From Zancudomyces culisetae HAW-14-8 (taxonomy: Eukaryota > Fungi > Kickxellomycota): a stretch of 64,000 nt of DNA. Location of the stretch: the NCBI GenBank assembly GCA_052426225.1, contig JBNJNM010000013.1:248001-312000 (forward strand), read 5' to 3'. This document shows positions 1 through 64,000 of the stretch, one piece after another. Both the position numbers and the translations under genes were made by a program. Position 1 is the first letter of the stretch, and each line of letters opens with the position of its first letter. The notes under the pieces are model-generated. The model saw only the letters and a list, made by a program, of their open reading frames with translations, was not told the DNA's origin and searched no databases.

Positions 1-900
1 GAAAAACACATACTCGCTTTTTTGTCCACCTTCCAATGTGCCTGTCCATTCTTGTTTACTGTCGAAATCTTCAAGTACCCACGGCCTTGCCTCCTCAATA
101 TTCAATCGTCGCTGTTGCTCATCTGCAAAATATATCTGTCGCGTTTTCTTTTTGAACAGCTGCTGTTTATTCCTGACACCTCCACCAAAAGGCGCTATTA
201 TTGAAGTGTCTGCTTTGCTCATTATTCCACCACCACTACTGTTGCCACCTTGCCCTGCTCCTGAACCCGATTCTACTACTACCAGTTTGTCATCTTTAAC
301 TTTCGAACCGTCTTCTAATCCTCCTGGCGTTCCAGCACTTGCATTCGTATTTGCGTTATGATTGGTACCGGCGTTGGTGTTGGTGTTCGTTCCTGTGGCC
401 AAGTCATTGTTCGCACCACCATTTCCTCCTTTAGCCGAATAGTTTGGGTTGGTATAACGCTCTTTGCGATGGAGTTTGACTGGTTTAGTAAACGTCTTTG
501 GATCTATTGTTTGTGCGCTCAAAAACCTCAACACATTATACGTCTTTTCGCGGGATGCAGATACCAGTCTATAGTCTGTAAAAGTCCTACTGTCTTTTAC
601 CTCCGCTTCTTTTAATGTCTCCTTCAATTGATTTTGTTGTTGTTGTTTCTGTCGTTGAAGATTTAGATATTTATCTCTTTTCATTTGCGCTGCTAGGGTT
701 AGCCCATCTTGTTCTGTCTCTTTATCGCTATTATGATTTTGGGTTTGATCGGCTTTTGCTCTAGCTGCTTCAAGAATTTGGGAACTCAACACAGAGCTCG
801 ATATACTAGTCGCTTGCACTTTTACTCGGGGGTCCAGCAGACGCGTTACTTTTTTGTTGAAGAAAAGATTGGGTTTTTTCTTTGGTTTGTTTTGCTCCAT
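1..900 (-). CDS. TFG1: Transcription initiation factor IIF alpha subunit (RAP74/Tfg1), 5' part; runs off the window edge
   Basis: Not in the ORF track. Open frame from ATG at 900: MEQNKPKK...FTDYRLVSASREKTYNVLRFLSAQTIDPKTFTKPVKLHRK...KKKTRQIYFADEQQRRLNIEEARPWVLEDFDSKQEWTGTLEGGQKSEYVFF. Matches fungal Tfg1 motifs PVxLHRK, KKTRQ and PWVxEDFD. Confidence 0.9.
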   Translation of the reverse strand, partial: MEQNKPKKKPNLFFNKKVTRLLDPRVKVQATSISSSVLSSQILEAARAKADQTQNHNSDKETEQDGLTLAAQMKRDKYLNLQRQKQQQQNQLKETLKEAEVKDSRTFTDYRLVSASREKTYNVLRFLSAQTIDPKTFTKPVKLHRKERYTNPNYSAKGGNGGANNDLATGTNTNTNAGTNHNANTNASAGTPGGLEDGSKVKDDKLVVVESGSGAGQGGNSSGGGIMSKADTSIIAPFGGGVRNKQQLFKKKTRQIYFADEQQRRLNIEEARPWVLEDFDSKQEWTGTLEGGQKSEYVFF

Positions 901-1447
901 CGCTACCACGTTGTTTTTCGCTTTGTTCAATAGATGCTCTGATTTATAATTAGTGGATTTTCCCTGCTTTCCCTCTTGACTGCGCAGTAAACTCTTCAAC
1001 ACCACTTTATTCTGTGTTTTTTAAAAAAAAAATTATTTTAATTATTATTGTTGCTATTGTGTTACCAAAACAGTTAGAGCAGAAATACCAAGATTAAAGT
1101 ATTTTTAACACCATTTTTTCTTTTTTGCAAGACAATTACTGAATTTGGTCCATAGGTGCGTTCCACACTATTTGTTTTTACCCAACGGTGCTGCGGATTT
1201 ATAATTAAAATCTTTGGGGTCTATTTAGCGATTTTTATATCCCGCAAAATATTAACCCGCAGTCTTAAACATTTAAAACTCATCATACCACTTTCACAAG
1301 TCTGTTAACAATTCAAAAAGTATAAATAGTTGTAGATTTCTCATTTAATCGAAACAACAGTTAGTCGTTAACTTAAGAAATATATATACTATAAGAGTTA
1401 AAGCATAAATAAAAGTTAGAAAAGTTGTAAAATCATAAATATAAACA

Positions 1448-4017
1448 ATGAGACGAAAGATTGCTTTTAGCAATAAGAAAAAGAAGGCACAGTTACTCGA
1501 AAAGAGAGCTAGAAAGCGTGCTGATAGAGAACAAGGTTAGCAGCGAGATTTCTACCAAACACCATGTACTGTTGCTCAGCAACACCTTCTATTTCTTTTT
1601 TTAAATTTACTCGTGTTGAGACTTTTGATAAATATATTTAGAACTCGATGCAGAGAGGAGATACTACGAAGAGCTTGAAGGAATTTCGAGGCCAGTAGCA
1701 AAGGAAGAGAATGAACTAAAAAATCAAGTCAAAGAATTGGACCATGCTAAAAATGCCCAATCTGAGAATAAAAAGTAAGACTTCTTATTAGCCTATCAAA
1801 CATGCTGCTTACTCTTATACACTTTTATTAACAATTATAGTAAGCTCACTTCACAGTTTGACAAGCTAACAAAGGATCAGCTTGAGGCCAACAAAAAACG
1901 GGCAATGGAGCCCCTAAAAAGAGGGGACAGTCTCAGCATGAAAAAGTTACTAGAGGTGCCAGCATTAGGTGAAGATGGTGGTTGGAGCAACGAAAATAGC
2001 GACGATCAAAGGGTTGTATTTATACCAGAGGTAGATATTCCGGTCCGACCACCCTGGGACTATGGCATGAGTAGAGAGCAGGTTGAAGAGAATGAACAAC
2101 GATATTTTACTGAATGGATGAAGAAAATCGAAGCGTTGAAGTTAGATGATAAAGTTAGTCTATTTGAAAAGAATATTGAGGTAAATTGAACAAATCACAT
2201 ACAATATTTGTGTTTATATTGTGGCGTAATGCCAAGATAATAAGTTAAAGAAAAACCTAAAATATGTGGTTAAAAATTGGATACATGAACATTTTCGATA
2301 GGTTTGGAGACAACTGTAAGTAGTATTTTAACATAGGATTATAGTTTTATCTAAGGTTGATATATATGGATAAATATATCTATAAATATATATGGATAAA
2401 TATATGCGAAAAAATAGATGGAGAGTGGTGGAAATAAGCGATATACTTTTGTTGGTGGTGGATATTAGACATCCACTGATGTTTTTACCCCCATCACTAT
2501 ACCGGTATATAGTGGTGACAAATAAGAAGCCATTAATAGTTGTGCTGAATAAAGTGGATCTAGTTTCAAGCGAAACTGAGTATGCATGGAAAAAGTATAT
2601 TGAGAAAGCATATCCAGGAACTTTGGTTGCCACTTTTTCGTGCTATAAGAATGACGTAAGTCAGGAAGTATTACGAGATGATGACATGGCTGGATTTAAG
2701 CGAAAAATCAAAAAACAGAGAAAGAGAGTGTTTGATAGGAGTAGAGTTGCAGGGTTATTCGAGAAATGCAAGCTAGTTAGCCCTAAGAAAGATACTGCAG
2801 TGGTGGAATGGGATTCATTGATTTCCAGATATAAAAACGACGAAGAATTGAGCGAGAGGGAAAATGGTTCTGAAGATGGAGAAAGTGAAGGTGCGTTCAA
2901 TTTGAACTCGGGTTCAAGGTCAGAATCAGGGTCAGGATCAGAAGTGGAATCGGATTCCGAATCGGAAGCGAAATCGGGGTCGGCATCAGAGCCAGAGTCG
3001 GATTCAGAATCGGAATCAGAGGCAGAAGTTGGTACCAAAGTCAACCCAAATAGTGGAGCAAACACAATTGTTGAAGATCGAAGGAATGATGATGTGATAC
3101 CAAATCCAAATTATATCACATTGGGGCTCGTAGGTGATCCAAATGTTGGGAAAAGCACCATTATCAACAGTATAATAGGAAAAACGGTGGTGAGTACCAG
3201 TCGGACACCTGGGCACACCAAGCACTTCCAAACAATTCATATTACACGCAATCTGCGGCTCTGTGATTGTCCAGGACTGGTGTTTCCATGCCGAGTTGAG
3301 CGACCACTGCAGATTTTGATGGGGCTATACAATATAGCACAGGTTCAGGAGCCATACACCGCCATTAATTATTTGGCCGAAAGAGTTCCAATTGAAAAAA
3401 TTCTGGGTCTACCGCTTGGGATGACAAGTGTTGGTGAAAGCGAAAATGAGAGAAACAATCATGAAAATGAGGTCCTATCTGCCTGGAATATTACTGAACA
3501 GTATGCAACAATGAGAAGATACTTTACAGCCAGAAATCCTAGGCCCGATTCGTACCGAGCTGGTATTGAAATCCTAAAGCTGGTGTTTGACGGAAGATTG
3601 TTGCTATCGTTCAAACCACCAGGGTTCTATACGGGCATAGGCTCTGGTGGCGATGACCAAGGTTTATATAAAAGAGGTACTGATAAAAACCAGGATAAAA
3701 CTGCTAGTACCACTGCTGTTTTGAACAGCACTGCTCAAGCAAATATCAGTGATAATATTGATTTTGTTGATCAAAGGCTCAGATCAGTAAACATATATGA
3801 TATTATGAGGGTTGAAGACGTTGATGGCAATGAAAGTGGTGATAGTAACAATGTTAGCAACGATGATTACATATCACATCCTCCCGACACTAAACCGAAA
3901 GATGAAGGTAACATCACTCCCGGAGAAAAAAACACGAAAAACAAGAGTGAAAGCAAAAGAAGTGGCAAAAAGACTAGTGGTTTTGTATCTAACAAGTTTG
4001 AATTATTAAACTCTTAA
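1448..4017 (+). CDS. GNL1: GNL1/Lsg1-family circularly permuted GTPase; exons 1448-1535, 1642-1774, 1841-2180, 2302-2315, 2418-4017
   Basis: N-terminus MRRKIAFSNKKKKAQL resembles GNL1. Four GT-AG introns keep the frame and rebuild FEKNIEVWRQLWRVVEISD. G4 NKVD precedes G1 GDPNVGKS, G2 SRTPGHTKHFQT and G3 DCPG. Confidence 0.9.
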
Positions 4018-4125
4018 CACACTTTTTTTTTGGAATAAAATCCTTAATTATCAACGCTTGTATAGTTAGCTATAGCAATAAACATTGATCATAACAGTAC
4101 CATTAATAGCTATACTCTAGGCCCA

Positions 4126-6202
4126 TCACAGGAGTTTATTTGCTTCCAGTATTTCAACCGCCTCATCAGAATAAAAACTACCGTTTTCCACCAATATATT
4201 CAACAACTTCTTGGCGCCTATTACATTTGGGTTGTTAATTCTGGAAAGCTCGTACTTTGCTAGTACCAAAATTCCAAAGCATGTATTCGTATCCAGCTGC
4301 TGCAATATCTGAGCAGTGTGATCCTGTTCGCTATAACCCATCTTAGTATCGATTGACATTTCATCAGAACAGTATTCGTTCAAATCAACCCCACATCCAA
4401 GTAGATGCAGTTTATAATTTTCAACACTTTTTTCGATATCCCCTTCCTCAAAATATAGCTTTGCAAGTTTACCATGAATACCTTCTTCAACTATTACCTG
4501 GTCATCGTATTGATTGCCACCCATGGTGGAGTTGATGTCCACATTAATCAATATCTGATTATAAAGACTAATTGCCTTGCTATAGTGTTTGATCTGTGTA
4601 TAACAATCAGCCAGACTGAGGTATGCTCTATGGTCGTCTCTTTTTTTCTGCGGCGGTATTGCATTGATAGCCTGGACAAAATAATATATCGAATAGTTGT
4701 ATAGCCTCAGATTCTGGAAAGCATTGCCCAATCCCATAAAACCCTTATACCTATCATTAGTACCTCCACCACACTCGCTCTCCAAACTCCTCCGATAACA
4801 TTTGATTGCCATTGGCGCATTTTTCACATTCAGGTATTCATGGCCCAGCAGAATCCAGGTGTTTCCACTATTTTTTGGCTCCAAGCGGATACTCTTTTCA
4901 AAATTCACTATTGCCTTTTCATGGTCTCTAATCAGGCTGTAGTAGTTTCCCACTACCACATATGTCTTTGGGTTGTACCTGTTGATACGCAGACATTTTT
5001 CTGCCAGTCGTGAAAGCCCCACCCTATCATTTAATAAATATAATACATTGGAGTACACATCTGCCTCCTCTTCCACCAAGGCGTTATCTCCGCTACCTAG
5101 GTACTCCATCTTTTCATATTCATGTTTACTTTCCTCCAATTCATAATCGTTATACATTTTCTTTGCTTGTAAGCTTATCACAAACGGACTTGTGGGAAGT
5201 ATGTTTTTCATTTGATCTATGTACTCTTCAACTTCTTTTTCTTTTTCGATATTTTGTACTCCTTGTGTCTGTTCGTCGATACTTCCATCCATATCTATCT
5301 CATCATTGGACTCTCCTTCTTGATGTTCACCAATACAGCTCTCATCAATATCAATCTTACCTTTTGACTCCAAAAGCCCCAAAAATCCTATTTTTGGGAT
5401 ACTGGTACGGCTTGGCAATTTGTCCTTTATTTGTTGGTAGCTTGTTCTGGTCGCTTCTACCACTTTCTCCAACATAACCCACGCACTCCAATTGTACTCA
5501 TACAAATTTATTGAGTTTATTAGACAGTCCAACGCCTCCTGATTCCGAGAAACTTTGTGTAACAATAAACCTTGTAAATAACACTCAAACCCATCAAAAT
5601 CATCATTGGTGTGAGGTCGGTTTATCATCTCTACACTTGCGAACCCATTTAACTCGTCTATAATATGTTGAATTTCAACGTTTTTTTCCTCTGTAGACAC
5701 AGCGTTTTCATACTCTTCCTTTTCTACCACCAGAACCTTTGAGTATAAATACAAGAATTTGCATTTTTTCGTTTTGGCATTTCTAAGTATTTCAATCGCT
5801 GTGTGATGATTTCTCAAGTCGAATTCGGCTTTACCAAGCAAATATTTCACCAATTCGCCCTTGTCCCCTTCTTCTTCTTCCTCTTGTTTGCCTGAATTCT
5901 TTTCGTCTTTTTCATTTATCTTTTCTTTTGTGCTTATCTCTCGTATATTCTTATGTTCATAATCAATTTCATGCAGGTTCTTATTCAAATGCAAATTATA
6001 AAGTTGCTCCGCAGCCCTATGATATCACATTTTAATCATTTGATTTTATTATCATTTTTTACTGCTCTCTTTTCTTATTTGCACATAAATAATTATTAGA
6101 ACCTGAATGAACTTACCATTTTGCCGCTCTAAACAGTCCACGTTCCGAGCACTTTGTGACAGCTATCTTTAAATTTCTCTCTTCGTTCTCAAATTCGATC
6201 AT
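4126..6202 (-). CDS. CDC23: Anaphase-promoting complex subunit 8 (Cdc23), TPR protein; exons 6202-6117 and 6016-4126
   Basis: Intron GTAAGT...ATAG (6116-6017) joins CSERGLFRAAKW-AAEQL. Cdc23 motifs YNWSAW, DVYSNVLY, VVGNYYSL and WILLGHEY present. Confidence 0.9.
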
Positions 6203-9200
6203 TTTATCTTATTGAAATCACTCTAATCAACTCGAATTATAATTTTTGTATACTTTAAAATACAGTTTATATTTGATTTAACCAATTATTTGGGGTAGAA
6301 AGTGGTAGATATACAAATAATTATTGATCAGATGAGTTATATATTTACACTAATGTTAATGATATATCATTTGTGTGGGTATTATTTGCAACCCAGAATT
6401 AAGAAACGGGCTTCAAGTTACCATTGATAAAAGAATAAATAAAAGATTATTTTATAGTTTAGTGCATTTGCTTTAAAGTCTATAGAATTATAATTCGAAA
6501 GATACGTACATTTGTACTCATAGTAGCTATTATCCTTTCATGTAATACCTATCGGACACCACTCCTCTTCTTCCTTCCTCCAACATAACCAGGTTTGTAA
6601 ACCAAAGTTGAAATATGGTATGCACACATACACATGCTAGCCCAGGTGGTTTTATGACAGTGATGACATTGAGTATGTTTTTTATGCCACCACAGCCTTT
6701 TCTCGTGTTTTAAAAATACGTATATCAAGAGGAGAAGAAATGAAAGACAATCGAAGTCAGATGCTATTAGGATAAGGTCATCTCTTAGCCCAAACCTGAA
6801 TCAAAAAAAAATTCAGTAACTTCAAAATACTATGTAATAGGTTGCATATCTCACTATATATTTAGCCATCCTTGTGTGGTATTGCAACTCAAATGGAAAG
6901 TATCCGTGTGTACAACCCTAACTTCTATATTTATCACTAGGTTAAAAGTTTAAATTAATATCTATGCATCCAAACATTTATATACATATATCTGACGTAA
7001 ACCTACTCTAAAGTAGTATTTTATTTGTTGTTGTTTTAAGGTCAAATATAGGCTGTCTTGTTTATGCTAGAAAAAGTACAGTGTGTATTTTTTCCTAGTA
7101 CACCATGGTAGTTTAAAGCAAAAATGATGTTCTGATACTAAATTTGTTCAATCCTGATTAAATCCCCAACTAAACTTGAACAATTTGGGAGGGTTGATGA
7201 TATAATACTAATCAAATATAAATTAAAAAAATACCTAGAGAAACGTGTAAACAAAAGATGTTACAGTAGTATAATTCTTTCGTTTCTTCTTGTAAACATA
7301 CAAGCAGTTTAATGGTCCAAGATATGACTATCCAAAAAAAGAAACAGAACCGTTGATGGAACATACCCAAGTGCTTTGTTTATTGTAAATAAACTCGAGT
7401 TGAGATAGTTGTGCTCAAGTCAATTAGTGTTTGCGACTTTTCCTGATCACAAAGAATGCACAAACTAGATGTATTACGTAATTCGTTCTATAAATAAACA
7501 ATCTTTTAAATAGAAAAAACGCTGTGAGCACAAAATTCTAAATAACTTCTAAAATAGATCAAGATTTGGAAAAGTGACAAAAATATAAACGAGACATCAC
7601 AATAAACTGCATAATTAGATTTCCATAGTCATCATCGATTACATCATTATGATCTAGCAAACATGAATACACCTTTCTTATGTTTTATCTTTGATCTTTG
7701 AGAAGAGACGGTGGCTTAAGCAAACTAAGCTTTATTAAAACAACAAATTGAACCAAAAAAAATCAGCGGCAGTTGTGGTGCAAAGGTATATGGGAGATGT
7801 AGTAATGGTATAATTTTCATCTAAAACAATTAGTGGTTTGGGACTCTAACTCACAACCACACAGCTGGTTTCATATGCACTTTTCAGAAACAGACTTCGG
7901 CTATTTCCTCATTTACGAGTAATTAAATTTCCAAACGCCTTGTATCTTTATACTAGTCTTTTTATAAAGGTCATTGAAACCCGTAACGGATACATGTATA
8001 TTGTATATTGTATATTATAGTATGTATTTTGTGTTACTTTTATTAGACTCTACCAGATGTTCACTGGTTAGTACAGAATTAAATCGGATTATTGCAACGA
8101 ATATAAACTGAGGTTTTATGTTATTCAAGATTGGCATAATACATGGGTTCCAGCGTTCTTTTATCGTTAATTGATGATTTAGTTATTTCCCAAAAGGAAA
8201 ACATGAAAAAAATAACTGAAAAAAAATAAGAAAACAAAAAAAAACACCAAAAAAAGGCGTAAAAAATTATATATTTAAAATAGTTGGATCTTTTTTCCTT
8301 TAGTTTTTTCCCTATTCCCGCAAATCGGGAATCTGATGAGCCTATAAAACCAGGGATTTTAAACCAACTTGTCTATTCACGTCATTGTTTACTTTTAAAA
8401 CATAACAAAACCTTTGATGTTTTTTTTGGTGGAGGGGGGGGGAGATTAGGAAGAATACCATTCATAGCTCCGAAATCTATTAAAATTCACGAAACGAAAG
8501 CACGAACAACAAAAAATTAAAAAAAAACAAAATTCACCAACCAGCCTATCAAGTATTGATATTGATTTACAATACCAAAAAAAGGTATACTTCAACTTTA
8601 AATAATGAGGCTACATAAAACGCTCAAAAGGCATATTCAAAGGGGAGAGGGAAAAATGACCAAAGACCAAGCTGATCCTTGTTGTTTCATTTCACCATCC
8701 TGGATATACCGATTTTTCTTTGAGTAGGCTTTACGACTGTTCGTCATAGTAAAGTGAATGTATGGGAGGGGGGGAGTATGTGAATTCAGATAAGAGCTGG
8801 GTACACTAAAAAAATAAAAAAGTAATAGTGTTTGTAACTTTGTAATATTAACAAAATACTCTTTGTACTTTCCTCTTGCACAATATTTTTACTATCAACT
8901 CAGCTATGTTTATTTTAAATTATTTAGATTTACCCAACAAATACTAAGCAAAAGTCTAGTTAATTGCAAATTCAACGTTAATTATATAATAAAATAAAGT
9001 CAACGTTACGAAAACGCGTTCAAAAAGGAGTTGCGCAAATTACTAGTAGCCAAAAAAAAAATACCAATTCTTATAACGTAAACAATGACGGCAACCAAGT
9101 TCACGTACAATTTAATTTGCGATTTATTTGTAATACAAGACTAGCCTTTTTCTTTCTATCCATTTGCTGGACGCTTGCAATAATCACAATAAAAAATGTC

Positions 9201-9969
9201 ATAAAGAGTAGTTTGAAAAAACGAAATACTTGGAAATAAATGGAATATTAGACGAGAATGTGGATTTAGTAAATGCGAAATGAAAACAAAAACAAAACAA
9301 AAACAAATACAGCAAATTTTAATCAATGGGGATTATGTTGGATGTTAGAATTGCGTGTTTCGTTTCGCTGCTCAATTTTTTTTCTTCAAAAAAGGATATA
9401 TAAATCCACTTTCATGTATAATGTTGAACAAAAGGGTAAAGGTCGTGATATAAAAACGCTTGTTTGTCTAAACTTTTTTCTTTATTTGGATAATAGAACA
9501 ATAGTGAAAACATTTATCGAGTTAAAACGAAGTGAAGAATTTAAAATTGTTAAATACCTTTTTTATTTATGTTTTTAGTGTTTTAAGTAAGGTCTGGATT
9601 AGGGTTATCTTTGATAAAGAACAAATTTTTTTTTGAGATATAGAACAAGAATCCTTACAAGAATAAGCATAACGTAGAAGGTACGATATCAAAAACAGTA
9701 AGAGTAGCAAGCAACTAAAATAAAGGAGAAGAGGAGAAATCAACTTACAATTTACAAGGTTTACAGCAACTAGGACAGCTTGTAACTACGCTAGTACTGT
9801 TTGTAGAATTGATAGTATACTTAATCCTTTTCATAAATTCTACAACTTTCATATGTTGACGCAGCACACAGTAGTATAGATAAGCGTCAACCTTTTAATC
9901 TATTAATTTATTTTGCAAAGCGCGAGCGTGTAAGAGTAAGTGAATACAACCACAATATAGAAAGAAACC

Positions 9970-12900
9970 ATGTTTTGTAGGAATTGTGGAAATATAGTGC
10001 GTGGCGAAAAGTGTCACAAGTGTGGAGGAAAACCTGTCGAATCAATAATTACATCAACAGCATTTGCAGCAGACAAGCGCGACCCTTGGTTAACTGGGTA
10101 TATGGAAAAAAAACTAGTAAATGACCAACAGAAAATGTCAAGGGATGTTTCTCCGAAAGAGATAAAAACTCGAAGTATAAGTTTTACCAATGATAGAAAT
10201 GGTGGTACGGGAAGATCTTTTAAAACTCAGAGCACAAGTTTTTCATTTTCATCAAAAAACGATGATGGCGGTGTCTTAGGAAAGCTTCAAATGTCACTCA
10301 AGTCGCCCACACCTAGAAAGTTTTCCACAAGCATCTCGGATCTGACTGTCAAGGAAAAAAGCTCTGTACCTTTTCCTCAGATAATAACACCAAACGAATA
10401 CACAGAGACTAGTGGTAGCAACAGGATTGGCATGCTTAATTCATCTGGTAGTACAAAAAAGGGCAGCTTCCACAGTATTGCACTTAGTGAAAGCGAAGCA
10501 AAGGGTAGGAGTATGAGCTCACTCACACATGATGTCTTTGGAATGATGCCTCAATCACCCATAGGCATTGAACATCCAAGAAGTGCATCACGACTATCTC
10601 AAAGGTCGTTTTCAGATACTGACCCAGACTCAAGACCATCATCACCCGTCAACAGTATTAATTTATTTAGGTTGAAGCAGAGCATGAACGCAAGTGGGAA
10701 TGACTTGACTCAAATTGGAGGATCAAGACCACCAAGCAGAAGAGAAGGTAGAACAGAGAGTTTTTCAGAAATGATGGAACGGATCAAAGGGGGACATGAT
10801 CCACTAGTGAGCAGCGGGGGGTTGAGGAGTAGAGTCGGAACCACCGAGTCCAAGTCTCGAGAAACTGTTACACCCACCGGTTTATCTCTACGGCAGAATA
10901 AGGCGAGCGGAGTGGTTGGCTCAACCAGTGTTAATAGTAATAAGCTAAAAGAAATTAGGAAAAACTTGGTTGAGGATTTTAAGCAGAGAATAGGGATGGT
11001 GCCAGACGAAACGGAAAAGAAGAATGTATCCACGCAGTATGAAGGCGTTTCTCGGGAGAAAAAAGACATAAGAATGTCACTTTTCCAAAACAACAAGTCA
11101 GAAAACACAGACAGATTTAACATGAAGGATACAAGAGATGTTGAGGTTGTTCCGAGAGGAAATACTTTGAGAGTTGTTTCTGATTTTTTGGAAACAAAAT
11201 CGCACGAAGGTGTTATGGGTGATGTAAAGAGAAACGATTATGTGCGCACAGCCGTTACATCCGCGAATATCAGACCACGCAACACAGAGGAGAAAGGTGT
11301 TGTTGGGGTAGCTACAACTGCTAAGGCTATTTCGACGCCCGAGGTACTTGGCGGTGTCGCTCCTGGTGCACCTCAAGTAGCAGAAATCGCAAATAATCAA
11401 CACCATACAAAGACTGGTATAAGTAGTACTGGGTTGGCTTCTTCTGTGGAGCACAAATCACCAATGGTGAAAAGTCATCTCAGAAATTCACTCCTTTTGC
11501 AGCTTGAAGCAATGTCCCAACTTAAACCATGTTCAGTCTGCCAAAAGAAATTGAAGTTTCAAGAGCAAAAAGAATTTGCGAGTAGACCAGGTGTATCATT
11601 TTGTTCAGATTGCTACAACAAGGAATTTACCAAGGGTGTTTGCCTAGGATGTAATAGGATTGTATTGACACACGGTAGACCATGGGTTGGTATTCTCAGT
11701 AATGTGTGGCATAAGCTTTGTATGAAATGTTCAGTATGCGGAATGCTCCTTTCTGGTAGTCTTTATACAGTTGTTGGAAGCAAGTTATTCTGCGATGAGC
11801 ACTCAAATGGCGGTGCAGCCACACTTATGTCTACGGGCTTGGAAACAAAGAATGTGCTTCATGATAACGCCATAATGAATAGAGACAATGGGAAAGAAAG
11901 AAAACCATTTGAATTCACCTTCAAAAAATCTACAGATACCCCCACTCTGCAATCAACAGAGTCGAATATTACAGGTACTTTGGAAGTTACTCAGCCTAGT
12001 CTCCGGAATGTGCTTGACATTTCAGACAAAACAGTCAAGGGCGATGTTAATAAGAACACAGAGCCAGCTGAGCTGGAAAATAGACAAATTCCTGCCTGCA
12101 ATGATACACAAGAAGGCGATAATAGTAGCTCCGAGTTGCTAGAGAGGGACCAAATTCAGCTACAGCAAACTGAGCCCCAAATCGAGCCGTTGGATGGCAA
12201 TGATGTAAATGATCCAATACCCGAGATAGTTGTTGAAGACGATAATAACTACGAAACCGATGATGTCACGCAATACGGAAGCCATAGCTCGACGCCTACA
12301 GACGAAATCAAAGCTATAGCACAAGAAGTCCTAGACGATTCGTTAAAAAAGGAATTGATTGATGGAGCGGATTCCGGACTTGGTTCTGACCAGCCTGAGA
12401 CCGAGCTAAAGAAATCAAGTAAAACGCGATTATCAATGGAATTTTTAGAAAGGAGTCATGATAATGGTATTTTGGATAGCAAGTCTAGTTTGAACAGACA
12501 TGAGTCTCAATTTTTATCAAATAATGACATTCTTGTTTATAAAACCGAAGCTGTAGTCCCAAACATCAGTAGCGCTACTTTGGCAGGAAATGCAGCCAAT
12601 GGGTCGTTGTCAAAAAAAATAGAGCTTCTAAAAGAGGATACCGAGGTTGTGAACTCGCTCAAGCATGGTCTACGGGCTCAGCTTGGTTCTAAGGGCACAA
12701 ATAAACCTGCATCACGACCAAACTCTATACTAGACTTGGTCAACAACATTGACTTGAACAGCAGTATTAGTGGCGGTGGTTCATTCTTCAGATCTAGAAA
12801 TAACATCAATAATGGCGTAGATGGACTCGAATTTGGAGACTCATTCCAAAAAAAGGCTGATATGTTCGGTGAAAACTTGGTAGGCTCACCAAATAAACCA

Positions 12901-15270
12901 GATTCAGTTGGCGATTTTTCGTCATACAATAGATTTAAGAATGGATCAAGGTCCTTCTATGATCTGAGGTTGGCGAGAGATAAAAAAACCCGCTCCGAAT
13001 TTAATGCTAGTATTGCTTCCTCTGATACCAGGGGTCTTGGTGAAGTTTTTGGTTCAAAAGGCAGAGCCGATGATGGGCAAAAGTCTCTTTCTGAGATGTT
13101 GGCCGAAATTAAACAGCCTTTATCAAACTCAAAAAGCAGCGTTGAAGATGGCGAGCAAATCTCCGTTTTGTCCATTAAGAGCAAAGATAATGATGAGAAA
13201 CTATCGAACAGTTCTGGGACCATAAACGCCTCAAGTACTATTTTTTCCCCTTGTCCTGACAGCATAGCGTTGAAAGATATAGCCGAGGATACCAATAAAG
13301 CAAGTGAAAACGCGTTGAACTCAAACACGAAACCTGGACTCATGCAATATGATCCACATGAGAATGAACTCGGGTTGCCTAAAATGTTGAAGAGTAGACC
13401 ATCACCGAGAAAGACAAAAAATCTAGTGAGTGGAGCAAACCCATCCTCAAAGTATGCGAGACCGCCAGCTCATCCACAAATGCATACAGCACCAACTACA
13501 TCACACCGCATCACTAATAATGTAGTTTCAACTCAGAGCCAATCCTCATCAGTGGATGGCGAAGGCTCTCAAAAACGGATATTGGCTGGCGAAAAAATCA
13601 AAAACAAAAACGATTCCGTGAAGATAAACAAATACTCTAGAGGGTCGGTCAGGTCTATTGCATCTAACCTCGAGTCGGGTGTCAAAGATTCGAATGACGA
13701 AGCCAAGTATAACAGCCTTGATAAATCTTTATCAAAACGGTTTCTTCTTAAAAAAAAGTCCGAAAAAATTCAAGCTACCACAACAAATAAATATTCGGCG
13801 CGATCCACAAACAACGACAACTTACCAAAGTCGCATCTCTCTTCAAGTAAGCCAACAGCAGGAAAGAATGGCACTTCTGAGTTTGATAAAAAATACAGCC
13901 GCGACACTACCGTCAAAACTAAGAATACAAAAGTGAATAACGAGAGCAATAAGAAGAAAGTCGAGAATACCAAACCCAAAAAAACTGTAGCACATCGCGA
14001 AGGATACTGTTCAAAATGCGACAACTTAATTGTAGATACGTGGTTTGACTTGTTTGACGGAGCACAATTGCACCCGTCGTGCTTTACTTGCCTTGGGTGT
14101 AACAAACTTATAGATGATGGTGTGTACATGGTGGAGAACGACAGCGACTATTACCATCCATCTTGTGTTCCATATAACCCGCCAGTTGTAACTGTTGAAA
14201 ATCATGTCTCGTCTAATAACATTGTGAGTGGAACAAGTTCTATCTCCTCTTCAATATCCTCCACCAAGTCTAGCCAGGCCAGAAGTAAGAGGGGTTCACT
14301 CCTAAAAAAAGTTACAAGTATACTAAAAAGGGGCTCTGTAGGTGGTGAGAGCGGTAAAGCTCTTTCTAGAAGAAGTGAGGAAAATGGTTCTGAATACTTT
14401 GAATCTTCCAGAAGCAGGCTTGCACCGGGCAACGCATCAGATCAAGAACCTTTGGTCGATGGCTATGAAGTCATTGGTGAAGATGATGTGCTATTATGCG
14501 ATGGTTGCGAAAAAGCAATCGACGGGCCTCGTTTCAACTTGTCTACAGGTAAAAACTATCATCCAGAATGCTTCTACTGCGCTGGCTGCGAAGAAAAGTT
14601 TGATGAAGGATCTTATGTGTGTTTTGAGGGCTTGGAGTACCACCAGCACTGCGTCCCGCTGATTATTATGGCCGATTCTGCTGTTGGGTCTAAATCCTCT
14701 TTAAAGGCGTCCAACAATTCGCTTTCTAAATCCAATACTAACAATTCGTTGGCAGGTTCAAACAATAGAATAAAAAATAACAGCAACCCATCATTTGAAG
14801 CTAGCGTTAGAGAAAAGGATGCCTCCTACAATAAGAAAACGGCAACATCTGTATTTTCTTCATCTATGTCCTCTTTTTACAACTCGATTTCAGGTACGCG
14901 GAACAGCAAGGCGGAAAATTCCTTAGCTGAAAGGTTAGATTCTGATGGTTTTGACTCTACAACCTCTTCCTTCATTTCACGGTTTAACAAAGAGAAAGAG
15001 ACAAGGAACGCGAAGAGTAAACCCACCCAGAAATCAAAGAATTCTGGCGAAACCCCTACATCATCCAAGCAAAAGAATATCTACTGCTGTCATAGATGCC
15101 AAGCCGTAATTGTTGGCGTATTTGTCAATCTTGATAATCTGCGTTTTCATCCAAAGTGTTTTACATGTGTTGATTGTAACAAAGTAATTACCCCAAAGAT
15201 GCCATTTGGTGATTTGGGTGAGGGAAACCCTTGTTGTGAAAGCTGTATTTCCATCCGGTATCCTGAGTAA
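9970..15270 (+). CDS. Large LIM-domain protein (paxillin-like scaffold), 1766 aa, single exon
   Basis: N-terminal CxxC..CxxC ribbon, one half LIM and four LIM domains (e.g. CDGC..YHPECFYCAGC, CHRC..FHPKCFTCVDC) separated by long Ser-rich low-complexity linkers. Confidence 0.85.
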   Translation: MFCRNCGNIVRGEKCHKCGGKPVESIITSTAFAADKRDPWLTGYMEKKLVNDQQKMSRDVSPKEIKTRSISFTNDRNGGTGRSFKTQSTSFSFSSKNDDGGVLGKLQMSLKSPTPRKFSTSISDLTVKEKSSVPFPQIITPNEYTETSGSNRIGMLNSSGSTKKGSFHSIALSESEAKGRSMSSLTHDVFGMMPQSPIGIEHPRSASRLSQRSFSDTDPDSRPSSPVNSINLFRLKQSMNASGNDLTQIGGSRPPSRREGRTESFSEMMERIKGGHDPLVSSGGLRSRVGTTESKSRETVTPTGLSLRQNKASGVVGSTSVNSNKLKEIRKNLVEDFKQRIGMVPDETEKKNVSTQYEGVSREKKDIRMSLFQNNKSENTDRFNMKDTRDVEVVPRGNTLRVVSDFLETKSHEGVMGDVKRNDYVRTAVTSANIRPRNTEEKGVVGVATTAKAISTPEVLGGVAPGAPQVAEIANNQHHTKTGISSTGLASSVEHKSPMVKSHLRNSLLLQLEAMSQLKPCSVCQKKLKFQEQKEFASRPGVSFCSDCYNKEFTKGVCLGCNRIVLTHGRPWVGILSNVWHKLCMKCSVCGMLLSGSLYTVVGSKLFCDEHSNGGAATLMSTGLETKNVLHDNAIMNRDNGKERKPFEFTFKKSTDTPTLQSTESNITGTLEVTQPSLRNVLDISDKTVKGDVNKNTEPAELENRQIPACNDTQEGDNSSSELLERDQIQLQQTEPQIEPLDGNDVNDPIPEIVVEDDNNYETDDVTQYGSHSSTPTDEIKAIAQEVLDDSLKKELIDGADSGLGSDQPETELKKSSKTRLSMEFLERSHDNGILDSKSSLNRHESQFLSNNDILVYKTEAVVPNISSATLAGNAANGSLSKKIELLKEDTEVVNSLKHGLRAQLGSKGTNKPASRPNSILDLVNNIDLNSSISGGGSFFRSRNNINNGVDGLEFGDSFQKKADMFGENLVGSPNKPDSVGDFSSYNRFKNGSRSFYDLRLARDKKTRSEFNASIASSDTRGLGEVFGSKGRADDGQKSLSEMLAEIKQPLSNSKSSVEDGEQISVLSIKSKDNDEKLSNSSGTINASSTIFSPCPDSIALKDIAEDTNKASENALNSNTKPGLMQYDPHENELGLPKMLKSRPSPRKTKNLVSGANPSSKYARPPAHPQMHTAPTTSHRITNNVVSTQSQSSSVDGEGSQKRILAGEKIKNKNDSVKINKYSRGSVRSIASNLESGVKDSNDEAKYNSLDKSLSKRFLLKKKSEKIQATTTNKYSARSTNNDNLPKSHLSSSKPTAGKNGTSEFDKKYSRDTTVKTKNTKVNNESNKKKVENTKPKKTVAHREGYCSKCDNLIVDTWFDLFDGAQLHPSCFTCLGCNKLIDDGVYMVENDSDYYHPSCVPYNPPVVTVENHVSSNNIVSGTSSISSSISSTKSSQARSKRGSLLKKVTSILKRGSVGGESGKALSRRSEENGSEYFESSRSRLAPGNASDQEPLVDGYEVIGEDDVLLCDGCEKAIDGPRFNLSTGKNYHPECFYCAGCEEKFDEGSYVCFEGLEYHQHCVPLIIMADSAVGSKSSLKASNNSLSKSNTNNSLAGSNNRIKNNSNPSFEASVREKDASYNKKTATSVFSSSMSSFYNSISGTRNSKAENSLAERLDSDGFDSTTSSFISRFNKEKETRNAKSKPTQKSKNSGETPTSSKQKNIYCCHRCQAVIVGVFVNLDNLRFHPKCFTCVDCNKVITPKMPFGDLGEGNPCCESCISIRYPE

Positions 15271-15586
15271 CTCCTGTTACTATATATTTTTATGATAATT
15301 ATATTTTAAGTCATTTTTGGCACATTTTACAGCATATATTTATAATACGCCAGTTTTTCACGCTATAACAATCGAATTTAATAATTATCGATATATTCAT
15401 GAATATTCAATAAAAAAAACGCTAAAACATATGATGATAAACCTGGAAACCAGTAGATTAAGGTCAAAGGTTATTACGCCAACAATTCACTTTAATGTCA
15501 ATGTCATTTTGTAATTTATCTGTTAATGCAGTAGGTATAACCTTGTCAAGTCTTGAATGCTCTGAGATTAAAAATCGATGATTAAA

Positions 15587-16438
15587 TAAATCTAAACTAG
15601 TGCGGCATGGGAAAGAGCAATTCTGAAATGGCCGACACTGAAAACATGGATTGCAGATTTAATTTTAAACTCAATGTCAAACAGATCCAACACTTGGGTT
15701 ACGGGGACGAAAAAATGGATGAAAAAATATATTGGATCGGAGAAGGATAAAACAGCGAGAAGCGTACTATTAGAACGATACTCTCGTAATGACAAGTCTA
15801 AAATCTCGAGATGGTTATTAGACAGGAATCTCGAGGGAATGAGCAATTGGATTTACCTACAACTTATATATCCCGAGCATAAGCAGAGGCATATAGCGAT
15901 AGGGAGGATAAGAACAGGTAGGTTCTGGACAGCAGAGAGGCTGGCAAAGTTGGGGACAATAGATGAAAAGTTCAAGACCAGGTGCCCATTTTGTAAAAAA
16001 AACAGCGCAGAAACCATTGAGCACATGTTACTGGACTGTAAATACTGGACTGGAGTTAGGTATAAAACTCTGGAACGTATCCCAGATATGTCAATTATAG
16101 GAAGTGAGGAGAGAGGTAGTAGTGAAGGATGGCGGAATTTTTTTGTAGGGCGACTCCTTGGAGGGGAGTCAAAAAGAATGGTTACTCTCTCAGTTAAGAA
16201 GAGAGAAACCGAAGCACCGTCTTTGGATGAGCTGGTAACGGCACAATTTTTGGACGGAATATGTCGAACGAGGATGCAAATCTTAAACCGACTTAGATCA
16301 GAAACAACCTCATTGAACCAACGCCCGGTGGGTATGGAGTCCCTAGAGGGACGGAGGGGAATTGGTTAGGTAGATATTTTGTAGGATTATTTTTTGTAGT
16401 TTAATGTGATATTTACTTAGTAAATTGTCTAACAAAAA
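15587..16438 (+). mobile_element. 5'-truncated non-LTR (LINE) retrotransposon: 3' end of ORF2 plus 3' UTR
   Basis: C-terminal zinc finger CPFC..ETIEHMLLDC; near-identical to 61717-62578; ends in a short A run. Confidence 0.85.
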
Positions 16439-17637
16439 TTAATATGTAGTGATTATTTTAATACAACCTATTTCAATATGTAAACTAAAATATTTACACA
16501 TTAAAAACAGCTTATATAATGACAGTTGTAAAACATAAAGTATAAAGAATATTTTAATGAATTGAATTATAGAAATTAAAATACTAATGACATGCCAATT
16601 ATACATAGTCACGGTAACTTTGGATTTAATACTTTGGATATATATATTTTGCATAGTGGCAAACACTGAAAATTGATTTTACAAGTTAAAATATTAGTTA
16701 GTAATGACATAGCAATATATAACATCAGAAAATGTAGATACTTTTTACTAATAAATAAGCGAGTAATTTCATCATAAGCGTTATTTAATCAAATATCAAG
16801 TGAAATATTTCTACATTATGAATAATAGTAAAATGGCTAGACCCTTTTCGTGCGAATAATTACGATTAGTATAGAATCCTAATAACGAAATGAGGAAACT
16901 TAGGCAGGTATATAAACGATCTATAATGTTAAAATCGGATGATAGAATTATCTGAATAAAACGAGTGCAGGAGCAAAAAGAAACAAAATTCTATTCTTTA
17001 CATACTATAAAATACATATAACCAGCTTACGTCATATTGATTAACTATAGTCTAATCTTTGAAGGCACTCAATGAGGGATCTAAGTTTATAATTTAGACT
17101 TAATTTCATTATTGTGTATCGAGTTTAAAATGCTGTACTACAAAAATAATAGTGAAAATCTACACAAACTCTTAGTAACTACACTACAAATACCCGTTTA
17201 ATATTAAATAGATAATAATATTGAAATAAAAATAATACTCAAAATAGAAAAGTATTGAGACCATAACATTCAATAGTATTAACAATTTATTCAACTAGTA
17301 TCATATTTAAGATGGATTTATTCTTACAATTTCTATTTTAGCATAAAAAATATCATGTTAATACAGTAATATAGTGGTCGTTTATTGATATAACGAAAAA
17401 GCTGTATATCCCAATCCTAGCCATGGTTAGCATTAAAAATAGCAAATTATCAATTAGTCACAACATAATACAGAAAAAGAGAATTCAGAAAAGATCCAAG
17501 CTAAGCTGAGTTATAATCACATTCCTGATTAATAATACTTAATTCGGAGGAGTCCTATTACATCGACATATTTTTGAATGAAAGATTAAAGTATGTATAA
17601 TATGTAATAAATAATATTGTAGAATAAAGACTTCATA

Positions 17638-18441
17638 CTTTTTGCTAGCGAACCAGTTATGATTCATAGTTAAATAAAACAACCAATGTGCGCATGCGAA
17701 ATGAGTACTAAAAAACGATCTAGGATAGTAAGTGCATAGCAGAGCAAGTACAAATATAATGAACAAAAAATGGCGAAAAGCGATACCTTTAGGTCTCTTA
17801 ACAGAACATCTTTTCATAGACGTTTTATTTAATATTAAATACTTATAGCACTTTAGGACTATTAGTTTGTATAGTGTATATTAATAAATAACTATAAAAA
17901 TATGGTAAAAACATCATTTAACGGCAATCAAAAATAGTGAAGAATCCGAAATCCGAGTATAACTGACATAATCAGTGATATACCAAACTCTGTGATTGCA
18001 TTAGCCTAAAAATATATAGATCACTAATAAATTCTACTACATCTTAATAATATATAATAGATGTTATAATTAATCTAATATATTTTTCAGCTAATAATAA
18101 CTGAGTTAGGTATAGCAATGATGATCTCAGTTATACTCAGGCCTCGGATCACTTAACTAGTTCTGTTTGCCGATAGTGAATGTTTAAACCATTTAACTTA
18201 TTGAATATTAATAATAATCCTAATAAAACTATATTAGTTATTAAGTACTAATTGTATCTAATAAGTTTATAAACATATATCTAAAGTATAATATGTTAAG
18301 AAAGGCTAAAGATGCTATTTTCGTTGTCAGCTCTCGTTATATTCACTTTATCATCCTAGATCGTTATTATTATTGATCCTGTCTTGCGCTCATTGATGGT
18401 TTAAATTGTTAAGGAAAAGTAATTGATTCTCTAGCAAAAAG
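17638..18441. repeat. ~800-bp imperfect inverted repeat (arms ~17638-18045 and ~18055-18441)
   Basis: Colinear reverse-complement matches: CTTTTTGCTAG/CTAGCAAAAAG, AACGATCTAGGAT/ATCCTAGATCGTT, TCTTAACA/TGTTAAGA, GAGTATAACTGA/TCAGTTATACTC, ACATCT/AGATGT. Confidence 0.9.
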
Positions 18442-18469
18442 ATTGTACCAATATACTTTTTGAAATAAA

Positions 18470-18541
18470 AGGTCCTACCGAGAGTCGAACTCGGGCTACT
18501 GGATTCAAAGTCCAATGTCATGACCGTTAGACCATAGGACC
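18470..18541 (-). tRNA. tRNA-Gln(TTG), intronless
   Basis: GGTCCTATGGTCTAACGGTCATGACATTGGACTTTGAATCCAGTAGCCCGAGTTCGACTCTCGGTAGGACCT: 7-bp acceptor stem, CTTTGAA anticodon loop, TTCGA T loop, followed by T4 and T5 runs. Confidence 0.96.
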
Positions 18542-18550
18542 TGTGTCTTT

Positions 18551-18976
18551 TGTCGTATGAATATATAGATGATAATGTATAGTAGGTTAATCTACTGTAA
18601 ATCTCTATTATTCATACTGATTGTCTGATTGTTGCAGATGCTTGCACATCTGTTTTCACCATTGTGGTTTTCCTTTGTGCAGCAACAATCAGACAATGGT
18701 TTACTTTATTACTATTAGGATTTTATAATACTTTATATAACAAACTACTTAAATAGCGACGACAAGGTCTAAGGATACCTTGTACGGGATTTTATACTCT
18801 TTCTTCTAGCGTTTATTATACCAACGATAACTAAATAAAAGATTCATAACTACAGTTAACTAGTTATTTTAGGAAGGTCCTGGACCAATTTTAAACATTA
18901 AGTAATAGTGATTACAGCTTCGTCGTACTGTAATACACTCAATATTTTTATACAATATACAATTTTTCATACGACA
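18551..18976 (+). mobile_element. Solo LTR A (426 bp), TSD CTTT, related to the LTR of element I
   Basis: TGTCGTATGA...TCATACGACA terminal inverted repeat; CTTT on both sides; shares several sequence blocks with 42077-42476. Confidence 0.9.
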
Positions 18977-18982
18977 CTTTTG

Positions 18983-19820
18983 TGTCGCAATAAGCCGAAT
19001 TTCATTATAAACTCGAATAGTGTACGAGAAATTTCGCTGTACACTCATCGCGGGATGTCAATTTTTATAATTTTTATTGTCGTTTAAATTTTTTGTTTAA
19101 ATTAATTTCGACTCAGCATGAAATAAATTCTACATGCTGAGTCCATTCAATAATGATGATTCTAGTACGAAATATGTTTTCATACTGAACATCAAATAAT
19201 TTTAATGATTATGTGTTCCCACACATAATCGTAATTGCACGTATGCTGCAATTATGAAACAAAACTATTAGTATACTTAACAGAATGTTAATAGTGTATA
19301 ATTACTTTATTTTATTGGAAAACTAGTTTAGCATATAAGTTTAATCATATATATATGTGATATAGCAGTTTAGTAGAAAACTCATCCATGTCCTACTATA
19401 CGGATTAATTAATAAACTCGGTTTAAATAAAGATAATTCAAATCAACTTAAAGTAAAATAATCATAATGATTAACTATTTGTTTAACACAGGTGTGAGAG
19501 AGTCTAGGAGAGATTCGTCAACCACCTCCAACAGTACTAGGGGCAGTAGCATGGACCAGGATATCGGGACACTCAGTCCTCGAACCCTTGGGGAACTGAC
19601 GGAAAGCGTCCGACAGATCCAGATCCGTAGAAGCCCGGAAAGCATGTCGGTAGATACACCATCTCCGACGGGATATAGGGATAGTGTCTCATCCGAGAAC
19701 ATCCTAATGAACATTCAGTTACACAAGAGGAGTGTAACCGAGGCCACAGAACAAGCTTCCCCAAGCTTGGCACGTGGTGAGAGCGCGAGTGGGATTACCG
19801 AAAGATCCCACTCTGCGACA
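18983..19820. mobile_element. Solo LTR B (838 bp), TSD TTTG
   Basis: TGTCGCA...TGCGACA termini; TTTG at 18979-18982 and 19821-19824, the latter overlapping the TG of element C. Confidence 0.85.
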
Positions 19821-19822
19821 TT

Positions 19823-22800
19823 TGTTATATTTTTTATGTACTATCTGATCAGTACGTTTGAGTAGCCTGCTGTTTAATTCAGCTACTTCTGGTTCCGGTT
19901 GTGTAGCTAGTATCTCAACCGTGTATGCTTGTTTATGTTTTAATTATTATATTTATACTTAGATACTTATACTATTAATCTTGATTTGTTTATTTACGAT
20001 AGTGTTATTAGGTAATAAGAAAAACTAATAGTTATTGATTATGTAAAAAAAGTTAGATTCAAAAAACTAATTATATATGTTGTTTTTTCTCTGCACCTTT
20101 GTGCCATTTTTTGATATTAAATACTAAATAATTAAGAATAAAAATAAACTATTGATAGGTGTTCGATTGGATAAAAAAAACCTTTCGGAAAAAAATCCAA
20201 CACGAACATTTCGCTATATGACAGATACTCCCCCGTTTAAGGCCAGATGCCCTCATCGTTGATAACCTGTTTGAACCGCTGGAGACTTGATCTTAATGGT
20301 GTACTGACGTCTGGAATCATACCTTCTTTAAGATTGTATCGTTTTAATCGATCTCCATGAACTAGATCTCTGTTTCCTTCGTTGTCGCTTATTATATATG
20401 CTCCCTTGTCGAGTCGTCTTTCGATCTTATATGGGCCTTCCCATATGCGTTCCAGTTTCGGTCTATCAAATTCGACTTTTTTCAATACTAATTCACCTAT
20501 ATTAAAATTAATTTCTGTTACTTTTTTATTATATGTTACTTCATCATTGATTTTTGCATTTTTAATATTTTCTATAGCTAATTTTCTTAGCTCGGGAATA
20601 TTGTCATTAATAGCTTTTATCCGGTTTTGAATCTCTTCTTCGATGTTATCGACTTCTCCATTATACGTCCAAGTCGTGGGTGTATGGATCTGCGCTCCGT
20701 ATAATAGTTCAGATGGGCTATATTTTGTCGATTTATTGCGCATACTTCTTAAGACGAGCAGGGTTTTCCATAAGTATAAATCCCAATTTTTTTTGTCGTT
20801 TTTGCACTGTTTAATTAAAATATTAGTTAGAGTTTGGTTGAGTCTTTCAACCTGGCCGTTGCTCTGCGGCCTATACGCGGTCGTCGGAGTGTGTTTAATT
20901 CCAAGCCATTCGAATACATTCGTACTATTTTCCGATAAAAAACTCGTTCCTCTGTCCGAAATCAACTGTTGTGGGACACCGTATGCTGCTACTATATTAT
21001 TAATAATAAAATTAATTATGGTTTCACTAAGTAAGTTTGCAACTGGTGCTGCAATAGGGTATTTTGTGAAGTAATCTATAGCGGTTAAAATATATCTGTT
21101 TCCGCTTTCAGTAGTTGGTGCTATTGGTCCTATAGCGTCGATTCCAACTATGTCGAAGGGTTTTGTTGCCACTATCGGTACCAATCGATGTCTATTTTCT
21201 TTCGACCCTTTATAATATTGGCATACACTACAGTATGTCACTATCTTTTTTACATCGTTGTATAAGCCTGCTCCACAGTAATTACTCGAAACTCTGATCC
21301 ATGTATTCTCTACACCTTCGTGTGTTTCGTTATGTATTCTGGTTACCACTTCGTCAACATTTTGTTCATTTAGCACTGTCTTCAACTTTCCATTTACTTT
21401 TTTAATTAATATTCCATTTTGAATTATATAGTGTCTCGCTTTGTTTCTGAGTTTTTTTCTGAAATGTTCATCTGCATTTCTAGGATAACTCATATCTGTC
21501 AAGTATTGCCTTACTGCTTCGTGTTCCAAAAAGTCCATTGCCATAACATCGAGTACTGGTTCCTTGCTAATTTTGATCTCGCTTTGCTCTTCTACTAGCC
21601 GACTTAAACAGTCAGCAGGGTTTAATTTACCTGGTAAATGCTGAATTATGTAGTCGTAATTTCGGAGCAACATTGCCCATCTCGCTATCCTACCTGTTAT
21701 ATCTGGACTGTTAAATATTTGTATTAGTGATTTATGATCTGTTCTAATAATAAATTGCTTTCCCCAAACAAAATGTTTAAATTTTTTCACCGCCCAAATT
21801 ACTGCAAGCCCTTCTAGGTGGCTAATTGAATAATTTTTTTCGGCCTTGCTGATACTGCGACTTGCATATTCGATTGCTTTTTCTCCATCCTCGAATTCTT
21901 GTGATAGCACTGCGCCTATACCTAAAATTGAAGCGTCAGTTGTTATAATAAATGTTTTTTCCCAATTGGGGTAACTTAAAATTGGTGCTTGCGTCATTTC
22001 AAATTTTAATTTTTCAAGTGCATTAATTTGTTCTACACTCCACTCCCATTTCTTATCTTTTTTTAATAGTTTTGTTAGTGGTTGTGTTATCTTTGAATAA
22101 TTTTTGATAAATCTGCGATAATATCCTGTTAATCCCAAAATTGACTGAATTTCTTTAATATTATTGGGTGTTTTAATTTTTTGAATTAACAAAATTTTTT
22201 CATTACAAGTTCCAATTCCAAATTTCGAAATTTTATGACCTAAATTTGTTATTTCCTCCTTTCCAAAACTGCATTTATCTTCGTGAATTTGGATTTTGTT
22301 TAGCCTAAGTAAGTCAAATATTTCTTTTAAATTATTAATATGTTCTTCTTTACTACGTGAAAATATAATGATATCGTCAATAAATACGACAGCTTTTTTC
22401 CATAAAACGGGTGCGAGAGCTTTTTCCATGAGTCTTTGGAATGTTGCCGGACTATTTGTTAGTCCGAACGGCATTACATTGAACTCATAACATCCACTAC
22501 CTGGAATTGAGAAAGCAGTTTTTTCTTTATCGTCTGGTGCCATTTTGATCTGCCAGAAACCTGACATGGCATCGAGGCAACTGTAAATGGTTGATCCAGC
22601 TAGCGTGATGAACAAATCTTCGATTAGAGGTAGGGGGTAAACATCCTTTTTTGTGACTTTGTTTAATTGTCTGTAGTCGATACAAACTCTGATTTTTCCA
22701 TTTTTCTTAAAAACTACTACAACTGGGGCGCACCAGTTGGAGTTTGATGGCGATATGATTCCTTGCTTTTCCATATTTGCTAGTTCTTCTCTTACTATTG

Positions 22801-25237
22801 TCTGCAGGTTATAGGGGATTCTATACGGTTTTATTTTTATTGGTTTTGATTCGGTAATGACTATTGAATGTTCGACTACATCAGTTTGAGTTAATTCCTC
22901 CAAACTAGTTGCAAATAAGTCTTTATACTCTTTCTTCAGTTCAGTTATTTCTTTGATTTCTTCGACTGATTTTAGTTGGTTTCCTCTTTCTTCTTTAATT
23001 AACAAAAATATTTCGGAACTGTTGTAGTTCTCATTTGCTGTACTTGCCTCTGTGTATATTGGTATTATTAATTCAGCTCCATTAACGGGTGACGTCATTG
23101 TTGCTGTTTTTAGATTGATAGTACATTGGTGATGTAACAACCAATCTGTCCCCAATATCAACATGTCTTCATTCTTATCTAATATAACCAGATTTGCGCT
23201 AAATATATATTCTGCGATAATAATAGGTACGTCAGTTACTTTTCCGGGAGATATGTGTTTTCTGCCATCCGCCGTCATAATAATCTGTTCGTACTTTGTA
23301 TCCGGTTGCAACCCAAGTCTCCTTAGCATGCCTGGATTAATCACCGAGCATGCAGCGCCAGTGTCGATAACTGCAGTAAGTTTGATTCCGAATATTTTAA
23401 CTTGTACCTTGCAGTTACTAGTACGTGATTTTCGGTAAGTTAACTCATTCAACTCCTTTATTTCAGTCTTTCTGCACAACTTACTCATTTCCGAAGTAAG
23501 AGCAGGTGAAACATCTAACAATTGAGCCAAATTTATTTTAGGATAAACGTGTTCTAGTTCTTCTTTCAAGGTAAACTTAGGTGTATTTTCTGCAGCTCTC
23601 ACAACATATGCCTTCTTCTGTGTAGGATCTTTTGAATGTCTCTCTGTGTTAACCGGCTCTACATCTACTACCATTTTAGAGCTTTCATCTTTCATTCTTT
23701 GTGCAACTATGGATTGTACGCTAGAATCTTTATGTTTAGTTGGCACCTTGACTTCCTGTTTGGTACTTCTGTTTGCATAAGGTGAGTAATTCTTATTATC
23801 TTTTCCTCGTCTTTCGACTGCAAATACCTCTTCTGATTTCGGATCATCCATTTCGACTATATCAATAAAATTTACGTTATTATTATGTGATGTTCCTGTA
23901 AATGTGTTAGTCTGATTAGGGACATTCCTGCATTGGTAGCTTTTATGACCCTCTTGATTGCATTTAAAACACTTAATGTGTGTACTTTGTGCCCCTCCAT
24001 TTCTGTAAGTCCTAGCTTCTCTGAACCTTTTATCAACGGCTTGATCTACCTTTGAGAGTAGGTTGACGCTAAGTTGTTCAAACTTCTTTAGTAAGTCATC
24101 GTATCCTGATTGCTCTCTCTGTTGCACCACCTTTTCCCTTGATCTAATACTTGTTTGTCTTCCAACTGCCCTTTTAGTTTCTGGTGATGGTGCAATGACT
24201 TTTTCAATTTTATCTGAGTTTGTAATGATTTGTATTGCCTTTTTCCAAGTGGTGCACTCGCTCTCCAAAATCTTCCGTTTATGTCCGCCCTCCAGTGCGT
24301 TTATTAAGCAATTCAATTTAACCAACTCTTCTCTTATTCCTGATAACTCCACTAACTGTTCAAAGTCAGATTCAAAGTCATCCAATTCATTATAGTCTGA
24401 TAGCTTAATTTCTTGCAACCTGTTCCACCACATAAGACTCATTTCCTTGTTTTTAAACTTTTCGCAAAAAGATTTCTCTAGTGCTGACCAATCCTTGAAT
24501 GTCGCAACATTCTTTTTAAACCATGCCAATTCCTTTTTTCCAAGATATAGCTGTATTAGCTCTATAGCTTCCTCATCAGACCACTTATTAACTTTTGATA
24601 TAAGTCGGTACCTATCGATCCATTCCTTGGGATCTTCTTTACTACGAGCTTCAAATATACTTGGTTTTTCCAACATCTTTATTCTTTGCAACACTAGAGT
24701 ATTTCTCACAGATGAATCTTAATGATAATGAGACACGTTACGCAATCCCGCTACGAGATATCACGATCGAAACTTCAAATCTGTGCACTTCCTCAGCTAC
24801 TTAAATACTTCAGCTACTTCCCGGCAGAGCCCCCACTGTTATATTTTTTATGTACTATCTGATCAGTACGTTTGAGTAGCCTGCTGTTTAATTCAGCTAC
24901 TTCTGGTTCCGGTTGTGTAGCTAGTATCTCAACCGTGTATGCTTGTTTATGTTTTAATTATTATATTTATACTTAGATACTTATACTATTAATCTTGATT
25001 TGTTTATTTACGATAGTGTTATTAGGTAATAAGAAAAACTAATAGTTATTGATTATGTAAAAAAAGTTAGATTCAAAAAACTAATTATATATGTTGTTTT
25101 TTCTCTGCACCTTTGTGCCATTTTTTGATATTAAATACTAAATAATTAAGAATAAAAATAAACTATTGATAGGTGTTCGATTGGATAAAAAAAACCTTTC
25201 GGAAAAAAATCCAACACGAACATTTCGCTATATGACA
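19823..25237 (-). mobile_element. Ty3/Gypsy element C, full length; 401-bp LTRs 19823-20223 and 24837-25237; TSD CTTT
   Basis: LTRs identical by eye; PBS TGGGGGCTCTGCCGGGA (24819-24835, tRNA-Pro-like); PPT AAACGGGGGAG next to the 3' LTR. Confidence 0.97.
20237..24709 (-). CDS. Gag-Pol polyprotein of element C (single ORF; likely ATG at 24676)
   Basis: CCHC knuckle CFKCNQEGHKSYQC, protease DTGA, RT FIDD, RNase H TDAS, integrase HHCC/DDE, WEGPY motif; no chromodomain. Confidence 0.95.
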   Translation of the reverse strand: MRNTLVLQRIKMLEKPSIFEARSKEDPKEWIDRYRLISKVNKWSDEEAIELIQLYLGKKELAWFKKNVATFKDWSALEKSFCEKFKNKEMSLMWWNRLQEIKLSDYNELDDFESDFEQLVELSGIREELVKLNCLINALEGGHKRKILESECTTWKKAIQIITNSDKIEKVIAPSPETKRAVGRQTSIRSREKVVQQREQSGYDDLLKKFEQLSVNLLSKVDQAVDKRFREARTYRNGGAQSTHIKCFKCNQEGHKSYQCRNVPNQTNTFTGTSHNNNVNFIDIVEMDDPKSEEVFAVERRGKDNKNYSPYANRSTKQEVKVPTKHKDSSVQSIVAQRMKDESSKMVVDVEPVNTERHSKDPTQKKAYVVRAAENTPKFTLKEELEHVYPKINLAQLLDVSPALTSEMSKLCRKTEIKELNELTYRKSRTSNCKVQVKIFGIKLTAVIDTGAACSVINPGMLRRLGLQPDTKYEQIIMTADGRKHISPGKVTDVPIIIAEYIFSANLVILDKNEDMLILGTDWLLHHQCTINLKTATMTSPVNGAELIIPIYTEASTANENYNSSEIFLLIKEERGNQLKSVEEIKEITELKKEYKDLFATSLEELTQTDVVEHSIVITESKPIKIKPYRIPYNLQTIVREELANMEKQGIISPSNSNWCAPVVVVFKKNGKIRVCIDYRQLNKVTKKDVYPLPLIEDLFITLAGSTIYSCLDAMSGFWQIKMAPDDKEKTAFSIPGSGCYEFNVMPFGLTNSPATFQRLMEKALAPVLWKKAVVFIDDIIIFSRSKEEHINNLKEIFDLLRLNKIQIHEDKCSFGKEEITNLGHKISKFGIGTCNEKILLIQKIKTPNNIKEIQSILGLTGYYRRFIKNYSKITQPLTKLLKKDKKWEWSVEQINALEKLKFEMTQAPILSYPNWEKTFIITTDASILGIGAVLSQEFEDGEKAIEYASRSISKAEKNYSISHLEGLAVIWAVKKFKHFVWGKQFIIRTDHKSLIQIFNSPDITGRIARWAMLLRNYDYIIQHLPGKLNPADCLSRLVEEQSEIKISKEPVLDVMAMDFLEHEAVRQYLTDMSYPRNADEHFRKKLRNKARHYIIQNGILIKKVNGKLKTVLNEQNVDEVVTRIHNETHEGVENTWIRVSSNYCGAGLYNDVKKIVTYCSVCQYYKGSKENRHRLVPIVATKPFDIVGIDAIGPIAPTTESGNRYILTAIDYFTKYPIAAPVANLLSETIINFIINNIVAAYGVPQQLISDRGTSFLSENSTNVFEWLGIKHTPTTAYRPQSNGQVERLNQTLTNILIKQCKNDKKNWDLYLWKTLLVLRSMRNKSTKYSPSELLYGAQIHTPTTWTYNGEVDNIEEEIQNRIKAINDNIPELRKLAIENIKNAKINDEVTYNKKVTEINFNIGELVLKKVEFDRPKLERIWEGPYKIERRLDKGAYIISDNEGNRDLVHGDRLKRYNLKEGMIPDVSTPLRSSLQRFKQVINDEGIWP

Positions 25238-25240
25238 CTT

Positions 25241-25837
25241 TCTTGTATGCAAAAGCATCAACTTAAATTTACCGCTTTCATTGCAGCAAAATAGCAGAGA
25301 AATCAATTTTGAAAAAATTGTTTCCTGCGCAACTCAATTTAGAGTACAAAAATTATGACCATGTCATAAATTTTTGTCAATTTTACAGCCAATTTAATAG
25401 TACAAATCGATTTATTTTTTAATCGAATCGATTTTATACTTTATTAGTGGATTTATTTTTAATCAATTTTATTAGTAAATTATTAGTATAAATTGAAAAA
25501 ATTTGTAAATCCGACCAAAACCACACTAAAAGTAAAAATAAACATATATAGAGAGGCGTAATACTATTTTTTTAGTGTAAGGAAAGGGCCATTTTGGCTA
25601 TATTTTCCAGGTTTTGGGAGGAATTCTTTTAAATAAAATTATTTTTACCAAAAATTGTGGAAATTGTCCAGTTGTGTTCTTTCCGAGGGGGTTTTATAGA
25701 TAGTGGTTAACTGGCTAGAAATGGTAAATCCTGTGTCAGTAATAACCACCCTTCTAGGGAACCGTGATTGATATTAGTGGAAGTTTTTTGGGAAAATCCT
25801 ATTGGACTAGTACTAAAAAATGAAAACGAATTCAACA
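25241..25837. mobile_element. Solo LTR D (~597 bp), TSD TCTT
   Basis: Fills the gap between C and E. Ends TCTTGTAT...ATTCAACA (imperfect inverted repeat, left end TC instead of TG); right flank TCTT fits the TSD chain. Confidence 0.7.
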
Positions 25838-25840
25838 TCT

Positions 25841-28800
25841 TGTTATATAAAAATTTAACTTTATATTATTATATATAGATTTCACACATATATAACTTTT
25901 ACCCTACTCTGTTACAAGTAATTTAGCTCAAGTTATTATAATTTATGTTAGAAAAATCATGTCCTCCCTTTAGATTCAATATTCAAAAACTATTTATATT
26001 ATTTTGAAATCGAAATAATAACCAAACTATAAATTTATCCAATCAGAGCAATGTCGTATTATCCACTATACGACAGTACCCCCCGTTAATCAGACGTGGG
26101 TGCCCTCATCCCGATTATACTGCTTATACCTCCTAAGTTTAGTCTTTAGCGTGGTTGTAACCTCCGGTATCATATCTTTGTGATGGAAATACCGTTTGAG
26201 CATGTCACCATTAACGACCTCTCTGTTGCCTTCATTGTCGTGAATGATATATGCACCCTTGGTTAATGCCCTTTCTATGATATAGGGACCTTCCCAAACC
26301 CGCTCTAACTTTGCTCGCTCCATCTCAACAAATTTCAATACCAGGTCACCTTCCTTAAAATGGTACCTCTTCACGTCCTTGTTATACCTCTTCTCATCAA
26401 CCCTTTTTGCTAAAACCATATTCTTTACCGCTAACTTCCGAAGTTCGGGTAAATGGTCATTAATCTGTTTAACCCTGCTCAATATATACTCTTCCTGGTT
26501 TTCTATTTCACCATTGTACGACCATGATGATGGTAAGGCCAACTCCACACCGTATAAAAGTTCTGCTGGACTGAAACCCAATGATTTATTTCTCAACGTA
26601 CGGATGACCAATAGTGTTTTCCAGAGATACGAGTCCCAATGAGTCTTGTCGTTCCTACACTGCTTCATGAGTATATTCACCAAGGTTTGGTTCAATCGCT
26701 CCACTTGACCATTGGTCTGTGGGCGATATGAAGTTGCAGGGGTATGTTTGATCCCCAACCATTCGTATATCCCTGTAGTACTTTCTGATAAGAAGCTGGA
26801 ACCTCTATCACTTATCAGTTGTTGCGGCACACCATAGTGACAGACTACTTCATTGATCAAAAAGTTTATCACCGTCTCACTTAACAGATTCGGTACTGCA
26901 CACGCTATAGGCCATTTTGTGCAATAATCTATTGCAGTCAAAATGTATCTGTTTCCACTAGCAGAGATTGGTGCGATAGGTCCTACTGCGTCTATCCCTA
27001 CGATGTCAAATGGTTTAGCTGCCACAATTGGGACTAATGGGTGTCGCTTTGACCTTCCACCTTTATACAGCTGACACACTGGGCACGCTTGTACCATCGC
27101 GACTACATCCTTGTATAGATTCCTACCTGTATATTTCTGCGAGACCCGATACCACGTATTCTCGATCCCTTCATGACCTTCGTTATGAATTGCGGTTATT
27201 TTCTCTAAGTATTCCCCTTCGTGTAACACTTCCTTCCAAGTATTTTGAACCCTTCGGTGCAACTTCCCTTCAATAACCCTGAATTGCCTTGCTTTGTTCC
27301 TTAGTCTTTCTCGAAACTTCTCATCCGCCTTCCTTGGATAAGCCTTCGTCGTCAGATACTGCCTTACTGCCTCATATTCCAAAATGTCCATTGCGCAAAC
27401 ATCAATCTCTTCCATAATACTAGTGTCTCCTTCCAGGCTCATCCTAGATAATCCATCGGCCGGATTTGTAGCGCCTGGCAGATGTTCAATAGTGAAGTCA
27501 TAGCTGCGTAACAGCATCGCCCAGCGAGCTACACGGCCTGTGATGTCGGGACTGTCAAACATTTGTAACAAGGATTTGTGATCAGTACGTATCCTAAATT
27601 TCCTACCGTACACGTAATACTTAAATTTATTGATTGACCACACTACCGCGAGCGCTTCTAAATGGCTTATTGAGTAATTTTTCTCTGCCTTATTGGTACT
27701 TCTGCTCGCATATTCTATTACCATCTCCCTGTCCTCTATAAACTGTGATAATACCGCTCCTATTCCCGTGATCGAGGCATCCGTCGTTATTACGAACTCC
27801 AATTCCCAGTTAGGATGTCCTAGCACTGGCGCCGTTGACATAAGCTCCTTAATCTTTTCCAATGCTTCTTGTTGCACACTATCCCAATTCCATTTCACTT
27901 CTTTCCTCAATAAAGATGTTAGGGGGCTAGTTATCTTTGCGTAATTGGGGATATACTTTCGGTAATATCCCGTCATACCCAACAGCGACTGTAGTTCCTT
28001 TACACTTTTTGGACTCTTAATCTCCTTGATGGCGGCAATTTTGTTGGGGCTCGTCCCAATGCCTTTTTCCGATATCACATGACCCAGATACTCCAGTTCC
28101 CTAAAACCTATTACGCACTTGTTTTTATGGAGTTGAATCTGTCCTTTTCTTAATAACTCCAATACTGACTGTAGATCCTTGACGTGGTCCTCCATGTTCC
28201 TTGAGTATACTATAATATCATCGATGAAAACCACGGCACACTTCCATAGCACTGGACTTAAGACTCTTTCCATCGTTCTCTGAAACGTCGCCGGGCTATT
28301 AGTGAGCCCGAACGGCATAACGTTATATTCAAATGATCCTCCTCCCGGGATCGCAAACGCTGTCTTTGGCCTATCCTCGTCGCGCATCTTTATCTGCCAG
28401 AACCCACTCAACGCATCGAGTGAGCTAAATACCACTGCACCCGATAGCGCCATGAATAGGTCCTCAATAACCGGCAGCGGATACGCGTCTTTACATGTTG
28501 CCGAATTTAGTTTACGGTAATCCGCGCAAACTCTTAATTTTCCGTCTTTCTTGAAAACTACCACCACTGGCGAACACCACTCTGAGGTGCTTGGTGATAT
28601 GATTCCCTTTTCCTGCATACCTTGCAATTCCTTTGTTACCTGTTCTTGTAATCGGAATGGTATCCGATATGGTCTTTGCTTGATCGGGGTAGCATCTTTT
28701 AATACTATCCGATGCTCCGCGACGTCCGTTTGCTTGAGTTCTGTTATTTCTTCCACAAACAGAGATTCATACCCCTTTAACATCTCCTGTAACTCCTGGC

Positions 28801-30850
28801 TATGCTGTTCTGGTACTCCTACTGGACCCTGTTTCAATACTAGGTACAACTCCGCTTCCTCTGCTTCACTAGGGCCTGTACTTGCAACATCCAGCTTTGT
28901 GCTTATCTCCGCCCCTTCCACCGGTATCCTCAACTCTGGTATTTTCATGTTTACGAGCACCTTAAAGCGTAGCAACCAGTCGGTTCCCAGTATTAGTGTG
29001 TAATCTTCTCTTGGTATCACTACCAGATTTACTGGTAACAAAGCACCCGCTATCTTCAAAGGCACTTCATCGACACGCCCTAGTGTTGTATGCCTTTTGC
29101 CATCTGCGGTAACTAACACTGTGTTACTACTAGATGACGGTTCTAACCCCCAATCCTCCAAATACCTCGTAGAGACAACGGAGCAGGCGGCTCCGGTGTC
29201 TACCACAGCCCATATTCTATGCCCAAATATGTTTACTACCGCCTTGCAATTCGAAACTTTCGTCTCACTTATCCTGATCTCATTTACTTCTGCGTGCTTA
29301 TCTCTTTGTAAATATGCTGTCAATTCCTTTGTAATTGTTGGAGATCCTTCTAAAAGCTGAAGTACGTCTATTTTTGGATATATCCTACGGAATTCATCAA
29401 TTATGGAGAACGGTTTGCTCGAATATTTCCCTACGGCTTCTTTCCTCTTCTCAATAGTCAAAGTCTCTGAGTTTGACGTGTTTACCCTAGCCTCCATAAT
29501 GCTTGGGTCCTCTGCCTCAATTACTGTTGTAGATTCATTATCCCTTACTGGTTCCAGTGTACCTTTGTTACCTCTAGCTCTAGTGACTCTTCTATCTACC
29601 TCTCCCCCCTGCATTGTCTGGTATTTCCTTTTCTCAACTGCAAATATGTCCTGTTCATTATCGTCCTCGTCCTTTATTGACATTTCCTCAACTTCAATAA
29701 AGTTGACTGGCTTAGCTGAATTTTCTCTGATTGACTCTTTGCCTCTGAATTGTGTCCTTTTTGGACACTCAAATTTTCTGTGCCCTACTTCCTGACAGTA
29801 GTAGCACTCCCATGCTGCGTCTGTTCTACGCTTGAATCTCTTGTTTTCTTCCTCTTTGAACCTCTTCTCTACCACTTCGTCGACCTTGCTAAGCAAGTTT
29901 ACACTTAGCTCCTCAAACCTTTTTAGGAAAGTACCATACTGCAATGGTCCCGTGTTTAATTCCTTTACTGGCTTACCCGATTTGGTAGCTGCATTCCTAA
30001 CGTACTCCTTGGGCTTGCTACTGCTTGTCTTATCTTCTGCTGGTTTTAGTGGGGCTTCATCCTCTTTGTCAGTGCATGCTATATAGGAGGTAACCTCATC
30101 CCACTTGGTGAATCCTTTTTCTTCTACCCGCTTCTTATAACTTGATTTGAGTGAACTTATCAGCCAGTTCACTTTTACTTCATCATCTGTGATATTTGCT
30201 TGAGTTAACAGACTATTGAGCTCCAGCTCCAACTCTTCTATACTTTCATAATCCTCCTGTTTTATTGACTTCAATTTATCCCATACTCTGAATTTTGAAT
30301 CCGTACTGCCAAACTTCTCTACGAACTTTGTTGTGAGTACTTCCCAGGTGGTAAATGAATCTTTATATTTCTTATACCACCACCTTTCTTTTTTTCCAAG
30401 ATAGAGTTTCAGTAACTCTACCCAATCTTTACTCTGCCAATTGTTTATCTTGGCGTACAGTCCAAAATCCTCGATCCACTCTTGTGGATCGCTACCGTTG
30501 CCCGATTCAAATACTCTAATATCCTTCATATTGTTGCTGAACAAATTTTACCACTAGTTGAATCCTACCTTAATTTTGGTCGTGAGACTGATTTTAGTCC
30601 CACCGTGATCGCCACTGTTATATAAAACTTTAACTTTATATTATTATATATAGATTTCACACATATATAACTTTTACCCTACTCTGTTACAAGTAATTTA
30701 GCTCAAGTTATTATAATTTATGTTAGAAAAATCATGTCCTCCCTTTAGATTCAATATTCAAAAACTATTTATATTATTTTGAAATCGAAATAATAACCAA
30801 ACTATAAATTTATCCAATCAGAGCAATGTCGTATTATCCACTATACGACA
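25841..30850 (-). mobile_element. Ty3/Gypsy element E, full length; 235-bp LTRs 25841-26075 and 30616-30850; TSD GTCT
   Basis: One LTR mismatch seen; PBS TGGCGATCACGGTGGGACT (30596-30614, tRNA-Arg-like); PPT AACGGGGGG. Confidence 0.97.
26090..30544 (-). CDS. Gag-Pol polyprotein of element E (intact single ORF)
   Basis: CYYCQEVGHRKFEC, DTGA, FIDD, TDAS, integrase with WEGPY. Confidence 0.95.
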   Translation of the reverse strand: MFSNNMKDIRVFESGNGSDPQEWIEDFGLYAKINNWQSKDWVELLKLYLGKKERWWYKKYKDSFTTWEVLTTKFVEKFGSTDSKFRVWDKLKSIKQEDYESIEELELELNSLLTQANITDDEVKVNWLISSLKSSYKKRVEEKGFTKWDEVTSYIACTDKEDEAPLKPAEDKTSSSKPKEYVRNAATKSGKPVKELNTGPLQYGTFLKRFEELSVNLLSKVDEVVEKRFKEEENKRFKRRTDAAWECYYCQEVGHRKFECPKRTQFRGKESIRENSAKPVNFIEVEEMSIKDEDDNEQDIFAVEKRKYQTMQGGEVDRRVTRARGNKGTLEPVRDNESTTVIEAEDPSIMEARVNTSNSETLTIEKRKEAVGKYSSKPFSIIDEFRRIYPKIDVLQLLEGSPTITKELTAYLQRDKHAEVNEIRISETKVSNCKAVVNIFGHRIWAVVDTGAACSVVSTRYLEDWGLEPSSSSNTVLVTADGKRHTTLGRVDEVPLKIAGALLPVNLVVIPREDYTLILGTDWLLRFKVLVNMKIPELRIPVEGAEISTKLDVASTGPSEAEEAELYLVLKQGPVGVPEQHSQELQEMLKGYESLFVEEITELKQTDVAEHRIVLKDATPIKQRPYRIPFRLQEQVTKELQGMQEKGIISPSTSEWCSPVVVVFKKDGKLRVCADYRKLNSATCKDAYPLPVIEDLFMALSGAVVFSSLDALSGFWQIKMRDEDRPKTAFAIPGGGSFEYNVMPFGLTNSPATFQRTMERVLSPVLWKCAVVFIDDIIVYSRNMEDHVKDLQSVLELLRKGQIQLHKNKCVIGFRELEYLGHVISEKGIGTSPNKIAAIKEIKSPKSVKELQSLLGMTGYYRKYIPNYAKITSPLTSLLRKEVKWNWDSVQQEALEKIKELMSTAPVLGHPNWELEFVITTDASITGIGAVLSQFIEDREMVIEYASRSTNKAEKNYSISHLEALAVVWSINKFKYYVYGRKFRIRTDHKSLLQMFDSPDITGRVARWAMLLRSYDFTIEHLPGATNPADGLSRMSLEGDTSIMEEIDVCAMDILEYEAVRQYLTTKAYPRKADEKFRERLRNKARQFRVIEGKLHRRVQNTWKEVLHEGEYLEKITAIHNEGHEGIENTWYRVSQKYTGRNLYKDVVAMVQACPVCQLYKGGRSKRHPLVPIVAAKPFDIVGIDAVGPIAPISASGNRYILTAIDYCTKWPIACAVPNLLSETVINFLINEVVCHYGVPQQLISDRGSSFLSESTTGIYEWLGIKHTPATSYRPQTNGQVERLNQTLVNILMKQCRNDKTHWDSYLWKTLLVIRTLRNKSLGFSPAELLYGVELALPSSWSYNGEIENQEEYILSRVKQINDHLPELRKLAVKNMVLAKRVDEKRYNKDVKRYHFKEGDLVLKFVEMERAKLERVWEGPYIIERALTKGAYIIHDNEGNREVVNGDMLKRYFHHKDMIPEVTTTLKTKLRRYKQYNRDEGTHV

Positions 30851-31262
30851 GTCTTTGTCAGATACTAACGTTTTTATGCTAGTATCTCTTAAATGAAAAT
30901 AATCTGAAGGACTTATAGGTCCCACCGTGATCGCCACTGTCAGATACTAACGTTTTTATGCTAGTATCTCTTATATTTAATACTACTATGCTAAATATAA
31001 AACTATTTTATTCTATTTTTAAATATTACTATGTTCTATTTCAGACCTAAGTTGTATATCTTTTTTCCTAAATTAACTATTTATTGTGTAACATTTATAA
31101 AAAACTAACTAAAAAACTCTTATATAAGATACTACTAAAAAATTATATTTAAAAACGAAATGTTATTAGAAAAAATCACTAGGATAAAAAAAACTAATGC
31201 ATTTCGGATTCGTAACCAGTTACGAATCAATTGTCAATTTGCTATATGACAGCTCCCCCCTT

Positions 31263-34200
31263 TTAAGCGCGGATGCCCTCATTCCGCCGGGACTGCTTAA
31301 ATCGCTTCAACTTAGTCTTCAGTGTCGTTGTTACATCCGGAATCATATAGTTGCTGGTGTGGTACTTCTTAAGCATATCTCCATGAGCTAATTCTCTGTT
31401 ACCTTCTTGATCACTTATAACATACGCACCCTTGCTTAAAGCTCTTTCAACCGTGTAGGGGCCTTCCCAATAATGTTCGAGTTTTGACCTCTCCATGTCT
31501 ACCAACTTAAGAACCTTCTCACCTACCTCAAACCTATGGTACGTGACACCCTTGTTATACCTTGTTGCCTGTGAACTTTTGGCTTCGATAGAACTCTTAT
31601 GAGCCAGATTTCTCAACACAGGTAAGTCGTCATTTATCTGTTTCACCCTGCTTAAAATCAATTCCTCTACGTTTTCAATTTCTCCATTGTACTTCCATGT
31701 AGTGGGTAGTGAAAGCTCAACGCCATACAGCATCTCCGCCGGACTGTATCCAATCGATTTATTTCTCAAAGTTCGTATTACCAGTAGAGTTTTCCATAGG
31801 TAGGCATCCCACTTCTGTTTATCATTCCGACATTGCTTAATCAATACATTCATGAGAGTTTGGTTCAGTCGTTCCGTCTGACCATTACTCTGAGGCCTGT
31901 ACGAGGTCGTGGGAGTGTGGTGTATACCCAACCACTCGTACACTTGAGTCGCACATTCAGATAGGAAGCTGGACCCACGGTCACTAATCAGTTGTTGAGG
32001 TACTCCAAATGGTGCTATGACCTCATTTATAAGGAAATTTATTACGGTGTTACTTTGTATATTGGGTACAGCTAATACAATAGGCCATTTCGTGAACAGG
32101 TCTATAGCCGTCAAGATGAACCTGTTTCCACTAGCGGAAATCGGTGCTATTGGCCCGTGTCAAGATCTGGAGTCAGGAGAGTTATATTTATTATTATTAA
32201 AGTTTATTGTATGAATGTATACAAGATACTAGATACTGAATCCAAGACAGGAAAATTGTACCCTTTTTATACTTTTTTCCAGCCTTGGTTTTTGAACATA
32301 ATCACTATGAAAACTGCGGAATAGCTAAAAATGCAAGTTTAAGAAAAACGTGTTTGATTACTAATCCAATTTGATTAGTAATCAAACAAAAATCAAACAT
32401 GAATGCTAATAAAATTAAACATGTGAAAATTATTACGTAAGAAAAATTAATAAATAATGTGAATTTTCGGTAATGTTCTAGAATGTTCCCCAACATTCTA
32501 AACATTACTGCGGAATAAAATCAGATGATTCTAGAACGTTTTCAAACATTCTAGAATCAGTTCATGACAGCCCGATTGCGTCAATTCCGACTATCTGGAA
32601 AGGTTTCGTCGTAACTATTGGAACCAGTGGATGCCTTTTACTTTTACTACCCTTGTATAATTGGCATACCGGGCAACACTTTACGATTTCCTTGACCTCT
32701 CTATATATATTCCTACTGGTATACCTCTGTGATACACGCAACCAGGTGTTTTCTATGCCTTCGTGCCCTTCGTTGTGTATTGACTCAACTACTTGGCGGA
32801 TATTTCCTCGATGCAAAACCTCTTTCAAACATCCTTTTACTTCTTTCATTAGTTTACCCTTATCGATTTTATATAGTTTAGATCTTCTCTTTAGCCTTTC
32901 TTTGTACTCCACATCTATATTGTCTGGTAACTTCTTTTCCGTAAGGTACTGTTTTATATCTTCGTATTCTAAAATTTCCATGGCAAACACGTCGAGCTCT
33001 ACATCATCCTGTTCATTCTCATTCTCAGTAACTAGTCGAGACAGAGCATCGACTGGGTTGATAATTCCGGGTAAATGCTCTATGGTATAATCAAAACTAC
33101 GTAGGACCATAGCCCAGCGTGCAACACGACCTGTTATATCTGGGCTATTGAACAATTGGATTAACGACTTGTGGTCGGTTCTGATTCTGAACTTTCTATC
33201 CCATACGTAGAATTTGAACTTTTTAACTGACCAAACCACGGCCAAGTCTTCCAAATGGCTTATGGAGTAGTTTTTTTCTGCTGGAGTGGTGGTTCGGCTT
33301 GCATACTCTATTATTTTCTCACCTTCGCTGGTAATCTGAGATAACACACCTCCTATTCCTATTGCTGATGCGTCCGTGGTGATCACAAACTCGACGGTCC
33401 AGTCTGGATGACCTAATACCGGTGCAGAAGACATCAATACCTTCAATTGTCTAAGCGCATCTTCCTGCTCGTCACCCCATTCCCATTTTACAGACTTCTT
33501 CAGTAGTTGCGTTAAGGGACTGGTGACCCGAGAATAGTTAGGAATATATTTCCTGTAATATCCAGTCATCCCTAATGCCGATTGCAATTCCTTAACGCAC
33601 GTCGGAGCCTTTATATTGTTTATAGCTTCCACTTTCTTTGGGCTGGTTCCTATCCCCTTGGCGGATATTGTGTGCCCTAGATATTCGAGTTCTGTAAATC
33701 CTATAACGCATTTATCCCGGTGGAGCTGTATTTGATTCTTTTCTAATAATGCTAAAACCTTATCCAAATCTTCCGCATGCTTATTGATTTCTTTCGAGAA
33801 GACGATAAAATCGTCCACAAAAACTACGGCACACTTCCATAACAGAGGTTGTAGTACTTTTTCCATTGCGCGTTGGAACGTCGCCGGACTATTCGTTAGT
33901 CCAAACGGCATGACGTTATATTCAAAAGCGCCACTCCCTGGGATGGCAAAGGCTGTTTTTGCTTTGTCGGCGCTATGCATACGGATCTGCCAAAATCCGC
34001 TCATGGCGTCAAGGCAGCTAAACACAACCGCGCCAGACAAGACCATGAACAGATCTGCGATAACAGGGAGCGGATAACTATCCTTTCTTGTCACCTCATT
34101 GAGCCTCCGGTAGTCGGCGCAGACGCGTATCTTTCCGTTTTTCTTATGGACTATCACCACTGGAGCGCACCATTCAGAAGTTGTCGGTGAAATAATTCCC

Positions 34201-36116
34201 TGTTTTTCCATTTCCTTTAATTCATGCAATACCTGCTCTTGCTGCCTATGCGGTATCCGGTAAGGCCTGAGCTTGATAGGTGTCTCATCTTTTACCTGGA
34301 TACGATGTTCTATCACGCTAGTTTGAGTGAGCTCGGAAAGGTCGCTAACAAAGATGTTGTTATACTTATGGATTACACTTTCAAGCTCCACCTCCTGGCA
34401 CGATCCTCTTCCTACTGGTCCTTGCTTTAAGATAGCGTACAGTTCAGCTTTTTCATCTTCCATGTTCAAATCTGCGGATGTTTCTAGCCTTGTAACTACT
34501 TCCACGTTTTCGATTGGTATCCTTAGTTCAGGTACTTTAAGATTCAACGAAGCCTTATGTTGTAGTAACCAATCGGTTCCTAGGATAAGAGTATCGTCGT
34601 TTCTGGACATAACGATCAGATTTACTGGTAATATGAAGCTTGCAATCATTAACGGCACCTGCGACAACCTTCCTAGGGTGTTATGCCTCTTCCCATCCGC
34701 CGTCACTAATGTTAGCCCACTTTTACTATCCATGTCCAATCCCCAACCCTCCATTAGGTTGTAAGTAACAACGGAGCAAGCCGCCCCTGTATCCACCACT
34801 GCCCACAATTTTTGTCCGAATACTTGCACCATTATTCTGCAATTAGATGTTTTTCTTTCTTGAACTTGTATTTCGTTTAGTTCCATAACCTTGTCCTTTT
34901 TGAGGAAGCTCTTCAACTCTTCTGAGTATATTAGGGCATTCTCAATTAACTGTAAAGCATCAATTTTTGGGTAGACCTAACGCAACTCTTCGATAATGGA
35001 AAAGGTCTTGTTGGTGCCTTTCAACAGCTGGTAGTTTTTACCTCTTGAAATGTTTGATTCTAACCTATTCTCATCTCCCAGCGATTCATCCCCAACTTCC
35101 GCTGTCGGATGGGCCACACCACTCGTCTCTTCCGGTGTAGAGTGGACTCCCCTAGTGCGTGCGGTCCTGTACTTAGTAGGGCGTTGTTCTGTTGCACCAC
35201 TGGCTATGTCACTGTGCTTTCTTTTATCAATTGCATACACCTGTGCATCGTCTTCCACTGCACTATGATTCTCAATTACCTCAATATAATTTATGTTCTT
35301 TTGAATGTCTACCTTGCTACCATCGCTTGAACCGCTTTCTTTTATCTTCGGACACTCATACTTACGATGGCCTATTTCATTACACGAATGACATTTTACC
35401 ACAAAGGGCTGTACTCTTCTATTACTTGTAGCCGCTTCCTTAAGTTTTTGATCAACTACTTGCTCTACTTTTGTGATCAGACTCACACTCATTTCCTCGA
35501 ATCTTTTCATCATGTCACTGTACGCTACTGAGTTTTTTGCAATTTCCTTAACACTTTTCCCTTTTGATGCAGCGTTCGTGGTATAATCCTTCGCTTGAAC
35601 TTTAGAATCCTTGTGATCCCCTTTCTTTGGACTTACCACTGAGCCATCCTCAAACTTTGTGATTAATTCAATTACCTTATCCCACTCAGTTATGCTGTTT
35701 TCTTCAACTTTCTCTTTAAATTCTACTCTAAGTGTACTAACTAAAAAATCGAATCTGTTCCCAATATCTTTGATGTTAGCTTTATTTAGTAAATGATTCA
35801 ACTCCACTTCAAGTTCTTCTATACTATCAAATTCAGACTGTTTAATCGATCGCAACCGATTCCAAATTTTCTCCTTTGAATCTGTAGTACCATATTTTTC
35901 TTTGAATCTTTTGCTTAATTCCTCCCAGCTGGTAAATTTTACTTTGTTCTTCTTGAACCATATCTTTTCCTTGTTCCCTAAAAATAACTTCACAAGGTCA
36001 ATAAGGTCATCTTCCGGCCAACTATTCAACTTTGCGACCAGTTTGAAGTCCTCAATCCACTCTGCTGGATCTATCCCTTTTCCAGATTCAAATTGCTTTG
36101 GTGATGTTATAACCAT
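31263..36116 (-). pseudogene. Disrupted gag-pol of element F
   Basis: In-frame TAG at 34979-34977 where C, E and G have sense codons; integrase split at GIDAIG/PIAPIS by the solo LTR at 32158-32569. Confidence 0.9.
32158..32569. mobile_element. Nested solo LTR (412 bp) in the integrase of F, 5-bp TSD GCCCG
   Basis: TGTCAAGA...TCATGACA termini; GCCCG at 32153-32157 and 32570-32574. Confidence 0.92.
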
Positions 36117-36616
36117 TTTCTTTATCTCTCTATAATAGAATTATTATTTCCTAGTTGAATCCTTAAATGAAAATAATCTGAAGATTGTGGGTTCGAGTCC
36201 CACCGTGATCGCCACTGTCAGATACTAACGTTTTTATGCTAGTATCTCTTAAATGAAAATAATCTGAAGGACTTATAGGTCCCACCGTGATCGCCACTGT
36301 CAGATACTAACGTTTTTATGCTAGTATCTCTTATATTTAATACTACTATGCTAAATATAAAACTATGTTATTCTATTTTTAAATATTACTATGTTCTATT
36401 TCAGACCTAAGTTGTATATCTTTTTTCCTAAATTAACTATTTATTGTGTAACATTTATAAAAAACTAACTAAAAAACTCTTATATAAGATACTACTAAAA
36501 AATTATATTTAAAAACGAAATGTTATTAGAAAAAATCACTAGGATAAAAAAAACTAATGCATTTCGGATTCGTAACCAGTTACGAATCAATTGTCAATTT
36601 GCTATATGACATCTTG

Positions 36617-39600
36617 TGTTAAGTTTTGAACTTAATTGTTTACTTTGTCTTATTATTTGATATAATTCTATACTATAATATTTTATTACTATAAACTGTA
36701 TATACTATATTCTTATTTTTTTGAGTTCAAAGTTACTTTATTTGTGTTTTTCGGCAATGCCTTTTATCTCAGCTCATTTCGATAATAAAAATATTATAAT
36801 AAATTGACTAAGTTATAAATGATGGACAAAAACCACGAGGGGAAAAAGGTCCAATCTAATAATACTGCTAATCCTATAAAACCAATAATTAAAAACTATG
36901 TAAAATTTGTTCACGTCATATGATTATATGACAGAACCCCTGCTCCAGATTGGACCTACCATCCTAAATCTTTTTAGCTTTGACTTCAATGTTGTAGTAA
37001 CATCTGGTATCATCTCGTCCTTATAGTGGTAGTGTTTCAGTAGGTCCCCGTGTACGAGGTCTCGGTTACCATCACTGTCCGTTATAACATAGGTACCTAA
37101 CCTCAATTTTCTGTCGACACGGTATGGGCCTTCCCATAGCTGTTCGAACTTGCTCTGCGGTTGTTCCACTTTTTTGAGCACTAGATTACCCTCCTTAAAC
37201 TCGTACACTTGAACATTTCTATTGTACCTGATTCTTTCTTTCTCCTTAGTAGTTTTACTGTTCGTTAGCCCTGACCTCCTCAATGCAGGTAATTCCGACT
37301 TGATCGCTTCTACTCTTTCTTGTATGGCAATGTCCATATCCTCGACATCAGGCGGGGGTGTCCAAGTACTTGGAGTAGAAATTTTAGTGCCATATAGCAG
37401 CTCCGCGGGACTAAATTTTGTGGCATTATTCCTCATTGTTCTAATGGCCAGAAGGGACTTCCAGATGTACTGGTCCCAGTTCTCTTTATTTTTTCTACAT
37501 TGCTTGACTAGAGAGTTCTTAAGTGTTTGGTTCAACCGCTCTACCTGTCCATTGCTTTGGGGACGATAGGCTGTGGTTGGAGTGTGTCTGATCTCTAACT
37601 CTTGGTACAACTTTTCTGAAAGATTACTTATGAATCCTGCGCCTCTGTCTGTTATAACCTGAGCCGGAACACCAAAGTTCTGAACTATTTCTGTGATGAT
37701 AAAGTTAATAATGGTTTCTGTTTGAATATTACTTACTGCTATCGCTACTGGCCATTTTGTAAAGTAATCTATCCCCGTAAGAATAAATCTATTTCCGGCC
37801 TTCGATATAGGTGATATCGGCCCTATAGCATCAAGTCCAAATATTTCAAAGGGTCTTGGAGCCAATATGGGTTGGAGTCCTATCCTTTTTACTCGGCTTC
37901 CTTTAAATAATTGACAGCTCTCGCATTGGTTTACTACAGCTTTTACTGTATCAAATAATCTATTCCCTGTAAATTTTTCTTTAACTTTTAGCCATGTGTT
38001 TGTCATTCCTTCATGTCCTTCCTCATGTATTAGTTTTATTTCGTTGTAGACATTACGTTCGTGAAGTACTTCCTTTTTATTACCCTTTACTATTCTTACT
38101 AGCTTATCACCTTGCAACTTGTATTTACGGCTTTTGTCTCTTAATCTTTTTCTGAAACTCTCGTCTGCATTATTAGGATAGTTATAACTTCTTAAATATT
38201 CCTTTATCGCTTCATAATAAAGAAAATCCATAGCAAGAACGTCGATAGTCTCTTCCTTCTTAGGTATGTTATCAGTTTCTAACCTTGACAGCGCGTCGGC
38301 GGGATTGTTCTTTCCTTGGCAATGTACTATGGTGTAATTGTAATTCCTTAGAATCATTGCCCAACGGGCAACTCTTCCAGTGATCTCTGTTCCGTCGAAT
38401 AGCTGGAGAAGTGATTTATGGTCGGTTCTGATAGTAAAGTGACGACCCCATAGATAGTATTTAAACTTTTTGATTGACCACACTAGTGCTAACCCTTCCA
38501 AATGAGTCACACTGTAATTCTTTTCATGTTTATTGGTGGTACGACTGATGTAGCATATGGGCTTTTCTTCATTGTTCTTTAACTGAGACAAAATTCCACC
38601 AATACCTTTGTAAGATGCATCAGTAGTTAATATAAACTCTTGTTCCCAATCGGGATGGGTTAGAGTCGGGGGTGAGCAGAGTGCGTTCTTTAGCTTCTCA
38701 AACGCCATTTCCATTTCGTCGTCCCAAGTCCACTTCGAATTCTTTTTTAATAATTTTAATAGAGGTACTGTTGTTAATGCATATTCCTTAACAAACTTAC
38801 GATAGTAGCCAGTCAAGCCTAAGAATGATTGTAGCTCTTTTACTGACGTAGGTCGCATAAACTTCTGTATTGCTTCTATCTTAGCTGGACTTGTTTCAAT
38901 CCCCTCTTCAGTTAAGACGTGTCCCAGATACTCTATCCTCCTCATTCCCAAGTAGGTCTTATTTCTGTGCAGTTGAACCTTGTTGCTTTTCAATAGATCA
39001 AATACTTGCCTTAGGTCTTCTACATGCGTGTCTAAGGATTTTGAAAAGACGATGATGTCGTCTATAAAAACTACGGCAGATTTCCACAGGACAGGCTCCA
39101 ATGTTTTTTCCATGAGCCGCTGAAATGAAGCTGGGCTATTAGTAAGCCCAAATGGCATTACGTTATAGCAGTAGCTTCCACTGCCCGGTATGGAGAAGGC
39201 AGTTTTCTCCCTATCTTTTTCCGCCATTTTTATCTGCCAAAATCCGTTGAGGGCATCTAACGTGCTGAACACGATAGATCCGGATAATGACATGAATATA
39301 TCGTCTATTGTAGGGAGCGGGTATACATCCTTCTTAGTTACTTGGTTTAATCGCCGGTAATCGGCACAGATCCTCAGCTTCCCATTCTTTTTCCAGACGG
39401 TTACTACAGGGGAGCACCATTCTGACGCGCAGGGTGAGATTATTTTGTTTTCCTCCATTACTTTCAGTTCACTTCTAACTTTTTGTTGGAGATGGTATGG
39501 TATGCGATAAGGGCGCTGCTTAATCGCTTTACCATCTGTCAGCTCTATGGTGTGTTCAACCACGTCCGTCTGTGTTAGTTCTTCTAAGTCCTCTACAAAC

Positions 39601-41662
39601 AGATCATTATACTCCTCTCTCAATCTGTCAAATCTAACGTCGTCATATTTATCTTGCACCTCAGCCTCAATACTATCTAGCTTAGCCATCAGGTATATCT
39701 CGGAATAGTTTTGAGCCGAGCTATCACTGTATGAGTTTGTGTATATAGGAACTACCAGCTCTGCGCTCGTCAATGGTATTTTTACCGATCTAGTTTGTAG
39801 GTCGATAATTACCTTGTATCTCTGTAAGAAGTCAGTACCCAAGATCAGTGTGTTGTCCATACGATCCATTATAGTCATGTCCGTGGGGAACTCCATTCCC
39901 CCTATTTCCAATGGCACTCCTATTATCTTTCCTCTGGTCAAATGCTTCTTTCCATCTGCTGTTATAATAATCTGATTTTCATCCGGTTCTGACATCAAAC
40001 CCCATTCTTCAATTAGGTCAGGTGTGGCTACCGAGCAAACGGCACCCGTATCTACGATTGTTATTACTTCACTACCAAACACTGAGGCTCGAATTTTACA
40101 ATTAGATTGTTTCGGCTCTTCCATGTATAACTCGTTAATTTCATTTTTCTTTACTTTTTTGTTTAACATGGACAACTCATTGGATAACTTTGGTGACACT
40201 TCAAGTAGTTGTGGAAGTGAGATGTGTGGATAGAAGGTGGCTAGCTCTTCATTTAACGAGAATGGTTTTACGTTTTCCGCCATCTTCAATGGTGCTGAAA
40301 TTTTAGCTGGCTGTTTCTTTGGTTCTGACATAGGCATATCCTCTTGGACCTCCATTTTAATCTGTGTCAGATGCGGTGCCTTTACATGTTCTTGGCGTGC
40401 TTGTGTTGCCTTGTATGGATTGGCTCTGACCTCTGGGCTCTTTCGGCGTTGAACGGCCAACACTTCACTGGTTTCTGATTCCATTCTTTCTGTTTCTAGT
40501 ACGTTTACACCGCGGTCCTGAGGGGGTGATTGGTTCCTGTATTGGCTGGGGTTCGCCTTACATTCATGTCGCTTGTGTCCTAACTTCTGGCAGTTAAAAC
40601 ATCTCACCGGCCTCGGTACGTACCTATGTCTCGGGTTTCCTGTGTTTTGTACGGACTTCATCCGCCTTTCTACAGCTTCGTCTACTTTGGAGAGTATGTT
40701 AACACTCCACTCTTCCATCTTGTTAAGCATGTCCTGATATCCTATACTTCCTGTTGTGTTTTCTCCAGTGCGCCTACCCAATCCTGAATGCTCCTCACGT
40801 TGCGCTGCCTCCAATTCTGACCTCCAAGATGTATTCTGCACCTTGGTTCTCTCGTTTTCCATTATCCAATTGATTACCTCATCCCATTCGGATAGTTTTC
40901 CTTCTCTTACCTTGATCTTATATTCTGGCCTTAAAGAACTAACAAGCCAATTGAATTTGGCTGTTTCATCTTCCACATTAGCGTCTCTCAGGGATACTTC
41001 CAATGCATACTCTAGCTCCTCAATTGAACTATAGTTTTCTTGTTTTATTTCTTTTAATTTATCGTAACTCAAGTACCCCTGATTTTCCTTGCTGAACTTG
41101 TCCCTAAACTTCACTGTAAAGGTTGTCCAGTCGGTAAATTTATCCAAGTTCTTCTTATACCAAATGAGTTCTCTTCTACCTAACTTTAACTGAATTAGGT
41201 CTATCCAATCTGACTCATCCCACTTATTTAACTTGGCTAGTAACCTAAACTGGTTTAACCATTCCATAGGTTCAATATCACTTGACTCTTCAAATCTTTA
41301 AATACTATCCATTTTCTATCAATTGGGTCCTGGCTGGATCACCACTGTAAAGTTTTGAACTTAATTGTTTACTTTGTCTTATTATTTGATATAATTCTAT
41401 ACTATAATATTTTATTACTATAAACTGTATATACTATATTCTTATTTTTTTGAGTTCAAAGTTACTTTATTTGTGTTTTTCGGCAATGCCTTTTATCTCA
41501 GCTCATTTCGATAATAAAAATATTATAATAAATTGACTAAGTTATAAATGATGGACAAAAACCACGAGGGGAAAAAGGTCCAATCTAATAATACTGCTAA
41601 TCCTATAAAACCAATAATTAAAAACTATGTAAAATTTGTTCACGTCATATGATTATATGACA
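36617..41662 (-). mobile_element. Ty3/Gypsy element G; 317-bp LTRs 36617-36933 and 41346-41662; TSD CTTG
   Basis: One LTR mismatch seen; PBS TGGTGATCCAGCCAGGAC (41327-41344); ORF ends inside the 3' LTR. Confidence 0.96.
36924..41312 (-). CDS. Gag-Pol polyprotein of element G with a nonsense codon at codon 5 (open from ATG 41267)
   Basis: MDSI*RFEESSDIEPMEW aligns with E (MKDIRVFESGNGSDPQEW); the rest has CCHC, DTGA, FIDD, TDAS and integrase. Confidence 0.88.
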
Positions 41663-41666
41663 CTTG

Positions 41667-42072
41667 TGTAATATTATTATAAATATGTTTGCCTTTTTAG
41701 GGGCTTTGTACTCAACTCCGAACTCTATCGCACTTGTATAGTTTTTATCCTACACCCTTGCTAATAGTTCGTTTTATGAAGTTAGTACAGTCGTAATTTT
41801 TGTATATCTTATTTTTGTTTTATTTTTATTTTCTTCTTCAAAACTGTGTATAAATTATATATATCTTTTGTTATCTCTAAAACTAATTATAAAACTTTTC
41901 CTGATAACGACTAACCTGTTATCAAGGATAGAAATTGGATATAACCCTCCATAGGGAGAAAAGTCCAATCTCCAATGAAATAAATATGATAAAATAAATA
42001 TGATAAACTAAATATGATAAATAAACTGCCAATCAAAGCTAGAAGGTATGAACTATCATTAATTATATGACA
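41667..42072. mobile_element. Solo LTR H (406 bp), TSD CTTG
   Basis: TGTAATAT...ATATGACA termini; CTTG on both sides. Confidence 0.9.
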
Positions 42073-43208
42073 CTTGTGTTGTGTAAAAGTTTGGTTTACT
42101 GGTTCGGCACGTATAGCGACACGTTGCCGAACAATTAATGATTGTCGCTGAATCTGATTGTTGAAGGTGCTCGTACAAGCATTTTCTCCATTGTGGTTTT
42201 TGCTTGTATACAACAATTAGATTCGTATTTACTATTATTATTATATTTACTTTAACATGGATTATATTTAGTTTTAAACTCTTATATACAGCGTTAGAGG
42301 ACACAAGGTACCTCGTCGGATTTTTCTCTTCACATAGCGAATTAGTTCTTTATTTATAAATTAAATAAATAGTAATATATCATAAAGTGAACGGTCCTGA
42401 ACCAAAACATTAGTATATCAGCGTCGTTGCACTGATATATATAAATAAATAATAAAACTTGAAAATTTATGCAACAGAATATGGTGATCCAGCCAGGACA
42501 CTAGCTTTTATGATCTTTTTTATAGTGATTTATATATAATGACAATTCCAAAAAAGGAGGTTAAGAGCACTGACGGTGCTATCGAAACTAAAACAAAACT
42601 TAATAGTAATAATCAAAATGAATGTACTGCAGTGCTACCAGCTAAACGAGTAGCTAGCACAAGACTTGAACCAGAAAAATTTAATTCAGAATCAGGAGAA
42701 GATGCCTTGAAGTGGTTGAAAAGGCATAATCTTTTTGCAATGCACAGTGGATGGAGCGAGGTTGAAACAGTAGAAATATTGGAGTATTACTTGGAGGGTA
42801 AAGCACGATTATGGTTTGAATGTAATGAAGAGAAGTTCAAATCTTGGAAAGAGCTAAAAGAAATGTTTGCCAATAAGTTTGCGGGAAAACAGCAAGAGTA
42901 TAGTGCTTGGAATAGTTTAAAAGTGCTGAAGCAGGAACCAGGAGAAGACATCGATATGTTATCATATCGGTTGGAAAAGTTGGCAAAGGATGCCAAAATA
43001 AAAGATGAGCAATTAAAAATTAAATACCTGTCAGGAAACTAATTTATTTAAGTTGGGAAACTTAATGTTCCCAAGTTAGGATTCAAAGGTAGTTAAATAT
43101 GATTAAAAATAAATAATAAAACTTATGGGTAAATAATGCGATTCTGACATTATCCCCCCTTCAAAGAATATTTTAAATATATAAAAATAATATCTTGGAC
43201 AAAAATGT

Positions 43209-43475
43209 GAGCTTATAGTCGAGTGGCTAAGGCGTCGAACTTGTATTCTGCAGGACCCTGGTTCGATCCTTCGCTGTAAGACCGTAATTGGGAAGTAATT
43301 AGCTGTAGAGTGGATGTGATGTTTCACGGGGCCAATGTGCGCGATAACGTCCTTCGGGACTAGTACCGGACCGTTTCACCTCTCCGATAACTCCTTCGGG
43401 ATCTCGAGCAGTTAATTCGAATCACGTGATCGTGTGGCCCAAGACGTTAGCGCCCTCCTAAGTTCATTTTTTTTT
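43209..43475 (+). ncRNA. Putative Pol III transcript with tRNA-like head and structured body, antisense in the 3' UTR of K
   Basis: TATATAAAAA at 43178, A box TAGTCGAGTGG 43216-43226, B box GGTTCGATCC 43260-43269, two C(TTCG)G hairpins, first T>=4 run is T9 at 43467. Confidence 0.65.
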
Positions 43476-43589
43476 ATTTTTTCTTTTATAATTTTTTATG
43501 CTTTTTAGTTGTTTTTAGGTTGTTTTTATAGTTGTTTTGATAAGTATTTAGGTATAATATTGGTTAATTAATATAATATAATGTTGCTC

Positions 43590-46500
43590 TTATGGTTTGT
43601 TGTGATATGTCTTATAGTATTTTTTCAATAGTTGAGGCGCGTTTATGTTTTCAATCGGCTCCCAGCTTCTTTCACTTATGTCAAAGCCTTTCCAATCAAC
43701 CAAGTAATATTTTTTACCCCTAACAAGCTTAGAATCCAAAATAGCCTTAACTTCATATTCTTTATTTCCATTTATAATTACAGGTGGAGGAAGACTGTTT
43801 AATAATCTGCGGTTACTGCTGGGTTCGATATACGGTTCCAATAACGAGACATGAAAAGTGTTATGGATTTTCATTGTTGGCGGGAGGTCTAAACGGACAG
43901 AAACAGGATTGATAATTTTAGAGATGGTGAAAGGGCCTAGAAGTCTGTGGTCAAGCTTTTTAGAAGGCCTTTGAGTTTTGATATTTTGGCTGGATAGCCA
44001 AACCTTGTCACCTAGTTTATACTTTGGATGTTCAGATCGGTTTACATCAGCATACTTTTTATATTCCTGAGATTTCTTGTTAAGTATGGAAGTGAGGGCT
44101 GATTGAAGTTCTTTGAGTTGTTTTATCCTATCAGAAGCGCTGGGGACGTGAACGTTTTTAGTGATTTGAGGATCAAATCTTGGATGGTAACCATATAGAG
44201 CAAAGAAAGGAGAAGTATTAGTGCTGGAGTGGAGAGTGTTGTTATAAGCAAATTCGGCAATTGGGAGCAGTTCAAACCAATTATCTTGCTGATAGTTGAT
44301 GAAACAGCGTAGATACTGTTCCAATGTTTGATTCACCCGCTCCGTTTGACCGTCTGTCTCTGGATGGAAGGCTGTAGACATTCTAGTATCAACTTTGAGC
44401 AGTTTGAATAGTGAACTCCAAAATTTGGACGAGAATTGGGTTCCACGGTCTGAGATTATGACGTCTGGAAGTCCATGAAGCTTGAATACGTGGGTAAAGA
44501 AGGCGGAGGCAGTTTCTTCTGAGGATGGCAGCTTCTTAAGCGGGATGAAATGGCTCATTTTAGTGAACCTGTCTACAACTACCATAATAGTAGTGTGCTT
44601 GTTGGATGGAGGAAGATCAGTTATGAAATCCATGGTGATAGATTTCCATGGGCCTGAGGGAGCGGGTAGCGGAAGTAGTTTACCGTAAACTTTGTGTCTT
44701 CTGTCCTTTGATCTATTGCATGTATCACAGGTTTGAACAAACTCTTTAATAAATTTGCGCATTCCTGGAAACCAAAAGTCTCGTTCCACGAGCTCCAATG
44801 TCTTCTTAGCACCAAAATGGCCGGCTGGGCCACTGTCATGTCTAGAACTTACAACTTGCGGCTTCATTTTGTCGGGGACGACAACACGGTTTCCAAGCAT
44901 TACAATCCCATCTTCAACTTCTACTGGCTCGTTAGACTTATGGCTGCTCTGGTATCTTGCGGCATCCAATAATCCTTCTAGATGGGCTTTGCTGGATTTG
45001 GCGATTTCTTGAGCAAAATCACTGTCCACTATGCTGATAGTGTCTATGAAGTGGTCTTCACCTATGATGTTGTTGTTGGCGACCTTATCAGGTGTGTGAT
45101 TGGGCAAACGAGAAAGAGCGTCAGGTTTGCCTCCTTGAGATCCAGGCCTGTAGGTTATGATGAAGCTGAATCTACTGAGATCAAGAGACCACCTTGCGTG
45201 TCTTCTGTTGAGTGACTTCAGATTTTTAAAGGTCTCCAGATTCTTATGATCTGTAAGAATCTTGAACGGGATGGAGGAGCCTTCCAGATGATGTCGCCAT
45301 TCTTTGAGAGCCTTGATGATTGCCAAAAGTTCCTTGTCATAGATATTATAGTTGGATTCGGCAGTGTTGAGTTTGTAAGAGTAGTAGGCACAAGGACGGA
45401 GATCACCGTTTTCATCTTCTTGGGACAGAGCAGCCCCAATGGCGTAGTCTGAGGCGTCAGTTTCCAGAATAAACTGTTTTCCTGGGTCAGGGTATCTGAG
45501 AACGGGGGAAGTGGTGAGATCCTGGATAAGAGTATTAAAGGCTTCACCTGCCTCCTTACTCCAAACGAACGGTGTATCCTTTTTCAGAAGTCTTGTGATT
45601 GGCAGGGCTTTCAGTGAGAAGTATGGGATAAACTTTCGGTAGTAATTGGCAAAACCGAGAAACTTCTGGACCTCCTTGACATTGGTGGGTGGTAGCCATT
45701 CCTTTACACACTTGACTTTAGCAGGATCGGTGGCTATTCCATCTGAAGACACAACATGGCCTAGAAATTCAACTTCCCTGATATGGAAGTGACATTTTTC
45801 GGCGTTACAGTACAGACCATTTTCAAGCAGCTTTTTCAGAACAGATTTCACATGATTGATGTGAGTGTCAGTGTCATTGGAAAATATAAAGATGTCGTCA
45901 AGGTATGCAATTGCATAGAGATCCAATACATCTCGTAACACATCATTGATAAAGTGCTGAAAGGTAGCGGGAGCATTTGTCAAGCCAAATGGCATGACCT
46001 GGTACTCAAAGTGGCCATATCTGCACCTAAATGCAGTTTTCCACTCGTCACCTTCCTTGATCCGCACTAAGTTGTAGGCACCTTTGAGATCCAATTTTGT
46101 AAAGACCTTGGCTGTACGCAGCCGATCGAACGCCTCATCAATCCTAGGTAATGGGTACCTATTCTTGATGGTAGCTTCGTTCAATCGGCGGTAGTCAACA
46201 CAAAGGCGCAAGTCTCCAGACTTCTTCTTTACAAACATGATTGGTGCACCAGCAGGGGAGACAGAGCGTCTGATGAAGCCATTGGTGAGGTTTTCGCGGA
46301 TGTAACCTCTTAGAGACTCTAACTCTACTTCAGATAGCGGGTATATTGGCCCCCAGTATGGGGTGTAACCCTCTTTGGTGTTGACAGGACAGTCATAACG
46401 GCGGTGAGGAGGAAGTGAGACGGCAGACTTGGGATTGAACACTTCCTTGAATTCAGAGTATATTACTGGAAGTTGCGGGAATTCTTCCAAGTACTCTAGC

Positions 46501-47414
46501 GGGGACTCAGAAACGGCAAAATTTACAGGATCTGGATCCAAGGAATATTCTGGCTCGGGGGTGGTGACTGGGGTTTTTTTATGAAATGGCCGGGATCTGA
46601 CGACTGGTTCTCTTGGCTCAATTTTCTTCAGGATTGCTTTGGGAAGTTCAGGTCTGAGTGGTACTTTTGGAACAGGGGTTACTGGACGACGGGGCTCAGG
46701 AATTTGCTTAACATGGTTATTTACTCGATTCTCAATAGCGGTGGGTTTGGGCAAACTTTGGGTTTCAGGTTCTGGAGTGACTGATTGGACTGGTGCAGGA
46801 ACAGGAACAGGAAGAATCTCTTCAATTCTGGCGTATGGATTTGACGGAGCTGGGCTGGGGAGATCAGGAGACGGAGGCGGTGAAAATCTTTGATTTTCAG
46901 TGTTTGAATCGTCCAACTTGACCGATTCGAGCAACTTGGCACTGTGTGGAAGCAGGGTAGTTGATAATCTATTCAACACCCTTTGGAGGATAGTTGGGTT
47001 TGTGGACGTATTCTGACTAATATTTTGTTCTACTGGATCTGGATCTGGTTCATCAGGTGACTTGAACACGGCCTGGATGGAGTGGGTATCAACACAATTT
47101 GTACTGCAAAAGTCAGAGTCGAAGTGGATCTGGAGGTCTGGCCAAGTTATACTAGGATTGTGTTTGCGTAACCAGGGTAATCCAAAAATAATGTCAGCGT
47201 GATTGGTTGGAATCGGGATAAGGTCTAGGTGTTCAGAGTGGTTAGGACCGGACTTGATATGGGCATTATCAACCTTGACATTTATGCCCCCTGGGTATAT
47301 CTGGTGACCATCAACACTTTCTAGGACGATGGTTTTTTCTGCTTCTTTGGTTGGGAGGTTTAGTTTTTCTAATAAATCTTGACGAATAAAGTTGGCTGAA
47401 GCACCGGAGTCCAC
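43590..47414 (-). CDS. Pol of chromovirus K (PR-RT-RH-IN-chromodomain); frame is open upstream to 47525
   Basis: ALVDSGAS, YLDD, ETDASD, integrase, LLGPF, chromodomain EYEVKAILDSK..YYLVDWKGF..RSWEP. Confidence 0.95.
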   Translation of the reverse strand: MDSGASANFIRQDLLEKLNLPTKEAEKTIVLESVDGHQIYPGGINVKVDNAHIKSGPNHSEHLDLIPIPTNHADIIFGLPWLRKHNPSITWPDLQIHFDSDFCSTNCVDTHSIQAVFKSPDEPDPDPVEQNISQNTSTNPTILQRVLNRLSTTLLPHSAKLLESVKLDDSNTENQRFSPPPSPDLPSPAPSNPYARIEEILPVPVPAPVQSVTPEPETQSLPKPTAIENRVNNHVKQIPEPRRPVTPVPKVPLRPELPKAILKKIEPREPVVRSRPFHKKTPVTTPEPEYSLDPDPVNFAVSESPLEYLEEFPQLPVIYSEFKEVFNPKSAVSLPPHRRYDCPVNTKEGYTPYWGPIYPLSEVELESLRGYIRENLTNGFIRRSVSPAGAPIMFVKKKSGDLRLCVDYRRLNEATIKNRYPLPRIDEAFDRLRTAKVFTKLDLKGAYNLVRIKEGDEWKTAFRCRYGHFEYQVMPFGLTNAPATFQHFINDVLRDVLDLYAIAYLDDIFIFSNDTDTHINHVKSVLKKLLENGLYCNAEKCHFHIREVEFLGHVVSSDGIATDPAKVKCVKEWLPPTNVKEVQKFLGFANYYRKFIPYFSLKALPITRLLKKDTPFVWSKEAGEAFNTLIQDLTTSPVLRYPDPGKQFILETDASDYAIGAALSQEDENGDLRPCAYYSYKLNTAESNYNIYDKELLAIIKALKEWRHHLEGSSIPFKILTDHKNLETFKNLKSLNRRHARWSLDLSRFSFIITYRPGSQGGKPDALSRLPNHTPDKVANNNIIGEDHFIDTISIVDSDFAQEIAKSSKAHLEGLLDAARYQSSHKSNEPVEVEDGIVMLGNRVVVPDKMKPQVVSSRHDSGPAGHFGAKKTLELVERDFWFPGMRKFIKEFVQTCDTCNRSKDRRHKVYGKLLPLPAPSGPWKSITMDFITDLPPSNKHTTIMVVVDRFTKMSHFIPLKKLPSSEETASAFFTHVFKLHGLPDVIISDRGTQFSSKFWSSLFKLLKVDTRMSTAFHPETDGQTERVNQTLEQYLRCFINYQQDNWFELLPIAEFAYNNTLHSSTNTSPFFALYGYHPRFDPQITKNVHVPSASDRIKQLKELQSALTSILNKKSQEYKKYADVNRSEHPKYKLGDKVWLSSQNIKTQRPSKKLDHRLLGPFTISKIINPVSVRLDLPPTMKIHNTFHVSLLEPYIEPSSNRRLLNSLPPPVIINGNKEYEVKAILDSKLVRGKKYYLVDWKGFDISERSWEPIENINAPQLLKKYYKTYHNKP

Positions 47415-47515
47415 TAATGCAACAAGTTCGTGTAGATTATTTAAAACAACTTTAATATGAAATTTATTACTAGAAATATTAGAATTATTTGCTACGCTCA
47501 GGAGTAACTCCCGGA

Positions 47516-48484
47516 CTACATCTGATCACTGTCTTTTGGCACCCCAGGTATAGGGGGTCTTGGCCTGCGGAGCGGACAGTTACGGAGAATGTGGTTCGGC
47601 TGACCACAGTATAGACAAAGATTATTGGCTAATCTTCTCTGACGTTCGGCTGTATCTAGCGGTGCTCTTGGACGGGAGGTGACGGCATCAACGTCCATTG
47701 GTTCAGGAGCCTGGTGATCTGGGACAGGCATGGCTGGACGGGGGAAGACCGGTGGAGCCGGAGTACTCCAGTTGCGGAATGGGACGCTTCTCTTGGGCAG
47801 GTAGGCACTGCGGGCATTGATTCTGTTCTCAAGCTCAATCACCTGATCAATGAGCTGGTCCAAGGTGTTTGGTAGCGGTTCAGTGGCAAGGCGCTGGACA
47901 AGGCTAGTATCCAATCCGATGTAAAACAGGTGGATTTTGGCTGGCTCGTTGAATCCACTGAGAGAGGCGAGGTTTCTGAACTCGGTTGCAAATTCCAGGA
48001 CGGAACGCTGGGACTGGCGACAACTATGAAGCTGGGTGATAGCTCGGGCTTGGTGGCCAGGATCTGAGAATCTCTTTTGAAATTCATTCTCAAACCCTTT
48101 GAAATCTGAGAGCAACGGTGATTGGGTATCGATAAGGTTATCGAACCACAGGGCAGCATGACCGGCAAGGTGAGAACTGATGAACCATATCTTGTTATGG
48201 TCACTCTGGAACACGTCTGGTCTGGCCCAGAACTGGCGCTTGATCTCGGCGGTGAAGGCTCGGAACCTTCCTGATTCTCCTGAGTATTTCTGGATTTCTG
48301 GTATTCTGATACCATCAATCCTTGGCTGCGGATTTGGTGCAGGCAAATTCTGCAACTGACTGGGGACTTGGGCGGGTGTCTGGGCTTGAGCCTGGGCTTG
48401 AGCTTGACTTTCTTGCAAAGCTTGTTGCATAGCTAATTTTGCGATCTCATCTAATTGGTGGACCATCATTAACTTTTCAACCAA
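47516..48484 (-). CDS. Gag of chromovirus K
   Basis: L.GHAALWF, Q..RSVLEFATEF, EPMDVD and CLYCGQPNHILRNC are typical chromovirus Gag motifs. Confidence 0.93.
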   Translation of the reverse strand: MVEKLMMVHQLDEIAKLAMQQALQESQAQAQAQAQTPAQVPSQLQNLPAPNPQPRIDGIRIPEIQKYSGESGRFRAFTAEIKRQFWARPDVFQSDHNKIWFISSHLAGHAALWFDNLIDTQSPLLSDFKGFENEFQKRFSDPGHQARAITQLHSCRQSQRSVLEFATEFRNLASLSGFNEPAKIHLFYIGLDTSLVQRLATEPLPNTLDQLIDQVIELENRINARSAYLPKRSVPFRNWSTPAPPVFPRPAMPVPDHQAPEPMDVDAVTSRPRAPLDTAERQRRLANNLCLYCGQPNHILRNCPLRRPRPPIPGVPKDSDQM

Positions 48485-51400
48485 TAATTAGAAGTTTCCC
48501 AAAATGTCAGGAAACTAATTTATTTAAGTTGGGAAACTTAATGTTCCCAAGTTAGGATTCAAAGTTAGTTAAATATGATTAAAAATAAATAATAAAACTT
48601 ATGGGTAAATAATGCGATTCTGACAATACCTGTGGAATGCCATCACACCAGAAAAGAGAAAAATGTTGATTAAAGGAGGGGTTGAAACTTATGAAAGTGC
48701 TATCGACATACTTTGTGAAGTAGAGGATGTCGATAAATTAAGTGGAGTAATAAACGAAGTGCCAAAATTGTCATGTAAGGGAGAAGTGCAGATAAATAAA
48801 GACGATATAAATTCTAAGTCAGAAATGGAAGTATTAATTGGAAAGTTTGATGATCTTAGTATTAATGTAATGGAGTACATAAGATCTACGGTTAATAATA
48901 ATCAATTTACTAGAAACAGAAATGATCACAGCTATAGCAACTATGCTCAACGTAACGAAAACAACAGATATGACTCCAGAGCTAATGTCAAGAAGGGATA
49001 TATAAAACCAAACACTTCACCTTATGAAAACAAGGTCGACGTTAATACGAGAAGTAATACGGTTCAACAGTCTCAGCCTGATATAAGCCAGCATACCGAC
49101 CATAAGGCAGTAAACTGTTTGGAAGTGGAACGGTGCGTAGATATTAATAGCTATGACAGTGACCAGCTGGTATTTGGCAATACTACTAATGACTATCAAG
49201 CAGCTGATTACTTTACAGAAGAACTTAATGAAGTATATATGGCCGAGAAAAGAAAGAACATGGGGGCAGGTTTCAAACAAGCTGGAGAACAGTCCGCTGT
49301 TAAGAAAATACATTTGAATAATAACCTCGGACAAGAAGTAAGCCCGGAAAAGCAACCAGAAAATGATACTGTTATACCAGACGTATATATGCAATCACAG
49401 GAAACCAGAGAAACTACAGATAAATCTAACAATAGTATCAAGAAAACTAGAAGCGTAGTTAATAACCCAGAAATCAAAAGATACTCATTATTCGAAGACC
49501 TATCAAGAGTAAAAGCTAACATTAGTATACCACAACTAATCGACATTGCTCCAACAGTACAATCTCAACTAATCAAACTATATAAAGACACAACAACTAT
49601 AAGACCAGTTAATTCATTATACAACGACAAACTTACTAATTGCAGAACGTTTGTAGAAATTTTAGGAAAAAAGTGTCTTACCATTATAGATACTGGAGCA
49701 GCGTGTAGTGTGATTTCAAAGATGTTAGTAGATAAACTAGGAATTCAAGCTGATCAAAGATCGGTTGAGTCAATTGTCACTGCAGATGGCAAGAAACATA
49801 TATCCTTGGGCAAAATATCAGAACTGCCAATAACAATTTCTCAACAAATTTTTAGTACGGAGTTAATAATCATGAACATACCTACCGAACTTATGATATT
49901 GGGTATTGACTGGATGAGAAAATATAAAGCAAATGTCAATGTAGAGAACCAAAAACTGTCCATCACGAATCAGTTTACAACTGTACAGATTTCATTCTCT
50001 ACTAACGAGATAAATAAAGCACAAATACAGACTTACTCTAAAGATAATGACGTGGAAATATTTGGGATAGGAAAAGAGGTTGATGAAAAGGCACATAGTA
50101 CAACATTGGAGCCTACCATAAAGGTACTAATTGAGGAATATAAAGATATATTTGCAGATGAATACACGCAACTTACTTCAACAAACGTGATCGAACATGG
50201 GATAGACACTGGAGAAGCTAGTCCAATTAAAATAAGACCGTACCGAATACCTAATGTTATGAAAGACTTAGTAAGAAAAGAATTAAAAATAATGAAAGAA
50301 AAAGGAATAATCGAACCCTGCTTTTCGGATTGGTGTGCACCGGTCGTAACCGTATGAAAAAAAAACGGATCTCTTAGAATTTGTTCGGATTACAGAAAAT
50401 TAAATTCAGTAACCAAAAAAGACAATTACCCACTTCCAAATATAAATGACATTTTCGAAGCACTTACGGGATCAGCTGTATTCAGCACCCTTGATGCGTT
50501 ATCAGGGTTCTGGCAAGTCAAGCTGAAGGAAACTGATAAACACAAAACGGCGTTCACAATACCTGGAGAAGGGTTATACTGCTACAATGTGATGCCCTTT
50601 GGGCTATGTAACAGCCCACCTACTTTCCAAAGACTTATGGAAAGAGTACTACATTCAGTATTGTGGAAGTCCGCCGTGGTATTTGTTGATGACATCGTGG
50701 TATTCTCTAAAAATATGGTACAACATGTTAAGGATTTAAAAGAAGTGTTTAGTTTACTCAAGAAGCATAAAATTAAATTAAACACGGGAAAGTGAACTTT
50801 GGTCAGACCCGTTTGAATTATTTAGGACACATTATTTCGTCTAGAGGGATAGAGACTGACCCTAAAAAAGTAATAGCAATTGAAAAGATTCCTACTCCCA
50901 AAAGTATTAAAGAATTTCAAAGCTTCCTTGGCACTACTAATTACTATAGGAAATTTATTCAAGGTTACGCACAAATAGCAGGTCCATTAAATAGTTTATT
51001 AAAGAAAGATAACATATGGATATGGAATGATGACTGCGAAGCAGCAATGAAAACGCTAAAAGAAAAGTTAACTACGGCACCCGTGTTAACACACCCAATT
51101 TGGGACATACCATTTGTTGTAACCACCGACGCGTCACAGCAAGGTATTGGTGGAATCCTCAGTCAAATCCAGAATGGTCGAGAACACCCTATTGCATTTG
51201 TGAGTAGATCATTGAAAAAGGCTGAAAAAAACTATTCAATAACTCACCTTGAAGGGTTAGCAATAATCTACTCGGTTAACCAATTTCGTAACTATATTTG
51301 GGGAAGAAGGTTCAAAATCGTAACGGATCACTCAGCTTTGGTTAGGCTATTTGATTCTAAGGAAGCTTCAGGCAGGTTGGCCAGATGGGCTATCATCTTA

Positions 51401-53318
51401 AGGGAGTACGATTATACGCTAGAACATAGAAAAGGCAAGCATAACCCGGCTGACCTCATATCAAGATGCATTCCTGTTAACCCAAATGATAATAGTACTA
51501 TATCCGAACTAACTAATAACGGTTGTACACAATTCGGTCAAGATAAATCGCAAGCTTATATGGAAGGAAATGATGATGACGAAAATACGAAAGCTATATT
51601 TTATATGGATATTCTACAGTATAATGCAATAAAAAATTATTTAGCTAATAAAACATATCCAAGAAATAGTGACGAACTCTTCAGAAATGATTAAGGAAAA
51701 ATGCAATCAAATACGAATTAGATAATGACAAATTATTCAAACATTCAAAAAAATTTGGCATTCGTGAAGTATTACACGAATTGAACTGCAAAGAAAAAAT
51801 AATCGAATTGCACAACGAAAATCACTTAGGAGTTCATAATACCTGGAATATTGTAAAAGAAAAGTATTATTCGCCAAAATTGTTTGAAATCACTAAACAC
51901 GTAGTTAATTTCTGTGATGTTTGTCAGCGTTACAAATCATCTAATAAGAGGAAAAATTTATTCAATCCTATAATTGCCTTGCAACCTTTCGATGTTATTG
52001 GATTGGATATAATTGGACCAATAAATCCCACATCAGCAGAAGGAAATCGTTATATTATCTCTGCTATCGACTACCTAACAAAATGGCCGATTTGTAAAGC
52101 AGTACCTAGTGTCCAATCTGACACAATTATCAACTTTTTAGTTTATGATGTCATTTCAAACTTTGGTATCCCTAGGAAATTGATTACGGATAGAGGCTCA
52201 AATTTTCTAAGCGAAGCAATAGTAAACTTTTACAAATTCATGGGAATTAACCATAGCCCTACAACTGCCTATAGACCCCAATCTAATGGACAAGTGGAGC
52301 GTCAAAATCAATACATAAAAAACGTGTTATCGAAAATATGCAAGGATGATAAAACTAATTGGGATAAATTATTATGGAAAGCATTGTTGGTTATGAGAAC
52401 TACTAAAAACAGAATCACAAAAAAATCTCCATCTGAATTATTATATGGTATAGAAATTTCCACGCCTGATTCATGGGCACATGATGACACAAATAAAACA
52501 TCGAAGAAGCTATTGTTGAAAGAATAAAATTTGTGAATTCAAAATTTAAAGAGCTCAGAGATATAGCAATTGATAAAATAACAACTAACAAAAAATATGT
52601 AAAAGATAGGTACGATAGAAATATTAGGCAAGTAGAATTCAAAGTAGGACAGTATGTGTTAAAACATAACGACATTCCTGATTCGAAATTTGCGGAAAAA
52701 TGGTTAGGGCCATATATAATTATTAACAGACTAGGTCAAGGAGTATACAACATTCGCGACGCTAATAACAATTTTGACATCGTCAATGGGGATAGACTCA
52801 AAGAGTATAACACTATTGGAATTCCTCAAATTATGTCTAGTAGAATCAGATCTACAATCTCGCAACAACATCGAAGATCGAGTACGATGGGGACCATCGA
52901 ACCTTAAAGGGGGGGTTGTTGTGTAAAAATTTGGTTTACTGGTTCGGCACGTATAGCGACACGTTGCCGAACAATTAATGATTGTCGCTGAATCTGATTG
53001 TTGAAGGTGCTCGTACAAGCATTTTCTCCATTGCGGTTTTTGCTTGTATACAACAATTAGATTCGTATTTACTATTATTATTATATTTACTTTAACATGG
53101 ATTATATTTAGTTTTAAACTCTTATATACAGCGTTAGAGGACACAAGGTACCTCGTCGGATTTTTCTCTTCACATAGCGAATTAGTTCTTTATTTATAAA
53201 TTAAATAAATAGTAATATATCATAAAGTGAACGGTCCTGAACCAAAACATTAGTATATCAGCGTCGTTGCACTGATATATATAAATAAATAATAAAACTT
53301 GAAAATTTATGCAACACT

Positions 53319-53806
53319 TGTTGTATAATTAAATTTTACTTATAATTATTTATTTTTTTCTTATTTATATAGGTATAATATGTATCGTATAATTATTGTT
53401 ATATATTATAAACTTAGTTGAAACTATTATAAACTTAATATAAACATCTGTAGTTGATCATAACTATTTATTTACTACTATAAAGCTTGTATGATAGAAT
53501 GATATTTATTTCCTTATGCAATAACTAACCCTTTAAATACTTTTTCTAGTATTATAAACATACTAATAACTAACTATTGAACTAATACTAACTAACTATT
53601 GAACTAATACTAACTAACTAAATAAACTAATACTGAAATAATTTAAATGAGTAATAACTAATACTCTTAGAAAAAACATCAATGAATCAGTTTCATTGAA
53701 TACTAAAAAAACTAAAACTAAAAGTATATTATTAATTTAATTATTTCACTCGATGATAAACATATAATATTAGTTTATCACCAAGGGTTCATGTCACTAT
53801 ATGACA
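53319..53806. mobile_element. Solo LTR J (~488 bp), most distal stack member
   Basis: Starts TGTTGTATAATT (same terminus recurs at 63835), ends CTATATGACA followed by CTTA like other stack members; contains ~3 copies of a 22-bp repeat TAACTATTGAACTAATACTAAC. Left and right TSDs do not match exactly. Confidence 0.7.
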
Positions 53807-53822
53807 CTTATGTAATGGTTTT

Positions 53823-54077
53823 AAAAGGGGGATAATGTCATGGCCAATCAGGTGACATCTAACCTCCCATAACATTTATTCTAATATTTACTTAGTATTT
53901 AATTAATAACATTTGCCTAGCTGTAATTCCTTAAGAATTACAACCTGTTTAACTAATAAAACTCGCTCTGTGACACTGTACGTGTATTTATAACAGTTTT
54001 AAGAGTTTTTATAGCCGTATCAATTTCAAATTTTATACAGGTATTTTTAGTATTTATTTTTAGTTTTAGTTGCGACA
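53823..54077 (+). mobile_element. Polypurine tract plus 242-bp LTR (53836-54077) of a chromovirus-type element
   Basis: AAAAGGGGGATAA|TGTCA matches the PPT/LTR junction of K (GAAGGGGGGATAA|TGTCA); ends TGCGACA. Confidence 0.7.
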
Positions 54078-54229
54078 TTGTAGCTATTTGCTTTTATCAA
54101 ACCCAAAAATATCCAATATGTTTTGTACATAGTATTGAGAGTGTGTTTGACTCCCTCGCTGTCTCTCATATCTCTTAACACTGGTGTATTACATTTATTA
54201 TGTCGTTATTACTAGCCTCATTCATTAAG

Positions 54230-55067
54230 TCACGATTCCACTTTACTGTGTACCCTTGAGCTCAAGAGAGTCATGATCGGTTTTTTTAAGCACTTTGTAT
54301 TTTTGTATTGCGTTTCTATATTATCGTATTCAGTAAAAATCAAGTACTTGTGGTTGTCCTTTTTCCCCTTCTCTTTCAGTTTGGTTTCACTATTAGAACG
54401 AGTATATAATTTCTCTAATTCACCATAGAACTGCATAAATGGTAACGACAGTATATAACTCAGGTTGTCAGTTTCCTCCTTTTCAATGATGAATTTTATA
54501 AATCTTTATTTCGCATCCTTCAGAAATTTGAGATCCACGCTGAACACCTCTTGGTCAGTAAAATCTGTCTTTATGTCTACAATCTGAGTTCCTCAACTTC
54601 ATATATTACCTGCTTACCCTTGAAAAATACAATATTAGATGTGAGAATATTTCCTATGAATGATGTAAACATATTGTCGTAGTTAGGACTGATTTTATTT
54701 TTCTTTGTTAATTCTCTATATTGAGTATTATATATACAAGATAAATGCTTAACAAACTTTGGTGTATATTTATGATTTTCTTGGTAAACTCCTCCCGATA
54801 ACGACAGGTACATTTGTTTTGTATTTACCAGTTGTATTAATCGGATATTTATAGTTATATATACTAAGCTTTACTTATTCAAAAAGTGCTTATAATTATT
54901 TTAACTCGATTTACTTGTTGAGTCAAAAGTAATACATACTTTTTCACGCAATATATACCTTTTTTTTCGGATTCATCCATTTCCAAAGTATTTGATTTAA
55001 GAACTAGTATAAACCATTTTCTTACAATATTACAATTGTGTTGGGTTTGATTTTTGTATTCATCCAC
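54230..55067 (-). pseudogene. Possible decayed coding sequence of unknown family
   Basis: Three consecutive short minus-strand ORFs; one frame reads ~120 codons with one internal stop; no recognised motif. Confidence 0.25.
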
Positions 55068-57810
55068 TTTAGCTTTATTTTTGTCTTTTTTAACTACAAT
55101 TTATCTTGTTGTGTATACTTGAATACAATAAAAAATGATTTTCTTCTAGTAACAATAATCAATTTATTCTATTTTTTTTTATTACAAACAAGTTAGCATA
55201 TGCTAAAAGCTTTAATTCACCATAAAACGATTGTACTTGACACAATTTAGTATCTACGAGTTTTTTTTTTGGAGAATATCTAGCTATTTTTCCTTTCATT
55301 CAACTTTCATCCCCAAATAACACAAGTAAGGCTACAACACCTATTGTGGTTGTTGATATTTTGCCAATATATATAAAACCGCATTTATAGAAATATCGTA
55401 ATGTGGTTTCTACGAATTCTTCGCCATTTTCCTAAAACAAATTACTAAATACAAAATAACTCATGCAAAAGAATGCGAGAATCATCATGCTTTGTGTAAA
55501 TACCTACTAACGAGCAAAGTGTTTGACATGCTAGATTATTTTCATTAGCTTGTGTTATGAATTGGTAAGCAAATATGCATGTATTGACAACTACAGCCGT
55601 AAAAACAACATGTACTATTTCCTTTTGAACCAAAAAAACAATAACCAACTGACACACATACACAAGGTCAACTCGACATAGGTTTGAGTAATTGATGCTA
55701 GTATTAACTTTTTCAATAATGATAAGGTGACTCGGATGTTTCCAAGCCAGGACAAGACGCAAAATGTGATTTACCGTGGCATTCACTGACACATAAACTA
55801 CAGTCAATTAAAATGCATAAAGATCAAATGTCTGGGTTTATTCCACGAGTTTGTTTAATATTGAAATACACAAATTAAAAGTGAAATAACCTATAGAACT
55901 CACATAACAAGCTACGACATCCTAATTAAATGGTCTAATATTATTACATCTATAGTTGTTTAATATTGACATTATTGCAAACTAGAAATGTAAATGTATG
56001 ATTTATTAATCTCTATATGCTACTTTTGTGTCTCAGCATCGAATAGGCTAGTGATAACATTAATATTATAGTCATGTATATTTAAAATAATAATCTCGCA
56101 AGTGCACTGGTATTTCTGGTTTTCCGCATTCTAATGTCTTTTGAATTTTTGTCCAAGGGTAGATGCACTTATTGACGGGGTATTGATAGCAAAATAGGCT
56201 ATTCTACATCTATTATAGCCTGTAAATAGCTGGACATCAAGATATGTTGCAACCAATATTCACCCAAAGTTAGTATTTAAGAATATAATTGATTAATTAT
56301 TTCATCTATCTATATTGCGCATATCTTCAATACATCATGAGTTCAGCTATAAAAAAACAACAGAAATCAATATAAATTAACTTGAATAATAAACATGTCC
56401 AATTCCACTGAGCTCAGATTATGCTGTCTTTTTTATTTAGTCTTTTTTAATAACACAACTATTTATGAAGATTTTTCAATTTCATAGATATTTAGGTTCA
56501 TTGAGTTTTTTTTTTCATTGAGCTTTTAGTTCCATGGAATTTTCAGGGGTTCCAGAAAACTGAAGTAGCCAAGACTTAGTTCCATCAAGCAGTTTTGCTG
56601 TATTTATCTAATTGCGATTTAATGAATTTCTGTTAAATCCATTCCCTGGAGTAGGAAGCTAATTCGTTTGATGTGTATTTTTCGAAACGTTTTATTTTTT
56701 TAAGCATTTTTTGGTGTATTTCATGAGCTAAAAAAAAAGATTTAGGTATACTAGCTATTAACTTCAGATGCGCAGAATTAATGAAATTAGTGAAATGTGC
56801 TAGCACAAAACATAATAAATGGTCAAACAAATGTGCCCAATTAACGAAACTTTTGGGCAACAAAAAGCATGGAATGTGATTTATAAACAGTCATCCCATT
56901 AATAAAAGCTTTTGTGATGTTTGCTTTGTAAATCCAAGTAAAAAAATAAATACAATTACCAAACTATTGTCATAGTCGACAGTAAAAATTCTCGATAATA
57001 AATATTAATGTAAATTGGATAACTTTCAGGGAGTCGAGGTAAGAAAAATATCAAGAAAAGACTTGGAAAAGCAGTTAGAAAATTAATTAGTAGTTTTGCA
57101 GTAAGTTATTAGAGTTTTTAAGAAAGGTATATCTAAATAAATACTGTAATCAAACTATATTGGAGATAGTTTGATTTTATTTGATAATAAATGTCTTGTC
57201 AATGAAAAACTGCAGATTTTCCTATTCATTTCATGAGCATTATCAAATCTAAACTAATTCAGTCTAAGCACGATAGTCGTAAATAATAAAACACATCCTT
57301 TAGCAAAGACAATAATTTATAAATATATCACCATCAAGAGATCGATAGTTTTCAATATTCAATGCAACGCTAGCTTTCGCAGTTTTGAACTGACTTTAGC
57401 TCTAACCAATAGTATGCAAAGGTAATATCTTTCGTTTCCTAAATAAGAACTGTGAGTGTAGACCTAAATCTTGTTATTGTTTTGAATAGTTATGATAAAG
57501 TATACAACTCCCACTTTAAATCTTAGCGTTCAATAGGTTTGGAAAATAAAATAAAATGTTGGGTAAGAACAACAAAGCTTCAACCAACAATTGGTGGATA
57601 TACCAGCACTTGCTTACATTTTAAAACTGCATATTGCCAATTTTCGAATATAGCTAATTAATGAGAATAAATTAAGGCACTCATTAAAACATCTATTGCC
57701 TATCCAATACCAAATACCAATCATTGCTTCATTTACTAAGAGTGTTCGTACACAAGTTTAGCAAGGTTCAAGATAAAGCAATGAGAGAGCATAGGGTCCA
57801 CTAAAAATGG

Positions 57811-57820
57811 TATATAAAAG
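57811..57820 (+). promoter_or_regulatory. TATA box of the secreted repeat-protein gene
   Basis: TATATAAAAG about 105 bp upstream of ATG 57916. Confidence 0.55.
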
Positions 57821-57915
57821 GTGCCGAAAAGACCCACTTTGTTTCAACAACTCGTCTTTACAAAAACCCACTCCTTATTTCCTTTATAGTACTCGTTAAG
57901 AAAAACTAACTTATA

Positions 57916-60900
57916 ATGAAGATAAGCACATTATACGGTGCCTTATACACCACACTCCTTACTACTTCAGTATTGGCTGGAGAAGTACAGGGAAAAAGAG
58001 CAGTACGTAACATTGAAAACCTCCACAAGAGAGAAGCAGCCAGGCTATTGCGCAGACAGGCCGCTGTACAAACTATAACCATTCCTGGCTTTACAGCCGA
58101 TGGTAAGACTGGTCCAGGAACTACAGTTGGTGCTGTGGCCGTTGCTGAACCTGAGTCGTCTGAGTCCACACCTGAGCCATCTGAGTCCACACCTGAGCCG
58201 TCTGAGTCCACACCTGAGTCGTCTGAGTCCACACTTGAGTCATCTGAGTCCACACCTGAGTCGTCTGAGTCCACACCTGAGCCGTCTGAGTCCACACCTG
58301 AGCCGTCTGAGTCCACACCTGAGTCATCTGAGTCCACACCTGAGCCGTCTGAGTCCACACCTGAGCCGTCTGAGTCCACACCTGAGCCGTCTGAGTCCAC
58401 ACCTGAGTCGTCTGAGTCCACACTTGAGCCGTCTGAGTCCACACTTGAGCCGTCTGAGTCCACACTTGAGCCGTCTGAGTCCACACCTGAGTCATCTGAG
58501 TCCACACCTGAGCCGTCTGAGTCCACACCTGAGCCGTCTGAGTCCACACCTGAGTCATCTGAGTCCACACCTGAGCCGTCTGAGTCCACACCTGAGTCAT
58601 CTGAGTCCACACCTGAGCCGTCTGAGTCCACACCTGAGTCGTCTGAGTCCACACTTGAGTCATCTGAGTCCACACCTGAGTCGTCTGAGTCCACACCTGA
58701 GCCGTCTGAGTCCACACCTGAGCTGTCTGAGTCCACACTTGAGCCGTCTGAGTCCACACTTGAGTCATCTGAGTCCACACCTGAGTCGTCTGAGTCCACA
58801 CCTGAGTCGTCTGAGTCCACACCTGAGTCATCTGAGTCCACACCTGAGCCGTCTGAGTCCACACCTGAGTCATCTGAGTCCACACCTGAGCCGTCTGAGT
58901 CCACACCTGAGTCGTCTGAGTCCACACTTGAGCCGTCTGAGTCCACACTTGAGCCGTCTGAGTCCACACCTGAGTCGTCTGAGTCCACACCTGAGCCGTC
59001 TGAGTCCACACCTGAGCTGTCTGAGTCCACACTTGAGCCGTCTGAGTCCACAACTGATACCACAGCTGAAACCACATCTTCAGTACCAACCACACCTTCA
59101 GGCTTGACTTTAGGTCAATTCTTGGCTGCATTGAATGGTCTTGGAGTACCTGGAGTACCATCTTTGGACGAACTCAATGCTTTACTTGGTATTTCACTAT
59201 CAGCTGATATGTCAATTGCTGATTTCTTGGATGTACTTGCTCAGTTGGGTTTGGATTTGATTCCAGCTGAAATTTTTGAATGGCTCCAAGATCCAGGTGC
59301 TCATCTACGTGAATTGATTGAATTTATCACTGAATGGCTTAGAAGAATACGCGATCACCACAGACCAACTACGACACCTACACAAACTTCAACAGAAACC
59401 TCAACAGAAACTTCAACAGAAACTTCAGCAGAAACCTCAACAGAAACCTCAACAGAAACCTCAACAGAAACCTCAACAGAAACCTCAACAGAAACCTCAA
59501 CAGAAACCTCAACAGAAACCTCAGCAGAAACCTCAGCAGAAACCACAGCTGATACCACAGCTGAAACCACATCTTCAGTACCAACCACACCTTCAGGCTT
59601 GACTTTAGGTCAATTCTTGGCTGCATTGAATGGTCTTGGAGTACCTGGAGTACCATCTTTGGACGAACTCAATGCTTTACTTGGTATTTCACTATCAGCT
59701 GATATGTCAATTGCTGATTTCTTGGATGTACTTGCTCAGTTGGGTTTGGATTTGATTCCAGCTGAAATTTTTGAATGGCTCCAAGATCCAGCAGCCCATC
59801 AAGATCAATTGATTGAGTTTATCACTGAATGGCTTAGAAGAATACTCGAATACCACAGACCAACTACAACACCTACAGGCTACCCAACTGTCGCTCCAAC
59901 CACTGGCTACCCAACTGTTGCTCCAACAACAGGCTACCCAACTGTCGCTCCAACAACAGGCTACCCAACTGTCGCTCCAACAACAGGCTACCCAACCGTC
60001 GCTCCAACAACAGGCTATTCAACTGTCGCTCCAACCACTGGCTACCCAACTGTTGCTCCAACAACAGGCTACCCAACTGTCGCTCCAACAACAGGCTACC
60101 CAACTGTTGCTCCAACAACAGGCTACCCAACCGTCGCTCCAACAACAGGCTACCCAACTGTCGCTCCAACAACAGGCTATCCAACTGTCGCTCCAACCAC
60201 TGGCTACCCAACTGTTGCTCCAACAACAGGCTACCCAACTGTCGCTCCAACCACTGGCTACCCAACTGTTGCTCCAACAACAGGCTACCCAACTGTTGCT
60301 CCAACAACAGGCTATCCAACTGTCGCTCCAACAACAGGCTATCCAACTGTCGCTCCAACAACAGGCTACCCAACTGTCGCTCCAACAACAGGCTACCCAA
60401 CTGTCGCTCCAACAACAGGCTACCCAACTGTCGCTCCAACAACAGGCTACCCAACCGTCGCTCCAACAACAGGCTATCCAACTGTCGCTCCAACCACTGG
60501 CTACCCAACTGTTGCTCCAACAACAGGCTACCCAACTGTTGCTCCAACAACAGGCTATCCAACTGTCGCTCCAACCACCGGATACCCAACTGTTGCACCA
60601 ACCTACACTAGCAACCCAATCACCACGTATATTCCATGTGTCCCAACCACTACCACATCAACTGCATATCCAACTGCCCCAACTACCATCACCACCACTG
60701 TTACAGTTCCAGGATGCCACTACTGCACTGTTGTGACAACCATCACTGTTACTCCAAACACCACAGGAACCCCAGGTTGTGAAACTGAACCAGTAACCGT
60801 AACTGTTACTCCAAGCACCCCAGGATGTACTTACTGTACCGTCCCAAGCACCATTACCTACACACCTAGCCCAACAACTGCAACTGTGACTGTATACCCT

Positions 60901-61365
60901 ACCGCACCAACCACCATTACAATCACCCCAAGCACTCCAGGATGTACTTACTGCACTGTACCAACCACCATTACTTATACTCCAGTCCCAACTACAACCA
61001 CCTACACTTCTGGCCCAACAGTAGTAACCACAACAGTATATCCTACCACATCAATCACAATCACTGTCTACCCACCAGCACCACCAACCGTTGCACCAAC
61101 CACTGGATATCCAACTGTTGCACCAACCCCAGCACCAGAATGTGTCTGCCCAGTTGCCCCCAAGCCAACAAACTGTGTTCCAGTTACTCAATACCTAGCA
61201 ACGGTTACTGTAACTCCAACCGTCACAGTCACAGCCAGCTGTGAAGTAGTGACATACTACCCAACTGCCAAGACAACAACCACCACTACTACCTCATCTG
61301 AAGATACTGAGATTTGTGTCACAGAGGCTGTAACATCCACAGTTGTTGTGACTGCAGCATACTAA
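57916..61365 (+). CDS. Secreted mucin/adhesin-like repeat protein, 1149 aa
   Basis: Signal peptide MKISTLYGALYTTLLTTSVLA, KR/RR sites, ESTPE(P/S)S repeats, duplicated hydrophobic domain, GYPTVAPTT repeats, TPGCTYCTV Cys/Thr repeats. Confidence 0.9.
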   Translation: MKISTLYGALYTTLLTTSVLAGEVQGKRAVRNIENLHKREAARLLRRQAAVQTITIPGFTADGKTGPGTTVGAVAVAEPESSESTPEPSESTPEPSESTPESSESTLESSESTPESSESTPEPSESTPEPSESTPESSESTPEPSESTPEPSESTPEPSESTPESSESTLEPSESTLEPSESTLEPSESTPESSESTPEPSESTPEPSESTPESSESTPEPSESTPESSESTPEPSESTPESSESTLESSESTPESSESTPEPSESTPELSESTLEPSESTLESSESTPESSESTPESSESTPESSESTPEPSESTPESSESTPEPSESTPESSESTLEPSESTLEPSESTPESSESTPEPSESTPELSESTLEPSESTTDTTAETTSSVPTTPSGLTLGQFLAALNGLGVPGVPSLDELNALLGISLSADMSIADFLDVLAQLGLDLIPAEIFEWLQDPGAHLRELIEFITEWLRRIRDHHRPTTTPTQTSTETSTETSTETSAETSTETSTETSTETSTETSTETSTETSTETSAETSAETTADTTAETTSSVPTTPSGLTLGQFLAALNGLGVPGVPSLDELNALLGISLSADMSIADFLDVLAQLGLDLIPAEIFEWLQDPAAHQDQLIEFITEWLRRILEYHRPTTTPTGYPTVAPTTGYPTVAPTTGYPTVAPTTGYPTVAPTTGYPTVAPTTGYSTVAPTTGYPTVAPTTGYPTVAPTTGYPTVAPTTGYPTVAPTTGYPTVAPTTGYPTVAPTTGYPTVAPTTGYPTVAPTTGYPTVAPTTGYPTVAPTTGYPTVAPTTGYPTVAPTTGYPTVAPTTGYPTVAPTTGYPTVAPTTGYPTVAPTTGYPTVAPTTGYPTVAPTTGYPTVAPTTGYPTVAPTTGYPTVAPTYTSNPITTYIPCVPTTTTSTAYPTAPTTITTTVTVPGCHYCTVVTTITVTPNTTGTPGCETEPVTVTVTPSTPGCTYCTVPSTITYTPSPTTATVTVYPTAPTTITITPSTPGCTYCTVPTTITYTPVPTTTTYTSGPTVVTTTVYPTTSITITVYPPAPPTVAPTTGYPTVAPTPAPECVCPVAPKPTNCVPVTQYLATVTVTPTVTVTASCEVVTYYPTAKTTTTTTTSSEDTEICVTEAVTSTVVVTAAY
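58147..59050 (+). repeat. Coding 21-bp minisatellite, about 43 units
   Basis: Unit CCTGAG(C/T)C(G/A)TCTGAGTCCACA. Confidence 0.95.
59383..59550 (+). repeat. Coding 12-bp repeat (TSTE), about 13 units
   Basis: Unit ACCTCAACAGAA. Confidence 0.9.
59878..60603 (+). repeat. Coding 27-bp minisatellite (GYPTVAPTT), about 27 units
   Basis: Unit GGCTACCCAACTGTCGCTCCAACAACA. Confidence 0.95.
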
Positions 61366-61669
61366 CTACTAATTTAATACACCTGGTCCTAGCTACATGA
61401 TTTTATCCAATTAATATATCTAATTTTTTTGATAGCTATTAGTTTGTTTTTTTGATTGTAGTTGAGGTAAATAAATACATTTATTTCTGGTAGATGAGGC
61501 TAATAGCAAGTTTATTGGAACAATCCATGAAGACTATATATTTGGTTTGATTATAGGTAAAGGATATACTCAATGAGTTTAATTATCATTAGAGTATTCA
61601 GTAATGGGACTATTTTGTGATTTCCAGACATAATTGACAATGCAATGCGAACGATGATGAGAGCGGGTA

Positions 61670-62578
61670 AACCTGTGCATTGAATAGGTTGCGAAATGAA
61701 CTTGGAATTCCCACAGTAAATCTAAAAGCTAGTGCGGCACGGGAAAGAGCAATTCTGAAATGGCCGACACTGAAAACATGGATTGCAGATTTAATTTTAA
61801 ACTCAATGTCAAACAGATCCAACACTTGGGTTACGGGGACGAAAAAATGGATGAAAAAATATATTGGATCGGAGAAGGATAAAACAGCGAGAAGCGTACT
61901 ATTAGAACGATACTCTCGTAATGACAAGTCTAAAATCTCGAGATGGTTATTAGACAGGAATCTCGAGGGAATGAGCAATTGGATTTACCTACAACTTATA
62001 TACCCTGAGCATAAGCAAGGGCTTATAGAGATAGGGAGGATAAGAACAGATAGGTTTTGAACAGCAGAGAGGCTGGCAAAGTTGGGAACAATAGATGAAA
62101 AGTTCAAGACCAGGTGCCCATTTTGTAAAAAAAATAGCGCAGAAACCATTGAGCACATGTTACTGGACTGTAAATACTGGGCTGGAGTTAGGTATAAAAC
62201 TCTGGAACGTATCCCAGATATGTCAATTATAGGAAGTCAGGAGAGAGGTAGTAGTGAAGGATGGCGGAATTTTTTTGTAGGGCGACTCCTTGGAGGGGAG
62301 TCAAAAAGAATGGTTACTCTCTCCGTTGAGAAGAGAGAAACCGAAGCACCGTCTTTGGTTGAGCTGGTGACGGCACAATTTTTGAACGGAATATGTCGAA
62401 CGAGGATGCAAGTCTTAGACCGACTTAGATCAGAAACAACCTCCTTGAACCAACGCCCGGTGGGTATGGAGTCCCTAGAGGGACGGAGGGGAATTGGTTA
62501 GGTAGATATTTTATAGGACTATTTTTTGTAGTTTTATGGGATATTTATTTAATAAATTCATCTAGCAGAAAAAAAAAA
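61670..62578 (+). mobile_element. Second 5'-truncated copy of the LINE 3' end, with poly(A)
   Basis: Near-identical to 15587-16438 but about 45 bp longer at the 5' end; TGG>TGA at 62058-62060; A10 tail. Confidence 0.88.
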
Positions 62579-63783
62579 GATACTCTTGGAAAATAAGGAG
62601 GAGAATGAGAATGAGATCAAGATTCCGAGCACACTGGAAATAAACGGAATCAAAGTAGCAATGTTCTGGAAGGGCTGCGACCCAATGTGTACCTACTGTA
62701 AAGGGCAAGGTCACTGGAAGAACGACTGTCCCGAGCTTGAAAGGAAAGTGGAGGAGCAAATAATTGCCAGACACGAGAGGAAAGCAAAGAAGCAGGCGAT
62801 GAAGGAGTTTACAGCTAGAGTAAAAGCAAAACTTGGACCAGTGAAGGCGGTACAAGTACAGACACCTAGATTGGATCCTGGAATGAACCAACAAAGGGAT
62901 ATGAGCGTACAGCAAGAGGCTAGAATGATGCCACAGAGTGAACATACGGCCTCTAACACAGTAGGGACAAACCTACAACAGGCCAAAGGAAAAGGCTTGA
63001 AGCTTACTACGATGACCAGTAGTAGTTTTAATAGTGTTAATAGCGTTGGTAGCTTTAATAATACTAAACAAACTGGTTCAAATAAAACTATTATATCAGA
63101 AGAACTATCTTTTGTAGAACAAATTAGCAGAGAGGAGTACGAAAAGAGAAAGGCAAAGGGACAATAATACACCTCTAAAACAAAGATAGTATACCCTAAC
63201 TTACCTACCGAAAAACGAGTAGCACCACTAAATACTACACCAGATCACGTGACCACTGCACCAGCTCAGCCAGATTCGAGATTCGAATTTCGAAATGAGG
63301 AGGGTGCGATAAACGCTGATTCGTTTACAGGGGTTAGAAAACCCCAAACCCGACACCCTAAGGTGATCGACTCAAACCCATCGAGCGAGGGTGTGCAGAT
63401 GGACGAAGATTCAGAATCCGAAATGAGTTGGGAAAAAAGTGGCCAGGTGGGGATTCGAACCCAGGACCACACTCAGGGCGAATTTCAGGATGCACTGAGT
63501 CATGGCGCTGAGTCTAGCGACAATGAGGAGGGTGAAATTAGGGAAGACTAATCACCAAATCTCGACTCAGCGGGGACCAAATGTGTCAGAAATGACCACT
63601 TGGGGACCCCAAAAATTACCATTAATACACGCAGAAATGATCAATAAGGACACTGGACAACAGGAAAAAAGGGATAACAGGAGACAAAAACTCCTGTTAT
63701 GGAACATTGATGAGCTCAAAACGAGCTCAGTAAAGCAAGCAATAATGTATCAAGTGGGAATCGATCCTATACCTTCCGAATAA
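62579..63783 (+). mobile_element. Fragment of a LINE ORF1 (gag-like), decayed downstream
   Basis: IPSTLEING..FWKG...CTYCKGQGHWKNDC single knuckle in L1/Tx1-type ORF1 context, followed by broken low-complexity ORFs. Confidence 0.6.
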
Positions 63784-63834
63784 AAAGGATTAGGCAGTAC
63801 AACAAGCGATATAGGTACGAAATAACAAACAGAA

Positions 63835-63893
63835 TGTTGTATAATTAAATTTTACTTATAATTATTTATATTTTTCTTATTTACAGTGAGTTT
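63835..63893. repeat. Fragment matching the terminus of LTR J
   Basis: About 58-bp near-perfect match to 53319-53377. Confidence 0.75.
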
Positions 63894-64000
63894 CAAAAAT
63901 GTCTCAAAATAATGATAATAATTTTCAAAGTGTAATATCTCGCTCAATAAAATCCAGAAATTAGATAATTTTATATAATATAATGCACAATTGGTATAAT

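What the first reader, a model, noticed from the sequence alone, without database searches (positions are those of the whole stretch)
18470..53810. tRNA-anchored, chronologically ordered stack of ten different LTR retrotransposon insertions
Seen: between the tRNA-Gln 5' end and 53810 there is no host DNA. Elements A,B,C,D,E,F,G,H,I,J are separated by only 2-6 bp, and these spacers resolve into overlapping 4-bp TSDs of the tRNA flank TGTGTCTT(N): GTCT (-4..-7; E), TCTT (-5..-8; D,F), CTTN (-6..-9; A,C,G,H,I,J) and TTTG (-8..-11; B). Several TSDs include the first bases of the next distal LTR (B copies the TG of C, C the first T of D, D the first T of E, I the TG of J), which fixes the order for those pairs as proximal = younger. 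Established: S. cerevisiae Ty3 integrates at Pol III start sites via TFIIIB with 5-bp TSDs, and Dictyostelium DGLT-A inserts upstream of tRNA genes. Inference: a radiation of 4-bp-TSD Ty3/Gypsy families measures position from the Pol III complex. Because the internal promoter survives each insertion, the site regenerates and grows like a leader-polarised tape recording invasion history.
Basis: partly seen in the sequence, partly recalled or inferred. Interest (0 to 1): 0.92.

Follow-up and report, generated by a model that had tools for sequence, protein, structure and literature searches.

The report
Retrotransposon stack anchored on tRNA gene
In the mosquito-gut fungus Zancudomyces culisetae, at least ten different Ty3/gypsy retrotransposons each landed in the same few bases just upstream of one tRNA gene, pushing older copies outward into a 35-kb ordered pile; this is a new fungal lineage doing what yeast Ty3 and Tj1 are already known to do.

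Summary
From the 5' end of tRNA-Gln(TTG) (18541, minus strand) to 53806 the sequence is ten abutting LTR elements, five full-length and five solo, separated by 2-6 bp. An eleventh element, a chromovirus, is nested inside element I. If the 4-bp target-site duplications are removed in order from the tRNA outward, the tRNA flank returns to TGTGTCTT for nine elements. Exceptions: D carries three extra bases, J's flanks do not match, and the DNA beyond 53810 starts with another retroelement remnant, not host DNA.

The organism is Z. culisetae (Harpellales). Contigs from an independent assembly of another strain show the same pattern. A roughly 13-unit stack ends 8 nt upstream of tRNA-Val with spacer CGAC. 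Other copies end 9 nt upstream of tRNA-Thr and 7 nt upstream of tRNA-Ile. Targeting therefore follows position, not sequence.

The families form one Harpellales clade. Their integrases lack the chromodomain that Ty3 uses to bind Brf1 and instead share a clade-specific C-terminal peptide. In behaviour (same insertion window, mostly the same orientation as the tRNA) they most resemble Tj1, but they are not its kin.

Verdict: real, interpretation supported. It is a new member of a known kind, of moderate interest.

The parts
18470..18541 (-). tRNA-Gln(TTG), the anchor. Its internal promoter is untouched by the insertions.
   Evidence: ARAGORN; Rfam RF00005, 65.9 bits.
18542..18550 (.). The retained tRNA 5' flank, TGTGTCTT(T). 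All insertions fall at -4 to -11 of this flank.
18551..18976 (.). A: solo LTR of 426 bp with an 11-bp terminal inverted repeat. TSD is CTTT (-6 to -9). Youngest element.
18983..19820 (.). B: LTR-like unit of 838 bp with TGTCGCA...TGCGACA termini. TSD is TTTG (-8 to -11) and includes the TG of C.
   Evidence: No second copy was found.
19823..25237 (-). C: full-length element. LTRs are 401 bp and identical. The gag-pol ORF is intact at 1490 aa. TSD is CTTT.
   Evidence: Copies occur in L003 (99.3%) and L001.
25241..25837 (.). D: solo LTR whose TG is at 25244. The TSD TCTT fits only if the three bases TCT before the TG belong to D.
   Evidence: No second copy was found.
25841..30850 (-). E: full-length element. 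LTRs are about 235 bp with 1 mismatch. The ORF is intact at 1484 aa. TSD is GTCT (-4 to -7).
30856..36611 (-). F: full-length element. LTRs are 396 bp with 1 mismatch. The ORF is broken into three pieces. TSD is TCTT.
36617..41662 (-). G: full-length element. LTRs are 317 bp with 1 mismatch. The ORF is intact at 1447 aa. TSD is CTTG.
   Evidence: A 99.4% copy sits at tRNA-Val in L001.
36963..37013 (-). A clade-specific peptide at the extreme C-terminus of G's integrase, after the SH3-like domain. Candidate targeting tether.
   Evidence: AlphaFold2 predicts an unstructured tail.
41667..42072 (-). H: solo LTR of 406 bp. TSD is CTTG. Orientation is inferred from the U3-start motif.
   Evidence: A 98.5% copy ends 9 nt upstream of tRNA-Thr in L001.
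42077..53316 (+). I: full-length element in the opposite orientation. LTRs are 400 bp with 2 mismatches. The ORF is broken and interrupted by K. TSD is CTTG, made of CT plus the TG of J.
43029..48625 (-). K: nested chromovirus with a chromodomain and a Tf2-type SH3. LTRs are 121 bp. The 5-bp TSD is ATACC. It is not tRNA-positioned.
53319..53806 (-). J: solo LTR of 488 bp. Its flanks do not match (GTCT and CTTA). Orientation is inferred.
53811..53976 (+). X: a 5'-truncated remnant, consisting of a polypurine tract plus a short LTR related to K. The stack therefore does not end in host DNA at 53810.

Best explanation
A clade of chromodomain-less Ty3/gypsy retrotransposons in Z. culisetae integrates by position. 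Its intasome is tethered to something assembled on a tRNA gene, most likely TFIIIB or TFIIIC at the Pol III start site. [quoted passage not shown]

The tRNA promoter is internal, so the gene and 7-11 bp of its flank survive each hit, and the target is re-created next to the newest LTR. Each later insertion, of any family in the clade, lands between the tRNA and the previous element. Older copies move outward and the array becomes ordered by age.

Shown: the anatomy, the TSD nesting, the same geometry at four different tRNA genes, and the common descent of the families.

Inferred: that the Pol III factors are the tether, and that the conserved C-terminal integrase peptide is the part that binds them.
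For: Nesting of TSDs.
- Nine of ten elements have exact 4-bp TSDs. Removing them in order restores one constant flank.
- Four TSDs copy the first bases of the distal neighbour's LTR, and three spacers contain overlapped TSDs. This fixes proximal = later for A>B>C>D>E>F>G and for I>J, independently of any targeting model.

Same geometry at other tRNA genes, with unrelated flanks.
- tRNA-Val: about 13 LTR units with CGAC-type spacers, the last four exactly CGAC, ending 8 nt from the gene.
- tRNA-Thr: 9 nt.
- tRNA-Ile: 7 nt.
- These come from a different assembly and strain, whose host DNA is 99.1-99.3% identical to the window.
- In Smittium culicis a related element with identical LTRs lies upstream of a tRNA cluster.

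Orientation. C, E, F and G, the L001 G copy, the L005 element and the L007 element all point the same way as the tRNA. Only I and remnant X are opposite.

Descent. All the tRNA-associated families form one clade (SH-aLRT 96).

Integrase.
- It ends in one SH3-like barrel plus a tail of 27-30 aa in the Z. culisetae families.
- The tail carries a motif conserved at the amino-acid level through many synonymous changes.
- That motif occurs in 11 of the 147 proteins held, and all 11 are in this clade.

Precedent. Tj1 inserts 5-11 bp upstream of mature tRNA 5' ends in a fixed orientation (PMC4600332). Ty3 is tethered by TFIIIB (PMC8632968).
Against: - No de novo integration, and no protein interaction, has been observed.
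- The comparison loci were reached through retroelement proteins, so they are not an unbiased sample of tRNA genes or of element copies.
- Three tRNA-side elements lack matching TSDs: J in the window, the element in L005 (GAAT versus ATCA), and the H copy in L001 (AAGC versus AACT).
- D needs three extra terminal bases to fit.
- A J-like LTR start at 63835 has no tRNA next to it within the window.
- The LTR mismatch counts (0-2) are too small to prove the age gradient.
- The peptide motif was defined after seeing the sequences.
Confidence: 0.85

Rival explanations
1. Sequence-directed or LTR-end-directed integration. The elements recognise a short motif (TCTT/CTTN) or the termini of resident LTRs, and the tRNA gene is incidental.
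For: All spacers in the window are variants of GTCTT, and every junction lies next to an LTR end.
Against: At tRNA-Val the repeated target is CGAC. At tRNA-Ile it is ATCA, and at tRNA-Thr AACT. The distance to the tRNA is the same in each case, 7-9 nt. If LTR ends were the target, new insertions would fall at any junction and on either side. Instead all eight orderable neighbour pairs are proximal = younger, which has a chance of about 0.004 under random placement.
Confidence: 0.04
2. Assembly artefact. Repeats were wrongly concatenated in a long-read assembly.
For: The region is 35 kb of repeats. No reads were available for inspection.
Against: The ten LTR families are different from one another, so there is nothing to collapse or mis-join. 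Every junction obeys one TSD logic. An independent short-read assembly of another strain shows the same stacked architecture at tRNA-Val and tRNA-Thr.
Confidence: 0.02
3. Random integration followed by selection. Copies survive only in the harmless space upstream of tRNA genes.
For: Compact fungal genomes do purge harmful insertions. The nested chromovirus K shows that TE-rich DNA tolerates insertions.
Against: Selection cannot explain base-pair precision: a 4-11 bp window, exact 4-nt spacers repeated four times, and the complete absence of host DNA between elements. It also cannot explain the orientation bias or the near-identical LTRs of five full-length copies at a single site.
Confidence: 0.04
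4. Same targeting outcome but by direct descent from Ty3. On this view the clade is a Ty3 relative that uses the Ty3 mechanism, with tandem CTD-chromodomain barrels binding TBP and Brf1.
For: Ty3 Gag-Pol is the best solved-structure match. There are weak Integrase_p58_C hits at the same place in C, F and G.
Against: The alignment to Ty3 stops at Ty3 residue 1454-1457, which is where I place the start of the vestigial chromodomain, and only a short tail follows it: 27-30 aa after the SH3-like domain in the Z. culisetae families. The nested chromovirus K scores higher against Ty3 (473 bits) than C or G do (373 and 360 bits). The TSD is 4 bp, not 5.
Confidence: 0.1

Closest known systems
Tj1 of Schizosaccharomyces japonicus (Ty3/gypsy; PMC4600332)
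   Same: [quoted passage not shown] The host carries many related families, and these build retroelement/tRNA clusters.
   Different: Tj1 has a 5-bp TSD and belongs to the Tf1/Tf2 self-priming lineage in an ascomycete. The elements here have a 4-bp TSD and a PBS complementary to tRNA 3' ends (it begins TGG, 1-5 nt after the LTR). They have no chromodomain, the host is a zoopagomycete, and at least one insertion (I) is in the opposite orientation.
Ty3 of Saccharomyces cerevisiae (PMC8632968, PMC5911963)
   Same: Position-specific integration at the Pol III start site. The internal promoter keeps the target usable after each insertion. Ty3 is the best solved-structure homologue of the polyprotein.
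   Different: Ty3 has a 5-bp TSD and inserts 1-4 bp from the TSS, about 16-19 bp from the mature 5' end (that figure is from my own knowledge). It inserts in both orientations and is tethered by its CTD plus a vestigial chromodomain bound to TBP and Brf1. The chromodomain is absent here.
DGLT-A of Dictyostelium and the yeast elements Tca8/beta, Tyl3, Ylt1 and Tyl6 (table in PMC5911963)
   Same: These are Ty3/gypsy elements found a fixed short distance upstream of tRNA genes. They are viewed as convergent safe-haven targeting in compact genomes.
   Different: They differ in distance (DGLT-A 13-33 bp, beta 6-30 bp) and in host lineage. None is reported from Zoopagomycota, and none as a base-pair-resolved stack of ten families.
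Short integrase peptides that tether to host factors: the Ty5 targeting domain with Sir4, the Ty1 IN C-terminus with AC40 (PMC7459421), and the MLV IN tail with BET proteins (the last from my own knowledge)
   Same: A short, probably unstructured integrase segment carries target choice. In Ty1 and MLV it lies at or near the C-terminus.
   Different: Here the role of the peptide is only inferred, from clade-specific conservation. Its partner is unknown.

Membership tests
Ty3/gypsy (Metaviridae) LTR retrotransposons | Pol domain order PR-RT-RNaseH-IN, with gag upstream. | tested here: met
   Pfam hits in that order for C, E, F, G, I and K.
Ty3/gypsy (Metaviridae) LTR retrotransposons | Direct LTRs with TG...CA ends, a PBS after the 5' LTR, a polypurine tract before the 3' LTR, and a short TSD. 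| tested here: met
   The TSD is 4 bp.
Pol III-gene-targeted position-specific retrotransposons (Ty3/Tj1-like behaviour) | Copies lie at a fixed short distance upstream of several different tRNA genes, whatever the flank sequence. | tested here: met
   Gln 9 nt, Val 8 nt, Thr 9 nt, Ile 7 nt. The sample is small and was ascertained through element proteins.
Pol III-gene-targeted position-specific retrotransposons (Ty3/Tj1-like behaviour) | De novo integration depends on a functional Pol III promoter and on TFIIIB/TFIIIC. | not testable with these tools
   This needs a transposition assay and interaction tests.
Ty3 lineage / chromoviruses | A C-terminal integrase chromodomain. In Ty3 it is vestigial and binds Brf1. 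| tested here: not met
   No Chromo hit. The alignment to Ty3 ends at residue 1454. The model shows one barrel plus a disordered tail, and only IN-CTD, SH3 or Tudor-like folds are matched. K, in the same window, does have the chromodomain.
Ty3 lineage / chromoviruses | Closer to Ty3 than other Ty3/gypsy lineages are. | tested here: not met
   Bits against 7q5b: K 473, C 373, G 360. K lies far from the clade in the tree. No tree including Ty3 itself could be built.
Tf1/Tj1 lineage | Self-primed reverse transcription (the PBS pairs with the element's own 5' end) and a 5-bp TSD. | tested here: not met
   The PBS is complementary to tRNA 3' ends and in F extends into the T-arm. The TSD is 4 bp.
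Tf1/Tj1 lineage | Fixed orientation relative to the tRNA gene. | tested here: inconclusive
   Seven of eight full-length copies point the same way as the tRNA. I is opposite. Orientation of the solo LTRs is only partly assignable.

The most novel reading that the evidence does not exclude
Pol III start-site targeting arose independently in a chromodomain-less Ty3/gypsy clade of early-diverging fungi (Harpellales, possibly wider). It is mediated not by a folded domain but by a roughly 17-residue peptide at the extreme C-terminus of integrase. The resulting stacks are base-pair-resolved, datable logs of successive family invasions that differ between strains.
Probability: 0.45. Interest if true: 0.65.

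Novelty: new member of a known kind. Interest (0 to 1): 0.5.

Why it matters
Integration targeted at tRNA genes is the textbook 'safe haven' strategy, but it has been documented only in ascomycete yeasts and in dictyostelids. A separate clade in Zoopagomycota with ten or more diverged families, sharing one target window and one small conserved integrase tail, amounts to a natural mutagenesis panel. It could be used to find what reads the Pol III complex and to ask whether such targeting is convergent.

The stacks also give a relative order of insertions without needing a molecular clock. Because host DNA differs by 0.8% between the two strains while LTR pairs differ by 0-0.5%, the full-length insertions are predicted to be polymorphic between strains.

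Tried and rejected
- Exact-sequence look-ups of G's polyprotein and of a flanking GTPase found nothing. The window's strain is not in the gene-position collection.
- The orthologous contig of the other strain (L006) is colinear with window 44-16285.
- No second copy of B or D was found, even with 7-mer-seeded BLAST.
- Naive outward removal of TSDs, with D starting at its TG, fails from D onward. I rejected that boundary in favour of D starting at 25241.
- The Calcarisporiella locus L008 has inverted LTR fragments, one abutting a tRNA-like gene. It is interrupted by N runs and could not be interpreted.
- The S. culicis locus L007 has an N gap between the element and the tRNA cluster, so no distance could be read.
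- Short ORFs between 54233 and 56863 were searched one at a time and have no Pfam match. They were not joined into a gene model, so I cannot say whether 53977-57900 is host DNA.
- The broken ORFs of F and I were used as single pieces and never joined.
- A phylogeny with named references (Ty3, Tj1, DGLT-A) was not possible, because none was returned by the protein searches and I did not type sequences from memory.


Full report
**Observation**

The window has a single tRNA gene, tRNA-Gln(TTG), at 18470-18541 on the minus strand. Its upstream side therefore runs toward higher coordinates.

Self-BLAST shows five pairs of near-identical direct repeats, each enclosing a long ORF:
- C: 19823-25237, LTR 401 bp, 0 mismatches.
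- E: 25841-30850, about 235 bp, 1 mismatch.
- F: 30856-36611, 396 bp, 1 mismatch.
- G: 36617-41662, 317 bp, 1 mismatch.
- I: 42077-53316, 400 bp, 2 mismatches.

A sixth pair (43029-43149 and 48505-48625) belongs to element K, which is nested in I and flanked by a 5-bp duplication, ATACC.

Pfam gives protease, RT, RNase H and integrase in Ty3/gypsy order for all of them. K alone has a chromodomain and a Tf2-type SH3. C, E and G have uninterrupted ORFs of 1490, 1484 and 1447 aa. F and I are broken.

The remaining intervals are TG...CA-bounded units A (18551-18976), B (18983-19820), D (25241/25244-25837), H (41667-42072) and J (53319-53806). Only 2-6 bp separate neighbours. The ten LTRs are mutually unrelated by BLAST, except for a 93-nt stretch at 74% identity between A and I.

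**Target-site duplications**

Read from the tRNA outward, the sequence is: TGTGTCTTT [A] CTTTTG [B] TT [C] CTTTCT [D] TCT [E] GTCTT [F] TCTTG [G] CTTG [H] CTTG [I] CT [J] CTTA.

Removing A (CTTT), then B (TTTG, whose right copy is TT plus the TG of C), then C (CTTT) each time leaves a perfect 4-bp match.

With D starting at its TG the scheme breaks.
- D: TCTT, using the first T of E.
- E: GTCT.
- F: TCTT.
- G, H and I: CTTG, where I uses the TG of J.

Throughout, the flank next to the tRNA is always TGTGTCTT.

Two things do not fit. D carries three extra bases, which could be an unprocessed cDNA end or a small indel; this cannot be tested without another D copy. J has GTCT on one side and CTTA on the other.

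The overlapped duplications fix the order as A after B after C after D after E after F after G, and I after J, without assuming any targeting model. The LTR mismatch counts going outward (0, 1, 1, 1, 2) agree with this but are too small to count as evidence.

**The distal end**

In fact 53811-53835 contains a polypurine tract of the same form as those before the 3' LTRs of C, E, F, I and K. It is followed at 53836 by an LTR start that aligns to K's short LTR as far as about 53976.

So a 5'-truncated K-like remnant (X) abuts J. Together with J's mismatched flanks, this suggests a deletion or an LTR-LTR exchange at the old end of the stack. Whether 53977-57900 is host DNA is unknown.

**Organism and other copies**

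G's polyprotein matches Zancudomyces culisetae proteins at up to 99% identity. The flanking LIM-domain gene matches at 99%. The orthologous host contig of assembly GCA_001969505.1 is 99.1-99.3% identical to window 44-16285. The window therefore comes from another strain of this Harpellales gut fungus.

Contigs of that assembly, fetched through element proteins, show the same architecture:
- **L001, tRNA-Val.** A run of about 13 LTR-bounded units ends at tRNA-Val(TAC). The last four junctions are a C-type solo LTR, another solo LTR, a 99.4% copy of G, and solo LTR L. They are separated by exactly CGAC, and the last CGAC lies at -5 to -8 of the tRNA.
- **L001, tRNA-Thr.** A 98.5% copy of H ends 9 nt upstream of tRNA-Thr(AGT), behind further LTRs.
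- **L005, tRNA-Ile.** A related full-length element ends 7 nt upstream of tRNA-Ile(AAT).

Flank sequences differ completely between these sites (CTTN, CGAC, AACT, ATCA), yet the distance is constant at 7-9 nt. This excludes targeting of a TCTT-like motif. It also makes an assembly artefact implausible.

There are exceptions. The H copy and the L005 element do not have matching flanks, which may reflect exchange between copies at different tRNA genes.

In Smittium culicis a related element with identical LTRs lies upstream of a tRNA cluster, but an N gap hides the junction.

**Relationships**

I built a maximum-likelihood tree of polyproteins, using single uninterrupted ORF pieces only. It places C, E, F and the L005 element in one group. 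G and the L002 and L004 elements form a second group, and I with its near-identical relative P0043 forms a third. Two S. culicis elements and one unnamed assembly protein (P0034) join these. Together they make one clade (SH-aLRT 96).

An unnamed JGI protein and a Calcarisporiella element are the next branches out. K is far away. Families within the clade share about 55-64% amino-acid identity, so 'radiation' is a fair word.

The best solved-structure match is Ty3 Gag-Pol. However, chromovirus K scores higher against it (473 bits) than C (373) or G (360) do. The clade is therefore not Ty3's close kin.

**Mechanism**

In Ty3, the integrase CTD binds TBP, and a vestigial chromodomain (integrase residues 440-504) staples it to Brf1 and acts as a ruler (PMC8632968).

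Here the alignment to Ty3 stops at Ty3 polyprotein residue 1454. By my placement of the integrase start (from my own knowledge of the Ty3 record), that is the beginning of the chromodomain. Only about 24-30 residues follow.

An AlphaFold2 model of the last 130 residues (mean pLDDT 76) shows a long linker helix, one SH3-like barrel and an unstructured tail. Foldseek matches only retroviral IN CTDs and Tudor/PWWP-type barrels, and those weakly.

The tail carries a motif of the form M-(I/V)-P-(E/D)-V-(T/S)-x-x-L-(K/R)-S-K-L-(K/R)-R-F-(K/R):
- It is conserved across families and into S. culicis.
- It is kept through many synonymous codon changes.
- It is present in 11 of the 147 proteins held, all of them in this clade. 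The pattern was written after seeing the sequences.

I therefore propose that this peptide tethers integrase to a Pol III initiation factor. This is inference only.

The behavioural match to Tj1 is close. [quoted passage not shown] Here seven of eight full-length copies share the tRNA's orientation.

Lineage markers differ from Tj1, however: a 4-bp rather than 5-bp TSD, and tRNA-primed rather than self-primed PBS.

**Novelty**

The review table of Pol III-targeted elements lists only ascomycete yeasts and dictyostelids (PMC5911963). Full-text searches for Zancudomyces, Smittium, Harpellales or Zoopagomycota together with retrotransposon and tRNA terms found nothing relevant.

LTR clusters next to tRNA genes are well known in S. 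cerevisiae, C. albicans and S. japonicus (partly from my own knowledge). The self-regenerating target and the ordered pile are an expected consequence of position-specific integration, not a new principle.

This is a new member of a known kind. It is notable for its host phylum, the number of families, the cleanness of the stack, and the absence of the Ty3-type chromodomain.

**Prediction**

Host DNA differs by about 0.8% between the two strains, while the LTR pairs of all five full-length elements differ by 0-0.5%. If substitution rates are similar, these insertions postdate the strain split and should be polymorphic.

No human sequence was involved.

Noticed in passing
window 17902-18343; L001 15207-15999: A palindromic (foldback) AT-rich repeat, about 75-80% similar between loci, begins about 120-127 bp downstream of both tRNA-Gln (window) and tRNA-Val (L001). 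It may be a second element type associated with the 3' side of tRNA genes.
   Followed up: partly
window 15587-16438 and 61717-62572: A 96% identical direct repeat that carries an ORF with a zf-RVT domain, probably the 3' part of a non-LTR retrotransposon. It brackets the whole stack at 46 kb spacing. The other strain's contig ends inside it.
   Followed up: partly
window 63835-64000: A J-like LTR start, with the first 49 nt 98% identical to J. No tRNA gene lies on its left side, and the copy is cut by the window end. It is a possible counter-example to strict tRNA adjacency.
   Followed up: no
window 57916-61362: A 1149-aa ORF with no Pfam domain. It is built largely of 21-, 27- and 12-nt tandem repeats that encode a Thr/Ser/Glu-rich, mucin- or adhesin-like protein.
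   Followed up: no
L001 1220-1370; L007 6446-6673 and 10766-10993: tRNA genes in these Harpellales stand in head-to-tail clusters only 2-5 nt apart (Thr-Thr; Val-Glu-Met, and the L007 cluster is also duplicated in inverted orientation). This suggests polycistronic tRNA transcription, in which only the first gene would offer a Pol III start site.
   Followed up: no
L008 9516-9843 and 14831-15497 (Calcarisporiella thermophila): The nearest non-Harpellales relative is flanked by inverted LTR fragments. One of them directly abuts the 5' end of a tRNA-like gene (15276-15351), so tRNA association may extend beyond Harpellales. The locus contains N runs.
   Followed up: partly
window 8768-8781: A polypurine-tract-like motif followed by TGT, in AT-rich DNA between host genes. 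It may be another old LTR remnant. Nearby, at window 7114-7218, the two strains differ by an indel.
   Followed up: no
window 42539-43042 and 48627-50354: The chromodomain-bearing element K inserted into the gag region of element I, not at the tRNA. Two integrase targeting styles are thus visible side by side in one locus.
   Followed up: yes
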